In this document: positions 1 to 64,000 of the stretch, in pieces | Layout of the letters: each line of letters starts with the position of its first letter | Position numbering within the stretch: position 1 is the stretch's first letter | Assembly (NCBI GenBank): GCA_965287045.1 | Contig: OZ336870.1 | Span: 41,788,001-41,852,000 of the forward strand | Length of the DNA stretch: 64,000 bases | Direction: 5' to 3' | Source: Carcharhinus amblyrhynchos | Taxonomy: Eukaryota | Translations under genes and position numbers: made by a program | The notes under the pieces: model-generated | Told to the model about the DNA's origin: nothing | Databases searched by the model: none | The model's input: the letters and a program-made list of their open reading frames with translations, nothing else

Positions 1-190
1 AACACAGGCACACTCTCCTCCTTTATATAAGGTCACCACAGACTGCCTTCCATGGACTGGCAAAGACCACAGGAAACCGGAGGCTTCCTTCCAACTGAAT
101 GACTGAGGATGGGACTCTCATACGCCGCTAGGCTATCAAGGATGAAGCAACTCCCTGTGAATGAGAAACTGCATATGAATAAAACTGACA
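1..190 (-). mobile_element. Possible LTR fragment running off the left edge
   Basis: The minus strand begins TGTCAG at 190 and has TATATAAAGG at 29-20. The other end lies outside the window, so the TSD cannot be checked. Confidence 0.3.
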
Positions 191-870
191 AAATGACATT
201 CCTTTCAGAAGGTTTTGCTTTCTGTGTTCATTTGTTTACTTGTTATTTCCAACTTGGCCAGTAGTTCACCAAACTCATGCTGGCTTCCCTCCAGATCCAA
301 TCTCCCACTGCTGGATACTTGAATAACTTCACAACATACTAATCATAATCATCATCAGAAAAGGCTCATATTTACGGCTCAGCTGTCAGATATTTGACCT
401 TTCTTCCTCCTCCAATAGACAACTGCATATTAAGTCGCATAAAAAAATTAAGAACTCTGCTTTAAGACAATGATTTCCTGCAGCTGTCACTCACTGACGT
501 CAATCACAACCTGGTATGTAGGAAAATAATTAAATTGAAGCAATAAAGGTAGGAGATAGATAAGTGGAGGGGACACTGACATTTGCACATTGGCAATCTC
601 ATTTGGTCTCAAAGGTTTAATTCTGTCCCCATCTTTATTGTTTCTGTAATGTCCTAAGTATGTTCGGGGAGGTGAGTTTTAACAAAACTGAAAAGGCTGT
701 GGTTTGCATACGGAGATTCAAACTGGCACATAATAGGCTTTATTGAAAGACATGTTCTCTGCACTGCACAAAGTGCAATGTGAAAGTAAAACAGCAGTCT
801 TGGCACACACCCTGATGACATCACCATTAAATCATGTGATCAGTTGGTAAAAGTAACCTACTGTTCGGAT

Positions 871-990
871 ACACTGAGGGAAAATTTAGTAAGGCCAATT
901 CACTGAACCAGCACGTCTTCCGTGCGGAAACCGGAGCACCCGGAGGAAACCCACGCAGACACATAGAGAATATGCAGACTCCATGCAGAT
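871..990 (-). mobile_element. V-SINE (HE1 body) internal fragment, tail type B
   Basis: ggaaaccggagcacccggaggaaacccacgcagac is the reverse complement of the V-domain. cactgagggaaaattta matches the start of the type-B tail. Confidence 0.8.
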
Positions 991-997
991 AGATAGA

Positions 998-1300
998 GGT
1001 GGCATGGTCACACAGTGGTCAGCACAGCTGCCTCACAACGCCAGGGACCCGGGTTCAATTCCCGGCTTGGGTCACTGTCTGTGCGGAGTCTGCACATTCT
1101 CCTCGTATCTGGCTGGGTTTCCTCTGGGTGTTCCGGTTTCCTCATGAAAGGCGTGCTGGTTAGGTCCATTGGCCATGCTAAATTCTCCCTCAGTGTGCCC
1201 AAACGGCACCGGCGAGTGGCGACTAGAGGATTTTCGCAGTAACTTCATTGCAGTGTTAATGTAAGCTTGCTTGTGACACTAATAAATCAATTTAAACTTT
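998..1300 (+). mobile_element. V-SINE (HE1 body) with tail type B, full length
   Basis: tRNA-like head with A-box-like cacagtggtcagc and B box gggttcaattcc, V-domain gggtttcctctgggtgttccggtttcctc, and tail ...cagtaacttcattgcagtgttaatgtaagc...gtgacactaataaat. Confidence 0.9.
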
Positions 1301-1540
1301 GAATTAGAGATGTTATAATGGGGGTTTGTCTCTGTGACTTGGGAAGGTTAGAATGGGGATGTGTCTTTGAATTAGGGAGGTTAGAATGGGAGAGTGTCTC
1401 TGTGACTTGGGGAGGTTAGAATGGGGATGTGTCTTTGAATTAGGGAGGTTAGAATGGGAGAGTGTCTCTGTGACTTGGGGAGGTTAGAATGGGGGTGTGT
1501 CTCTGTGAAATAGGGAGGATAGAATGGGAGTTTGTCTCTA
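1301..1540. repeat. Minisatellite, 7 units of 33/35 bp
   Basis: The core ttagaatggg (or variant) starts at 1313, 1348, 1381, 1416, 1449, 1484 and 1519. Confidence 0.9.
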
Positions 1541-2683
1541 TATATTGGATGGACTTTTGAGTGGTTGAGGATTTCTCTGAACCTACAAGGTTAAATAAGG
1601 ATGGCCTCATTGTGGACCAGACCTTGTTGTCTGGGATAGTTTGCCTGGGAGGCTGATCACAAGAGGTTCTTTGCAGGGACAACAATGATTTTATTTACTT
1701 GGCTGTTGCACATAGCCTAAATGTGAAGTAAAAATCATTTAAAATTAATACTTTTTGGATCCTCTGGAAAGCCATTCGCCAATGGAGTGGGAAGTATCTG
1801 GAATGTTTTCATACATTCTAAGCATTTCTGCCTACGATTCTGGTGAGGAACAAGATGCGTGATAAATTGTCAGTTTTCCACACATGAAATGGCCACTGTA
1901 ACCATGCAAGATTGCTTTGATCTATCCTTTGGGTATTTAAATACAGGATGAAGGTCTACATCAAAGCTGAAGAGTATGGAAGAGAAGATAACTCCAAAAG
2001 TAGCAATGAGGTGAATTCACACTTTGATTTGAAAATGCTGTAGGTTTTTAAAGGGAAAGGAAGGCTGACGGACGTAATAATGTTCGCAGCTTTAGGATCC
2101 TGTGACAAAATAAGACGAAGCAGAAGATGGTAATCGTCTGAACATTCACAAATTCTCTGAAAACAGTCAGTATCTGACAATGTGTCAATTAGGCTAGCAG
2201 TATGGCCCAGGCTGTCCTAGCAACAGGTCAAATATAGGATTTATTTGTCAGCCACGGTTCAGTGGGCAGCACTTTTGCCTCTGACTTCAAGGTTGTGGGT
2301 TCAAACACCAACCCAGGTATTTTAGCATCACAATGGTTGATATTCCTTTACGGGCTAAAATCAAACTCTACCAGACCATTGTCCTGACCACCCTACTTTA
2401 TGATGTAGAGTCCTGGGATCCACGTCAAAGCTGTCTACCACCAAAGACACCTGAAGTACATCATGAGAATTGATTGGCAGGGAAAAAATCACAAACTGTG
2501 AGGCTCTCCGTCATGCTAGGCTCAACAGCATGTAGACCACCCTCTAGAAAATTCACCTTAGATGGGCAGGCCACAACTCCCACATGGATGAGTACAGAAT
2601 CTCCAAATAGATCTTTTAGGGGGAACTGTCTCACGGTGGTCAGTAACATCAAAGTAGTCAGTAAGAACAACACCCTAAAAGCA

Positions 2684-2965
2684 CAGCAAGGTGGCACAGT
2701 GATTGCTGCCTCACAGTACCAGGCACCCGGGTTCGATTCTGGCCTCAAGTCACTGTCAGGTTGCACATTCTTCCTGTGTCTGCATGGGGTTACTTTGGGT
2801 GCTCCAGTTTCGTCCCACAGTCAAAAGATGTGTGGGTTAGGCCAGGCTAAATTGACATTCGTGTCGAGGTATTAGCAAGGTAAGTATGTGGAGTTACGGG
2901 AATAGGGCTTGGATGGGATTATGGCTGGTGCAGACTTGAGGGGCCAAATGGCACTATAGGTGTTC
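2684..2965 (+). mobile_element. HE1 V-SINE with CR1-type tail
   Basis: ggtggcacagtg...cccgggttcgattc...cccacagtcaaaagatgtgtgggttagg...ggtgcagacttgaggggccaaatggc. Confidence 0.85.
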
Positions 2966-3070
2966 AAAGTTAAAAAAAACTGCAGCCGACCATCCTGTGT
3001 AGAGGTAAGTTCTGAAAGTAGATTTTGCATGTTTCGGTGACCATCTATACCAGACTCACGCAGCATCTAA

Positions 3071-3389
3071 CATGATGTGGAGATGCCAGCGTTGGACTGG
3101 GGTAAACACAGTAAGAAGCCTCACAACACCAGGTTAAAGTCCAACCAGTTTATTTGATAGTAATCCCACAAGCTTTCGGAAACACTGTTCCTTCATCAGG
3201 TGTGTGGAAGGTTCTGATCAGAGAAGGGTATATAAAGTCACACAAAGTCACTGCGTGGGACTTTATATGCCCTTCTCTGATCAGAACCTCCCACACACCT
3301 GACAAGGGAATAGCGTTTCTGAAAGCTTGTGGGATTACTATCAAATAAACTGGTTGGACTTTTACCTGGTGTTGTGAGGCTTCTTACTG
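3071..3389. mobile_element. Penelope-like non-autonomous hairpin element with hammerhead-like cores
   Basis: Inverted arms 3109-3243 and 3255-3389, unpaired 38-bp tail 3071-3108, and ctaacatg repeated at both ends. CTGATGA..GAAA lies on the minus strand at 3171-3200. Confidence 0.8.
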
Positions 3390-4384
3390 CAGCTAACATG
3401 CCCAGAGGAAGGGTCAAAGGTTGAACAGCTGCACAAGTTCCCCCATGCAGCAACAATGCCAGTATGAGCTGCTAGTTCTTTGAACATCCATGCTGATCTC
3501 ATATTGAATTCTTTCATCAGGAGAGGATGGAGTCACTGACAGTTTGCACATAATCAGACAATGAGGAGTCTACGACCAACAGTATTATGGCAAGGTTGCA
3601 CTGTTGAAGGTGCCATCTTTTGGATGAGATGTTAAACAAGCAGCCCTTTCCAATGAATACAAAAGATCCCATGGTGCGACTTTGAAGAACAGGGGAGTTA
3701 TTCCCAGTGTCTCGCCAATACTCATCCTGCAATAAGCATCACAAAAAGGACAGAATATCTGATCATTATCACATTGCTGCTAGTTGAAGTTTGCTGTGCG
3801 CAAATTGGCATCCGTGTTTCCAACATTACATTTCTACCGTGATTCCACCTCCACAGTACCTCATTGGCTGTGAAACACATTGGGAAGTCATTGAGGTTGT
3901 GAAAGGTACTAAAAATAAATGCAAGTCTTTCATTTTTATTTCAAAAGACTGAACAATTGAAAGCTGAAGCCTACAATGTTGTTTCAAACCTGAAGTTAAT
4001 CATTTTTATTTAATCTTAGATCACAAAAAAAAACTTTAAAAGCAGTTCAATTAACTGCAGCACTCTTGTGATTATAGTTGATTTTAGCACACTAAGGATG
4101 CTGGCAGGATGAAGAGTACACACCATTGCATATTTGTAGAATGTCCCTACTGGAAGTGGACAATGTTTTGCCAAAGAGATTATGTATATGAAGGCACAGG
4201 GAAGGCATACGGTTTAATAAATTAAATGCAATTGTAACATCCAACATGAAACATGAAGCTTTACTTTGAATGATCCAGATATCAATGCTAACATGGCTGA
4301 TTTCAGCACAATACCTTGTAAGAAGCTCATTACGGCATTTGTTCTCAAAAGCTTCTTTAATTATTTCTATTTTACCTCTAGATT

Positions 4385-4737
4385 CCCAAAGTGTAGCGGT
4401 AATGCTATGAAGCTAGTAATCCAGCAACCCTGACTGATGTTCGGGTGACATGGGGTTCAAATCCTTCCATGGCAGAATTTAAATTCAATCAATAATTCTG
4501 GAATATAAAGCTAGTAATAGTGACCATGAAAGCATTGTACAAAACTCCCACGAATGTTCCTTTAGTGAAGGAAATCTGTCATCCTTGATTAATCTGGCCT
4601 ACGTGTGACTCAGACCCACAGTAATGTGGTTGACTCGTAACTGCTCTCTGAAATGACTGAGCAAGCCATTCAAGGGCATTAAGGGTGGTAAATGCTGGGC
4701 TTGCCAGCAACACCCACATCCCATCAACAAGTGAAAG
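4385..4737 (+). mobile_element. tRNA-headed SINE, family C (head plus LINE 3' tail)
   Basis: A/B-box-like gtgtagcggt and gggttcaaatcc. It ends caagggcattaagggtggtaaatgctggg...cccacatccc, the tail shared with LINE family X. Confidence 0.8.
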
Positions 4738-5284
4738 TAAGATCAAGCTCCCCCTCAACTTTACTGGCACTCAGCTGTACTTCATCACCACTTCTCTCAA
4801 CTCCTTCACTGCTTCTTTGTTGTCAAGACTGCTAGTATGGCTTCTAGGTCTATGTGAATTGCAATTTCCTCCAATTAAATATCATGTTTTCCATTCACGC
4901 ATGGGATCTGAGCATCACTGGCAAAGCAAATATTTATCGCCCATCTCTAATTATTCTTGAGAATATGGTGAATTGCCTTCTTGAATCTGTGTTGAAGGTA
5001 CTTCCACAGTGTTCTTCAGGAGGGAGCTCAAGGCCTTTGACTCAGCAACTGTGAAGAAGTGGAATAATATTTACAAATTAGGATGCTGTGTCACTTGGAG
5101 GGAAATATACAGGTGATTGTCTTTATATATGCCTTTTGCCCTTGTTCTTCCACATGATAGGGGTCATGGAAGATGCTGTTGAATAAATCTTGATGATTAC
5201 ATTTTCAAGATGGCATACAGTGAAACAGTGCCCAGTGGTGGAGGGAGTTTGAGGCTGTGGAGAGGGTGTCAGTCAAGCGTTTAT

Positions 5285-5995
5285 TTTTTAATTCATTCAC
5301 TGGATGTGGGTGTCACTGGCTGGGCCAGCATTTATAGCCCATCTCTGAGAGCAGTTGACAGTCAACCACATTGTTGTCGGTTTGGAGTCACATGTAGGCC
5401 GGACCAGGTAAGGATGACAGATTTCCTCCTGAACAGACATTGGTGAGCCAGATGGATTTTTCAAACAATCAGCAATGGTTTTGTGGCCATCTTTTTTTCT
5501 TTTAACTCCAGATTTTTATCGAATTTAAACTTCACCGTCTGCTGTGGTGGAATTCGAAGCAATGTGCCCAGAACATTATCTTGGGTCTCTGGATTTCTAG
5601 TCCAGAGACAGTACGGGGCAGCATGTTGGAGCAGTGGTTAGCTCTGCTGCCTCACAGCGCCAAGGACCCATGTTTGATTCCCAGCTTGGGGCACTGTCTG
5701 TGTGGAGTTCGCATGTTCTCCATGTGTCTGTGTGGGTTTCCTTTGGATGCTTTGATTTCCAACCACAGTCCAAAAGATATGCTGGATAGATGGATTGGCC
5801 ATGCTAAATTGACCTTAGTGTCAAGGGGATTAGCAAGGTAAATATGTGGGGTTACAGGAATAGGGCCTGGGTGGGATTGTGGTCGGTGCAGACTTGATGG
5901 GCTGAATGGCCTCCTTCTGCACAGTAGGGATTCTACGATTCTATGATAAAAAACTTAAAAACAAATGTAAATACCACAACGCCACTGCCTCTCCA
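5285..5995 (-). mobile_element. Family C SINE interrupted by an HE1 SINE
   Basis: Tail ggatgtgggtgtcactggctgggccagcatttat at about 5300. The head resumes as aataccacaacgccactgcctctcc at 5970-5994. Confidence 0.75.
5615..5946 (+). mobile_element. HE1 V-SINE, full length
   Basis: Head, V-domain and tail aatggcctccttctgcacagtagggattctacgattctatga. Confidence 0.9.
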
Positions 5996-7051
5996 AGATT
6001 GTGTCAAGCTTCTTCAGTTTTGCATTTTCCTAAATTTCTGATTATTGACAGCAGCTCGGATGTTGGTGGTGTGGTTTAACCATGGCAATACTGCTGAGTG
6101 TCAAGAGGTGATTAAAATCTTTCTTGTTGGCAATGGCCATTGCCTTACACTTGTCTGGTGTAATCATTATTTCCCACTTACCAACCCAAGTCTGAATGTG
6201 GTCCAGGTCTTGCTGTACGCAGGCACAGACTGCTCCAGTATCTGGGGAATTGAACCCTGTGCACTCATCAATAAAAATTGACAACGCAGCTTTAGATGGT
6301 TGAGTCTAGGATTCTGCTCAGTGGAACTCCCACAGCGATTTCCTGGGGCTGAAATGCTCACCTTCCAGTAACCATAACCATTCTTCTTTGTGCTACGTGT
6401 GACTCCAGCCCATGGAGTGCTGTCTCCCTGATTCCAATTGACTTCCATTTTGCGAAGGTGGCTTGATGCCACACTCAGTCAGATGATCCCTCAATGTCAA
6501 GAACAATCACTCTCACATTGAGCTCTTTTGTCCCTGTTTGGACCACATTGAAACCTGGAGATGAGAGGCCCTGACAGAACACAATCTGAGCATCATTGAG
6601 TAGATTATTTCTGAGTAAGGGCTGATGATCGCCATGTCAACAACAGGTTCCATCACTTTGCTGATGATGGGACAGTAATTGACCTGATTGGGTTTGCCCT
6701 GTTTTTCTTTTGGATTGGACTTCCTGGACAATTTCCAATGTTGCCAGTTGTTGCAATGTCCTAACTATATTGAACAGCTCAGCTATAGGTGCGACTAATT
6801 CTAGAAAACAAGTCTTCAGCCTGGACCTGTTCAGTTTTATGTATCCAGCATTCTCAGCCATTTCCTGATGTGACCTGGAGTGAATTGAACTGGCTGAAAA
6901 ATAGTTTTTGAGAGGAAGGCGTGGGGGATGTAATTCCTCAGGAGGATGCCGAAATAGATTATCCCTTGGCTCAGTGAGCCTGCTCCACCAATTAGATTGC
7001 TGCTAATCCTCTACTAAATGCCATTTTCCTGCACTGTTTCCATGTGCCTTG

Positions 7052-7615
7052 ATAGAAACAGAGAAACTAGAAGCAGGAGGAGGCTATTCAGCCCTTCAAG
7101 CCTGCTCCACCATTCATTTTGATCATGGCTGATCATCGAATTCAATATCCTGATACCCCTTCTCTCCCCTATCCCTTGATTTCTTTAGCCCCTGGAGCTA
7201 TAAAATTTCTTCTTCAAATCAGATGTTTTGACCTCACTACTTTCTATGATAGTGAATTTCACACATGCACCACCCTTTGGCTGAAGAAATTTCTCCTCGC
7301 CTCAGTTCTAAAAGATTCATCCCTCATCCTCAAACTAAGACCCCTAGTTCTGGACTCTCCCACCATTGGTAACATTCTTTCTGAATCCACCCTGTCTAAC
7401 CCTGTTAGAGTTTTATAAGTTTCTATGAAATCCCCTCTCACTCTTCTAAAGTCCAAACAATATAATCTTAGCCAACTTAGTCTCTCCTCATATGACAAAG
7501 CTGCCATCCGAGGAATCAGCCTGGTAGACCTTTGCTGTATTCCCTCTGCAGCAAGGAAATCCTTTCTCGGATAAGGACACCAAAACTGCACACAATACTC
7601 CAGGTGTGGCCTCAC
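7052..7615 (-). mobile_element. CR1 (HER1-like) LINE 3' end
   Basis: ORF 7259-7624 reads VRPHLEYCVQFW...YEERL...RGDFIETYK...RNFFSQRVV. The 3' UTR ends in a ttcta-type repeat. Confidence 0.9.
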
Positions 7616-7638
7616 ATTAGTCACCGTAAATGCACTGA

Positions 7639-7897
7639 TTCAATATAATTATAACATTGCAACAACTGACAATATTGGAAATTGTCCAGGAAGTCCAATC
7701 CAAAAAAAGCAGGACAAACTCAATTAGGTCAATTACTGTCCCATCATCAGCAAAGTGATGGAACCTGTTGTTGACATGGTGATCATCAGCCCTTACTCAG
7801 CAATAATCTGCTCAATGATGCTCAGTTTATGTTCTGCCAGGGCCTCTCATTTCCAGGTTTCAATACAACTTTGATCTAATACAGGAACAAAAGAGCT
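7639..7897 (+). repeat. Inverted duplicate of 6521-6774 (LINE family X RT segment)
   Basis: Aligns end to end with the reverse complement of 6521-6774. Confidence 0.85.
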
Positions 7898-8110
7898 AAA
7901 TTATTGAACACGCTCAATAACTGGGCTTCCACAGCCCTGCGAGGTAAAGACTTCAACAATATAAGCAGTAGTCACTCCTCTCAATATTGTCACAAACAGG
8001 TGCATCTGTGACTGGTAGATTTATAAAGAGAGGGGTCAACTAAGGTTTTCTGTTGTGTTCGGACTCTTTCCACCTGTGGCAGGCCCCAAACCCGCAACCT
8101 AGAAGGACAA

Positions 8111-8230
8111 GGGCAGTGGCACAGTGGTTAGCACTGCTGCCTCACAGCGCCAGGGGCCTGGGTTCGATTCCCAGCTTGGGTCACTCTCAGTGTGGAGTTT
8201 GCATGTTCTCCCCATGTCTGCATGGGTTTC
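8111..8230 (+). mobile_element. V-SINE 5' half
   Basis: gtggcacagtggttagcactgctgcctcacagcgccagggg...gggttcgattcc. Confidence 0.85.
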
Positions 8231-8351
8231 GTCCGAAGTAACTGGAACAAAAAGAAAAGCACAATACGGGAACAGGCCCTTTGGCCCTGCAAGCTTACAC
8301 CCATCATATGTTCCTAACTAGACCATCCATTTTTATCCCTCTATTCCCACT

Positions 8352-8459
8352 CAGAGGAAATCCACGCAGACATGGGGAGAATGTGCAAACTCCATACAGG
8401 CTGTCTGGATTCCTGGTGCATGAGGCAGCAATGCTGACCACTGTGCTACTGTGCTGCCC
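8352..8459 (-). mobile_element. V-SINE 5' half, preceded by a minus-strand CR1 tail at about 8245-8350
   Basis: gaggaaatccacgcagacatggggagaatgtgcaaactcca...gaggcagcaatgctgaccactgtgc. Confidence 0.8.
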
Positions 8460-8469
8460 TGCGAGACGC

Positions 8470-8598
8470 GTTACAGGGCAGCACAGATAGACTTCAGCAG
8501 TTCAAAATGCAGCACACAACCATTTTCTCAAGGGCAATTAGGGATGGGGAACAAATGCTGGCTTAGGCAGTATCATATTCCTTGAAATAATAAATAAA
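8470..8598 (+). mobile_element. LINE family X 3' tail
   Basis: cagcagttcaaaatgcagc...ttctcaagggcaattagggatgggg. Confidence 0.7.
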
Positions 8599-8639
8599 CC
8601 ATTGACTACTTCAATGCTTTCACTTTGCAGTCTCCATCA

Positions 8640-8940
8640 ATTTGAACCCTGCTCTTTGAATCCTGACATGCACCAATTAATACTCACCCAGGGACCTCCT
8701 CCTTATTATTGTCCCCTAGTCCACCATCATCTCCATTTCTAATTCTCAGCCTCTGTTAAAATCCCTCTATGGCCTTACCTTTCACTATCTCTTCAAACGC
8801 CTAAAGCCCGACAGCGCTCCAAAAACTCAGCACTCCTCCAATTCTGGCCTTTTGTGCATCTGCCACCCCCCATGCATCACTATTGGCAGCTCCACCTTCA
8901 CCCATCCAGGCCCTGAAACAATCCATTGCTCTCTTTCTCT
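8640..8940 (+). mobile_element. L2 LINE 3' fragment, old
   Basis: aaatccctctatggccttacc...cactcctccaattctggcct...attggcagctccaccttca resembles the L2 C-terminal KSLHGLAP..RSS.SGLL..IGGRAF. Confidence 0.55.
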
Positions 8941-9341
8941 CTCCAACCTTTCATGCTTTTGTTGCTGTCCCAGAATAAAATGGTTAATAAACAGGAGCCG
9001 TGAAGCAGTGCTCACGCAGCATGGTTAGTTTCCATCAGGAGGGCACAGTATCCATTTTTTGACACTGAAGTGAAACCCACATCAGCAAACATGATTAATT
9101 TCCCATTTTTGAATATACAGCAATGACCCTCTTCATTGGGGAACGGTGGATGTTGATTCACAAACACCAGTCAGTAGTTTCTGAGTGTACATTCTCCATA
9201 TCGCCTGGAGCATTTCACTTGAAGAGGGTCATTGTAGTGTGACCAAAATGTTTACCCATTTTGCTTACAGGCGAAGAAAGAAAACAAGCACCTAAAGCTG
9301 GAACAAAAGGTGTCCCACTGCTAAATCAGTGTGATACAGCC

Positions 9342-9537
9342 CCGGTTCCTGGCCTTTTGGCTAAGATGAAGCATTAGATCAAGCCCGGGAGGGGGTGCAA
9401 TGCCTCATCCTGTCAGCTTGGATCTTGTTTGATCAAGCCCAAGATGAGATGCAATGTCTTATCTTGTCAGCTTGGATCTTGTTTGTCCCTCATGGGGAGG
9501 ACTGTGATTGGACCTAAGTTGAATTGGCTTTTTTGAT
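9342..9537 (+). pseudogene. U2 snRNA-derived element or pseudogene with an internal 54-bp tandem duplication
   Basis: ggccttttggctaagat at 9351-9367 is identical to U2 stem-loop I. gtccctcatggggaggac resembles stem IIb and aattggcttttttga resembles the Sm site. The repeat units are 9377-9430 and 9431-9484. Confidence 0.7.
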
Positions 9538-11329
9538 TCAAAATAAAGTACTGAAAGGTACCATTAAAAAAATGATACATCTCCGGTTTGCACCCAAATT
9601 AGCCCTGTAACACAAACCAATTTTGCACCCAGCATTACATAGTGCAAATTATTATCTTTATAGTAATGCTATTAAAACTGGTTGAAAGGCAATGCTTAAA
9701 TGTTTCATAAAGTAACACATTTAGAAGATGGGACGTCTGAGAATAGGATTTAGTTTTAGGAATACTTTTTAACCACCTTTTCTTCATATAGTTGCAAGGT
9801 GAAGAAGATAACAGACCCTTAAGGAAAAAAGATAGATGGAAAATATAAGCAAGTACCTGGCCAATAAGGAATAACCTCCCTCACAGAATTGTAGTTCCCA
9901 CACCAACTAGCAGCACATTGGGTGAAATACTTCCACATTTAACATGGGGTGTTTGAGAATGATAGAGTGGCCGGGGTAATATTAGGGTAATATTAATTTT
10001 GGGATTACCTGAAAACTATATTTTGTGTGACATAATTCACTAATCTCTCACAAACATTGGCAGGTTGGAACTTAAAAAAATACTGGCTAGTTAGCAGTAT
10101 GGAAAACCTTCTAGGGATCCCACAGAAATATGGTAATATTACAATCATGTCGTAAGACTTTAATTTGAAGGGCTGCAGAATTATTCAAATATGCTGCCAA
10201 GTACACTGCAAGCTTCTAGCTTTGCAAATTTTAATCTTCTTTGACTGTTTGTTTGTTACTTAATTATCCTCTGGCAAATAACACAACAACACACAAGTTG
10301 CCCATATGGGGCTGCTCTGATAAAAAAAAACACAGAAAGTCTGTACAGAGATAATGGATATATAAAGCAAGTCAATTAATTAGAATGTAGGTCCATCTTC
10401 CTTGTGTTGGCTTGATGCTTTTCCAAGCAAAGCATTGTGGGATTGCATTACTGTGTTTCCAACAACACAGCTGTAAGGGATTTAAAGTGTAATCTTGAAC
10501 AACAGTGCCTAGACTGTTATCATACAATTAGTTATAAACCCTCAAACTGTCGGTCACCATGCTCGCTGTGTTGACAATCCACAGGGTTTGCTCACCCTCC
10601 ATCTGCAGTTTGTAATGTTTGTCCATTCTCTGGAGTCTGTGAAAATGGGTCTTAGCATGTCGGTAAAACTAAAAATTCAAAGTTGTAGCATCTGTGAAAA
10701 TACACAATCCTATCAGGTAGTATTGCTAGTTATGAGCTTTTGCATAGATAAGGTGCTGTCAAGTGAGCAATCTAGAAATTTTGAAACAAACACTAAAACT
10801 GTATTTTTCACTCCTTTTCTAGCAACTTTTTCTTTCCATCTCATCTCCTATCTAGAAAGTACTCACTCCTTGCCAAGACTTTATTTCACAATGCTTGTGG
10901 GAATTCTGATATATCTACCATCTGGCCATTCTACCTATGTAAGCTTAGGAAATGAGCGTCAACAGGCAATTCAACAGCAAGGCATTATCTATCCATCGTG
11001 TACAAACAGTTCAGACAGAGGGTCACTGGATATGATTTTCTACCTTGCTAACTTGTAGTCTAATTGTAATCCCAAGCTTACACCAGGTAACTCGGTAGAA
11101 AGTAGAACCTGAAACCTAGCTGGTGTGTATGGACCAGCCATTTACTGGATAACTGCCTGAATGACTGAGCGAATACGATGGCTCGGTTTTAAACAGGAGA
11201 CTGATTTCCCCCTCCCCCACAGAAGACATTCATTTTTTCAATTACTTTTCATTAGTTAAATTGAAGAATCACAACTGAGTGGAGGCTTGACACAAAATCT
11301 AACCTTTCAGGTTATCTTTCTCCTTCGTA

Positions 11330-11493
11330 AGTTCTCTGCCTAAAGGCAGGGTCAATTCATAGTTCCATGACTTGCATCACGGGTGAGGCAAGGAGGCAGG
11401 TCCAGAATCAACCCCAACCACAACAGAGATCGCATCCCATGCTGTTGGCACCAATCTGATGCCAGCCATCCAGCCAACTGAGCCAACCAGCCC
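11330..11493 (-). mobile_element. Old tRNA-derived SINE head
   Basis: Minus strand gggctggttggctcagttggctgg...gccaacagcatgggatgcgatc has an A box and a degenerate B box. Confidence 0.5.
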
Positions 11494-11670
11494 TCCAAGA
11501 AGTCAGAGTTGCTGTGGCAACATATACTTTACATGTGGGCTGCAGTCTGGAGCTATGGATAGTGATGTAGAAGCTTCAATTTTTCTCCATCACATGGCTG
11601 AGCAGGAATCACACCCATCCTGCCATTGGAAGGATTTACAAGTTGACTTTCAATTTATTTGGCTGCATTA

Positions 11671-11969
11671 GGATGGCATGGTGGCATAGTGGTTAGTACT
11701 GCTGCCTCACAGCGCCAGAGATCCAGATTCAATTCCGGCCTCGGGTCTATGTCAAGTGTCTGCATGGGTTTCCTCTGGGTGCTCTGGTTTCTTCCCACAG
11801 TCCAAATATGTGTGGGTTAGGTTGATTGGCCATGCTAACTTGACCCTAGTGCAAGGGGGATTAGCAGGGTAAACATGTGCGGTTATGAAAATAGGGTCTG
11901 GGTGGGATTGTGGTTGCTACAGACTCGATGGGTCAAATGGCCTCCTTCTTTACTGTAGGGATTCTATGA
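11671..11969 (+). mobile_element. HE1 V-SINE
   Basis: Head, V-domain and CR1-type tail gggattctatga. Confidence 0.9.
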
Positions 11970-12189
11970 GTTTAGATATTTGGATCTGCTGATTTATTAT
12001 TGTCTATTTGTGTTTCTAATTTACAGGTCTGTCTAGGGTCATATGTTCAGTAATTAATATTAATTTGAATGAAAGATTTCAGTTATGTGGAGAAACTCTC
12101 TCCCTCTTTCTCTCTCATCAGTTACTATGCCCTAAGATAATCATCTATCGCAATGTTAATTAAGGGTTAAATATTGGGCAGGGTATCAC

Positions 12190-12637
12190 AGATAATCACT
12201 TACTCTTCTTTGCAATATGCTATGGGATTTTTTTTGCATCACCCAAGGCAGCAGATGGGGCCTCAGTTTATCATTTCATTAAAACAGCACCTCTGACAAT
12301 GCAGTTATCCTTCAGTACTGCATTGGAGTGTCAGCCATGTCACAGTGCTCAAGCCCTGCAATGGGGCTTGAATCCACTTGTAATGACTTCAATGAGGCAC
12401 ATGAGGTTGCTCTCTTAGAGTATGAGCTCCCTGATTGCCTGCCTAACCGGGGGCCTTACTTGTATATAAATGTGGGAGTATCAGGTCCAATGGCATTTCT
12501 GATTCTGACTTTAGTATCTCAACCACTCTCAGAGCAGAATAGAGTTTGCAGAAAAAGGGAATCTAATGAAGGTGCATTGGTCTCTGGGACGTTATTTCAC
12601 CACTTCTAACGAGAGCACTGCCAACTGAGCCATAGCC
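12190..12637 (-). mobile_element. DeuSINE (SacSINE1-like) interrupted by a solo LTR
   Basis: atgggatttttt...cagcacctctgacaatgcag...cagtactgcattggagtgtcagcc...ggcttgaatcc. The head resumes as gagagcactgccaactgagcc. Confidence 0.7.
12379..12599 (+). mobile_element. Solo LTR, 221 bp, with 5-bp TSD
   Basis: TG...CA termini, CCACT at 12374-12378 and 12600-12604, and an internal TATATAAA. Confidence 0.8.
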
Positions 12638-13600
12638 AGCACAGGTTTCATACACCACCAGACAGAATCTATCTATCAGCTGATCATTACTTGACTCAGC
12701 ATGATAGCAACTTTAACTGACTTGCTCACTGCCCCCCTAGTGGTTCAGTTGGTAATTACATCATTCAATGCGTAATTGAGTTGCAATGGCCAGCAAGATT
12801 CCAAGTTCACCTTTGCTGAGTTAGCTGGTCTCAGTTAGAGTATATTGAGCCCTCAAATGTTCCTGCGTTAAACAGGAAAAAGCAAAATTCAGCCCAGATT
12901 CCTGTGTAGTTCAACATAAACACAACAGCTCATGGATGCTTTCGTGTATATGTGGTTAAGGATGAGACAAGGTTTCAAAGCTTTCAGCAGCCCTTGCAGC
13001 TATTCTCTGCTCTTGTTAATAGTATGTAGAATTCCAGCTCACCTTTAATTGTAATTAAACCATAAAGCCATTGAATTCAGTGCTGAGAGCCCACACTTAA
13101 TATCACTGTTCCCAGGAACTCCAGCTGAGATTGGTCATCACTATGGAAACCGCGGCAAAGCAAAATTAGACGATATTCCAAAGTACAGCATGTTCGGAAT
13201 CTGTGTAATCACTCAACGTCCCCCATTAAACATGTGAGGGGGACACACAAAGTGCTATTTCCTCATTAGTATGCTAACATTGTCTTCCAAAATTAAATAT
13301 TTTTAAAATAGCACGATCAATTAAATTCAAAATGAATTTTGTACTAGATGTTGCAATATTATAAATGTAGCAAGTTTCAAATGTTAGTTGAGGAATGCAA
13401 CTTGTCAGGGTTGATTTTGTAGAAATTGTAATCCCCAGATGATTGAAAAATCTGTGATGCAACATAGAAGGACGAGTGAGTTAAAGGATGTGACGGTGAG
13501 AATTTATACTAATTTAGGGAAAAAGGGTATTTAAACACTCATATTTACAGTTGAGCAATTAGAAGAGGGAATGGTCATAGTTGAATCATACTTGAATCAT

Positions 13601-13745
13601 AAAAATGTGTAGGTTAGAGGGATTAGAGGGGTAAATATGTGGGGTTACAGGGATCAGATGGAGGGACCTGGGTAAGATGTGTGCCAGAGTCGATCTGGAC
13701 TTGATGGGCTGAATGGCCTCTTTCTGTCCTGTAGGCATTCTATGA
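13601..13745 (+). mobile_element. HE1 V-SINE 3' part
   Basis: ggggtaaatatgtggggttacaggg...gatgggctgaatggcctc...attctatga. Confidence 0.8.
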
Positions 13746-15429
13746 AAAATAACTAAATTCATAATAGAGAGAGATTAAAAATTGGAGATGAATTTTCATA
13801 ATGATGGAGAGGGTCTCTGGCTTCGCCAAAATGACACCGGAGCTCCAGTACCAACCTACCCTCTCCAAACCCAGCAATACCATTTTTGCTAGCGGGGGTG
13901 GGATGCAGTTTGCATATCCGTGATTCACAGAGGCATAGGTTCACATGTTAAAGTGCAGTTGCCTTCAAACAAATCCAACCATTGCTACAGGGATGTCCAC
14001 ATTAATAGGGTCCAAGCTGGCTTATGAAGCTGCAAACAAAGCGCAGAGCTTTTCTTCATTTAAGGAGTTTATTGGATTGTTTAGTTTCACAGCTCTCCTT
14101 CCACTGAACCCACTATCCTAGGTATCTCCCTTTTCTCTTTGAATAAAATGAAAATCAACAAATTGAACAAAAATGAGAGGAGGTGACAGCCCTTGGTGGG
14201 GAAGGAAAGGTCATAAATTAATTCAAAATATTATTCTTGGGAGTGATGATACCCCAGCCTCTGTGGTGTCCACCAGTCATAGAAGACCTGAAGCATGCTG
14301 ATGGAAACCGCACACTCCCTCTCCAAGGCCACCCAGCTGTGAATATAGCCATGGTAGAGGGATAGACAGTCAGGTCAGATTACCTTATCAGCCACCCACT
14401 GCCTTGCTTGATAATGACTAACTTGGCCCAGTCCAGGAGCAGACTTATGAGGTGCTCCACCCTCCTCAACCCCTCCACTCCAGATGATCCCCTTTTTAGT
14501 TGTGCTCAAAGACAATTAGTATCCATCATCTGTTTCTCTTAACAATCTAATTGACAAGACATTAAAATAGGATTTGTGGGTCATACGCTATCCAGAAGAG
14601 GTGACTGAGTTGTTTGGAGAGGTAGGGTACCTAAAAAAATCTGTGCTTCCTATTTCACTATTGACATAAGGCTGAGAGCTACCATTATAGGATTTGCACT
14701 ATATGGCTGATTCCACAAATTAACATCACTGTTCACAGTTTGACTAACAGCTCCAAGTGGTTTTATAACTGATGATGTGGGTCTCAGAATGGCATGGCAA
14801 GAATGGGTCAAATTGACTCCTTCTGTGCTGTAACTTTTCCATGGCTCTAAGTTTGTTTTTATAAGGGATTAAGCACTTGATTGAAAATAAATATTTTGGT
14901 TTTCATGAATGAGAGCATCTATTTTAAATAGGGGAGTTTGGAGGCATGGGGTGGCAGTGAGTGTACAGGGTGAGCCTGGAGAACATTTTTAATTTTATTG
15001 CATTTTTAACAGCACGGTGTTCACACATCACACCTCCATAGCTGCCAGTCTCTCTGGCCACTTCCAAATTCTTTTCAAAGCCTGACCCACTCTCCTGGAA
15101 TGAAAATCCAATTGTCCAGGACATTTTCTCCTGAGTTGGGTTTGCTAGGCAAAGAATTTTCCCAACACTGCGCTCCCCACTCAAGATCAAAAATTCAGGG
15201 CTAAGGTTATTTTAATTTGCTTGTGTAGGGGTGAGAAAGAAGTGAATCTAAGTTGGACAGAACTCACAATGCAGTATATTATGTACTATCCGTTGGAAGT
15301 GATTTGTTCAATGCCCTAATTCATTTCATCATCTCACACTTCTGTGAGTTGTTACGCCAGGTATCTCATACAAAGCTGAAACACAATTGAAAGTGAACTT
15401 GTTCAATTTGGTTAACAAAATAATTAAAG

Positions 15430-16075
15430 ATACTAAAGTCTGAGATCACATACTAAGTGACTCAAGAACAGTTTCTTCCGTGCTGCCATCAGACTTTTAA
15501 ATGGACCAACCAAATATGAAGCTGATCTTTCTTGACATACTAGCTATGACTTTAAAACTACACTCTGCACCCTCCTTTCCTTCTCCCAGATGTACTCTAT
15601 GAATGGTATACTTTGTCTGTCTAGGATGAAAGAAACAATACCTATCACTATATTCACTGGAGAGGCAATGGCCCAGTGGTATTATCACTTGACTTTTAAT
15701 CCAGAAACTCAGCAAATGTGCTGAGGACCTGGGCTCAAATCCCACCGAAACAGATAGTGGAATTTGAAATCAATTTTTTAAAATCTGGAATTAAGAATCT
15801 ACCGATGACCTTGAAACCACTGTCAGTTATTGGAAAAAACCCACTGGTAATGTCCTTTAGGGAAGGAAATCAGCCGTCCTTACCTGATTTGACTGACGTG
15901 ACTCCAAAGCCACAGCAATGTGGTTGATTCTCAACTGTCCTCTGAAATGACTGAGTAAACCACTCAGTTCAAGTAATTAGGGAAGGGTAATAAATCCTGG
16001 CCAGCCAGCAACACAGGTGCCCCATAAATGAATAAAATACTATCCCAGTACATACAATGATAATAAGTCAAATAG
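15430..16075 (+). mobile_element. Rex1/Babar LINE 3' end interrupted by a family C SINE
   Basis: Collinear with 31740-31988 (ctcaagaacagtttcttcc...cagacttttaaatggac). The tail resumes as tatcccagtacatacaatgataataag at 16041. Confidence 0.7.
15660..16038 (+). mobile_element. Family C tRNA-headed SINE, full length
   Basis: A box tggcccagtgg, B-box-like gggctcaaatcc, and LINE-X tail aattagggaagggtaataaatcctggcc...aatgaataaaa. Confidence 0.85.
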
Positions 16076-18300
16076 TAATAATAAGTTTATTAATTTCTAT
16101 GATTTTTTCTAATTACTGTCTTGTATTTCCTACTTTAACCTTAAACTTAATGCAAACAAATACCTAAGCTTCTTAAATTGGAGGTATCAAGGAAATCATA
16201 ACACTGGAAACTTGGAATGCAAAAAAAAGTTGAAAATTTGGAATCTGTTAAGAGAAATTAAATCCTGTTTGTGAAAATCCATTTGTGAATTTGAACTCTT
16301 GATATCCACCTGTCCTCCCCCCTTGCACTCTGTTTTCTTGGCTAAATTAGCCAGTCTTACGTAAAGGGGGCTTCTGTAATCTGACTATGCTGAAGATCCC
16401 AATGTGAAATAAAAGTAGAAAATACTATTTTTATCTCAGATATTAGGAAAATCCACAGAAGTTTTTTTGCTTTTGTGCCCATCTGAAATGTTAACTTGAG
16501 TGTTAATAGAAATGTTAACAGATGATCGATCAATGCACAAGGGCAATTTTCATTAGAGCAAAGCAATGTGATAGAATTGTTTAAGGTAGATAGAAGCAGA
16601 CTGGCTCTTGCACTAAGGACTATAGCTATGAGATTAATGTGAAAGATTTAGAATAGAAAGTAAGAGGTATTTCTGTATACTTCAGTGATCAAGGATCTAT
16701 GCCAACATTCAACATTTGATTGCATAAGTGAACGAAGGAAAAGGGGATAAGGAATGGGAATAAAGGGATATATGCATTGGATGGATAAATGTGATTGGGA
16801 AGGTAAATGCTGACATGGACTGATAGGAATGAATGGCCTTTTACCACATTCTAGGATTGACCCGTTCCTACGTATTTCCAGCACTTTATTTTAACTCGAA
16901 GTCCAATTAAGGTTATGCAGTAATTTGGGAGCTTATTACACGTTCACATACATTTTATGATAACTGATTTCCTATTTAGAAGTTCAGACTGATGTTTGAA
17001 TGCCCACTGTTGCCTAGTTACCCACCATTCAGAGAGGAGGCAGTTTCCCATTAATCCTAGGGTTAAACCTTTTCCACTGCAATGCGTCCACGCAGTCAAG
17101 GTAGTTGAAGATCTAATACTGTGAATTATGATTAAGCTTGTTATCTCCATGAAAAAATATCAAACTGAGAAGTGGCAGATATTTTAAATATCTCTACTAA
17201 ATGAACTACAGAACATAATGATTTTGGCAATGCCATTCTCTCTCCCCCCACCACCCTCACCCCAATGCGTGTGGAATGCCATCGGTCACAACATCCGCTT
17301 TTTATCTTCGTCCTGCTGGCTGTCATTAAGTGACTCACTGCCTGAGTCTGGCACACCTCAAGAAGACATTGGGCTTTGCGTAAAGGTGAGGCTGTCATTC
17401 CAGTAAATCTGCCGACTGCCTCCAAATGTCACCCGGAAAATGTCACATATGATTTGCATGCATTAGGCAGGTAACGGATGACAAGAATGCAAAACCTCCT
17501 AAATGATTAATGATTTTAGGGTCATTCTTTTAAATTGTTTCAATGGTCTATAGTAATTCTAGCGACACTAAGCCAGATATCTGTATCTGTTATGACAAGG
17601 CAATGAAAATGCCAGACTCTGTCATCTGAATAATAAATGAATCTCGGATTTGTCAATCACCCGTGTCCTGTATAAGCTCTCCCCACCAAAATCGTTCATA
17701 TATACTTTGAAAATCTTAATAGTAACAATTTTACACATGTATATGGTGACTAAGGATATATTTTCAAAATGAATATATTCAAACTAAAATATTGCAGTTA
17801 CATAGAGATGAACATAATGGTAATTTTCTTCAATGGTACACGTGGGGAGTCATTTTGTGAGGTTCTCTTCCCCTACAGACAGACTCACTAGATAGGAGCG
17901 TAAGTCCTATAACTGCTATTTCAGTGTTAAAGTCATAACATCACTCAAGGTGCCACGCAGATATTTGTCACATTGGGAGTGGAGCTGAGCAAAAATACTT
18001 CAGTCATCCGGAATATTCTGGAAAATACAGTCTTCAGTGTGTAAGTTAAGCCTCTCTAACCAATATAAATTTTAAAAATATTAACCAGTCAAAAAGAAGA
18101 ATCGGCCTTTAATTTTTTTTGTTACTCCCAAATTAATTTCTTTGACCTTTGTCTTCAATTTTCCTTTTGCAACATTGCTGGTTTTCTATTTTCATGTTTG
18201 CAGAATGCTTACTGTCTCGCAGCCTGTAGTGAGAAGACGACTCACAATACATGGGTTTGAAAGTTTATGAAGCGCAGGGGGCAGTGGTATTAAACACAGT

Positions 18301-18512
18301 TTGTTCCAGACACTCACACCGTCTGTGTGAAAAAATTAACACTCAGGATTCTTTTGTATCTCTCCCCTCTCATCTTAAATCTAAGCCCTCTAGTTTTAGA
18401 CTCCCCTACCTTTGGGAAAAGGTATTGACTTTAGTGTTAGTGTTTAATGTTTGACTTTAGGAGAGGAACCTGATGTAAGGAGTCTCTGTTGCTTCTCTGT
18501 GCCTGGGAAATG
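18301..18512 (+). repeat. Direct duplicate of 19542-19753 (CR1 piece plus unique flank)
   Basis: Collinear, high-identity match including ggagaggaacctgatgtaaggagtctctgttgct. Confidence 0.9.
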
Positions 18513-18659
18513 TTACAACTTGGCAAATTCACCACTGATGGCTTTGCTGAGAGTTTTCATGGTGCAGCGTGCGTGACATGTGCTGTGCATGAAAGGAAGG
18601 ACCATGCATCTTTGTTGCATTGAGCCATTTATTTGGTTTGTTTGACCATGGGGCACCAG

Positions 18660-18945
18660 GGCACCATGGCTAACATGAGGGGACATAGCTTTAAATTGAG
18701 GGGTAATAAATATAGGACGGATGTCAGAGATAGGTTCTTTACTCAGAGGGTAGTAAGGGCGTGGAATGCCCTGCCTGCAGCAGTAGTGGACTCGCCAACT
18801 TTAAGGGCGTTCAAACGGTGATTAGATAGGCATATGGATAATATCGGAATAGTTTAGGTTAGAGGGTCATTAGATTGGTTCCACTGGTCGGCGCGACATT
18901 GAAGGCCGAAGGGCCTGTACTGCGCTGTAATGTTCTATGTTCTAG
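18660..18945 (+). mobile_element. CR1 LINE 3' end
   Basis: RGHSFKLRGNKYRTDVRDRFFTQRVVRAWNALP. Ends gttctatgttcta. Confidence 0.9.
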
Positions 18946-19361
18946 GTTTAGCTTTAGTCCGAAAAGCAGGTGAGTACATAGAGAGCCTGTCTCTCAGAGT
19001 AAGAAAGATAGTTGATGAAAAAAATAAATCAACCTTCCTGCTTAATCCGCACTGTATTCTGGCACTCCTGGAGATCTTCCAATCTGCAGGGATCCTGGCG
19101 AAGATCTTCATTTTGCGTTTCTGCAGAGGATTACTGGGATATGAGCCAAATGCAGGCAATTTGGATTAGCTGGGAGGGCACTATGGTCAGCATGGACCTG
19201 TTGGGTCAATAGACCTCGTACTGTGCTTTATTGCTTCAGGATTCTGTGACTCTGAGTCTTTCCATTGAAATGCATTAGTGAAGCAGGAATCAGGAAACTG
19301 CATTCTGTTGCAAACACTGGGCTTACCAAAGGCAAAGTCTCACTAAATCCTGGGGCACGAG

Positions 19362-19670
19362 TAGGAGTCATAGAGGTTACAGCATGGAAACAGGCCCTTC
19401 AGCCCAACTTGTCCATGCCACCCATTTTTTTAACTCCTAAGCTAGGTCCAACTGCCCATGTTGGCCCATATCCCTCTATACACATTGTAATGCTTTTTAA
19501 AAGATAAAATTGTACCCGCCTCTACTACTACCTCTGGCAGCTTGTTCCAGACACTCACTACCCTCTGTGTGGGAAAATTGCCCCTCTGGATCCTTTTGTA
19601 TCTCTCCCCTCTCACCTTAAATCTAAGCCCTCCAGTTTTAGATTGTCCTACCTTTGGGAAAAGATATTGA
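19362..19670 (-). mobile_element. CR1 LINE 3' end
   Basis: catagaggttacagcatggaaacaggcccttcagccc...ccctctgtgtgggaaaa. Confidence 0.8.
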
Positions 19671-20677
19671 CTTTAGTGTTAATGTTTAATGTTTGACTTC
19701 AGGAGAGGAACCTGATGTAAGGAGTCTCTGTTGCTTTCTGTGCCTGGGAAATGCTGCTATCTCATGCAAAATGAAAAGAAAAATCCAGCATCATATCTGA
19801 GCAAGAACAGAATGCCAGGTGATAACAGGAAATGAGTACAAATGTTAATAGTCCATATAAAAGTCCCAGTAATGCCCTCCTCTCAAAAGACAAGCGAAGA
19901 GAGTCGCTAAATTGTAAAGAATCAAGAAGACTGAGACATAATCCTACAGTCCTGATTAACTTTTTCTACTGGCCTCGTCCAACAATACTTCAATGTGATA
20001 AGGTCCGACAAAGTCTGCACCAGTTTGTAATAGTTCAGCCACAGCAATACACAATGGAATCCTCTTAACAGGAACTTGCTCTTAATCAAATTTGCTGTTA
20101 TGAGGAATTCACCTTTCCACTGTTATTGATCCAGAATCCGGTGCTCACAGTTGGGATAAATTGCTCTTCAGCCACATGCCTTTAATACATCGTTTGGTAT
20201 TAAATCAGGTGTCAAATTTGATTTTGAATCCAATGCCCTTGGGCCTGCCAGCTTCAAAGACAGCCCGTTTACACGCAGATGGTTTCCAAAGCTGGCATAC
20301 ACCAAAAACAAAGCTGCCATTTATTGTTCATTAGTTCATTCCATGGCTTGTTCATACACCGATGTCCTGCAACTTATTTTGCCTGACTGCATCCCCCCCC
20401 ACCCCCGCCACCCCAGGGATGAAGAGGATTTTAAGTTTAGTTCCTGCAGTTCTTTGAGCTTTTACAATTCAGATCCAATCAATGAAAATAATGCTTATAC
20501 ACTGATGTCTTAGAGATGTACACTGAGTTGTTCAGGGTGGATGTGCATGGGCAACATTGGACAACAATGGTAGTTGAGGAGGTTAAACTCATATGTTCAG
20601 ATCCCCCCACTGCCTTGCTCTATAAATCCCTCTAGTACTCTGTCCCTCCAAAAACTGCATTCCTTCTTTGAGCTATA

Positions 20678-22099
20678 GGGGGTGATCTTACCATTGCGTC
20701 CCACCGGCCGATGGGTGGGGTAAAGATGGTAAGATCATAGGAGAGCTGAGAGATCAGGTTTGCAACCGATTTCTCGCCTCTCGTGATCTTACCCTCACCG
20801 GATATCTGGCATGTTCAGAGTATGTTATTCAAATGAATTTTAATTTTAATGTAGTTAGTGTGCCCAGGATGCAATTGTGACAAAGATCAGCTGTAGCAGC
20901 CGAGGCAATGACAGGTCTCTGTGCTCTCAGGACACAGAAACCTGCCAATGTGCAATGGCGCCCAGAAGGTGTGATTACAGGGGATTGGAGGTAGAGTACT
21001 CGATTGGATTGAGGATTGGCTGTCTGACAGAAAACAGAGGGTAGGGATCAATGGGTCCTTGTCTGGCTGGCGAAATGAGCTGCAGGGGTCAGTCCTTGGA
21101 CTTCAACTGTTCACAATCGATATAAATGATCTGCAAGCAGAGACAGAGTGTAACATAGCAAAATTTGCAGATGATACTAAAATAGATGGGAAAAAAATAG
21201 AAAGGCAAATTATTATTTAAATGGAGAGGAAATTCAAAATACACCCCAGCAGAGGGATCTGAGTGTCAATGTTTAGGATTCGCAGAAAGTCAGTAATAAA
21301 GGGAAATGGGATGTTGACATTTATTGCAAAAGGACTGGAGTATAAAAATCAATATATATTGTTGCAGTTGTTGGTGTTGGTGAAATCACATATGGAATAT
21401 TGTGTTGAGTTTTGGTCTCCTTATCTGAGGAAGGATGTGGTGGCATTAGAGGCAGTTCACACGAGGTTCACCGGATTGATTCCAGGGTTGACAAATGAGG
21501 AGAGATTAAACAGTTTGGGCTTGTATTCGCTGGAGTTTAGAAGGATAAGGGGATCTGATTGAGGTATATAAAATTTTAAAAGGGATTGATGAAGTAAATG
21601 CAGACCAAATGTTTCCTCTTATTGGGCAATCTCGGACAAGAGGTCTCAGGTTTGGGTTGAGAGATAATAGATTTAAAACTGAGATGAGGAGGACTGCTTC
21701 TGGCAGGGGGTGGTGAATTTGTGGAACTCACTGCCCCATAGCGGGATGGAGTCTGAATCATTGAATGGTTTCAGGAGCGAGATAGATATATTTATCATGA
21801 GAAAGGGAGGTGGATTTGACACCAGCGAGAGTTCAGCCATGATCTGATTGACCAGGCTCGAAGGGCTGAATTGCCTACTTCTGCTCTTGATTCTGATGTT
21901 CCCATATTCACCCTCTGCTGCTATCAGCTGGCTTTTGGGTGATTTAGGCCTCGCCCACTCCCCCTACTGGGGAATTTCAAGTTTGTCAAGATGCTTTTGC
22001 CAGAGGGTGGTGAGATTCGACTCAAGTCTCCCCAGGAACGGACCTCTCCTGTTTTCACACTCATTTGACACTTGGAATTTTTTTGGCAAGATCCCCCCC
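20678..22099. mobile_element. PIF/Harbinger-like MITE with a nested CR1
   Basis: 15-bp imperfect TIRs gggggtgatcttacc and ggcaagatccccccc, 3-bp TSD ATA/ATA, and a right part homologous to 47338-47600. Confidence 0.7.
20979..21900 (+). mobile_element. CR1 LINE, 5'-truncated, degenerate RT and 3' end
   Basis: aaatttgcagatgatactaaa = KFADDTK. The ORF contains HMEYCVEFWSPYLRKD...EERLNSLGLYSLEFRR. Confidence 0.9.
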
Positions 22100-22154
22100 A
22101 TAGAGTCATATAGCGTGAACAGGCCCTTGGCCCATTGTGTCTGCACCAACAATA

Positions 22155-22415
22155 AGTGTCCCCTTTGCCGCACCATTGGTGGCCGTGTCTTCAACAATCT
22201 AAGGGTAAGTTCTGGAATTACTTCCTTGCCCAAATTCCTTTGCCTCTCCACCTCTCTCTCCTTGTCCTCCTTTAATACTCTTTAAAATGTACTTTTTTGA
22301 CAAATTGTTTGCTTTCTTGCCCTTCTGCTTCCTTTTTAGACTGTGTGTATTTTTTGTCTGATCACTTTCTTTTGAAGCATATTGGAATGCTAAATGCATA
22401 CTATAAAAGCAAATG
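22155..22415 (+). mobile_element. L2 LINE 3' end; 5' part at about 20590-20670, split by the MITE
   Basis: caccattggtggccgtgtcttca = TIGGRVF, followed by an L2-like tail ...tactataaaagcaaatg. Confidence 0.55.
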
Positions 22416-22959
22416 CTTTTTCATGTGAAATCTTCTTTTTGCTGTGCAGAGGTACAAATTGCCAAGCCTGGATACAAAGCAAATTATGGGGATGGGAGGT
22501 TGAAGAGATATTTGGAGGAACTGCAGATTGTATTTTTAGTGGGTGGGATCCAAGAGTGAATCTTTTGCAATGATTCCATTGTGAATGTGCTCTCAAACAC
22601 AGAGCTGTTTCAGCAGTAAATCCGACCTCTGTGGTGTGGTCGAGTCTCTGTATCTCCATGAGTAGATGCACTAGGTCATTCATTCCTCTATAAGGGCAGC
22701 AGATTCTGCAAATTAGCACATAAATTCAATGTTCTGTTGCAATGCAAAAGGCAGCATAAGTACAGTAATCTATAAAATGCAGCCACTTCTTATTTTGAAA
22801 AGCAAAGCTAACTTCATTAGGCAGCTAAAGGCAGCACATTAAGAGAATCCTTGAGCCGTGACCATACGTACTAATGAAACTAACTTTTCTTCACCTTTTC
22901 TGAAAAGTGTCTTCAGACATTCAAGCGCTTTTGTCATGCAACTGTGGGTGATTTATAGT

Positions 22960-24035
22960 TGACTAGCGTAATAGGCTACAGGGCAAAAAGTAGATATAGG
23001 AAACGGCACAAAATCTGAATTTAGTTGGTGAAGGTTAAAATCAGAGAAACTTTATTGGGATTATATTACAGACAGCTAAATATTGGATAAGGGATTCAGG
23101 GAGAGAATAGTCATAAATTAGAGACAATGCAAGAACAACATGGGCATAATAATAGGGAGAAATTAATTACACAAAAACGGGCTGTATCTAAAGCAAAAAA
23201 AAAATAGCAGGTGCTACAGTCCAAGACACCTTTCTAGAACTGTATGTTTTTAGTCCAACAAGAAAATAGGCAGCTGGATCCAGCTGTAGGAAATGAAGAT
23301 AGGCTAAGGGTAGGGGAATGTCTCAGAAACAGCAACCATAACATAATTAGTTTGATATGGAAAAGGAGATGGAACGGCTGAAGATAAAAATCCTTCACTG
23401 GAAAAGCCAATTTCAGTGCAATAAAAAGGAAATGGGTCCTGATAAATTGGAGAGAAAATGGTAGATAAGACAACGTGTAAACAATGAGAGAAGTGCAAAT
23501 AGGAGAAGATTGAGGTATAGAAAAGAAATATTCTGCAAAGTGAAAACATGGTGCAGCAAGAGCTTGAGCTCCATGGACGAGTATAGAAATAAGATGGGAC
23601 TAAAAGGCATATGACAAAATCTAGTCCTAATAATAGAACAGACAATCAAACAAAATATAAACGCGCAAAGCCAAAGGAAAAAACAAGACCAAGCAGACTG
23701 TAAAACAATTCTGGCAAGTAACAGGGAAATAGTAAACACATAAAAAGAAATATAATAGAGTGGGGCCAATTAAATATGAAAAAGCAAATCTTATGGAGGA
23801 TGAAGGAATAGAAGCAATGCTAAATGAACAATTTGCCTCACGTTTCACGGAAGAGAGAATGAAAGGATGCAAGCAAGGTGGTGCAATAGGATAACTACAG
23901 ATAATGAAAAAGCATTGAAAAAAGAAATGGTGGAATTTATAGTATACATTCAAGCATGGTCGGGAAAGAAATAGCAGAGGCTTTGATCACAATCTTTTAA
24001 ACATCCTTAGATATGGAAGTTGTGCCAGAGGACCA
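22960..24035 (+). mobile_element. CR1 ORF2 endonuclease/linker fragment, highly degenerate
   Basis: A-rich strand. Ends IAEALITIF*TSLDMEVVPED, the CR1 pre-RT motif. Confidence 0.65.
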
Positions 24036-24480
24036 AAGAGTAACTATTGGGCTTCGGGGTCTGTTGCACATAACATCTTGGGTTCAGTGGCGTCAGTCAC
24101 CTCTGTAGGCAGTCTGAAAATCTTATTTTCATGGGCCATTGTCTCACATTCAGTGCACAGCAGCTTAACTCAGGGGTGAAATAAACATGTCCTCTCTCCG
24201 CCTGTGACTTTTATCTGGAAATGCATGACTTTAGCACAAATCCTTCTTCAAACCATTTGAAGGTGGATTTTATTTCCTGGCGGTTGGATCATCTCTGATG
24301 AGGAATAACTCTATAGGCAAGTAATGTGGAACTCCATTAGCAAACTGAAGCCATGCTTTATGCTAATTCTTCTGGTATTAACTTCATCAATCATCATATT
24401 GCGCATTGATTTGTGAGGTGTTGCACTTTCCTCATCCACTAGGACTTGCTTTCTTCCATTTCCACAGCATCAAGTATGTA

Positions 24481-24700
24481 TGTTCTCCCCATGTCTGCAT
24501 GGGTTTCCTCTGGGTGCTCCAGTTTCCTCCCACAATCTGAAAGATCTGCTGGTTAGGTGCATTGGCCATGCTAAATTCTCCCTCAGTGTACCTGAACAGG
24601 TGCCAGAGTGTTGCAACTAAAGGAATTTCACAACAACTTCATTGCAGTGCTAATGTAAGTCAACCTGTAACATTAATAAACAAACTTTACAAAACTTTCA
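24481..24700 (+). mobile_element. V-SINE tail type B, 5'-truncated
   Basis: V-domain plus taaattctccctcagtgtacc...cttcattgcagtgctaatgtaag. Confidence 0.85.
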
Positions 24701-24934
24701 ACTTTAGTCTCTTCTCTCTGCTACTAAAACCATAATCAGCATTTTCATCACTTGATCTCACTAAGGTTTCAAATCATCCAAAATACCACAGTTTGAATCC
24801 TTGTCTACACAAAATCAAACTGTTCTATTACTGCTGTGCACTCCCAGCTCCAATGTATCCATAGTACTACAATTCTGTGCCTACGTGTGTACTCTGTCTT
24901 TGAACACAACACCTTACCCCTCACCCTGCACATA

Positions 24935-25050
24935 GAAAGGGATTGCAGCAGTTCAAGAAGGCAACTCACCACCACCTTCTGAAGGGCAACTAGGGATGGG
25001 CAATAAAGGTTGGCCGAGCCAGCAATCCTGTAAAATGAGTACTAAAAATG
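24935..25050 (+). mobile_element. LINE family X 3' tail
   Basis: gcagcagttcaagaaggcaactcaccaccaccttctgaagggcaactagggatgggcaataaa. Confidence 0.8.
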
Positions 25051-25061
25051 AAACAATCATA

Positions 25062-25214
25062 GGGTGGGATTTTCCAGCCCTTCCCGCCAGGGGATATTCC
25101 AGTCCCTCCTGTGGCAGGGCAAGTGAGCCACACAAAACACTGTAAACAATGGCCAATGACAAGCCATTTCCATCACCAAAAACATGCCAAAGGGAGGGGT
25201 GGAAAATTCTGCCC
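25062..25214. mobile_element. Short MITE with GGG-starting TIRs
   Basis: gggtgggattttcca ... tggaaaattctgccc. Confidence 0.55.
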
Positions 25215-25455
25215 CACTGAATGATTATAACATGGAAGGAGTCTATTCAGCCCATTATATTCATGCTGGTTCCCTTGATTCACTGACCTTTTCCCTTCAC
25301 CCTGCGTATCTTTACTCTTCACATAATTATCCAATTCCCTTTTGAAAGCCAGGATTGAATCTGCCTCCTCTGCTTTCTTTGGCAGTGCATCCCCGATCCC
25401 ATTCACTGCGTGTAGCTTCCTGCCACCTCCGCTTATTTTGTCAATCTTTTTAAAT

Positions 25456-25690
25456 CACGGTGGCACAGTGGTTAGCACTGCTGCCACACGGTACCAAGCA
25501 CCCAGGTCCGATTCCTAGCTTGGGTCAGTGTCTGTGGAGAGACATGCTGGTTTGGTCCACTGGCCATGCTAAGTTCTCCCTCAGCGTATCTGAACAGGTG
25601 CCAGAGTGTGATGCCGAGGGGATTTTCACATTACAGTATTAATGTAGGCCTACTTGTGACACAGATATATAAACTTTTTAAAAACTTTAA
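25456..25690 (+). mobile_element. V-SINE tail type B with V-domain deleted, inside an old minus-strand CR1 3' end (about 25225-25780)
   Basis: Head cacggtggcacagtggttagc is joined directly to gacatgctggtt...ctccctcagcgta. Confidence 0.8.
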
Positions 25691-27127
25691 ATCAACGTCA
25701 TCTGGGACTCGATTCTTCTGCCAATGGGAACAGTTTTTCCCTGTCTATTCTATACTGACCCCTAATGTGATTAATTGAACCCTCAGACTGCTTATCTTCA
25801 TCTGGCTTCCTCCCTGACTGTTTTCAAAAACATCCTTTTTTTTAACCACTTCACCTTTTCTCCCCCAGAGTAAGAGGGTAATATTTAACTTATGTCAATG
25901 GAAATGAAATTAAACAGGGTGCAGCTGATCTGCCGACTGCCATTTCCAGCCAAGTTAAAGTTTACTCCGTCCATCTTTCCATTTCTCGCTTCCCTTTAAT
26001 GTTTTCTTAGCACTGCTCCTTGTCCTTTTTTGAGGCATTTACTTGGCATGAAAGGCACTTTGGAAATCCAGACTGATATAGAAATGAGTTGGAAACTCAG
26101 GTATACCCGCCGTGTTGCAATTGCCTCAGAAGCTTTGCCTCATGGGGGCCTTCCTGTACAGCGGTACTACCAGTGATGCTGCCAATGGTTGTGATAGGCA
26201 CTAACAAAACGGGCGTGGGACACAGGAGAAGTAAAAATAACAGAATCATAACACCATGCTTATGACAAGGAATGAACTACTCTCATCTCAAATTTGAAGC
26301 TTTGGGAATGAATGGCAAACAATCTATACCCAGATAAAGCCTGTGGCTAAATATTGCATTTTCTTGTACTGGCCTCAAGTATCGTCTAAATTGGTATTCC
26401 CCACACTGAAAGCTCTACAAGATTCTCTGATTATTGGTCTCCTGTACCTTCAATTCATCCTGCGAGATTCTGAGAAGGTTTAACCAAGAGTTAATGGACT
26501 CTGTAGGATGCAAGGATTTAAAGAAAAACTAGACAACCATGGAGAATAAAACTCGAAATAAATCTTTCTCAAATGCTTAATGCAAAATAAAACTGTCTGT
26601 AGTTTAATGTGGGTTTGGAACATGTGACTATGGAGCTGACAGCTTTCTCTCCAACCAAAGCTGAACCAGGGCATGATGGAAGCACTGGGGAGGATCATGG
26701 CTTAAGTTCTGACATTTGTTCAGAAGCTGGTGAAAATTCCCCAGGAAGCTTGACCCTTGTTGAATGCTTCAATTTGTGAGATGTAGAGATAAGTTGGAAA
26801 AAAGTATTTTCGCTTTTACAAATGACTACTCTGCCCCAATTCCAGTAGCTACTCTAATCATCATTCTGGCATTCAACTGCCTCTGGGTCCATCATGCGAA
26901 CATGTGGATTAGGAGCAGGAATAGTATCCTTTTGAGAGATGAGATAGAGAAATCCTGCGTTTGAGGGTTTGAACAATGAACACTCACTGCAGCATCAGAA
27001 ACGTTTGTCTCTCATTGTACGTCCATTAATGAACTGAACGTGCTGCAACGTTTGCTACAAACTGATTGATTTGGTTGTACGACACAATAATGGCTTTTTT
27101 GTCTCACTGGGGTTGGGGTTTTTTGAT

Positions 27128-27969
27128 TGTAACGGAATATGGGGTGTAGCCAAACGAGCATCTAAAATGGCGGTTTGTAAAGCACTCTGGGACAATTGGG
27201 CAAGAAGCTAAACCGACAGGCTGCAGTTTAAAGACAGAGACAAACAGGCTGCAACCCTGACCAGTGAATAAACAGGATATGGGTCATCTCCAGAATGAAA
27301 GGGACTTTACAGTCACACTGCTTGTTTCATCTCCAGGATGAAAGGGACTTTCTGGTCACACTGGGTTGTGTACCAGACATCAGGGCACTGTGAACCCTTC
27401 CTTAGGAGGGACGTATGTGACCTATGTGCTTCCAGCACCTACAGACATGGCCGCTAGGGACACACCCAGAGATCACTGTGGTAGCACCTAATTGGCTTCT
27501 TATCGATCAGGGGGATCAAGTCCTGATCAATTGATTGGCAATGGCCAAAAAGGGGCGTGAAACCAAACGGAGTATAAAGGCTGCTGCACGACCAGGAATC
27601 TCTCTCTCTGACCCCACAAATGAGCTACAACAATGGTGACCATCGCCAGCGACAACCAGCATGAGGAGAGCCACCATACCTGAGAAGGAAGGAAGGAAGA
27701 CCAGAGCCAGAGTGCCAGACCAGACCAAAGGACCAGGCTACACAGACGACTACCAAGACCAGTGCACAGATAAAGGCCAATATCTGCTTGCCAATCATGC
27801 AAAGTTAAGTCAAGGTCTCGTATTGGACTTGAACTTTAGTATTTTCCTGTAAGATAACTTATTGTTGGTCGGGTGGGTGATTATTGATTGTGTGGGTTTA
27901 AATAAATATTGGTTGTACTAATAAGATGTCTACTAGTGGTTATTTGTCCACCGTATTAGGGTTAAAACA
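27128..27969 (+). mobile_element. Solo LTR, about 840 bp, ERV-like
   Basis: TGTAAC...AAAACA termini, reverse CCAAT at 27534, GC box at 27552, TATAAA at 27573 and AATAAA at 27901, with an internal 43-bp direct repeat. The TSD is not clean (tgat vs gact). Confidence 0.75.
27284..27363 (+). promoter_or_regulatory. Duplicated LTR enhancer with two NF-kB-like sites
   Basis: GGGACTTTAC at 27301 and GGGACTTTCT at 27344, each one mismatch from GGGACTTTCC. Confidence 0.45.
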
Positions 27970-28550
27970 GACTGTGCGGGAGGCAACGGGGGTCAAGAAA
28001 AATCAAATCAAAATGACAAAATTAAAATAAAGGGAGAAAAATCAAAGCATAAAGATTCCACAGAATCAGAGATGGGAGCCAGTGACTGCTGATGGACCAG
28101 GTTCATTGGAACATAACTTGCAGACAGTTTAGCCAGACAGAATTCCATTGTTAGTAGCGCGGCCATTTTATTCCATCATTATTGTTTGTAGAATGATCTT
28201 AAACCGTCAGCACTGCAGAATACAAACCCTCCCCTGTCTATAATGATGTTGGAGGTCCTTATCAGAACTGAGAAATGATGGCATCTCTTTGGTATTAATG
28301 AGGGATACATGCTGCCAACTCGTCACTGTGTTATTCCATAAGATTGTTTGATATCTTTTTGATTTCCTTTTGGAATATTTCATTTTTGCTCATGCTAGTT
28401 GTGATGATGTCTCAATTTTAAAAGATAGCCATTGTCATTAGTATTTATTAGATTTGAGCAGATCTCTTTTGGCATTACTCTGGTAGTTGGTACACAGAAT
28501 ATTACAGCAGATGTAGCGGCCGCGATTTCACGGCTGCATTGCACATTGCA

Positions 28551-28727
28551 CAGTAAAAAGTCTGACAACACCAGGTTTTAGTCCAACCGATTTATTTGGT
28601 AATACTCACAAGCTTTCGAGGGGACTGCCTCTTCAAATAAATCGGTTGGACTAAAACCTGGTGTTGTCAGACTTTTTACTGTATTTACGCCAGTCCAACG
28701 CCGGCATTCCCACATCATGACTACTAT
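28551..28727. mobile_element. Penelope-like hairpin element inside a MITE-like repeat (about 28516-29040)
   Basis: Perfect 48-bp arms at 28551-28598 and 28634-28681, tail on the right, TSD ttgcacat(t/c)gcac. Confidence 0.85.
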
Positions 28728-29222
28728 TTGCACATCGCACCCAGTGCAGAGTGGGTTAGAGTGGAGTGTGGCGGGATGTAACGTCATGTTGGCAAGAGGG
28801 GCATTCTGTACTTGGGAGATCATTTGGCAGAGAAGCCCTTTGGATACATTTAAATGTATTTACACGCATTTAAATGAGGTCCCTGCCTTTTTGGGCGGGA
28901 ATTTTGTTGCAGCAACAGGGAAGGGCAGGGATAATCTTTGAATGAGATCTTGCTTCGAGATTCTTGTTCCCACAGTGTCACAGGATTTTCTGGTATCATC
29001 ACCATTTTCATCTGCGGTGAACGCCGGAGGAAAATCCCCCTCCCTCCATATTTTTTCCTGCCCCAAAGATGTTTCCCTTGGGTTTTTTACAGCAGTGTCC
29101 GGAGATTATCTTCTATTTCTGCAGAGTTCAATGTCCTCCAGGAGCTGGGTTGGCTACTCTACAGATTTTTGGCAGGAACCATGGCCACCCCATTCATATT
29201 TCAGTTGATTTGGGTGCAAGCC

Positions 29223-29487
29223 CATAGAACCATTAAATCGCTACAGTGTAGAAGGAGGCCATTTGGTCCATCAAGTCTGCACCAACTCTTCAAAAGAGCA
29301 CCTTACCCAGGCCCGCCCTTCCACCCTATGCCTGTAACCCTGCACATTTACCATGTCTAGTCTAGACCTGCACATCTTTGAACACTAAGAGGCAACTTAG
29401 CATGACCAATCCACCTAACTTAGACATTTTCAGACTGTGGGAGGAAACCGGAGCATCCAAAGGAAACCCATGCTGACATGGGTAGAA
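29223..29487 (-). mobile_element. HE1 V-SINE lacking its head
   Basis: agaaggaggccatttggtccatcaagtctgcacc...gactgtgggaggaaaccggagc. Confidence 0.85.
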
Positions 29488-30330
29488 GGCATAGTAGGCG
29501 GAACTTTTTCATCCTGCTTGCCATGGGAATCGTAGCGAGCGGGGCAATAAATTTGGTGGATTATGCCGAGGTCAGTTGATCTCGGGCAGGAATTTCCGGT
29601 CTTGGGGCGAGCGTGGCCAAAAAATCTTGCCTGGTGAATCAGAAGATCTTTAACCGTAGCTCATATGCTCCTGTCTAGAAAGCAGGTAATCACAAGCCTC
29701 CCATGTTAAACTTTCGATGGGACAGTGTTCCATTTATATTAATGGAGAAAAATGAGTTTCAAAAACAGCACACTTAATCAGAGTAGCCACTTAACAGGTA
29801 ATGGAATACACTGTACTCTCAATTGACCTTCCTGCAACATGGCATTAATGACTAGATCCCCACTGGGCCTTTACGTTTGTGTGTGTTTCTGCAGCATCCT
29901 TCACAGTTTCATTTATTTTTGTATTGACACAAGTACTTAAAATCAAAGAATTGCTTTGACATAACACCATATTGTGATGCAAAATCAGTGTACGACATTT
30001 AATTAAAGGCCACAATTCCCATCATTGCCATAGAAACAGTACTTATGCTCTATTTCAGCAGCCATCTTTCCTGAACATTAATGTACTGAATGTCGTTTAT
30101 TAATACTTTATGATGAGGCCCATGCATATTAATTAAAATGTGCATTTTGACATTTAATAGACAATGCTATGCAATTATATTCAACATTATTAAAGCAACA
30201 TAAAGAGCACTTAGGGGATGGTAAATGTAACAGTAAATCACATGAGCCTTGAACATCAATGCAATATTATTTTAAGTAACTTAATCAAGTTTTTATTAAG
30301 AGCTAAGAGTAATAAGATATACCTTACAGA

Positions 30331-31290
30331 TTAGGAACATAGGAACAGGAGGAACAGGCCATTCACCCCTCAAGCCTGTTTCAAAATTCACTTGAATATT
30401 GGCTGAATATTTTCAACTATATCTCCCATCTTTGACACTGTATTCCTTGAAACCCTCGGCAAACAAAAATCTATCAATCTCAGTCTTGAAAACTCACTTC
30501 AGCATCCTTTTGGGGAAGAGACTTCCAGATTTCCACCTCCCTTTGTATTAAAAAAGAGATTCCTGATTTTCCTTTGATATGGCTGAGCACAAATTTACGT
30601 CCAGTTGTTCTGGATTTCCCCTCCAAAGGAAATGTTTCTTGCTGCGTCTAGCCTATTATTATTTTTTCACACTTCCATGAAATCACCTTGAAACATCAAG
30701 GCAATACACATTAAGCTTATGTAGCCCAATCCCCTAATTTAACCCTTTAATCCCCACTGTCAATGTTATGAACGTGCACAATAGATATTCCTCCGTTTCT
30801 TCACCCCACCCCAAATTGCAGGGCAATATCTATTATTTGAATTTTGGTGGCTGAACCTGAATGCAGAGCTCCAGCTGAGGATCCGACAAAGCATCGCTTA
30901 CTTGCTTTTGCATTCCAACCCACTTCAGAGGAAAGCCAACATTCTCTTTGCCTTTTTGGTCATGTTTCTGTTCCCATGCTGCAGATTTTGGTGAACAGCC
31001 CACACTGACACCCAAATCCCTTTTCTTTCTCCACTTTCTGCTAATGAACTCCCCTTACCATAGCCTTGCCCAATCATATGAACCACCTTCATCCCTTTGT
31101 AACTTTCTGTTTCACTCTACACAACTTACTGTGGCTCCCAGTTGGCTGATCTATAGCTCCACTCCAGTTACCTGCCTTTGCTCTGTATCTCTTGATATCT
31201 TTAACAAAAAAAAGCATCAATCTCAGCATTCATTACAAGTTTCAACTGACCCACCAACTATATCTTTCTAGATCTCTGGATCTTCATTAC
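30331..31290 (-). mobile_element. Old CR1 LINE fragments
   Basis: 3' UTR aggaacataggaacaggagg...aggccattcacccctcaagcctg, followed by degenerate RT-like sequence. Confidence 0.65.
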
Positions 31291-31355
31291 CATTTATGGA
31301 AAAAGTTGATCTGGACCATTTTTTGTGCCATTCATGCATTGCTGAATAGTTTTTG

Positions 31356-32246
31356 GGCAGCATGATGATATAGTGCTTAGCACTGCTGCCTCACTCAGCC
31401 AAAGCCCAGTTTTAAGAAGCTTTAAAAAGCTTTAAGAAAGTCCACCAATGCCTCTACTTTCTGAGAAGACTAAGTAAATTTGGCATGTCATCTATGACTC
31501 TCACCAACTTTTACAGATGCACCAGAGAAAGCATTCTTTCTGGTTGTATCACAGCTTGGTATGACTCCTGCTCTGCCCAAGACCGCAAGAAACTACAAAA
31601 GGTCATGAATGTAGCCCCAATCCATCACACAAACCAGTCTCTCATCCATTGAGTCTGTCTAAACTTCCTTGGAAAAGCAGCCAGCACAATTAATAACCCC
31701 ATACACCTCTCTTCCACTTTCTTCAGTCAGGAAAAAGATACATAAGTCTGTCATGTACCAACTGACTCAACAGCTTCTTCCTTGCTGCTGTCAGACTTTT
31801 GAATGGACTATCCTGTATTAAGTTGATCTTTCTCGACACCCTAACTATAACTGTAACACTACATGCTGCACTCTCTCATTTCTTTCTCTATGAACAGTCT
31901 GCTTTGTTTGTATAGCGAGCAAGCAACAATACTTTTCACTGTATGGTAATACATATGACAATAGTAAATCAAATCAAAATCAAATCAAAGATCCAGGTTC
32001 CATTCCCGGCTTAATTCATTGCCTGTGTGGAGTTTGCACATTCTCCCCATGTCTGCATGGGTTTCCTCTGGGTGCTCTGGTTTCCTCCCACAGTCTGAAA
32101 GACGTGCTGGTTAGGGGCTCTGGTCATTCTACATTCTCCCTAAGTGTAGCCAAACAGGTGTTGGAGTGTGATGACTCGGGGATTTTCACAATAACTTCAT
32201 TGCAGTGTTAATGTAAGCCTAACATTAATAAATAAACTTAAACTTG
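31356..32246 (+). mobile_element. V-SINE tail type B split by a Rex1 insertion
   Basis: Head at 31356-31409. The body resumes at about 31989 with gatccaggttccattcccggc and ends aataaataaactt. Confidence 0.8.
31434..31988 (+). mobile_element. Rex1/Babar LINE 3' end
   Basis: KKVHQCLYFLRRLSKFGMSSMTLTNFYRCTRESILSGCITAWY is the diagnostic Rex1 C-terminus. It ends in (aaatc)n. Confidence 0.9.
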
Positions 32247-32487
32247 AAGGAACAAATTAGCAGCTCTGTGGTGATTGTCCCTTTAAAGACAATCCAGAAG
32301 AAGAAGGTCACCTGACTTGAGGGACCAATTGGAACTGAGAGTGGGTAATCACCCCAGGGGTGAAGTTCGATCTTGGATAAAAGACAGTTTGAAGACATGT
32401 AGACAATTTGTCGGGACTGGGGCAGCTGGGGGGCTGTCTGCCTCCGTACAGTTCTTCCTTATTAATAAATACCATTGTGTCTCTGAT

Positions 32488-32812
32488 AATCCACAGAATC
32501 CATAAAATCCACAGAAGGAGGCCATTTGGCCCATCAAGTCTGCACCAAGCATAATCCCATCCAGGCCCTATCCCCATAACCATTTGCATTTATCCTAGTT
32601 AGTCACCCTGACACTAAACGGCAATTTAGCATGACCAATCAACCTAACCTGCACATCTTTGAACTGTGGGAGGAAATAGGAACACCCAAAGGAAACCGAC
32701 ACAGACACAGGGAGAATGTACACACTCCACACAGTGACCCAAGTTGGGAATCAAACTAATCTCCCTGGTGCTGTGAGGCAGAAATGCTAATCACTGTGCC
32801 ACCGTGCCGCCC
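32488..32812 (-). mobile_element. HE1 V-SINE, full length
   Basis: Tail through head ...ctgtgaggcagaaatgctaatcactgtgccaccgtgccgccc. Confidence 0.9.
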
Positions 32813-33811
32813 TGTAAATTTGCATCTTTACAAGTTCCATGTGCTAAATCATATGTGCTGCTATGGTCCCTGTGCCCCCCTGGCTCCCCACATGGGGAGC
32901 CCATCCATGTCAGAATGGCCATTCAGGTAGTTTTTGCATGATCAATTAGCCATTAGTAGAATGGAGGCAGAATTCCTACCCTGCATAGGCAGAAAGTCTT
33001 GCCTCAAAGAACGATTGGCCAATTGAGGCTGATAGTTCTTGATGTACTGGTATTGGCAGCAGGGGCGGTGGCCACTGTCTGTACTGGACTTGGGCAGTGT
33101 TGAGATGAGCTACGATGGATTGGAACCAAATGTTTGGAAGTTGGTCAAAGGGGTGGAGACGATATTTGAGAGGTCATGTGGGGAAAGACAAATTCGGAGA
33201 GGGCCAGTCAAAGCAAACTCGGACAGGGCCCAATACCAGCCCTGAAGGAAACCTGCCAGGCCTACTACTTTGCATGGGCCTCATCCACAGCCAGTGGACA
33301 TTAACTGAAGGCCTTAATTGGCCCAGATGTATAATTGCAGTGGAGACAGGGGCAAGCAGGTATGCAGTGGGCAGGCCTAGTTTTAGTTGGATTTAACTTG
33401 GTACCCGCCTTCAAGCCCACTGGAGGAGGAGTGTTAAATTCAAGCCCATATTTCTGTAGCAGAATTTCAAACACCAAATGCAATCCAACAGTGAAAGAAG
33501 CTGACACTGTTTGATATAATGACTACCACTATAAGTGGACAGGGTATCAGAGCTGATAGGGCCATTGAGTGAGGGAAGAGTTCAGGTTGGGAAACCCTAA
33601 TGATACACTTGTTTGCATGGTGTAGAGCATTTTGATACAAATGGATTCCATATCTAGAAGCCAGCCTGATTAAAAGGCTTGGCTGCTTGCCAGCTGAGTA
33701 ATGCTCCATAATATACCCTTTTGTGGGGGTTGGGATTAGATATTGCTGGGTCATAGTTGAGTGCATAGAGTGTAGCTAGATGGCAGGGGATAGGGCTGGT
33801 CAGTGGGCAGG

Positions 33812-33943
33812 ATGATGTGGGTATGCCGGCGTTGGACTGGCGTAAACACAGTAAAAAGTCTGACAACACCAGGTTTTAGTCCAACCTATTTGTTATCAAA
33901 TAAATAGGTTGGACTAAAACCTGGTGTTGTCAGACTTTTTACT
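33812..33943. mobile_element. Minimal Penelope-like hairpin element
   Basis: Perfect 42-bp arms at 33850-33891 and 33902-33943, a 38-bp tail, and a perfect 13-bp duplication agtgggcaggatg at 33802 and 33944. Confidence 0.85.
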
Positions 33944-34260
33944 AGTGGGCAGGATGTCAGAAAAGATTGTTGAATGTTTGTTGGGGGCAGAAACTGTATG
34001 GGGAGAGGCAGAGATTATGTGGGAGTGCTGGAGATTCAGAAAGAAAGTTGGAGGTCATGGGAAGATTGACAATGAAGAGGTTGGAATATAAGAGGAGGGA
34101 GCAGAGAGATTATAGTGGGAGTGAGGGAATGGTGGTTATATATTAGCTAATTGACCTTGGGAAACACTCCCCTTATTCTTGAGCCACAAGAGATGCGGTA
34201 GCAATCTTATGGATCCAGTCCTTCTCACCAGCCTTAACTGGTGAAATTCTTAGCCCATAT

Positions 34261-34557
34261 TCATAGAAGCATAGAATCCCTACAGTGCAGAAAGAGACCA
34301 TTTAGCCCGTCTGCTGCACTGACAGCAATCCCTATTCCTCACAACTCCAATATTTACCCTGCTAGTATTTACCCAACACTAAGGGGCGATTTAGCATGGC
34401 CAATCAACCTAACTGGCTCATCTTTGGACTGTGGGAGGAAACCGGAGCACCCAGAGGAAACATGTGCATACTCCAAACAGACAGTCAGCCAAGGCTGGAT
34501 TTGAATCCAGGTCAACCATGGTGGCACATTGCTGAACCATCATGCCACCATGCCGCC
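34261..34557 (-). mobile_element. HE1 V-SINE
   Basis: atagaatccctacagtgcagaa...ggactgtgggaggaaaccggagcacccagaggaaac. Confidence 0.85.
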
Positions 34558-35898
34558 ACACTGGGGAAAAGACAGAAATCGTACTAAAGTGAAGGTACAC
34601 AGCCTCCTTCAGACCAAATGACTAGTTCACCTCCTGATAGAGTATTAGTTGCCTGTCACTCAATCAACCATTGTTACACATGGGTGGATTTAAGGTGAGT
34701 TGTGTCCCTGCTTTAGATTTTTAACCATTTACCCACCAGTTTAAAGGCGGTTAAACGCAACCCTAATATTAAATCTTTTATGATCAATTCAATCTATAAA
34801 AGACTGACATGAATATTCACAGTCAGAGATGTTTTTAAAATGGGGTCAAATATCTTCATTTTCAAACGTTAAAAGGAAAGGAGCAAGAAGAGATTTTTAT
34901 TTTAGTTTTCCATTCACTTTAAATTCCTTTGGTTTCCTTTCTCCTTACTCTTTTTTTCAGTTTTCAAATTTTAGGTAAGGATTTTTTTTCTTCATTTATG
35001 GGCTTTCTTCTGTGGTTATATAACACATCAGCAGGATAAACTCTCCTGAATGTTTAATGGGATGTCTTTTTAGCATTTAGCCACAGGTACTTATCTACAA
35101 CCCTTGACTGATTGCAAGATTCTATCAATTGGACTGGAATCCTTTTTATAGTGAAATCATTTACCACAACAGAACTTCCTTATATTAGTCACTGGCTGAC
35201 TGAGTGTCACTGATCAAAATGGATTATGCAGCAAATTTGGCAGCTAGCAAGCAGTGAGACCTACTTTAATGTTATTTCAAAGTAAAAATGACAAAATTTC
35301 TGACGATTTCTTCTTCGTCAGAGTTTGGGTCATATCAGAGAAATTGCCATCCTGATCATTTCTGTTACTGAGCTGGAACCAATCCTTTTGCAACATGGTT
35401 GCATTCATCGGGAATCTATATCTGATTGGATCCATGTGCACCCAGTAGACCCCAGTTAGACTGCCAGTTTCAATATGTGTGTGCCATGCTCTGCCCACAT
35501 GCTGGATACATTTTTAATTGGTCAGTGGAGAATCAATGGTGCTGCTAACCATGAAGAAAGCTGCCCACAGAGGTTGAACAACTTACGATTTAAGCTTACA
35601 TCTTAGATGCTCCAATCATTTATTTCACTATATCTAAATATTTACAATTAAAAATGAAAGGAGTCACTGTATTTCCTTCATAGGTTGCTAACTGTAAGAG
35701 TTATTTCATTGTGATTGGCTGCTTACCCTGTTTGATGGAAGTCTGGAGATCACCTTGACTTGGTGACAAAAGCAAACTGATGTTGGGAAAGGGGGAAATC
35801 AGAGACACCTGGAAACATGGCAGCCAGGTCCACTTAATCATAGAAGAAACACTGTGTCAGTTTCTCAATGGCAGTAAAGCCTCCCATGATTAAATCCG

Positions 35899-36095
35899 GA
35901 TATGGAGATGCCAGCATTGGACTGGGCTGAGCACAGTAAGAAGTCTCATAACACCAGGTTAAAGTCCAAAAGGTTTACTTGGTTTCACAAACTTTCAGAG
36001 TGCTGCTCCTTCATCAGGTGAGTGGAGTCACCTGATGCAGGAACAGTGCTCTGAAAGCTTATTGGACTTTAACCTGGTGCTGTGAGACTTCATAT
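35899..36095. mobile_element. Penelope-like hairpin element
   Basis: Tail plus inverted arms, hammerhead-like cores at 35991-36018 (-) and 36031-36060 (+), and TSD catgattaaatc at 35885 and 36096. Confidence 0.85.
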
Positions 36096-36780
36096 CATGA
36101 TTAAATCAGAGGGTGAAAGGGGCTGGCACAAGATTCTTGACTGTTGACTTATTAATGAGCGAATTGACACTCATTATCTTTGAGCTTATTGCAATTTAGT
36201 GTTGGCTCAGGGACTGAATGCCTCCCTATTCCTCATGAAGACTGTCCAAAAATGCCTATGCCTGAACAAGAGTCCTGACCTTCGGAGGGCAGGGGTGTGG
36301 GGGGGTGGGGGGATTGGGGAGTTGGGAGTTCTCACTGAATTTCAACCCTCTGTCCCAGCCTACTCTCCCCTCTGCAGACTGTGCCTCACAATCCAATCTC
36401 ATGATCCCCATCCCACTCTCACTCACCTTTAGTTGGGGGCTTCACAATGACCCTCGGCCTCTGGTGGGTGCATTGCCTCCAGCTGCCACTGCTCTTGCTG
36501 GCACTGGCAGCATGAGGCGCTGCAGGCCTCTGATTGACAGTTTCCAGCGATGAGATCTCTACCACTGAGGAATTCAGTCACAGGGGAGACCCAATGCTGG
36601 TCATGTAGGTGCCTGAAGGGTTCTTGACTCCACAAGGCCCACTCCATGGAGCTGATGGGGACTCCCCTCCAATTCTCCAACTGGTAGTTGAGCTCCCCCC
36701 TTGACCTAACAGAATGTGGGTCATAGTTATAGCTCATTCACCAAGGTGTAACTTCATCAAGGGTTCTTACAATTAGAGTC

Positions 36781-36946
36781 CTAGAATCATAGAATCCATA
36801 CAGTGCAGAAGGAGTCCATTCAGCCCAACGAGTCCACATCCCTCCTAGGCCCTATTCACGTAACCCACACATTTATCCTACTAATGCCCCTGACACTAGG
36901 ATCAATTTAGCATGCTCAATCAACCGAACCTACACACCTTTGGACT
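36781..36946 (-). mobile_element. HE1 V-SINE 3' part
   Basis: tagaatcatagaatccatacagtgcagaagg...caatttagcatg. Confidence 0.85.
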
Positions 36947-37357
36947 AATTAGACTAAGAGCATAAGAGTGAAAGTCCTCGCCAGCTCAATGTTTTGATTG
37001 CAACCTGAAGAGACCACAACAGGGCACCCTCTGTAAATGCACAGTATCACTGATAGAAACTACGCATGTTCAGAAGTTGTTGTCAGTGTCAGGAGAGTGG
37101 TGATGATGAAACTTGACCTTTCTGCCATTACCTGTGTCGAATCCGACACAGTTTTAGCCAAAGTTTCAGCAAAGTTTTGACAAGATAACTGAAGTTTATA
37201 AATCCTAAGCCTTTAAATGGACAAGCTGTTTGCTTCACACGGTTTCCATCTTTATCACCACTTTGAGATGATTGGAATGGTCTCAATCCACCTGTCTACC
37301 CTTGAGTTTACTAACAGGAGTCTGGAAAATGTACAGTGTATACCAAAAAGGAACCAT

Positions 37358-37467
37358 GGGTGGGATTTTCTGGCCCTGACAGCAGTGGGCATCATCACAG
37401 GTGGGACAGATAGATTTGGCAAGCATGCAGCAATGCCCGCTGATGTCAGGACCAGAAAATCCCGCTC
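37358..37467. mobile_element. Short MITE
   Basis: TIRs gggtgggattttctgg and ccagaaaatcccgctc, flanked by cat and tat. Confidence 0.6.
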
Positions 37468-37608
37468 TATAGCAATTCATCTCATCCAGTGGATTATTTT
37501 TGGAATGAAAATACCATCCTTATTTAGACAAAGTCAGCACCCAGTTTGGTTACAACAAAGTCCCCCACGTAAAGTAGTAACGTAAAAGTAAAGTAACATT
37601 AAAGAGAG

Positions 37609-37783
37609 GTTTATTTATTCATCACAAGTAAGGCTTACATTAACACTGCAATGAAGTTACTATGAAATTCCCCTAGTCGCCACACTCAGGCACCTATTCG
37701 GGTCAATGAATCTAGCCAGCACATCTTTCAGAACGTGGGAGGAAACTCAGGCAGACACAGGGAGAATGTGCAAACTCTACACA
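37609..37783 (-). mobile_element. V-SINE tail type B
   Basis: cacaagtaaggcttacattaacactgcaatgaagttac...ggagaatgtgcaaactc. Confidence 0.85.
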
Positions 37784-37874
37784 AAATGCTGGTGTTAGGT
37801 GGAAGGAGAACTGTTGACCAGAACACTCTGAAGCTCCCCTGGGGTTAGATCTGTCAGCTTGATAGGACTTTGGT

Positions 37875-38001
37875 TAGCATCTCATCCACAAAACACTTCT
37901 AACAATCCCTTCCCACTTTGCTAAAGTGTCAGTCTGAATTATACATTGAAGCCTGTGGTAAGGCTTGAACCTCTAACTTACTCCCAGCTGAGCCAAGCTG
38001 T
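37875..38001 (-). mobile_element. DeuSINE head fragment, old
   Basis: catctcatcc...gtgtcagtctg...ggcttgaacc...ctgagccaagctg. Confidence 0.5.
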
Positions 38002-38230
38002 CCTGGTTACTGATGACAAAGTAATCACATCTCAGTGCTCCTTATGGTTTTTTTTGCTATGTCACTAATAATTTCTGATTTTCATATGGAATATGTATTA
38101 AAATAGCTAAAGGACACTGATCATGATGACTGAAGATGTATGGGGTTAGAAAATCACACCAGGAGCTAACTTGTTTACAAAAGTAAACAATTGATAGAAT
38201 GGTTTTACTGTCAATGCGGCATATTGTGGG

Positions 38231-38395
38231 ACAAAGAACAAGGAAAAGTACAACACAGGAACAGGCCCTTTAGCCCTCCAAGTCTGTGCCGATCATGATG
38301 CCCTAACAAAACGAAAAAAGGCCTCTGCCCTTACTCAGACCGTATTCCTCTATCCCTTCCCTATTCATGCACCCATCCAGATACCTCTTAAATGT
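38231..38395 (-). mobile_element. CR1 3' UTR fragment
   Basis: acaacacaggaacaggccctttagccctccaagtctgtgccgatc. Confidence 0.75.
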
Positions 38396-41300
38396 AATGG
38401 TTTCAACTTGTGTTCCATTGCAATGTTCCTTATTTGTGCACACAATTCCTATGAACCAAGTCATGCATGAACCAACTTAAAGCCGCGTGCCTTAGCAATG
38501 TGTCACCTGAGCCAAACCTGGAAATTGCATGGGCTGCCTACCTGCTCTCTCCAAAAGCCAGGAAAGAAATCACACTAATGGACCATATTGTTCTGATTAA
38601 ACCTACTAACCAGTTTTATCATGTGAAAGTAAGTAAGTTAAACGAGTGGCAAAAAAAATTGTAACACATCAGTGCATTTTCTTGAATATTTGAAACCATG
38701 AGTGATACCACAGTATTTAAAATTCTCAAGAGACTGTATGACCGTCTCTGTTGATTTTTTTTAAAAACATATACGAATTCACAGTTTTAACTCTCAGAAT
38801 TCTGGAGCTCTGCAATTAAAAGGAAATAAGTGAATTTAACACACGAAACAAAGCTGTGGCAATTAGGCCAGGGGTTCATGTAGTCTCACAGATTAAAAGA
38901 TTATTTTCTTCACTCAGCGATTTTTTTTTTAAAGAAGTCCCAAATCCTTTCCAAACAGGCACATAAACAAGTTTTCAATTAATTATTTATTCAAGGCAAA
39001 TAGATCATGAATTGCCAGTTTTTGACGCCTAGATGTTTTTTTACATTTTCTAGCACTAGGTAGGCATTCCAATTAGTTTGAGCCTGAGCAATCATTATGC
39101 ATCTCCACTCATAGTGACAATCTAGCATATATTAAAATGCATCTGAAGCCCTGATGGTGGAACTATTTATAGAGAAAGACATAAACAAAGGTGGATCAAT
39201 CTTCTTTGCCTTTCAGTGTTAAACTTAAAGAGCATCCATACATTCTCTCAAAACTCCCAGGTCCCCAAGTGAGGACAAAGGACAGAGTAAATCATATGAA
39301 AAACAGCAGCTATAGATTCCATTTTAAATATCCTAGTGCCTAGGATTGGCTACTATTTAAACTCAGACGTAAAAATATGCTATAATTTGAAAAGGACTGA
39401 TTTAGTGAAGGGTTCCATAAAAAAAAAGTTAATCTATTTTTCAAATGCTGCTTTGACCTGCTGGTTGTGAATTTTCAACACTTTTCATTATTATGTCATC
39501 ACGGTATAATTACTTTACGCAAAATCTCATCAGCATTCATCACAAGGGCACAGTACTCATTTAACCATTAGATTATGACTGCTGCCCTTGTTTAAAATAC
39601 ATAATAGTTGAAACATCAGATAAGGCACAGTGTTCTAAAGGCACCTGGCGAGAAATGCAAGGAAAGAAATCCTAGCCTGAACAATCCCATTTTATCCCCT
39701 CTCCTAGTTCTGTTCCTCTAAAATGATCTCAACGGCATATTGACCTGAACAATAGAATGAAGTATATGGGCTGGCTGGGCTGTTTCAGTCTTTACTTTCC
39801 TATGGGTCTCTGCTGCATTCATTGTAATCTAATTGAAAATAATAACATTCAGTATACGATCAGCATGACAGTAAGCAAGACGTCGAATCAAAATAGTCAG
39901 TAATTCTTACATCCTGTACTCCAAACTATTTCAAGTGAATGTATTCAGGAAAATCTTTGGTCTGAAATCAGCTCTTTACAAAACACATTCTTTGAGGTAA
40001 CACCGCAAAACCAGCAGAACGATCTGAGCACATTTCTTATAATTAGATTTTGGCTTTGTGTGCCAATCACAGATTTATCAACCATTCAGATAAACTGCAT
40101 CCTTCCTGACAAGATTATTGAAGCAATATCTTTGTATGTACATATGCTGACATTTACAAGGCATCCTCATGCTTAATCCTAGCTCACACTCCTGTACCCT
40201 ATCACAGCAAAGGGGGATGTCAATCAAGCTGGAAGGATATAGCCAGCACATCTGGTTAATCACTGCACTCACATTTGTGCCTTGATATTTATTTCCAGCC
40301 AGAGATCTCTGGTCTATTCTCCCTGTCATTCGAGAGCAATGTGTATAATTTATTAAGTAGCTAAACTGCATTATGAATAAGGGATGAGGCCAGCCATGGG
40401 ATTGAGAGAATGTAGATACAAACTCACGACTGTGAACTGACTTAGGTGAGCTTTGCGCTCCAAAAGATGACGACATCTGTTTCAAGAAGTTGAAGTGTGG
40501 AGGAATTTTGATGTCCGCTGCTGGGGCTCTGGTCAAAAAAAAACCTTTAAAAGAAAGTTCATGGAAAGACAATCTGCTAATGGGTTTTTGCAGGCTGTCT
40601 CAGCATATGGGAGGAAATGTCTCAAATTTTCTAGATGCCCCAAGCCTTCTCTACAATCTTAAAAATAACACATATGTTGAATAAATTGAGACGAATGGCA
40701 AATGAATTAAAATGCGTTTTGTGAAATAAGGAAAAGGACAATCTTAAATTAATCCTCCTTTCTGAATAACATTTTCCTTTTACTTGAATCAAGTATTATG
40801 TTTGGTGCACTTGATTCACACATACAAATAATCATTAATCGTAATGCGGATACATGTCCATGTGTAGCAATTCTGGTATCTCCTCCAAGTGGCCAACCCT
40901 TATGTATGAATCTAGATAGTGAGCAAAAATGTAGACTGATCAACCATAAACCTGATTTCAACCCATGTTCATTCATTTTCTTACTCAATATTCATACAGG
41001 CTCCCTTTCCAAATGGATGACATTCAGGATCAGTTGCTCTTCCCAGACGACAAACTTGATGCAGATAGAGATTCCCAAATGTGATGATCGGCAAACAAAG
41101 CACAGGTAAGACATAAAGCATCAAAGTTGTGACTTTCTGGTCTTTATGCTTCAATATCCATGATAGGTTGTTTCTATTAACTCATCAGTGAGTTCCTTCC
41201 ATATAATTGAGCTAAATGACAATAACACAATCTTCTATTGTATGCAACATATGTTTAATGATAATCACTCCTATTGCATGGACAGAATTAACAACACAAT

Positions 41301-41590
41301 TTTAGTTCTTTCAGAAAGCAGCAATCATTTTGTTTAGCTTAGAGCTTAGGAATATGCAGGATAAGGGTCAGCACATTTAACTCTGAACTCAAGTTCAAAG
41401 TGCAGACTGCCAGGATATTAGTCCATGTTTTCCAGTAGAGGCGATAAGAGCTCAACATTAAGTAATAAATTGGGTAGCAGCTTTTGGATTTGGCAAATGG
41501 ACAATCAAACATGGAAAATAGGAAAGTACTGTTCAGGATGGTCAGCTAGTTCAGACATTACACCTTAACAATATCTCACTAAGAGACTTA

Positions 41591-42805
41591 GGGAGCGATC
41601 TTACCCAAACAATTCTAAGCGCCAAATTGGGAGAGAATCGCATACATTTTTGGATGCGTTCTCAAACACAATCTTATGCCACTTAGTGCAAAAAAGGAGG
41701 CAAAGTATGATTCACACCAATAAGTGGAGTGGACAGAGTTTATTTCAGCTGGAAATCCAGCTGCTGACAGCTAGAGGTCTCCATTGTGCATGTGCCTTGA
41801 TCTCTCAGTGTTCTATGTACAAGTGTACATACTATACTGAGAGATCTATCACTCCCCCTGGGATATTGCCCCCTCCCCCCCCAATCCTGCCAACCACCAC
41901 CTCCCACTCTGGGCATCATTTCCCCCCCCACCCCCTCCCGAATTCTGACCTCCCCAGCTAATCACTGGCCTCCCTGGTTGACATGATGTGGAGATGCCGG
42001 CGTTGAACTGTGGTAAACACAGTAAGAAGTCTCACAACACCAGGTTAAAGTCCAACGGGTTTATTTGGTAGCAAAAGCCACTAGCTTTCGGGTCTCTGAC
42101 CGTTCATCAGATGAGTGGAGCGTTCTGAGTCATCCCCTGTTTGCGATCAGAACTCTCCAGTCACCTGACGAAGGGTCAGATGCCTGAAAGTGAGTGGCTT
42201 TTTCTACCAAATAAACCTGTTGGACTTTAACATGGTGTTGTGCGACTTCTTATTCCCTTGATGATCCATGGCCTGATCCCCTCCCCCTGCCAATCACTGT
42301 CCTGATAGCCCCCCTGGATGATGGTTGCCCTAGCCGATCCCTGATTGTCCCACCCCACTTAGGGCCCATCTCTTGGCACTGCCCAGTGCCAGGATGTCCA
42401 ATGGACCATGTCAGGGTACTTAGTGGGCTGTGCCAGACAGGTAGTGCCAGGCTGGCAGTGCCCAAGGGATACTGCCCCCCTGTCCCCGAACACTTGGGGG
42501 CATTAGCAAGGCTATTACATCTGGTCCCCATAGTTTGGGGACCATAGGTGATCCTCGCCAGTGAGGATCTCCATTGGAGAGGCCAGTTAGGCAAGTGAGC
42601 CCGGACGATCCTGTCTTGGCCTCACTAATAATATGTAAATTCACACTGAATATTAGAATTAGCCTTGCACCCTTCCCCAGCGTGAGGCTGATTACACCAG
42701 CTTCACAATGCCAGTAGTGCTGCGAGAGACAAGAAATCAGGCACGAATGTCATGCTGGCTCACCGCACTGGTTGACCGGAGGCACAAGCTGGTAAGATTG
42801 CCCCC
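41591..42805. mobile_element. PIF/Harbinger-like MITE, about 1.2 kb, with a nested Penelope-type hairpin
   Basis: TIRs gggagcgatcttacc and ggtaagattgccccc, flanked by tta and tca. The left part is homologous to 47338-47600. Confidence 0.7.
41982..42253. mobile_element. Penelope-like hairpin element
   Basis: Tail catgatgtggagatgccggcgttg..., inverted arms, cores at 42083-42110 (-) and 42164-42190 (+), imperfect TSD tccctggttga/tcccttgatga. Confidence 0.85.
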
Positions 42806-43345
42806 TCAGAATTCAAATACATGAAGGACACGCCGGATCAGTAACTACCCCATTAGATATACCTACTAAATATAACAGAAAGTTCTATGGCTTGTCTAAT
42901 CATTTGGAAGTGAATTTTTAATGGTGTGATAGGTCTTGATCACTGTCAAACAATCTCTCTGGCACAGAAAATCTAATTTTACAAGTAAGCATTCCTTCAG
43001 ATTTTAATCATCGCTGGAGATTTTAAAACATTTAAAGATGAAAATGTTCTTCTTAATTTTTCCTCTATTTCTCTCTCTTTCATACCCACTTTTCTTTCCC
43101 TGTCTTTATTTCACTTCCTGTGCACAAAGTGACCCGAATTAACAACATGCTCAAATTTCCTGATTCAAACTCTGTCTGGTTAAAAAGAATTCTACATCCT
43201 TATTAGTTAAGAAAACACATTGTTGTTTCTCCTATTCATGAAGGTGGCAAATCTCCAATAGAGGGTGCCACTTTTCTTTTGGCTTCCTAGTAACTGAAAT
43301 TTCCAGTGTAAATTGTCAATAGACAATTGAAACATAACATGTGCT

Positions 43346-43630
43346 GGAGGTCTTGTGGTGCAGTGGTAGCATCCCTATCTCTGGACCAGAATCTGTAGAC
43401 TCACATCTTTCTTCAGAACTTGATGGCTGTGGAAAATGCATTCATAACATAGCCAATCAGATTGATTATCCACCTATAAATCTTCCAAATATGTTTGATA
43501 GTACAGAGTCCTGGTCAGCCACGCAGTAGAACGCAATGGCAAACCACCAGAGTACTTTTCCAAGCATAACCATGAACCAATCCAATGGCAGTCCAATGCC
43601 TTTTTAGGGCATGGTGCCTGAAGGAGGAGG
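43346..43630 (+). mobile_element. tRNA-derived SINE with an RTE-type tail
   Basis: A box tggtgcagtgg. gcaatggcaaaccaccagagtacttttccaag resembles the RTE/BovB-type 3' motif ATGGCAACCCACTCCAGTATTCTTGCC. Confidence 0.55.
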
Positions 43631-44114
43631 CCTAATGAACAGTGGATGCTGTTCATTGACCACTGGCTACAAAATCTGCTTCAGTATTTTTCTCTCTCCT
43701 GCCTATTAGAGTTTCCATGAAAAAAATATTAACTACACTCTTGGGATACAGCATCAATGATGATACTGGCATTTATTGTCCATGGCTATTTGCCCTGGCA
43801 GCTGAGTGGTTTGTTAGGCCACTTTAGAAGGCAGTTAATAATAAATCACGTTGTGTGGAATATATAGGGTAATATATAGATCAAATTCGGAATGAGTAGT
43901 AACTTTCCTTCCTTACTAGGATGTTAGATTTGGTCAGTCCCAAAACAAGCCTTTGAGGGTTCAGCACAAGACTGCCTACAAGTATAAATATGCTGGCAGT
44001 CTTACTTAGTTAGGCAAGATAAAAATTGCCTTAGTGGAAATGGAAATTTAACACGAGTGCTTTTCTGAGGTTGGGGCGAGCCAAATTAAAGGCAGAGTAG
44101 ACAAAGCTGACCCC

Positions 44115-44245
44115 ATGCCAGAATTCTCCATTTTTGCATGCCCTGCTGCCACTGCCAACAAAAACATGGCACTCAGCCAAATCTCCATTCACTGCAGCGG
44201 GACTGGAAAATCCCAGCTGCGGGCGAGGCTGGAGAATCCAGCCCC
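44115..44245. mobile_element. Short MITE
   Basis: gccagaattctcca ... tggagaatccagccc. Confidence 0.5.
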
Positions 44246-46779
44246 ACATTTGGTGATTCATGCTCTTCATGACATTGGCAGCAATTCCACTCTGTCGTCG
44301 CTATGAGAGGAGAACAGTTATTAGAAGGCAGCTCTATGCAGGTCAAATATTGCAGAAGGATTAACAGGCCCACAAGCATTTTATAGAAGGAAATCAAGTC
44401 ACTTGATTATTGAAAAGCTAAGCAACACATGTTGAAATGTTGTTGTGATGGAAATAATGTTCTTGTAATGTGACTAACCTCATCACAAAGTCCTAGCCAG
44501 TGGTTTTAAAGCCATACTATTTTCATTAAAATATAATTGGTATTTTCTTTAGCCCCCGGAGGAGTAAGCTGTTACTGCCATATACAATGTTACATGATTT
44601 CATTGTGTATTTGCAATCAAATAGAATGTAATGCCAATTGTTTTATCATAAAGCTGTTGGCACTTTAATCGCTTTCAGTAATTTAAAAAAAGACTTGCAC
44701 ATCATAGTTCATATGTATTAGTTTAAACAGCGAAAGACAGAAAATCCATGAAACCATGCCTTATTTCTTCAGTGACACAGTAGACCCACCATGCCGTGTC
44801 CCCATTCCCTGAGGATGTTCCTGTGAGGTTGTTATAGAGTTGCTCTATTGATTGCAATGGGGTACATGGCTTGTAACCAACCTTTGATCCAGCCTGCCCA
44901 AGGGAAAACGTATTACCAACTGGGTAACCGGCAATCAGCATACTTTTTCCAAGATAGGTGACTCTAGACTAGTGCCAAGATTAGTCCATAGTTACATTTC
45001 CAATTACAACCAGTAGGATTGCTTAATAATACAAGGCGCCTCCACATTCACACCAGAACTGTCCAGAGGTGAGAATTCTTCTATCAAGGGAAGATCCTAG
45101 ATGTTTATTTTTCCTTAATCAACATATATTTCCAAACCTTTTCCAAAAAGATATTTTGAAATACTTTCAACACAAAATATTCCCCCTTACATTTATATGC
45201 CTTTTTAGCTTTCTTCTTCACATCATTTGTCAGTTGTCAAAGTCTTCAGTAGAAACTAGAGAAACAAATATTTAATTTGACTGAAGATTACCTTGTGTTT
45301 GAGAGCAGACATTTTGTACTCTTTTACAGCCTTGAAAGATGCTATCTATTGGATTACTTTAATCCTGGATAAAAAAGTTAGCTGCTAATAAATTGACACC
45401 TCTTTAAATGAGCTGAGGAAAGGCTACATGCACATTAGGTGAAGAAATTATTTGACAAAATCTATTTGAAAATATTGCCATAATTGAATTTTGCTAAGAC
45501 TTCAATTTATTTTATTTTTATAATTGGATTGCATGATAGAAGAGAAAAAAATGGATGTTGTTTTATTAATGTACCTAGATAGCTGAAAGACTATCTTCCC
45601 TTACTGTGGTGTGCATAAATGGAATTTAATCAAAATCATGACAGAATTAAATAGTTCTCCATTAAACTGTGGAATTATTTTTGGAAAGCTTTTTAATCTA
45701 GTCAACGACCTCAACCCATCTGATCATCACCTTTAGTCACCAAGAAGGCCATGTGCAGTCTGAACTCACTCTGACCTCTAGGGGAAAAAGGAAAAAGATT
45801 TTCAATTAGGTTCTGAATCAATTAAAACTTCAGACATTCATCCCATCAGCACTTTAGGAATTTTGTTTGATACAAACCCGCCGCTCACATTTCCGCGAAT
45901 GGTTTTAAATGTTAACCAAATCATGATGGAAAAGAACTGTCCATCACGGTTGAATGAGGGGACCCTTGTTGGTTTAATTGAGGTGATGTCCTTTCTACTG
46001 GCTGACAAGAACTGAACAATTAAGGACAAACATTGCAAGTTACTCATCTCAGTTTTGGCAGGAGGTCTGAGGCACTCCAGCTTGTTGGGCACTGAAAGTC
46101 TCGAGCAATGTTCAAACTACAAAAGGTATAAGGGTATGTTTCTTTTCCGCAGCTATTACAGAGATATGAATTCTTCTCCTTGGTCTGCTATGTGCGTGCA
46201 CTGCTAACCGTTCTGTCTCCCATGTTTAGACAACGTAACATCTTTGATTTTGTCAACTTTCTTTCTTTTAATTTCCCTGTGCTAAATATCATATTCCAAT
46301 GAAGTACACTGGTAAATAACATTTTGGATGCTTTCTAATGCTGCTCTATAATTAGCTGGAAGAAGACAATAGCACCTTGGATCACTTATTGTAAGATAGT
46401 GGAATGAGATTTATTGTTATCTGTAATAACAAATGGTTGGCAATAATGTGTACGAATGAATTGGAATTTGTCGATTGTTAGATGAAACACAGGAGAATAT
46501 GCCAAATGTAACTCTGAATGCCTGCAGACTGCTGAGCTGAGGATGGATGTAGCCTATTACAAAGGAACCAGTGTGAAATGAATGTTATGCAATGGGAGAA
46601 GACTTGTGTCTCCTTAAGGTGTTGAATTAAACTACCATGGCTCAATTTACTACTAATAATTTTACCGATTATTTTACTCGCTGATACATTGTAAAGATAG
46701 AAGTCTGTTTTTGATAATCTGAATAAATTTTATTTACAGTACTTTAAACAATTTTAAATTGCCTGTGCCAAAAAAGTCG

Positions 46780-46863
46780 CTGTAAAATTCACCCCTCCAT
46801 TCCATCAGCCTGGTATGCAATTTAATTCTGCAGGCTGATGGAGTGGAGAGGTGAATTTTACAG
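46780..46863. repeat. 33-bp inverted repeat with an 18-nt loop
   Basis: 46780-46812 matches the reverse complement of 46831-46863 at 31 of 33 positions. Confidence 0.9.
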
Positions 46864-47337
46864 TAACATTCTGAAGAGCATTAATTGGCTTGATATGGGC
46901 ATCTTGCCCCTCCAATCTCTGACAGCCAATCAGATTGGCTGGAAGCTCTCTGGTCCTGGGAAAAGCAGCCAATGCTGAGACTCCTTTCAGTCCTAAAGAA
47001 GAACTAAGAGATGGCTGATTGGCCACTTGAAAGAATGAGTTGGCACAAGGAAAGGGAGGTGTCCAAGGATTCTCCCACCACCCATTAAATTTGGCCAGGT
47101 CCGGCGCGGGGATGCAAATGGCAAGAAATGCAGCCGCAAAGCTGCACCCTGCAAGCCTGCACTCAAGGAACAGAAAATTCTGTCCCACATTTGAGCAGAC
47201 CTCCTGTCGGAACAGGGGTTGGAGTCTCAAGGAAGTTCTGTCACATCAGCAAATAGCCATTGACTGTAAAAGACTGGATAAAAGTAACAGTGGCCGGCTA
47301 TTGGTCTGGCTCATAGAGGAGCAAAGATAAACAGAAT

Positions 47338-47602
47338 AGGGGCAATCTTACCAAAATCATTTCAGTGCCAAATGAGTGTGAAAACAGAAGAGAAGAGCAC
47401 CCATTTTGGGGGCAAACTCTCCGACACATCTTGTGCTATTTAGTGCAAAAAAAGAGGCAAAGTGTGATTCACATGAGTCAGGGAGTGGACAGAGTCTATT
47501 CATGCTGGGAAGCCAGCTACTGACTGCAGGGGGTGCTACTGCACATGCACCTTGATCTCTCAATGTTCTGTGTACAGGTGTATATAGTACACCAAGTGAT
47601 CT
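47338..47602. mobile_element. Harbinger-like MITE left-end fragment
   Basis: ggggcaatcttacc TIR, collinear with 41591-41850. Confidence 0.7.
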
Positions 47603-49429
47603 TAAAGTTGGTTTCCAGCCAATGAAGTACTTAAATCTGTAATGTCAGAAATGATGATATCTGTATCTGATCTGTTTGGAACTGTAAATTGCTGCCTGTA
47701 ATGTATCACTTTCTGTTTGAAAATAAACGGTTTGCAGTAACCAACTGGTATCACGTTTGAAGGTGACACACCTGGACACAACTCATTACATAATACTGTG
47801 GTTTAATAATTTTGGGAGCTTAGCTGAAGCGTTATTGATGTGCACTACAATTAACTTCAGCATCACCAGGTTAGGGAGAGGAAACAAAACAACCACGATT
47901 CTTCCTTGCCATCAGCATTCAACAACCTGGATTAGAAAGTGCGCTATGTGGACAGGTTTGAGCGCCATTGTGGAACTTTCAATGCCTAGAATCAGCTAAC
48001 ACAAAATATGCCTCTTTGGGTGAGGAAGTGAGGAGCTAATGTCACCTGCAGAGGCATGATTTAGCATTTTCAAGGGAGGGACAGAGAAAGGAGGAGAAAA
48101 ATTAATTATGTTGCAATTGGAAGAGCATTTGAACAATGCCATTCTATTTGTTGTACATCAATTATCCAGGCCTGCTATCTATCGCTTCAGTCTCAACATT
48201 AAAATCTGAAGTTGCATGATTGTAAAACAGCCAAAGGATAAAGGGAGTGAAGCATCTTGTAAGCCACGGCTTACAGCACCAAGATGAGTCAGTACAAAGG
48301 ATGTTGTGATAATAAAAGTACCAATAAAAGCGTTACTTTATATTTACAACAGTATTGGCTGCTTGAAAACATCTGGATTGTGTCTTTTTCCTTGGCTGGT
48401 CTGTGGGAGGGAGAACTATAATATATTCAGCAGAATCATAATGTATTTGGCAGAATCAGTCAGTTTAGAGAAACTTCCAATCGAATTTGATTCTATCGCA
48501 AACAAAAGGGTTTGCAGGGAAATAAACAGGAGAAACTGTAGCTTTTATATTGCAAGATAATTATAAAGAATGTGCACCCAGCAGGCAGCTACTCATGCGG
48601 GGTTCACAGTAAGAACAAAGAAATTACAATTAGAACAAAATATTCACACTGATTTTCTACAAAATCTGGGTATGTCTCTATAACTCACCATTGTAGGTAC
48701 AGGAATTATATATGCATTAGTGCAGATGTTTCTTTTTTTAACACTATTTATAGATATGTTTATCTTGAGAAAAAAATCATACATACTAGGCTTCAGGACA
48801 AGAACAGTGGAAGTGATGGCCTCTAAGAAACAAATTTCACACAGGAATTAATAGTTCTCAAGGAAAGTTTAATAGTTTTCTCAGTTTCCTGGATTAGATC
48901 TTGGGGACAAAAAGAAATTCAGTGGCTGTGCTAACATATTTCTTGCTAGAAAATTAGGTATTCATCATGTTTGCTTGAAAACAGTTCAAACATTGTTTGA
49001 GAAAGCAGGATTAAGCGATTGAGTTGGACAATCAGCCATAATCGTAATGAACAGTGGAGTAGGCTTGAAGGGCCGAATGGTCTCCTCCTGCCCCTATCTT
49101 CTATGTTTCGTTTCTGAGAATGAGCAACAACTTGTATTTCAGCAGCACTCTTGAACTGGCTGGAATTTTCAATTCCCACACCCACCCACAACAGTGGGTT
49201 TACCCGCAGTGGAGGCAGCTCAATCTTGGCCACCTGCAGGAAGTTCCGGTCCCATCAAAAGCCACCACATTTTGCACAGTTCACTCATGGGGGTTGACTT
49301 TGGTGGGGCCAGGAGATCCTGCCAGTGGGAGAGGCTGGAAAACCTAAAATTTTACAGTAACAGGAGGCTATTTGGCCAATTGTTCAGGTACTAACAGGCC
49401 TGAGCAGGAAAACGTCTGGGAGAGTTTTG

Positions 49430-49980
49430 TATTATTAAGACCCTTGTCAGACCCCACTTGGAGTACTGTGCGCAGTTCTGGTCGCCTCACTACAGGAAGG
49501 ATGTGGAGGCTATTGAGAGGGTGCAGAGGAGATTTACAAGGGTGTTGCCTGGATTGGGAGGCATGCCTTATGAAGATAGGTTGAGGGAGCTAGGTCTCTT
49601 CTCCCTGGAGGGATGAAGGTTGAGAGGTGACCTGAAAGAGGTTTATAAAATGTTGAGAGGAATAGATCAGGTGGAGTCTCGGAGGCTATTTCCCAGGGCT
49701 GAAATAGTCACTACGAGAGGACACAGGTTTAAGGTGCTGGGAAACAAGTACAGAGGAGATGTTAGGGGTAAGTTTTTCACTCAGAGGGTGGTGAGTGAGT
49801 GGAATCGGCTGCCGTCAGTGGTGGTAGAGGCGAACTCGCTGGGGTCTTTTAAAAGATGAGTATATGGGATTTAATGAGATTGGGAGTTACAGATAGTTCT
49901 ATGGCTTGGTAGGTATGGATGTGATCAGCGCAACTCGTGGGCCGAAGGGCCTGTTTGTGCTGTAGTGTTCTATGTTCTAT
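49430..49980 (+). mobile_element. CR1 LINE 3' end
   Basis: RGDLKEVYKMLRGID...RGHRFK...FFTQRVVSEWNRLP. Ends gttctatgttcta. Confidence 0.9.
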
Positions 49981-50559
49981 TATGGATGATGAGGAACAGC
50001 CAACAATGAGAAGCAACCAAAAGGAGGAAAATTGAGGATGAGAAAAGGGGGAAAAAGATATGGGACCGGAGTTTCACTACGTGGGTAGGCAGTTCAAGTT
50101 GAAAATACTTTCAACTTGGAAGAACCCCTCAATTTGACAGGGTTTGTTACATTAGATATTTGCTCTGAGGCAGTTGAAGCAGGATAGAGTCATGTCTACA
50201 AGTCTTAGAAGCAAATTGTAGATGGCTACGAGGACAGGCTGAGGCTGAGGTTAAAAGTCCCGCCTCAGTTCCCTGGACTTTGTCCCAGTGTTTTCTTTAA
50301 GGCTTTAGATCTTTCAGTCCTCACACTTCACATCCCTTCAACACCCCCCACCCATTTCTCATGCCCTCTCCATGCCATCCCATGACCTCTCCACGACACC
50401 TTTTTAGCTGCACATAGAGAATCCACACTCGAGAGACTTCAACAACCATGTGGAGATGAAACAATACTTGCCACGATCTAACTAAGTTCTCACTCACACA
50501 TATTTGATGTAGAAAAAAATCTCTCATTCATGACACCCATGCAAAGATTTTTGAGAGTT

Positions 50560-50808
50560 CAATCAAAAGGATGTGTACAAGGCAGATTTTTTACGCAGAG
50601 GGTGGTGAGTACCTGGAGCTCGTTGCTGGGGGAGGTAATGGAAGCGGGTACGATAGTGACTTTTAAGGGGCGTCACGACAAGTACATGAATAGGATAGGA
50701 ATAGAGGGATAAGGTCTCCTGAAGAGTAGGGGGTTTTAGTTAGTCAGGCGGCATGGTTGGTGCAGGCTTGGAGGGCCAACCCTGTTCCTGTGCTGTAATT
50801 TTCTTTGT
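50560..50808 (+). mobile_element. CR1 LINE 3' end
   Basis: GRFFTQRVVSTWSSL, followed by the CR1 3' UTR. Confidence 0.85.
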
Positions 50809-51329
50809 TATAAAAAATAAACAAGCTTCTACTCAGTAACCACATCAAAAGCAACTAATCATTTGATAGTTGAATTAAAATATGGACTCAGGACCCGCAT
50901 ATAAGTGTTTTTAGCTTTTGAAACTCAGTCAAACATTTATAATAACTCAGCTGCAGTAACAACCTTTGTGAAATATCAACAATGAACTCCGCTGAAATCG
51001 CAGAGATAATTTCTTTTTTTGACCAACACCAAATGACCCATCAATCAAAACCATCTTGCAGCTGACTTTTTAATAACTTTAATCAACAGTTTCAGCTTGT
51101 ATTATTCATTTTTAAAAGTTTGGGATTTAGATAATAATATGGGCAAATGTTTTTGTACCCAAGAAGGGAGAGTTACAAGGTGAAGTAAGTAAGGAGATCC
51201 AGAGGACATATAATGGCTGAATGAGTGGTCACCAGTAGTGAAATAGAGGGAATAGGTATAAGTACAAGCCGTTTATTGGATGAGCAGAGGGGCATTAGGC
51301 ATAAGCTGATTTTCAAGATGGGTTGGAGG

Positions 51330-51980
51330 GATGGAGGTCTTTCTGCAAGGCCTCACAAGGCAACTGTACAGGGCATTGGTGAGGCCGCAGCTGGAGTACT
51401 GTGTGCAGTTTTGGTTGCCGCACTTGCGCAAGGATATTTTGGCCTTGGAGAGAGTGCAGAGGAGGTTCACTAGGCTGATACCGGAGATGAGGGGGTTGGA
51501 CTATGAAGAGAGACTAAATAGACTGGGTCTGTACTCATTGGAGTTTAGAAGGATGAGGGGGGATCTTATAGAGACGTCTAAGATAATGAAAGGGATGGAT
51601 AGGGTAGAGGTAGAGGGATTCTTCCCGCTCAGAAAGGACAGCAGGACTAGAGGGCACAGCCTCAAGATAAGGCGGGGGTGGGGGGGGGGGGGGGCGCGGT
51701 GGGTGGGTGCAGTTTAGAACGGAGTTGAGGAGGAACTTCTTCACTCAAAGGGTGGTGAATCTCTGGAATTCTCTGCCCGTTGAAGTGGTGGAGGCTACCT
51801 CGCTAAATATATTTAAGACATGGGTAGATAGGTTTTTGGCAGACAAGGGAATTAAGGGTTATGGGGAGAAAGCGGGAAAGTGGAACTGAGCCACTTCAGA
51901 TCAGCCATGATCTTATTGAATGGCGGGGCAGGCTCGAAGGGCTAGATGGCCTACTCCTGCTCCTACTCCTTATGTTCTTA
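51330..51980 (+). mobile_element. CR1 LINE 3' end, young subfamily, with an expanded G run
   Basis: LYRALVRPQLEYCVQFW...RTRGHSLKI, a frameshifting G run, then FRTELRRNFFTQRVV. Confidence 0.92.
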
Positions 51981-53112
51981 CACACACAGTGCCTTACCAA
52001 GGAATGACTTGTGAGAGGCCAGTGGAGTATCTTCCGAGTGCTGTGTGTCTAGAGACATGCACGATTTAGAGGGAACATTGGTCATAAGTAGTCTATAAAT
52101 AGCATTAAATAATTGAAGTTAAATGTGAGAGAAACCTTGAGATCTGGTGCTCAACATCTCCAGTCACCACAGAGCAGCAATCAACTAGACATGTAGATGC
52201 ATATAGCCAAAACTGTAGATAACAAGTCAAAGTCGTACTTAATATTGCTGCAAATACATCATGTTTAAAGTGTTGCCCAGCAATGGTCATTGATGTACAA
52301 GGGAGTTGAGTCAAAAAAGAGTCATGAGACAGATGTTTAACATTGGAGGTCTAGGTTTGAGCTATTTAATTTGGAAAGAGATTTTAGAGATACGTTAAGA
52401 TGATGAATTTGTAGGAACACTGCTTCAAATTAAAGTGTGACAGTAGACTGAGGAGACTTAAAGCTGGTGAGATGTAAATTTAAGACTGCTTAGAAACTCT
52501 TCCATTTAAAGCATAACGTGCACATGAAATGAACTTCTTGGGTTGGGTTATGGAGCCAAAACTCCTGGTATCACTGACGATACAGACAGACGTTGTAGAG
52601 ACGTGATTGTTTCTCGCACCTGAATGGATCAGCTGTAAGATTCCTCAAGTATACTTATTTGCAACTTTGTGGGAAATTGAGATGAAGGATCATGTCCCTT
52701 TATGAATTTCACCCATAATGTTGCATGGAAAACTAAAAAGAACTTTTGCTTGGATTTCTCAGCTGCAAAGTATATCAGCTATCTATCATTCTGAATGCTT
52801 AGTGTTAATGTCTGCAGATAACAGAAATTTTAATTTATGCTCATATCTGTCAGATCTGCCGTATGCTCATGTTTAGCCAATAACCTGCTTTCAGAAAATG
52901 TTTTCATTTGTAAAATACACTTCTCAGAAACCAACGCATTAGTAACAAAATGTTTTACACTCTTAATTGTAGCAGAGTACTTTGTTCTATAATGGTAATG
53001 ATCTGAGGTCAATAGCATCAGTTTCACTTGTCAACATATGAAAGCTAACTAACAGATTGGCCAACAAACCTCATCATTATTGATGAATTCTAGAACTTTC
53101 TTATCCCAGGTG

Positions 53113-53795
53113 GAAAACCCAGCTTGCAGGTGCAGCAGGTGGTCAGGAAGGCAAATGGGATGCTGGCCTTCATAGCGAGGGGGATTGAATATAAAAGTAG
53201 GGAGGTCTTGCTGCGGCTGTATAGGGCATTGGTGAGGCCGCAGCTGGAGTACTGTGTGCAGTTTTGGGCGCCGTACTTACGCAAGGATATTTTGGCCTTG
53301 GAGGGAGTGCAGAGGAGGTTTACTAGGCTGATGCCGGAGTTGAGCTATGAGGAGAGGCTGAATAAACTAGGCTTGTACTCGTTAGAGTTTAGAAGAATGA
53401 GGGGAGATCTCATTGAGACGTATAAGATGATGAATGGGATGGATAGGATAGAGGTGGAGAGACTCTTCCCGCTCAGAAAGGATAATAGGACTAGGGGGCA
53501 CAGCCTCAAGATAGAGGGGGGGAGGTTTAGAACAGAGTTGAGGAGGAACTTCTTCACTCAAAGGATGGTGAATCTCTGGAATTCTCTGCCCGTTGAAGTG
53601 GTGGAGGCTACCTCGCTAAATATTTTTAAGACGCGGGTTGATGGGTTTTTGATAAGAGAGGGGATTAAGGGTTATGGGGAGAGGGCGGGAATGTGGAACT
53701 GAGCCACGACAGATCAGCCATGATCTTATTGAATGGCGGGGCAGGCTCGAAGGGCTAGATGGCCTACTCCTGCTCCTATTTCTTATGTTCTTATG
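53113..53795 (+). mobile_element. CR1 (HER1-like) LINE, young, 5'-truncated; open ORF2 C-terminus 53124-53702
   Basis: 192 uninterrupted codons KANGMLAFI...RPQLEYCVQFW...GIKGYGERAGMWN. The 3' UTR ends (ttcttatg)2. Confidence 0.95.
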
Positions 53796-54114
53796 AAATG
53801 CAAAACCAGCAACCTGGCATCTAACGTTTCCCACTGTCCAAACTGGTTGATAAGTTATGGGATTTTCTAGATTCATTGCTGTGTGTAAATCCAAGTCCTT
53901 GTTCTGTGGACACATTCGTCAACAAATGTTTTTCATGCTTAAATGGAGATTAAACCAGCCGATCCTCACATTGTGCGATTGACTTAAGTTTTTTTGAAAA
54001 AGAACAAAACCAGTCAATAAAGCAATGCGAAAGGAAATTTATGGCTGCAAATGACTTTATGGAGAAAAAGAAACTCGCAATATCATTCATTATGTTTCTT
54101 ATACAAAAGGTGGC

Positions 54115-54235
54115 GGGGGATTACCAGGGTAAATTTGTGTGCCTATGGGGATAGGGGCTGGGTGGGATTATGGTCAGTGCAGACTTGATGGACCGAATGG
54201 CCTCCTTCTCCACTGTCATGATTCTATGATCTATG
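54115..54235 (+). mobile_element. HE1 V-SINE 3' part
   Basis: gggtgggattatggtcagtgcagacttgatggaccgaatggcctcc. Confidence 0.8.
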
Positions 54236-54445
54236 AAGATAAGAGTGTGTGATCTAAGCATTAAAAGTATTTTCAACAAGAACCAGAGTTTAAAACTAAC
54301 TTAAACACCTTTTTAAAAAACATTCATTCAAGGGATGTGAGCAGCACTGTCCATGACTTACATCCTAAAACTCCCTGAATAAACCTTTCTTGCCAATCTC
54401 CTTCCTTAACTCTTTTCTTAAAAGTAATCAAGCTTATCTGTCCAA

Positions 54446-54748
54446 CCATCGAGTCTGCACCGACCACAATCCCACCTGGGCCCTACCCCCACATTCCTAT
54501 GTATTTTACCTGCTAATCCCTCTAACCTAAGCATCCTAATACACTAAGGGGCAATTTTAGCATGGCCAATCAACCTAACCCGCACATCTTTGGACTGTGG
54601 GAGGAAACTGGAGCACCTGGAGGAAACCCACGCAGGCACAAGGAGAATGTGCAAACTCCACACAGACAGTGACCCAAGCCGGGAATCGAACCCAGGTCCC
54701 TGGAGCTGTGAAGCAGCAGTGCTAACCACTGTGCTACCGTGCTGCCCC
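54446..54748 (-). mobile_element. HE1 V-SINE, near-consensus head
   Basis: ccgggaatcgaacccaggtccctggagctgtgaagcagcagtgctaaccactgtgc. Confidence 0.9.
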
Positions 54749-55314
54749 AATACCACATTTTATTTGATAACGCTCCTTTTGGTATCACATTTTATTTGAT
54801 AATACTCCTTTTTAAAACTATGTCAAATGCATAGTTCCTTTGTTGTTGTTGCTGTTTCTGTAAACTTATAGAGGTATACACTGTGCCATATTAAATGGTG
54901 TAGATAAGATATTTTCTTCAAACCAAACCCAGCAATAGGTACACAGGTTTAGATTAGTAAAAGGCAAACCTAGATTTGATGCCAGTATTTGTTTATTAAC
55001 ACACTGAATATAATTCTGGACAGTTATGAAGGCATAAACTCAAAAATCATGTAAGGAATGGGTAGATGTTGTGTTAGGAGGATTACATGGATGCACTAAC
55101 ATGAATGACCCTCCTCATCTGTATTGGCATGCAATTACAAATCTGGCCGGGACTGATAAGCTGATTGTCTCCTCTCTCTTCTTACTACTAAAGGCTTAGT
55201 GAAATGAATTTGGCTAGTCTCAAATCAGTTCTTACTTGAAACAAAGTCTAAGACAGCCTGTAACTTGGCAAAATTGATAAACTCATTCAGGGAATGCTCT
55301 ACTGAAGCATTAAA

Positions 55315-56020
55315 AAAAGGGATGTGAGTGTTGTTAGCAACGCCAGCACTTATTGCCCTCAAGAAGGTGATAGTAGGCACCTTCTTCAACCACTAAAGTC
55401 CATGTGGTACAGACGCACCCACAATGCTGCTAGGAAGGGCGCTCTATGACTTTGAAAGTTTTAAGTCAAGGTGAAGAGAGACTTGGAGGTGTTTCCATAT
55501 GCCTGTTGCCTTTGTCTTTCTAGACGGTAGAAGCCATACATTTGGAAGATGCCAACAGACTGCCAATGAAGGTGAATGCGATGAGGCACTGTAACTAATT
55601 AAAGAGGTGGCAAGTGTAAGGTGTCACATTGTGTGAGGGCAGTCTGAACTTGGAGCTGAATAATTGTTGGGGACAGATTAGAGCGCACATTACCGTAACT
55701 CTTGCCCCAATCCTGACGCCGCTGTTGGAATTGGGAACATGTTTTATTCACCTGTAATTTCATTTCATGTTGAATGAACCTTGGTATGTTGCTCCCATGT
55801 GTCGTGTACATGTTATACACTGCTACCTCTGTATAGCTAGTCAACGTTTAAGGTAGTGGATGGTATGCCAATCCAGTGGGTTGTTCAGTCCTGGATGGTG
55901 TTGAAGTTCTTTAGTGTTGTTGGATTCACAAGTGAAGAGTATTCCTATCAAATTCTTGACTTGTTCAGGATAAGATATACCTTGGGGTGAAGGAGAAGCA
56001 GCATTGCTCTGCTTGTACCT
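55315..56020 (-). mobile_element. LINE family X 3' fragments
   Basis: gggatgtgagtgttgttagcaacgccagcacttattgccc...; gtcctggatggtgttgaagttctt. Confidence 0.6.
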
Positions 56021-57083
56021 GCTTATTAAGGGAGCAGGCAATGTTAACAATAAAGGGTATTGAGGGATAAGATATCAAGGTTGGTAAATGGAGTGAAGAT
56101 GCAGATTACATCTAGTTAAATGGTGGAACAATCCCAAGGCTGAGTAACGTATTCCTATGATCTTATGAGAGACAAGGCTACAATACCATGTAAAGGCAAA
56201 TCTCGAACCTACATTCTTCGCTTGTGTCAAGTGAGGCTCCACATTGCTGGGAGAATCTTGCCATCTATGTCCTCAAATGGCATAAGTGGAAAAATGTTCT
56301 ATTCCCAAGAAGTAATATCATTCAATATAATGAATATAAAATTTAATTTAATTAAACTAAATTAAATTCAATATTCACTGATGAGTTTTTTATTCTATAA
56401 ACCAGTAAACTACAGATAGAGTTAAATTCAACAAAAACTACAAAACAAATACTTGGCAGTTGGTGAGCCCCTTTAAAATCATATTGCAATAATGTATTAA
56501 AATCTTAAATATTTCAGGAAATGATTCTGAATATTTCAGGAAATTATTCCAAATGATATGAGAAATAATCTGCAATTAGTTACAATGAAGAATCACCAAT
56601 TAAAGTGTTTGGCTAAGTTAATAAATTCTATTCAAATAATTTCAACACCGAACAAAACTAGTTTGAGAGGAATATTTATATTCTTGACTTAAATTTGATG
56701 AGTGGGTCCAGGCCCCTGCCCACAAATCTCATCATTTGTAAGTGCACAGCTCTAGACAGCAGACTGGTGGTGCTATAGTGTAGAAGCAAAATGCTTGGCA
56801 GCATTGTTAAGCACTGCAGCCCTGATGGGGGAGTGTTCAGGTTGAGTTCACTTCAACCGCAGCAGAAAACTGAGAGTCCAAGCAACAAACTTCTGTTACG
56901 GCACAGAGCTAACATTTGACTAGACTGATGGGAGTTGGGGGGGGGAGCGGTGGTGTGAGGGAGGAAAGAGGGAAAGGGTGCTGAATAGAGTGTAGGCTGG
57001 CAGGCTGGGGAGGTTAAATTGATCTTTGGTGATAACATGAAGTAGCTAACAACAAAGTGACAGTTAGCCTGTTTTAAGGCTGG

Positions 57084-57375
57084 AGTGGTGGTTAGCACCT
57101 CTGCCTCACAGCACTGGGGAACCAGGTTTGATTACCAGTTTGAGTCACTGAGTCTGTGTAGAGCCTGAACATTCTCCCCATGCCTGCGTGGGTTTCCTCC
57201 GGGCACTCCTGTTTCCTCCCACAGTCTGAAAGACATGCTGGTTAGGTGCGTTGGCCATGATAAATTCTCCTTCCGTGTACCCGAACAGGCGCAGGAGTGT
57301 AGCAGCTAAGGGATTTTCATAGTAACTTCATTGCAGCATTAATGTAAGCCTACTTGTGCCACTAATAAATAACTT
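57084..57375 (+). mobile_element. V-SINE tail type B
   Basis: Head, V-domain and tail gtaacttcattgcagcattaatgtaagcctacttgtgccactaataaat. Confidence 0.88.
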
Positions 57376-58559
57376 GAAAACAAAATTGAGCCAGATAATC
57401 TTTACAATTGGAAATGTCAATCAGGGACTATGTAAAATAGGCTGCTGATTATTGTCCATTTTGTACCAATTTCACTCCCTTGGTCTAGCAAATATCTACG
57501 GAATCAATTCCAGATACTTCTACAAAACAGAGTTGGGATTCAGCAACAAATTCCCCTGCAATGGGGTCCTGAGATTTAGATAAAAACTCTCAGTCGACAC
57601 AATTGGAATTTTACTACAATCTCCCAGTGAACGCAGAGCTGGGATTTAGCTTTAACTCTCAGTGTAATATCGAAGTAGCATTTAGTAATTCCTTTCATAA
57701 ATCACTTATAAGCTCTAGAAGAATCATCAGCATTAGGAAATGCTTGCTGTGTGTTATTTTTAGTGAACATTGCTCCGAAGGTGTATGGGAAATCTTTCCC
57801 ATATGGAATACAACTGCAAGAAAATCAGAAACTTTATTTTAACTGAATCATTCTTTCCATTTTAAAGTTAAAGGTTACTCAGCTTACTCATTTAAAACTG
57901 TCACTAAAGACGTGAGCAGAGAGGTGAGGCAAATTTCTATCCCTGAGCCATATTGGAGCACAAAATAGCTTTGCCACCGTGAGTAGTTGCAGGAGACCAC
58001 TTTGTATCCCTTAAAAAAAGAATTGGATAAATATTTGATTTGAATCAAGATAAAAAGCTATGCAGAGAGTGTGGAGCCATGTGGTTTGTTCTATATTGTT
58101 CTAGCAAGGAACCAAGATGGTCTCCATCTCTGCTGTTATCTTTTACCGTTCTGTGGCTCCACAACGAAAGAGATGATATCCTTCATCACGTGTGTCATTG
58201 TAACATATCACCTTTTAATCTACTACATGTCTATTTCGTCATATATTTTAACTCTTGTTTCAAATTACTTTTTACTGATACTACTGGATTTGATTTAATT
58301 TTGTTCTGTTTCATTCTTTCTCTTCCTTGCCTTTCTGTATCTTTTGTTTCAGTTACCACTGCACGACATGACGGAGGGTATCCCCAAGGTGAAGACAGGA
58401 CTTTGTCTCTGGGAAGACTGTGCAGTGGTCACTCCTACCACCATTACTGTAATTGTGCTAATAGATACATTAGCCATGTAGAATAATAATGAAGAGGTCA
58501 AGCATATTTTTCCTTCTTGCTGGTTCCCTCCCCACCTGCTGCAAACTCAGTCGAACAAC

Positions 58560-59790
58560 TCCATTTTGTAAGAGTTAGCCAACTCAGCTACTGACCTACT
58601 GTTGGTAACTGAAGTCCCCCACCCAGAGTACATTCTATGCTCTTGCCACCCTCAGTGTTTTCTTCAAGTGGTATTTTACATGGAGGAATACATGGAGGCT
58701 GTAGGTGGTGGTAACCAGTAGACTGTTTCCTTGCCCTTATTTGATCTAACTGATATTTGAGAGTTCATGGGATTCAGAGGCATTGTTCAATACTCCCAGG
58801 ATAACTCCTGACTGTAAAACACTGTGCTTCCATCACTGGGACAGGACATAACCAGAAACAGTGATGGTGGTGTCTGGGACATTATCTGTAAGGTATGATT
58901 ATGTCTGAGGACACCTCCCCGACTTTGGCACACACCCCCAGATGTTAGTAAGGAGGATTTTGCAGGGTCAACAGGGCTGGAGGCACCATTGTTGTTTTTG
59001 GTGCCTAGGTTGATACTGGGTAGTCCATTTGTTTTAATTCCTTTTAGGCTTTGTAGAAATTTGATACAATGGAGTGGCTTGCTAGGCCATTTCAGAGGAC
59101 AATCGCCTTGCTGTATAGTTCAGATTCACATGTAGGCCACACCAGATAAAGATAGCTAATTTTCATCATTGGTGAGCCAAATTGGTTTTTACAACAATGG
59201 TCGTGTTATGATCACTATCACGCTTTTAATTTCAGATCTAAGTTTTGAAGTTTATTTATTAGTGTCTCAAGTAGGCTTATATTAACACTGCAATGAAGTT
59301 ACTGTGAAAATTCCCTAGTCACCACATTCCTTGGGTACATTGAGGGAGAATTTAGATGACCAATCAACCTAACCCACACACTCCAAAGATGTACAGGCTA
59401 GGTGGATTGGCCATGTTAAATTGCCCCTTAGTGTCAGGGGACTAGCTAGGGTGAATGCATGGGGTTATGGGGTTAGGGCCAGGGTTGGTTGCAGACTTGA
59501 TAAGCCGAATGGCCTCCTTCTGCACTATAGGAGTCTATGATTCTATGATTCCAAGATCTTTCGGACTGTGGGAAGAAATCAGAGTACCTGGAGGAAACCC
59601 ATGCCGACACGGAGAGAAGGTGCAAACTCCGCACAGACAGTGACCCATGCCAGGAATCGAACCCAGGTCCTTATTGATTAAATTTAAATTGAACCAGCTG
59701 CTCTGGTGGGTTTTGAACCTGCGTCCCCAGACCATTAGCTTCGGCCTCTGAATCACTGATCCACTGACATTACCATCATGCCATGTCCCC
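58560..59790 (-). mobile_element. LINE family X 5' end: tRNA-like head and 5' UTR (59790-59070) contiguous with the AP-endonuclease region
   Basis: The minus strand reads head, ...cctctgaaatggcctagcaagccactc..., then ..TNIWG..PK.GE.. and SYLTDNVPDTTITVSGYVL...LLVTT, which are endonuclease motifs. Confidence 0.7.
59240..59670 (-). mobile_element. V-SINE tail type B containing an inverted HE1 3' half (59381-59551, +)
   Basis: Type-B tail at 59240-59360. A plus-strand HE1 piece ending ctatgattctatgatt follows, and the minus-strand body resumes at about 59555. Confidence 0.8.
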
Positions 59791-60525
59791 TCTGAATATG
59801 TGGATAAATTTTCATAGCCATTGGTATTGTGTGAAACTTGTGAGGTTACACAAATACAGTTTCTGATCCTAGGTGCTCTTTAACATGTAATTGTAAAGAA
59901 CAAAATAGAGCACAGGGCCAGTAAGGAGAATATATTCCCTCCTCAATCATAACATTCTATTTAGGTAGGTTTAGATATTCCAGTCAGTATTACACAGTGA
60001 ACAAAAGGCACAATGTTATAAGTTGTGGCACTGTAATCATGGCTGCAGACTCAATAAGGTTAAATAGAATTAGTTTGTTATTTATCAGAACCTAAGGGTG
60101 TAGGAGGTACAGGAAGGGAAGGGATGGGGTCAGAACAACTCATTGGTTTATTTCTTCATTTTTAATCTAAGAGCAAGTCTTTTCCTTTTAGAAAAGAGCT
60201 CTGGTAGTTTTATGGTTATGGCATCATACAGTGAACCATGCTATTTCCACATACAGTGCTATCAAACATATATTATTTCAACTCACCAATATCTTTAATC
60301 CAAACGCTCTATAGGTTTGAAGTCATAAAATAATCCAGTAGTTCTATTGAGTGATAAGCATTTATTTTTGTCTAAATGTATTCTTAGCACTAAAACAAAA
60401 AAGGTAGGTTTCTAGTAACATAGGACTATTAGTGACAGACAATTCCATTGAAACTATCCCTGGCTCCAAATGGAAAGGCTTTCAGCTATTCCTTTCTTCA
60501 GGGATATTTCATATTTGTTTACTCA

Positions 60526-60733
60526 TCACAGTGCAGAAGGAGGCCATTTGGCCCATTGAGCCTGCACTGACAGCAATCCCACCCTATCCCTCCCCCTGTA
60601 ACCCCACGCATTTACCCTGATAGTGTTAGGGGAGACTAAGGGGCAATTTTGTATGACCAATCCACCTAACCTGCACATCTTTGGCATGTGGGAGAAAAAC
60701 AGAGCACCGGGAGGAAACCCACACAGACACGGA
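60526..60733 (-). mobile_element. HE1 V-SINE lacking its head
   Basis: cagtgcagaaggaggccatttggcccattgagcctgcac...gaggaaacccacacagacacgg. Confidence 0.85.
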
Positions 60734-61271
60734 AACACATTTGCTTAAAAAATTGTTCAATTTTTATTATCTTCATAACTGATATGTTTTTCTGTAATGG
60801 ATGATCATAATGAATCATATACATTGCAGCCTGCTTGTGATTAACCCTGATGAAATTCAATTTTAACTGAAGATGAAGTTTTACTCTAAGTGCCCTTTTC
60901 AAATTAATTAATTCAAAATTTATAATGCACCTAATAAGAACGAGTGTGTGTCTCTTTTAAGCAATCTCATTGGGCATTAGAATCACAAAATCTTTCTTTT
61001 TGTCAAAAAATATAATTGGCAATTAGCAATCATGTGACCTTTCAAATATGAGAGATATTTTCGGCCATCTCATTGTTCGATAGTAATTACATGGCCTTTC
61101 TATAATACACTCCTGTCCAGCAGCAAACTATTAAGCTGCTGATGAAAATGTGACCAAACTGATTATTCCACATTTGATTGATAAGTCTCTGGACTCATAC
61201 TCATAAGGCCGGGCAAAGTTGGAGATTCAGGTGCAACACTGTGCTCAACTCCTTATCTTAAAGTTACCAAC

Positions 61272-61577
61272 AGGCGGCATAGTGACTCAGTGGTTAGCGC
61301 TGCAGCCTCACAGTGGCAGAGGCCTGGGTTCAATTCCAGCCTCCAATCACTGTACGAAGTTTTCACATTCTCCCTCTGTCTGCGTGGGTTTCCTCCAGGT
61401 GATCCGGTTTCCTCCCACAGTCCAAAGGTATGCGCGTTAGGTTGATTGGCCGTGCTAAATTGATCCGAGTGTCAGGGGATTTGCAGGGGTTACAGAAATA
61501 GGGAGTGGGTGGGATTGTGGTCGATGCAGACTCGACGGTCTGAATGGCCTACTTCTGCACTGTAGGGGTTCTTCTAG
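61272..61577 (+). mobile_element. HE1 V-SINE
   Basis: Head, V-domain and CR1-type tail gaatggcctacttctgcactgtagg. Confidence 0.88.
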
Positions 61578-63146
61578 GAAATCATAGCAGACTCAGTCAC
61601 TGCTGCCTTACTGGTTGGAAACGGGCCTGCCTCAGCTCTATTCAGACTCCATCTACTCAGATCTTTCCAAGCTCTGCTTCTAGTTAGGTAAGAGTCATTG
61701 GCATCCGAGTCTAGGTCACAGTTGGAGGGTGCAAATTGCAAGCAGGGCTCATAATTGAGTGCACAGTCTTAATGCCACGGCTGACTGATTGGCTGATTTC
61801 CCCATGGTGGATTTGCTTGGGAAGTCATTTGATTTGCTGCTTCCTGTGCACCCATTCAGAACACCAAGCCTACCCAGAAACTGAAACCCTGGAATTACAT
61901 GCTGCCTTCTTTCCAACAGACTAATTACCCCCACATCTTATAACTGGAGAAGCTGGACTGCCAGTCCATCCGTAGCAGGTTGAGATTCTATGATTCCCGG
62001 TTCATTTACTTACTGGGAAGCTGCAGTAAAGACCAGCTGTTTTGCTTTTGTTCCCTTTTATTAGACTTGCATAAAGCTCAAGTTAACATTATTCCATACG
62101 CTGTTCAGGGACGCAGTTTGCTTGGCACGTGGTTTAAAGTGTTTAGGAGAACAGCAATCATTGTAAAACTTCCAACGTGAAGGCAACAGAGCTGGTGGGG
62201 CAGCCCCTCTATCTACTGGTATGATTTAGTTTCCCTATATTTATGCCACATCATTTCCTTTGCACTTGTTGTGTTTATTTCCCATTCCAGGATTGTCAGC
62301 AGACTGTATGCCATTGCCATTTAATGTGAAACATATATTTCACAAGAAAGGTGATGCAATACTAGTGACACCACAGAGCTGACAGGGACAATTCCCTATC
62401 ATTTATTCCTATTGCAGGATGACAGTTGGAGGAACAGCTGGTTGGGAAATTATGGGTCTGTGGACCAGTGTTATAACTGGACTGGAATAACTTGGTCCAG
62501 CCACTGATTAGTTCTGGGCTGCAGGTTTACAGCAAGCAGTTGGAATCTTATCAAGGTGAATAGGCTTCATGGTGTCCAGTGCTTCTTAATGTCATATGAA
62601 GTGAACCAAATTGGCATGATGGTGGTGTTTATAATGGGCAGGATGTTGAGGGAAAGTCATGTGGAGTCATCAACTTGGCACTGTCTGCTGAGGAAACTAG
62701 AAAAACACTTCAACCGTGTCTCTCGCATGGGCGAATGAATGACACAGTTTGTTTATGTAACTGGGGTGGTGGTGATATAAAAGTTTTATTTATTTATGAA
62801 CTTAATTATTCATTTTTCTTTTTGAACAGGAGATCAACTAGGAAAGCTGAATAGCTTTTGTTGTGTTTCTGTCAGAAATGTCTCTGCCAATTTTAGTGAC
62901 GTTATAAGTAGTGGCATTGTCTGCCATCAACCTAACGGGTGAACACAAGTGACTGACCCTTAGCATTGTGGGAAGTTGTAGAGATGGTAACAGAGTGTTG
63001 TTAGAGACTGTCACTGACCTGCATAATACAGGGAATCTTGCAGTTAAATTTACTTTCCTTGCGCAGCAACTCCTCCCTCAGAGTATGTGGATATACAATT
63101 GTTTCTAAATAAAGAATGATGTAATCCTCTCCCTCAAAGGACAGGC

Positions 63147-64000
63147 CATAAGAACATAAGAAATAGGAGCAGGAGTAGGCCATCTGGCCCTTCGAGCCTG
63201 CCCCGCCATTCAATAAGATCATGGCTGATCTGTCGTGGCTCAGTTCCACATTCCCGCCCTCTCCCCACAACCCTTAATCCCCTTGCCTATCAAAAACCTA
63301 TCAACCCGCGTCTTAAATATATTTAGCGAGGCAGCCTCCACCACTTCAACGGGCAGAGAATTCCAGAGATTCACCACCCTTTGAGTGAAGAATTTCCTCC
63401 TCAACTCCGTTCTAAACCTCCCCCCCTTTATCTTGAGGCTGTGCCCTCTAGTCCTACTGTCCTTTCTGAGCAGGAAGAGCCTCTCCACCTCTATCCTATC
63501 CATCCCATTCATCATCTTATATGTCTCAATGAGATCTCCCCTCATTCTTCTAAACTCTAGCGAGTACAAGCCTAGTTTATTCAGCCTCTCCTCATAGTTC
63601 AACATCCTCAACTCCAGTATCAGCCTAGTAAACCTCCTCTGCACTCCCTCCAAGGCCAAAATATGCTTGCGTAAGTGCGGCGACCAAAACTGCACACAGT
63701 ACTCCAGCTGCGGCCTCACCAGCGCCCTGTACAGTTGCAGCAAGACCTCCCTACTTTTATATTTAATCCCCCTCGCTATGAAGGCCAGCATCCCATTCGC
63801 CTTCCTGACCACCTGCTGCTCCTGCAGGCTGGGTTTTTGCGACTCATGCACAAGGACCCTGAGGTCCCTCTGCACTGTTGCATGCTGCAGTTTTTCGCCA
63901 TGTAAGTAATAGTCCTTCCTACCATTATTCCTACCAAAGTGGACAACTTCACACTTGCCAACATTAAATTCCATTTGCCAGTTCCTGGCCCATTCGCCCA
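63147..64000 (-). mobile_element. CR1 (HER1-like) LINE, young; open ORF2 C-terminus 63240-63974 continuing past the window edge
   Basis: MEFNVGKCEVVHFG...KANGMLAFI...RPQLEYCVQFW, 244 codons without a stop. Same subfamily as 53113-53795. Confidence 0.95.

Follow-up and report, generated by a model that had tools for sequence, protein, structure and literature searches.

Short hairpin insertions of a shark Penelope-like element and their symmetric target site

How Penelope-like elements (PLEs), the sister group of telomerase, complete their insertion, and why they acquire inverted ends and a tail, is an open question (PMC11167929, PMC8557442). The architecture of their insertions is already published, and self-priming or resolution by a nuclease are the causes put forward in the portions consulted (PMC3846280, PMC8557442). 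In the relevant passages of PMC11167929, the protein of the anole Poseidon element (PAc, from Anolis carolinensis) nicks and extends both strands in vitro, two start sites on the RNA define the tail, the choice of start site does not differ between strands, ATT is the preferred target and the protein is modelled as a dimer. The shark element described here, as we read it, resembles PAc in the two internal reverse transcriptase (RT) start sites that set the tail, the cutting and extension of both strands, the hammerhead in the pLTR and the predicted dimer (PMC11167929). It differs from PAc, which belongs to another clade and prefers ATT, and for which those same passages describe neither a stagger, nor a symmetric site, nor a complete two-ended product (PMC11167929).

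The complex insertions of Pen2/Pen2a in Adineta vaga are similar as well, with an inverted 5′-truncated copy, a one-sided 30-40-bp tail over the ORF start, a flanking duplication (TSD) and a head-to-head arrangement (PMC3846280, PMC8557442, in part), and their pLTR has a TATA readable both ways (PMC3846280). However, as far as the consulted portions of these papers go, their TSDs measure 8-10 bp, their tail is optional or often one-sided, and their targets are AT-rich or microsatellite DNA (PMC3846280, PMC8557442). The shark element, on the other hand, has TSDs of 12-13 bp inside a TG-N16-CA site, and a single tail in all the two-armed copies read.

In LINE-1 twin priming, two 3′ ends of the target start cDNAs on the element RNA, and microhomology links these cDNAs. 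The second primer acts at variable internal sites, which results in an inversion without duplicated arms. The model favoured below likewise uses two target 3′ ends as primers and joins the cDNAs by microhomology, but both primers would act at fixed sites 38 nt apart, so that the same sequence is copied twice. Finally, animal non-LTR retrozymes also consist of hammerhead-bearing sequence from PLE pLTRs, yet in the passages of 10.64898/2026.07.22.740005 consulted they are tandem units thought to move as RNA, whereas the shark hairpins are inverted one-off products with varied junctions.

Set against these systems, the hairpins themselves are ordinary products of a known class, and what sets this element apart is the symmetric site, the near-fixed stagger and the one-tail rule. 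Neither a symmetric target nor twin priming was found described for PLEs in the main texts of a largely open-access literature, and the consulted passages of PMC9977147, PMC12910113, PMC5753468 and 10.64898/2026.07.22.740005 mention no symmetric target.

Five hairpins and their parent element

Five hairpins had been predicted from the letters of the window (the whole 64,000-nt stretch that was analysed), and all were borne out at their positions, each consisting of two inverted arms, one of which is extended by a tail of about 38 nt. A BLAST search of the window with an intact copy of the element as query found them to be the sole members of the family there. Their parts are as follows.

3071..3389, minus strand: locus 1, older subfamily; tail 3071-3108, tailed arm 3109-3243, tailless inverted arm 3255-3389
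3063-3074 and 3389-3400: left and right TSD copies of locus 1 (11/12 match)
3058-3060 and 3403-3405: half-sites of locus 1, the left degenerate, the right CAG
3170..3199, minus strand: minimal hammerhead motif in the tailed arm of locus 1, with a degenerate mirror copy at 3299-3328, plus strand (motif type after the consulted part of PMC4209133)
28551..28727, plus strand: locus 2, young subfamily, in reverse orientation; longer tailless arm 28551-28633, tailed arm 28634-28681, tail 28682-28727
28539-28550 and 28728-28739: TSD copies of locus 2 (11/12)
28534-28536 and 28742-28744: half-sites of locus 2, CTG on the left and CAG on the right
33812..33943, minus strand: locus 3, young subfamily; tail 33812-33849, arms 33850-33894 and 33899-33943
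33802-33814 and 33944-33956: TSD copies of locus 3 (13/13)
33796-33798 and 33958-33960: half-sites of locus 3, CTG on the left and CAG on the right
35899..36095, minus strand: locus 4, older and decayed
35885-35896 and 36096-36107: TSD copies of locus 4 (12/12)
35989-36017, minus strand: hammerhead motif of locus 4
41982..42253, minus strand: locus 5, older subfamily; tail 41982-42022, arms 42023-42128 and 42147-42252
42082-42110, minus strand: hammerhead motif of locus 5
41970-41981 and 42253-42264: TSD copies of locus 5 (9/12)
41965-41967 and 42267-42268: half-sites of locus 5, CTG on the left and CA on the right, that is TG-N16-CA

A young subfamily (95-100% identity to an intact copy) is represented by loci 2 and 3, and an older one (72-81%) by loci 1, 4 and 5. 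The arms pair in 125/135 columns at locus 1, 48/48 at locus 2, 44/45 at locus 3, 92/106 at locus 5 and, counting the best local block only, 36/40 at locus 4, with folding z-scores of -18 for locus 3 and -15 for locus 2. The tail of locus 2 extends about 8 nt into the ORF, and the final 4 nt of the left TSD copy of locus 1 are common with the tail end. The flanking duplications, initially put at 8-13 bp, all turn out to be 12-13 bp once mismatches are allowed; a clean symmetric target is absent from the insertion site of locus 4.

Arms were also said to match within a copy even where copies differ. The match is explained by both arms carrying the same variant of hammerhead stem II in 31 of 34 insertions (shuffle mean 7.0). 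At the old loci 4 and 5 the identity between arms (0.90 and 0.87) is below that to the best other copies (0.95), and homogenisation of the arms is unsupported there; at locus 1 the identity between arms, 0.92, exceeds that to the best other copy, 0.87. An Rfam scan returned no hammerhead match; its sub-threshold matches to microRNA hairpins were rejected. Identity as retrozymes was rejected too, given that the arms are inverted and that loci 2 and 3 contain no whole hammerhead motif.

With locus 5 as query, 30 loci were found that are homologous over as much as about 1 kb, starting at the tail and reaching sequence that codes for RT and nuclease. A DNA search with the 64-nt young tail, which skips common words, gave no match, and a protein search of the 2.92-Gb genome found open frames of up to 979 codons. 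Three copies (L044, L045 and L046) have open frames of 917 codons, or 893 amino acids from the first methionine, adjoining pLTRs with 98.7-100% identity to the initial 79 nt of locus 3, and the end of the tail is the start codon of this ORF. In L044 direct repeats of about 400 nt flank the ORF on both sides, together with an inverted copy, the pLTR deriving from a partial tandem that overlaps the ORF start. The nearest proteins come from sharks. Pfam recognises RVT_1 in the 893-amino-acid query (E 1e-9) and no GIY-YIG domain in it, the latter (PF01541) being detected in 42 of 54 aligned members. The predicted structure of the ORF protein (pLDDT 89.8) has TERT structures as its five best PDB fold matches, and the model of its C-terminal domain (pLDDT 91.7) has GIY-YIG nucleases at all of ranks 1-12, the best being I-TevI (TM 0.82 by target, rmsd 2.0, E 0.019), with T4 EndoII, UvrC and R.Eco29kI among the others, none at E ≤ 0.001. 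Sequence searches of the PDB gave weak matches alone (T4 EndoII, E 1.4; a maturase RT, E 0.054).

In alignment A2 Y, G, R, H, E and N are invariant, as is a CX4CxxC linker (C16, C21 and C24). A CX2-5CxxC linker before a C-terminal GIY-YIG domain is described as a feature of Neptune, common to Nematis, in the consulted part of PMC8557442. By these described features the element fits an EN+ PLE, probably of Neptune type, with a linker that matches Neptune or Nematis, and its insertions have the EN+ Penelope hallmarks of an inverted 5′-truncated copy, a 30-40-nt tail and a TSD. Its pLTR contains a putative minimal hammerhead ribozyme, recognised by its core, a variable stem II with compensating changes and a palindromic stem III; folding of the sense RNA in the hammerhead and tail regions showed no excess over shuffles (z 0.76 and 0.64). 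The original prediction had proposed a Penelope origin, and the arm does adjoin an RT plus GIY-YIG ORF in intact copies: the five hairpins are the shortest insertion products of an autonomous Penelope-like element in the genome.

Target site, duplication and ends of the insertions

An exact TSD accompanies 92 of 107 young insertions in the first set, and 32 of 40 in a set fetched afterwards. The 92 are distributed as 10 nt (3), 11 (3), 12 (38), 13 (30), 14 (10), 15 (6) and 16 (2), nearly as a fixed length of 12 nt lengthened by chance would give, together with some true 13s; 90 of the 124 pooled TSDs are 12 or 13 nt long. Among the 38 12-mers, all 38 have G at -2 in the flank, while T at -3, C at +15 and A at +16 are each found in 36. 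TG-N16-CA surrounds the TSD in 70 of the 92, and N16 or N17 in 81, with 6.5% for a control of 20,000 random positions. The 32 exact TSDs of the second set comprise 25 with N16, four with N17 and three with neither, bringing the pooled young sites to 95/124 for TG-N16-CA and 110/124 for N16 or N17, with 14/124 lacking TG-N16/17-CA. The preferred layout in young copies is (C)TG-N2-[12 bp]-N2-CA(G); older copies fit it less cleanly (2/14 perfect, and 7/14 with three of the four letters at N16), and locus 3 deviates by its N17 and a left gap of 3 nt.

Empty sites could be read in contigs of other organisms. At locus 3, position 33801 is joined to 33944 in the X5, X6 and X7 contigs, leaving CTG-N17-CAG and a single copy of the TSD, and the site is apparently filled in X4. 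At locus 2 the empty site is clean in the X5 and X9 contigs, where 28547 is joined to 28737 with CTG-N16-CAG and again a single TSD copy; in X6 the join is 7 nt shorter, and the X7 contig does not bridge.

A duplication of fixed length, as in DNA transposons, had been named beforehand as an argument against a Penelope origin. The length is indeed nearly fixed, at 12-13 bp, and the Penelope origin stands nonetheless, as the near-fixed TSD is a property of the element's endonuclease and compatible with such an origin. The inverted arms and near-fixed TSD could still be taken for those of a MITE-like DNA transposon, which has terminal inverted repeats and a TSD of fixed length. We give this reading practically no credence, since the arms correspond to the 3′ end of an element that encodes RT and, in longer copies, extend into its ORF, the ends are ragged and asymmetric by about 38 nt, and the partner encodes RT plus GIY-YIG. 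A target-primed retroelement with a symmetric site and a near-fixed TSD nevertheless blurs a rule of annotation, and hairpins like these would be filed as MITEs.

The two ends of the insertions differ in a strict manner. In the first set 124 of 128 pairs were classed by script as one tailed plus one tailless arm. Of the other four, three proved on inspection to carry a tail altered by mutation, two of these resembling paralogues, and the fourth is truncated at the edge of its locus; in the second set 40 of 40 have one tail (37 by script, three by inspection). Altogether, the 167 two-armed insertions read, 147 of which (L043 onward) were chosen without reference to the tail, have exactly one tail each, with zero tail-tail pairs. 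Single-armed insertions exist as well, and the one-tail count leaves about 21 of the 34 loci with unpaired arms uninterpreted.

Element ends scatter by a few bases, over a range of about 10 nt, around positions +1 and +39. Only 21/86 and 25/82 cases have no base in common between the element end and the TSD end, the chance expectation being about 53% by our own arithmetic, which allows for TSD extension, or 73% by a simpler estimate. Typically 1-4 nt are shared, and this excess at both ends makes both of them look like priming events; the two priming positions are uncorrelated within an insertion (rho -0.18, p 0.13). In principle, a palindromic double-stranded DNA could arise away from the chromosome and then enter it through a concerted, integrase-like cut of two strands, its tail coming from resolution by an endonuclease (compare the consulted portion of PMC8557442). 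The symmetric site and near-fixed TSD do resemble those of DDE integrases, and the strict asymmetry of the tail could be a processing step. We regard this route as improbable, because the scatter of both ends and the bases they share with the TSD are priming-like and not cut-like, no TG-N16-CA site was seen across the tail in the element, and target-primed extension is shown for a relative (PMC11167929).

Junctions, arm lengths and the route of integration

The five hairpins are the lower end of a continuum of head-to-head copies, in which two-armed insertions span 111 to 5,724 bp. Duplicates were removed by flank match (19 pairs, one of which, L162, was probably excluded wrongly). The original prediction had the palindrome forming per lineage or per insertion or, alternatively, the hairpins being a non-autonomous family that is mobilised in trans and propagates as units, and identical loop junctions at many loci were to betray the latter. 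Short-copy junctions are distinct in 42 of 44 resolved cases (45 examined) and in 35 of 37 of the second set (40 fetched), which supports formation per insertion and leaves the trans-mobilised family very unlikely. In favour of such a family, non-autonomous PLE partners are known elsewhere, according to the consulted passages of PMC9977147 and 10.64898/2026.07.22.740005, perfect palindromes with the same central hexamer recur (5 of 50 listed), and a neighbour of the locus 3 junction, at one mismatch, is seen 20 times. But the 16 of these 20 copies that were examined all have a 4-nt microhomology, and 11 of them carry the tail on the shorter arm as against five on the longer, so the recurrence marks microhomology hot spots. 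Furthermore, in a genome search with the junctions of loci 2, 3 and 5, the exact junctions of loci 3 and 5 occur nowhere else, and the junction of locus 2 occurs at a single other place, where the other arm is the tailed one and the subfamily variant differs.

The origin of the palindrome can be further narrowed from its arms. Arm lengths are coupled, since 14 of 20 resolved copies (27 examined) have arms within 25 nt of each other (permutation mean 3.6). The longer arm is the tailed one in 22 insertions of the first set and the tailless one in 40, with 10 equal (n = 72), and in 18, 17 and two, respectively, of the second (n = 37). The 18 to 17 of this second set, the peak class, spoke against an earlier notion by which the tailless arm would lead and be the longer in every case, and the notion was abandoned. 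Junctions show microhomologies of 1-6 nt, blunt joins or short templated inserts.

A fold-back, as proposed for the Adineta Penelopes, would have a single nick prime one cDNA, which then primes on and copies itself, the second end of the target being joined later. It would account for the coupled arm lengths and the shared stem II variant, and palindromic junctions are interpreted as self-priming in the consulted part of PMC3846280. It predicts, however, that the loop always lies on the tailed arm, contrary to the 40/72 and 17/37 insertions with a longer tailless arm. Also, if an intramolecular loop requires the arms to differ by no less than the microhomology plus 3, 9/29 and 8/21 microhomology junctions (17/50 pooled) are too tight, and three insertions (L090, L230 and L238) join arms of two different stem II variants, each seen elsewhere, that is, arms from two templates. 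We therefore consider fold-back unlikely, and of the ‘Penelope fold-back integration’ suggested at the outset the Penelope part is retained while fold-back fits the junctions poorly.

The reading we favour, and think probable, is that of one-off two-ended insertions, in which a likely dimer nicks both strands of the symmetric TG-N16-CA site and primes reverse transcription at both cut ends. Its steps are read from the DNA footprints of the insertions. Two GIY-YIG domains would make one nick apiece, one in either strand, at 2 nt 5′ of CA(G), and so produce 3′ overhangs of 12 nt. Each overhang would then prime one cDNA, usually on the same RNA, at one of two sites about 38 nt apart, namely the start codon of the ORF and a position about 38 nt upstream of it on the RNA. 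Short arms may be run-offs at the predicted 5′ end of the mRNA, below a TATA-like box, or cDNAs that stop early, and long arms are predicted to result from priming at the downstream pLTR-ORF junction of tandem transcripts. Host end-joining would finally link the two cDNA 3′ ends head to head.

The run-off step draws on the positions of arm ends. Genome-wide counts for four bins of spacing are 543 (0-30), 757 (31-60), 1724 (101-130) and 373 (161-190). In the peak class the longer arm ends 131-143 nt from the tail end in 35 of 37 insertions, the lower edge of this range being partly fixed by selection. This position lies about 30 nt below the TATA-like box, upstream of the hammerhead cut and at what we take to be an initiator-like motif. 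We accordingly offer a transcription start 131-143 nt upstream of the start codon as a prediction from such sequence marks. Cleavage by the hammerhead was rejected as the main source of arm ends, its cut-site bin having 757 counts as against 1724 in the bin upstream.

Three points bear on the two-ended model from what is described for the anole relative. Its protein prefers ATT and not a symmetric site, which speaks against the model. Equal use of the start sites on both strands, as in the part of PMC11167929 consulted, would on its own yield tail-tail and tailless-tailless pairs, contrary to the one-tail rule; the strict one-tail rule requires an extra asymmetry in the model. In addition, the relative needs ORF sequence downstream of the start sites (same passages of PMC11167929) and, if this applies to the shark element, transcripts of hairpins could not be templates. 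The hairpins are likely dead on arrival.

A broader interpretation, to which we give about an even chance, is that of a two-ended, site-preferring retro-integrator, where a dimer reads inverted half-sites, makes integrase-like 12-nt 3′ overhangs and extends two cDNAs from two fixed sites of one RNA, a single reaction thereby yielding the inverted pLTRs, one-sided tail and ~250-bp run-off hairpins of the whole PLE class. As the element offers a defined target, a stagger, two priming sites and intact natural ORFs, the two-ended model is directly testable. One young arm motif alone has 38,055 exact matches in the genome, which makes the element a large source of palindromes there.

Repeated use of target sites

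Among the loci carrying copies of the element, insertions of different lengths share a 12-13-nt TSD together with its flanks in L084 (position 1478), L138 (302) and L162 (3816), and the same kind of sharing is seen between L136 (376) and L150 (276). In each of the two groups, then, one site of a host repeat was taken more than once, by independent hits. L162 had been excluded as a duplicate of L084 on the match of their flanks, although its insertion differs in length from that of L084.

Arms, junctions and the hammerhead

At least eight stem II variants of the hammerhead recur in the young-subfamily pseudo-LTR (pLTR), with pairing kept in most of them, and the sequence flanking stem II is nearly invariant. 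The variants differ even between the two pLTRs of a single intact element (L044, 4585-4987 versus 7608-8011), so that a tandem RNA of an element like this one could be the source of insertions with mixed arms.

Arm asymmetry is extreme in L170, L101, L048 and L058, where the forms include a tailed arm reduced to its tail, a tailless arm only and a tailed arm only. A TSD flanks every one of them, and the target is TG-N16-CA at L170, L101 and L058 and TG-N17-CA at L048. Palindromes of 3.6-5.7 kb are also found (L043, 1744-7058; L138, 302-6025; L054; L055), with about 99% identity between arms in those measured (L043, L054 and L055) and a 979-codon open frame in both arms of the L043 palindrome. 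At L075, L081, L121, L183 and further listed junctions, short copies of neighbouring element sequence lie inside the junction, and these we take to resemble the templated inserts of polymerase-theta end joining.

Other repeats in the window

Further repeats, in window coordinates
1003, 5622, 8112, 11677, 25456, 57076, 61278: dispersed SINE family
1297-1575: 35-bp minisatellite
6547-6709 and 7702-7864: 163-nt inverted repeat (93%) enclosing 992 nt, unrelated to the Penelope-like element
7259-7639, minus strand: LINE-type RT fragment, within those 992 nt
46774-46869: short hairpin with 37-nt arms, unrelated to the Penelope-like element
51310-51980, 53094-53795, 63147-63837: young LINE 3′ fragments with an RT C-terminal frame, 88-96% alike

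The short hairpin has only sub-threshold microRNA matches in Rfam. The LINE 3′ fragments are presumably CR1-like, and the SINE family we assume to be tRNA-like.

Follow-up and report, generated by a model that had tools for sequence, protein, structure and literature searches.

Hammerhead-like hairpins of a Carcharhinus amblyrhynchos contig as probable inverted insertions of a Neptune-type Penelope-like retrotransposon

Several hairpin-forming elements in a 64,000-nucleotide stretch of Carcharhinus amblyrhynchos DNA (contig OZ336870.1, positions 41,788,001 to 41,852,000, hereafter the window) carry a motif that resembles the core of a hammerhead ribozyme, together with a degenerate mirror copy on the other strand. 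The initial annotation took them for RNAs that bear ribozymes, each strand having its own core. This raises the question of what the motif is, where it comes from, and whether the mirror copies belong to a functional unit or are a consequence of the way in which the hairpins arose.

The four minus-strand motifs and the degenerate mirrors on the plus strand are present at the positions claimed for them (Table 1). The window contains three cores with a stem II of at least 3 bp, where 200 first-order Markov resamples lead one to expect 0.145, and two when GAAAGYT-H is required in addition, where the expectation is 0.005. The motifs are less uniform than had been suggested. A conserved GAAA-GCT is indeed present in the cores at 3199 and 42110 and in the truncated one at 28635, but the core at 36017 reads GAAAGTT. 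Similarly, the statement that all four stems keep their pairing does not fully hold for the core at 42110, where the claimed register hides a C-C mismatch in place of the G10.1-C11.1 closing pair that is the norm in the family. The core at 3199 is the sole canonical hammerhead of the window. All three mirror cores are broken, and none of the five insertions contains two intact cores.

The proposed check against Rfam did not support the assignment. The scan of the window returned no hammerhead at E<=5, and the scan of a single young pLTR, the terminal repeat of the element discussed below, returned none at E<=10. It is plausible that this silence is natural for motifs that lack stem III in cis. 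The sub-threshold Rfam matches are mostly to miRNA models and are placed on the hairpins.

Table 1. Insertions E1 to E5 in the window, with their cores, mirror cores and target-site duplications (window coordinates).
Feature	Position (strand)	Description
Insertion E1	3073..3389	Two head-to-head 5'-truncated pLTR arms, minus 3248-3073 (tailed) and plus 3250-3389 (tail-less); arms: 140 nt, complementarity 91%
Target-site duplication of E1	left 3063..3074 (+), right 3389-3400	11/12 identical
Canonical hammerhead of E1	3167..3202 (-)	Stem I CAC 3202-3200 / GUG 3169-3167; CUGAUGA 3199-3193; inserted A; stem II GGAA/UUCC; GAAA-GC-U-U, with GAAAGCU at 3177-3171; predicted cut between 3170 and 3169
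Mirror core of E1	3299..3328 (+)	Decayed; G8>A, G-U closing pair
Insertion E2	28549..28727	Belongs to a young subfamily; short-ended minus arm 28635-28549; plus arm 28634-28727 with tail, ATG at 28717 and 8 further ORF bases; arms: 49 nt, complementarity 100%
Target-site duplication of E2	left 28539..28551 (+), right 28728-28740	12/13 identical
Truncated core of E2	28607..28635 (-)	5'-truncated, without C3-N7 and stem I 5' strand; stem II GAGG/CCUC; GAAAGCU at 28617-28611
Insertion E3	33813..33943	Member of the same family; coreless, as each arm is truncated 3' of the hammerhead
Target duplication of E3	33802-33814 / 33944-33956	Exact, 13 bp
Insertion E4	35899..36094	Minus arm tailed; plus arm short, with internal deletion
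Target duplication of E4	35885-35896 / 36096-36107	Exact, 12 bp
Core of E4	35986..36020 (-)	CUGAUGA at 36017; closing pair G-U; GAAAGUU at 35996-35990 (AGUU for AGCU)
Mirror core of E4	36032..36060 (+)	Decayed; A9>C, with loss of the 3' strand of stem I
Insertion E5	41984..42254	Minus arm tailed, plus arm short; target duplication decayed, uncalled by script
Core of E5	42079..42113 (-)	CUGAUGA at 42110; GAAAGCU-A, with GAAAGCU at 42089-42083; stem II closing pair C-C mismatch
Mirror core of E5	42165..42193 (+)	Decayed; C of GCU lost

The data support the identification of the motif, from its sequence, as the minimal type-I hammerhead of a Penelope-like element (PLE) terminal repeat, with AGCU as the putative palindrome for a stem III formed in trans. 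In this respect the initial annotation is borne out: the motif fits the consensus of PMC4209133, it lies in the pLTRs that flank an RT-EN ORF, and the residue at position 17 is, as a rule, not G. Stem III is absent in cis, and the palindrome is located at 15.1-16.1. Genome-wide, the exact core pattern occurs 36,626 times with A, C or U at the end and 388 times with G, while reversed controls give 1 and 0 matches. In the 254 of 259 matches that were parsed, H17 is T in 153, A in 74, C in 24 and G in 3 cases. GAAAGCT is retained in 179 of these 254, and the remainder mostly reflects G12>A decay. Among unselected copies, 42 spanned the region and 38 could be parsed; the catalytic boxes CUGANGA and GAAA are both intact in 19 of the 38.

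For covariation, 229 of the 254 rows were used, after removal of those in which a core box had two or more mismatches and of those of odd length. The base inserted after A9 is A in 225 of the 229. The 10.1-11.1 pair is G-C in 178 and G-T, attributable to CpG decay, in 37, and pairs 2-4 of stem II alternate among G-C, A-U and U-A. In the 25 recurrent variants, 70 of 75 stem II cells are Watson-Crick, compared with a mean of 44 and a maximum of 61 in 20,000 shuffles. In an alignment of 26 rows, both sides change in three of the four stem II pairs, and 91.6% of the cells are paired, against 20-54% in slid controls. The predicted covariation of stem II across subfamilies is thus confirmed. As the shuffle null ignores relatedness, changes were also followed on a tree and from arm to arm. 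A rough tree of 145 copies was based on about 95 nt that lie outside the stem; of the 29 stem II changes on its internal branches, 12 are compensatory. Among the 35 differences between the arms of the same insertion, 2 are compensatory and 12 break pairs. Compensatory changes that are frequent on internal branches, but rare from arm to arm, indicate that the motif is under selection within the source elements, and that inserted copies decay neutrally afterwards. Stem I is present as well, but it is conserved rather than covarying. The first three CAC/GUG positions are paired in 221, 215 and 221 of the 229 rows, 3-4 bp are conserved (4-6 bp in young copies), and the alignment sets used for stem II contain no compensatory stem I changes.

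Relatives of the window arms extend upstream into a frame with EN-like and RT-like parts, and an RT search of the 2.92 Gb genome yielded 13,669 candidates, many of them with long open frames. In the twelve loci examined, the unit consists of a pLTR, an 893-aa ORF and another pLTR; the sense strand carries the core, at 218 nt past the stop codon and about 125 nt ahead of the next ATG. Four loci (L083, L085, L087 and L088) are full-length copies with a core in each pLTR; in the last three, the two same-strand cores are spaced by 3,026 nt. The ORF of a young copy matches the Pfam families RVT_1 (E 1.5e-9) and GIY-YIG (E 5e-5). The short EN fragments of decayed copies gave no Pfam match, and a search of solved structures with the ORF gave none either. 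Inspection by eye against the criteria of PMC8557442 identified a DKG motif, a CX4CXXC linker just before EN, and CCHH residues. The element therefore combines the traits of endonuclease-bearing (EN+) PLEs, namely a single ORF, an RT with DKG plus, at the C-terminus, a GIY-YIG domain with CCHH, with their structural hallmarks of tandem and inverted pLTRs, a one-sided tail and a target duplication. As described in PMC8557442, a CX2-5CxxC linker between RT and EN is typical of Neptune, shared with Nematis, and absent from Penelope and Poseidon. Its presence excludes the latter two and indicates Neptune or Nematis. The element is therefore likely to be an endonuclease-bearing PLE of the Neptune clade, a placement that is based on the motif and not on a tree. 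Its nearest named proteins are from sharks (83-91% identity), and the protein matches of the ORF include no named Neptune or Nematis proteins. The pLTR is present in four contig sets, which reflects presence alone and not RNA ends. A profile search of an unselected sample (1.0 Mb at fixed positions on contigs C1-C15, with 100 kb adjoining the window) found 67 pLTR ends, which scales to roughly 200,000 in the genome.

In the unselected 1.0 Mb, 24 of 30 neighbouring pLTR matches are arranged head-to-head, 3 tail-to-tail and 3 on the same strand. Nineteen of the 24 head-to-head pairs combine a long end at the ATG with a short one that stops about 35 nt before it, and all five window insertions do the same. 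Loci selected by pattern behave alike (23 of 27 head-to-head, 19 of them long/short). A flanking direct repeat of at least 10 nt accompanies 62 of 89 long/short pairs, compared with 1 of 440 shuffled ones. Target duplications are mostly 10-14 bp long, and those recognised in four of the five window insertions are matches of 11-13 bp. In view of the head-to-head long and short arms and the shared flanking repeats, each window hairpin is a single insertion: its 5'-truncated arms lie head-to-head, one of them is tailed, and the target site is duplicated. The head-to-tail, multi-unit layout of retrozymes is found in none of the five.

Cleavage had been expected immediately 3' of GAAAGCU. The NU-H consensus in the literature and the H17 counts place the predicted cut one base later, after GAAAGCU-H. 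According to folding models, young cores in isolation adopt the hammerhead fold with P 0.82-1.0. Within the native pLTR, as modelled for three young copies, stem I has a predicted probability of at most 0.05, and for the isolated window cores that of stem II is 0.11 (3199) and 0.02 (42110). For the three hairpin transcripts with a full core, a model without co-transcriptional folding gives P(stem II)=0, with the core paired to the antisense arm. The core within the window hairpins is thus predicted to be locked and inactive. The lowest-energy homodimers in the model are structures other than the catalytic dimer, and the modelled trans AGCU helix contributes -3.9 to -4.5 kcal/mol. Among 169 arms there is no accumulation of 5' ends at the predicted cut: four lie within 2 nt and none at the site itself, positions beyond about -150 being limited by sequence extraction. 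The weak predicted folding agrees with published PLE hammerhead cleavage, which is low, dependent on dimers or assisted by proteins.

The idea that the hairpins work as ribozyme RNAs, both strands holding an active core, draws on the existence of the mirror cores, and on the 4 of 24 unselected inverted insertions that keep core sequence on both arms. However, the mirror is simply the second arm of the insertion, 12 of the 24 have no core on either arm, and no window insertion has two that are intact. A transcript of either strand holds one sense core, so that the inverted arms do not provide a same-sense partner for a dimer, and in the model this sole core is paired to antisense. Moreover, 33 of the 35 arm-to-arm differences break pairs or create G-U pairs, as in neutral decay, and hairpin lengths form a continuum that reaches whole ORFs. 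This reading of the initial annotation is extremely improbable. It is also very improbable that the hairpins are a non-autonomous mobile unit, similar to a retrozyme or a MITE, that is copied as such. Each insertion does have its own target duplication, and identical junctions recur at unlinked loci, one of them at 17. However, these 17 junctions come from at least three sequence variants, the two arms are always of the same variant, and the tail is on either side (9:7), at a short microhomology, so that the junction is one that was re-made from one template, and not copied as a unit. Other junctions also recur, but junctions are in general very diverse, two apparent twins are segmental duplicates, and tandem core arrays are absent from the window, just as same-strand neighbours are few in the unselected sample (3 of 30). 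An origin of the two arms from different templates can be rejected: it was flagged in 4 of 100 cases, of which one turned out to be two separate elements, and three were junction artefacts.

More serious alternatives accept that the hairpins are inert copies of the PLE, or concern the function of the motif. The inversion could be due to self-priming (fold-back). PMC3846280 proposes such a step for the PLEs of Adineta, with an antisense template. The junctions, of which 41 of 65 could be resolved (24 could not), are partly compatible with such a step: the arms stop within 5 nt of each other in 13 of the 41, and overlap by 1-5 nt in 26. However, simple fold-back of a sense-templated cDNA must place the tail and the loop on the same arm, and it is the tail-less arm that reaches further in 22 junctions, by at least 30 nt in nine, whereas the tailed arm does so in 6. 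The sign test gives p=0.004 for 22 versus 6, and p=0.08 for the 12 versus 4 with offsets above 15 nt; one pair of rows in this set is a segmental duplicate. An earlier tally, from query-biased loci and a single reference, was balanced: of 91 junctions, the long-ended arm reached further in 35 and the short-ended one in 36, 17 were equal and 3 unresolved. In addition, the Anolis PLE protein is described to nick and extend both strands, and to begin reverse transcription at two sites corresponding to the tail ends (PMC11167929). Taken together, we consider self-priming unlikely, although on an antisense template it may still account for the inversion, and it deserves more weight than the two readings above. 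It is also conceivable, but quite unlikely, that the motif is now a conserved structure or a protein-binding site that has lost cleavage. The weak predicted folding in the pLTR context and the absence of arm ends at the cut site would fit, as would the insertion in vitro of Anolis PLE core mutants (PMC11167929) and the published failure of 8 of 9 Xenopus dimers to cleave. This alternative does not readily explain why the catalytic positions, G10.1-C11.1 and the not-G rule are all retained as H17 varies between U, A and C, which is the pattern expected of selection on cleavage chemistry.

The junction data instead appear to favour two cDNAs that are made from both nicked strands on one RNA. In such a scheme, the endonuclease would nick both target strands about 10-14 bp apart, and each nicked 3' end would prime cDNA synthesis on the same RNA, beginning either next to the ATG or at an upstream site about 35 nt away. 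The two truncated cDNAs would then be joined at a few bases of microhomology, and the inserted copies would decay neutrally. In the source element, the hammerhead would cut after GAAAGCU-H, but weakly, and only if two same-sense cores are paired via AGCU. These would be the cores of the two pLTRs, which a tandem transcript carries about 3.0 kb apart, and proteins would probably help, a view based on PMC4209133 and PMC11167929. We regard it as highly probable that the account as a whole is correct, i.e. that a PLE, likely of Neptune type, with a hammerhead motif gave rise to head-to-head truncated insertions whose core is predicted to be locked, and that it likely did so by priming on two strands. 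For the more specific proposal, that the stubs record PLE integration in which one uncleaved RNA is copied twice, on both nicked strands, from two fixed starts separated by about 35 nt, and in which the copy begun upstream tends to get ahead before head-to-head joining, the chances seem to us evenly balanced. If it is true, a single mechanism would explain why the pLTR is inverted, why one side alone is tailed and why 10-14 bp are duplicated, and the hammerhead, though selected for cleavage, would not define the template end.

In the literature searched, we found no earlier report of the shark family and no model of two-strand priming; the repeat databases Repbase and Dfam, or closed papers, may hold the family. 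The inverted layout is already described in PMC3846280 and PMC8557442, and the hammerhead class is known since 2014 (PMC4209133). From the ribozyme point of view, the findings are thus ordinary and add a shark family to that class. Their value lies in the scale, with at least 36,626 cores in one family, natural covariation of stem II and intact source ORFs, and in a strict insertion rule (arms head-to-head, a long end paired with a short one, 10-14 bp duplicated), which bears on PLE integration and on the purpose of the hammerhead. Tens of thousands of young copies, together with the intact ORFs, make the integration question directly testable.

The closest precedent for the motif is the minimal hammerhead that Cervera and De la Pena described in 2014 in the pLTRs of metazoan PLEs, with the consensus NNN CUGANGAH G..C GAAAN NU H NNN (PMC4209133). 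The shark motif shares this consensus, the inserted base after A9, the G10.1-C11.1 pair and the palindromic 15.2-16.2, and the G-C-U form is found in the turtle, schistosome and rotifer rows of that paper. The paper also notes thousands of diverse copies per genome and opposite-strand pairs 100-700 bp apart. Its alignment and Table S1 contain no shark row. Stem II is 3-5 bp long in the shark family, compared with 7-8 bp in the schistosome motifs, and the exact cores compare with about 4,000 in coelacanth and about 9,000 in Xenopus, albeit counted with different descriptors.

With respect to the insertions, the shark family is most similar to Pen2a/Pen2 of Adineta (PMC3846280, with a scheme in PMC8557442), where a head-to-head 5'-truncated copy, a tail of 30-40 nt on one arm and a target duplication are likewise described. 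The duplication is 8-10 bp in Adineta and mostly 10-14 bp in the shark. What differs further is that the layout is counted here over about a hundred insertions, that the family includes ORF-less stubs of 130-320 bp, and that the asymmetry of the arms disfavours simple fold-back. The Anolis Poseidon element PAc (PMC11167929) resembles the shark element in its ORF with RT and GIY-YIG domains, its pLTR hammerhead and its two tail-defining 3' ends, and its natural ends are also reported to bear no trace of the cut site. However, the PAc hammerhead overlaps the start codon, and its RT begins at +111 to +118 of the ORF, whereas in the shark family the cut would fall about 97 nt ahead of the ATG, and of the two ends one lies close to the ATG and the other about 35 nt upstream. 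A further distinction from Penelope and Poseidon is the CX4CXXC linker of the shark element. Finally, the non-LTR retrozymes (bioRxiv 10.64898/2026.07.22.740005), reported from one chondrichthyan genome, are similar in being derived from pLTRs, lacking an ORF and carrying a type-I hammerhead. They are described as head-to-tail tandem units, whereas the window elements are single head-to-head insertions.

The hairpin form in which two head-to-head, 5'-truncated copies of the terminal repeat of this Penelope-like retrotransposon (pLTR) make up one inverted insertion also has a full-length counterpart in the same genome, seen in the three head-to-head pairs L083, L084 and L094. Each arm of these pairs retains an open frame of between 700 and 980 codons, which points to a subfamily of very recent origin. 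The cores of three other loci (L085, L086 and L093) belong to a young subfamily whose stem I has GCG rather than GUG as its 3' strand, so that A faces C at a position two bases away from the predicted cut.

The 5' ends of the pLTR arms cluster mildly where stem I begins: 13 of 169 arms end 31-40 nt upstream of the predicted cut. Many of the junctions between the arms of inverted insertions likewise lie just 5' of the core. The cluster could reflect a transcript start, a reverse transcriptase pause or microhomology.

Some loci are segmental duplicates of each other (L285 and L302; L187 and L188). On contig C1 (5337804-5527889), core pairs recur at a spacing of ~50-76 kb, which suggests a large segmental tandem array.

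The window contains further repeats (see table). The 265-bp inverted repeat, which is outside the pLTR family, flanks an inserted repeat fragment (7062-7615), and the abundant dispersed repeat that forms inverted pairs is presumably a tRNA-derived SINE. For the two short hairpins, an Rfam scan returned matches to miRNA models only, all below threshold. Open frames of 135-252 codons are found in the LINE-like fragments, which we take to be probably of the CR1 type.

Coordinates of full-length head-to-head pairs in the genome and of other repeats in the window
Feature	Location	Details
Head-to-head pair L083	C13:53303801-53313800	
Head-to-head pair L084	C4:94988401-94998400	
Head-to-head pair L094	C8:36534301-36544300	
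Inverted repeat	window 6517-6774 and 7639-7901	265 bp, 89%
Abundant dispersed repeat	window 863-1204 and 8114-8451	inverted pairs
Short hairpins	window 46773-46870 and 37362-37463	MITE-like, unrelated to pLTR
Direct repeat	window 18297-18512 and 19538-19753	217 bp, copies 91% alike, 1.2 kb apart
Minisatellite	window 1297-1539	35-bp unit, 7 copies
LINE-like 3' fragments	window 51310-51980, 53094-53795 and 63147-63998	three, related

Follow-up and report, generated by a model that had tools for sequence, protein, structure and literature searches.

An interrupted 5' LINE fragment with a tRNA-like head

The window (the whole stretch of 64,000 nucleotides that was analyzed) carries on its minus strand a dead, interrupted 5' fragment of an abundant 3.29-kb LINE of the CR1 group that lacks ORF1 and is, by its 5' sequence, an elasmobranch Zenon element (Table 1). 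This copy is the decayed 5' third of the family, split by nested repeats, in which a tRNA-Ser-like head is followed by the body of the 5' UTR and by the remnant of a single reading frame with many stops and frameshifts. Read from 59057 to 58362, the broken frame gives ...LLTNIWG...SYLTDNVPDTTITVSGY..., with the TNIWG motif of the AP-endonuclease at 58949 and SYLTDNVPDTTIT directly after it. The copy ends at 58362, which corresponds to family position ~1108 of 3291, and it has neither RT nor tail. The first-pass annotation had read head, body and endonuclease as continuous; all three lie where it put them and on the minus strand, but ~434 bases of other repeats separate the head from the body. 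One of the intervening repeats, present in two parts, we take to be V-SINE-like.

The further claim that all pieces of the element are visible in the window holds for head, body and endonuclease, but not for the RT and tail of this copy, and the locus is linked to the tails that had been called intact (at 8470 and 24935) only via full-length copies elsewhere in the genome. Those two sequences are indeed LINE 3' ends, but stubs only, with ~80-95 bases matched. No tRNA gene was found in the window with ARAGORN.

Other repeats in the window include three young CR1 3' fragments that are 84-94% alike (51360-51980, 53114-53795 and 63147-63837) and a MITE-like family of short repeats with internal inverted repeats (3070-3389, 28548-28719, 33812-33943, 35899-36094 and 41981-42252). 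The CR1 and Tx1 labels used here for neighboring and control repeats are presumptive, based on motifs.

Table 1. Features of the LINE family and its derivatives, in window coordinates or, where so marked, in positions of the family majority sequence.
Feature	Position	Strand	Remarks
tRNA-Ser-like head of LINE copy	59672..59790	-	71% to family positions 10-122
Decayed A box	59783-59773	-	within head
Decayed B box	59719-59709	-	within head
Nested later insertions between head and body	59238..59671	-	self-BLAST of window
Repeat taken to be V-SINE-like, in two parts	59670-59556 + 59374-59238	-	self-BLAST of window
Short repeat splitting the preceding repeat	59377-59554		opposite orientation; self-BLAST of window
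Body of LINE 5' UTR	59068..59237	-	3' end is the hairpin with the main SINE junction
Remnant of single reading frame	58362..59057	-	basic N-terminal peptide, then AP-endonuclease
LINE 3' stub (frame end, 3' UTR, A-rich end)	8487..8600	+	83% to family 3177-3253
LINE 3' stub	24931..25050	+	88% to family 3169-3261
Old RT-region fragment, same or sister family	6035..6964	-	63% to family 1630-2653; tblastn
Old 3' LINE fragment	4887..5279	-	64% to family 2867-3291
Old 3' LINE fragments	55343..55964	-	67-74% to family 2770-3238
SINE, main junction class	15659..16037	+	joins family 1-316 with ~3219-end
Older SINE copy, main junction class	4385..4736	+	small deletion at junction
SINE, second, shorter junction class	5285..5614	-	joins family ~289 with ~3231; another repeat directly at the 5' end
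A box TGGCCTAGTGG	family position 11
B box GGTTCGAATCC	family position 74
Body, ~190 nt	ends at family position 316
Single endonuclease-RT frame	family 326-3232		968 codons without stop
3' UTR	family 3' end		50 bases, then A tail

The junction of head and body with the endonuclease recurs across the genome

We searched the genome (2.9 Gb) with a query spanning the junction, and 40 scored candidates of 2,675 yielded 44 matches. The 29 other loci fetched, a sample selected for the junction, all have family 5' sequence upstream of the endonuclease region; in 16 of them this sequence reaches into the head's first 20 bases. We also examined a sample that was anchored on the RT and not selected for the junction, made up of 40 of 150 RT matches (ranks 31-50 less one already fetched, plus 20 hand-picked from lower ranks). 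Eight of these 40 copies reach back past the junction and every one continues into body or head, four of them to family position 14 or less. The rest comprise two head-bearing internal deletions, one copy with a separate head 1 kb away, and 29 that are 5'-truncated, with flanks that have nothing in common upstream except a CR1 tail in three. No alternative 5' end and no ORF1 were seen among the 40. Thus, the junction is not confined to the window locus, being found genome-wide both with the junction query and in RT-anchored copies, and the RT-picked copies that cross it (8/8) have the same head and lack ORF1.

We considered that a SINE might have inserted by chance just upstream of a truncated LINE at the window locus, which is crowded with nested repeats. 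This we regard as extremely improbable, since the junction is identical to the base in dozens of loci and occurs also in the RT-anchored copies and in the published consensi of five species. Target-site duplications were not convincing in any of 10 full-length LINEs or 9 pattern-scorable SINEs, so that insertion of head-to-tail units in a single event is read from alignment only.

Within the fetched loci, five near-identical 5'-truncated copies lie within 0.5 Mb (L032-L035 and L043; G000 C9, 100.4-101.0 Mb) and likely belong to a tandem segmental duplication. Arrays of intact Tx1-type LINEs of 1,190 codons, spaced ~5-10 kb apart (L159, L170, L182 and L183; G000 C98, C334 and C734), suggest insertion into a tandem repeat.

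An ORF1-less Zenon family with a head resembling tRNA-Ser

Our reference for the family is a majority sequence of 3,291 bases from 94 loci, with up to 80-fold cover, to which individual copies are 75-94% identical. In it, AP-endonuclease and RT share one frame, and RVT_1 was detected on a natural copy; the family protein is 35-42% identical to intact EN-RT proteins. There is no place for an ORF1, as the frame starts only 10 bases after the body and RT-anchored copies show no other 5' end. We found no intact copy. The longest open frame among the 150 RT matches is 395 amino acids, and on this count the family looks extinct in the C. amblyrhynchos genome.

In the RT tree, which holds no named Zenon references, the element falls outside the host CR1 clade and far from host Tx1 elements, and groups with an unnamed protein (support 100/98). 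Its identity as Zenon comes from the first 400 bases, which match the published shark and ray consensi when compared by eye. We therefore classify the element, from these sequence comparisons, as a CR1-group Zenon and not as Ingi/Vingi, the groups cited as a precedent in the first-pass annotation.

Two further observations concern the coding region. Pieces of the LINE frame appear as exons in four predicted shark gene models (P0018, P0024, P0025 and P0031), probably through annotation artefacts or exonisation. Furthermore, the coding region folds far more stably than shuffles at family 450-750 and 1200-1800 (150-base windows with 30 shuffles each; lowest z -5.9).

The family head matched tRNA-Ser(GCT) best, with scores of 69-75 against a shuffled maximum of 51-53, in a comparison with 27 tRNA labels sampled from this genome (a sample without Tyr, Ala, Pro, His, Asp and Sec); the Ser-like character proposed at first pass thus stands among the labels sampled. 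Rfam at E<=1 detected neither a tRNA-type head nor an IRES in 8 decayed loci. The body matched no known SINE domain in weak tests and is not a UCON3 domain, judged by four motifs only. The head is probably a functional SINE-type promoter, and probably one not described before in this known Zenon family.

The B box forms one arm of a long stable hairpin at family 69-115 (z -3.9; decayed at window 59725-59680), and GGCAGAT on its loop side is complementary to part of the body as well. We rejected a hammerhead-like motif near family position 140, as it has no stem II and is not conserved across subfamilies.

The sense strand is depleted of T-runs

A run of at least four Ts terminates Pol III, and degenerate T-rich signals do so in part (available text of PMC3141230). 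We looked for such sites in the majority sequence, on which all T-run statistics rest because no intact copy was found. On the sense strand, runs of at least four Ts are absent (0 vs 4.6 expected) and TTT runs are rare (5 vs 22.6 expected), with A, C and G runs near expectation. Five-nucleotide windows with four Ts number 0 on the sense strand (3.28 kb) and 95 on the antisense strand. Neither 3,000 synonymous-codon shuffles, which averaged 7.3 clusters, nor 5,000 base shuffles, averaging 13.7, produced a single sequence free of T clusters. Majority sequences of three control families from the same genome, none of them a Zenon with an ordinary 5' end, gave 9.0 and 8.6 clusters per kb (two CR1 families) and 6.3 clusters per kb (one Tx1 family, at the same T content as the Zenon family). 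One near full-length CR1 LINE that served as a control lies inside a copy of the Zenon element (L072:3030-6700).

The contrast between Zenon and control LINEs is seen in single copies as well. The majority of the 25 most diverged copies likewise has no T4, although at 93% identity to the young one it is not an independent lineage, and in raw decayed copies the T4 deficit is 2-3-fold (88 vs 281; 36 vs 83). Phe makes up 1.76% of the family frame, compared to 3.33 +/- 0.59% in 33 intact relatives. The sole metagenomic relative (L224) is distant and T-rich. Thus, the check for internal T-runs suggested at first pass came out strongly in favor of Pol III. With a tRNA-type promoter at one end and no Pol III stop signals along the whole length, we consider it probable, on this indirect evidence, that full-length LINE RNA is made by Pol III from the head, and likely that such transcription caused the T-run deficit, which selection for unhindered Pol III elongation would predict.

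We weighed this against transcription by Pol II, either from the conserved body or by read-through from a host gene. The tRNA head would then be a passenger or serve only the SINEs, and T-runs would be avoided for some other reason, such as a U-rich-RNA sensor or the avoidance of splice acceptors. LINEs are generally regarded as Pol II transcripts (available text of PMC10886601 and PMC5786205), the body is better conserved than the head across subfamilies, and the element has an A tail (A5 or longer at 37/52 LINE ends) and AATAAA at family positions 3241 and 3283. However, no T-run deficit is seen in three other LINE families of the same genome. The deficit affects T alone among the bases and only the sense strand, where C runs persist, as do pyrimidine tracts of 10 or more; it also extends to degenerate T-rich sequence of a kind resembling non-canonical Pol III terminators (PMC3141230, as far as available). 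We therefore think it unlikely that Pol II makes the full-length LINE.

A fixed terminal T-run at the 3' end was not supported, since T runs of at least four within 20 bases of the end occur at 9/52 LINE ends and 5/43 SINE ends, near the background of 11%. Contigs from four runs cover the element and are silent on start, strand and level. Pol III products are usually short (available text of PMC10886601), and a counterpoint to transcription by Pol III is that efficient translation of the RNA would go unexplained.

SINEs built from the two ends of the LINE

The associated SINEs (~390 bases, non-coding) have a tRNA-derived head with A and B boxes and join, at three or more junctions, 289-316 bases from the LINE start to 60-75 from its end, such that both ends come from one LINE; identity to the LINE end over the final ~70 bases is 75-97%. 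Three in the window, called family C at first pass, had been described as joining the body to the LINE tail at a single junction. This is the case for the copies at 15660 and 4385, but the copy at 5285 has a shorter junction. Among 90 loci from three queries, the main class (316 to ~3219) accounts for 49 and shorter classes (from about 289 to 3220 or 3231) for 30, with 11 in no class; these classes were assigned by patterns, and a few assignments are visibly loose. The second and third junctions could be later deletions inside the SINE. Low-copy deletion forms (L090, L003, L238 and L018) retain LINE sequence beyond the main junction. At each of their two ends, young SINEs carry the states of young LINEs and older SINEs depart from them, in a comparison for which too few older LINE tails were scored for completion.

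The simpler reading is that the SINEs descend from the LINE by internal deletion, and we hold this direction, which comes from comparing the copies, to be quite probable. The reverse order seems rather unlikely to us. In it, template switching would have supplied a 5'-truncated LINE with the head and body of an older tRNA-headed SINE that used a Zenon tail, with LINE and SINE afterwards continuing to exchange ends, an alternative that concerns the order only and is compatible with Pol III transcription. The head does come ultimately from a tRNA or a SINE, the main junction is shared by old and young SINEs (49/90 loci), as for one long-lived SINE lineage, and module exchange among SINEs is common (PMC5786205 and PMC5499810, in the parts available). 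Nevertheless, the LINE must then have acquired precisely the head and body while leaving the whole SINE tail behind. About 10 bases separate the end of the body from the apparent frame start, deletion forms exist with other breakpoints inside LINE-only sequence, and, in the weak tests above, no known SINE domain accounts for the body. Thus, the central proposal of the first-pass annotation, an ORF1-less LINE with a tRNA-type head and a SINE that joins head and body to the tail, is supported in its structure; Pol III use and the direction of descent are what we infer.

The frame appears to start without AUG

No AUG precedes the endonuclease in the 968-codon frame: the endonuclease motif stands at residue 40 and the first Met comes much later, at residue 284, and the apparent frame start is GCT-ACA-AAG at family position 326. 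The spacing from GCT-ACA-AAG to the endonuclease motif peaks at 99, 102 and 105 bases among subfamilies, with a linker of 6 or 7 bases directly before GCT, and ATK stands at a like distance before the basic N-terminal stretch in 2/30 relatives inspected. Together, the spacing peaks, the late first Met and the ATK relatives make it likely that the frame starts near GCT. An early stop in the frame of several decayed copies counts against a GCT start; the 3n spacing is kept in only 17/34 decayed single copies, and in the published SquAca Zenon-1 consensus, as read by eye in the part visible, the spacing is 20 bases, not a multiple of three.

An AUG near position 348, in the +1 frame, is present in all published Zenon consensi read (first 400 bases), which allows a start at this AUG followed by frameshift or reinitiation. 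Against such a model, the stop that ends the frame of this AUG varies in position among subfamilies, and it is in the other frame that relatives can be aligned; we saw no slippery site that is conserved.

Just upstream of GCT lies a hairpin with a 7-base loop, in which TAGC can pair with GCTA at the first codon (4 bp). A rival helix of 6-8 bp uses the same bases, and the folding energy is ordinary (z about -0.2 to -0.5). The loop T is relaxed in SINEs (21/45 vs 7/42, p=0.003), a difference that fails correction for 146 positions, and the helix list holds no convincing nested PKII/PKIII with L1.1 motifs. An IRES-like start of the LINE frame is therefore a weak lead, and a doubtful one, although a tRNA-mimicking start has been raised as a possibility for LINEs (PMC3894237, passage available).

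In many intact relatives (P0039-P0052) the first endonuclease motif is not preceded by any Met, or the N terminus has a basic extension, so that the non-AUG start may be older than the tRNA head.

Proposed mechanism and its meaning

We propose that Pol III would start at the tRNA-Ser-like head, and that selection on active masters would have removed every T4 and near-T4 site, such that the polymerase could reach the 3' end. The transcript would end at a T-run in flanking DNA or at the tail, and the uncapped RNA would be translated from a non-AUG start near GCT-ACA-AAG. The LINE protein would then return RNAs that carry the LINE 3' end to the genome as new copies. As the promoter lies at one end and the recognition tail at the other, any internal deletion of the LINE would at once give a working SINE. 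As a whole, this explanation (an ORF1-less Zenon with a Pol III-type head, the family C SINEs being likely internal-deletion products) is one that we consider to have a good chance of being right. A bolder version is improbable: that the LINE lived autonomously and wholly outside the capped-mRNA route over the whole history of sharks and rays, with Pol III transcription from a tRNA-Ser head, 3 kb free of terminators, an AUG-less, IRES-like 5' UTR whose last hairpin mimics an anticodon on the first codon, and each internal deletion a ready-made SINE.

If true, a 3.3-kb coding element built for Pol III would break the usual division of labor, in which Pol II transcribes LINEs and Pol III transcribes SINEs. 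It would also show that a complete enzyme gene can be cleared of terminators by selection, to the point of altering its amino-acid composition, and would provide a one-step route from LINE to SINE. Two questions would become testable, namely whether Pol III can be the source of a natural mRNA and how the frames of ORF1-less LINEs start without AUG. T-run depletion would offer a cheap screen for other Pol III-made LINEs.

Comparison with known systems

The Zenon-1 consensi of four sharks and a ray (CarCar, HypSab, RhiTyp, ScyCan and SquAca; PMC13343379, as far as available) lack ORF1 and have A tails. They resemble our family in their first 400 bases, compared by eye and including the head, and in length (3.24-3.31 kb). 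In hagfish and coelacanth Zenon of the same source, the head is absent from the 400 bases visible. Thus, the LINE family is a known one, and relative to the available text of PMC13343379, in which they are not described, its SINE-type head, T-run deficit, non-AUG start and derived SINEs are new; the words tRNA, promoter and polymerase III do not occur in that main text.

Non-LTR elements are held to be transcribed by Pol II and SINEs by Pol III (available text of PMC10886601), and PMC3894237 allows "or pol III" with no example in the passage available. We found no description of a tRNA-type LINE head or of a Pol III-made LINE in the literature searched, which lay outside subscription journals, Repbase Reports and Dfam (further sources cited alongside, each seen in part, are PMC7245038, PMC3747384, PMC11481361, PMC5499810, PMC4494074 and bioRxiv 10.1101/443036).

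For the translation start, the closest likeness is to the dicistrovirus intergenic IRES, which has a non-AUG start, commonly GCU, right after a hairpin with a codon-pairing loop (PMC10516663, in part). In contrast, the shark LINE has only the 4-bp loop-to-codon pairing, with no Rfam match and no unusual folding energy.

Bipartite SINEs derived from RTE and Vingi likewise combine the 5' and 3' parts of one LINE (available text of PMC5786205). There, bipartite forms are listed only for RTE, Ingi, Vingi and R2, and tRNA-like sequence is mentioned in passing for RTE-1_DAn and relatives; the model differs from ours, in that the deletion comes first and the tRNA head is gained later, and in that the LINE is regarded as Pol II-made. 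Most similar in origin is the Persaeus SIDE of lepidopteran CR1-Zenon (PMC6740152, in the part available), an internal deletion of a Zenon LINE that keeps both ends. Persaeus, however, has neither tRNA homology nor a Pol III promoter, whereas the shark deletion product has A and B boxes and, because its parent LINE carries the head, is a SINE2 in structure.
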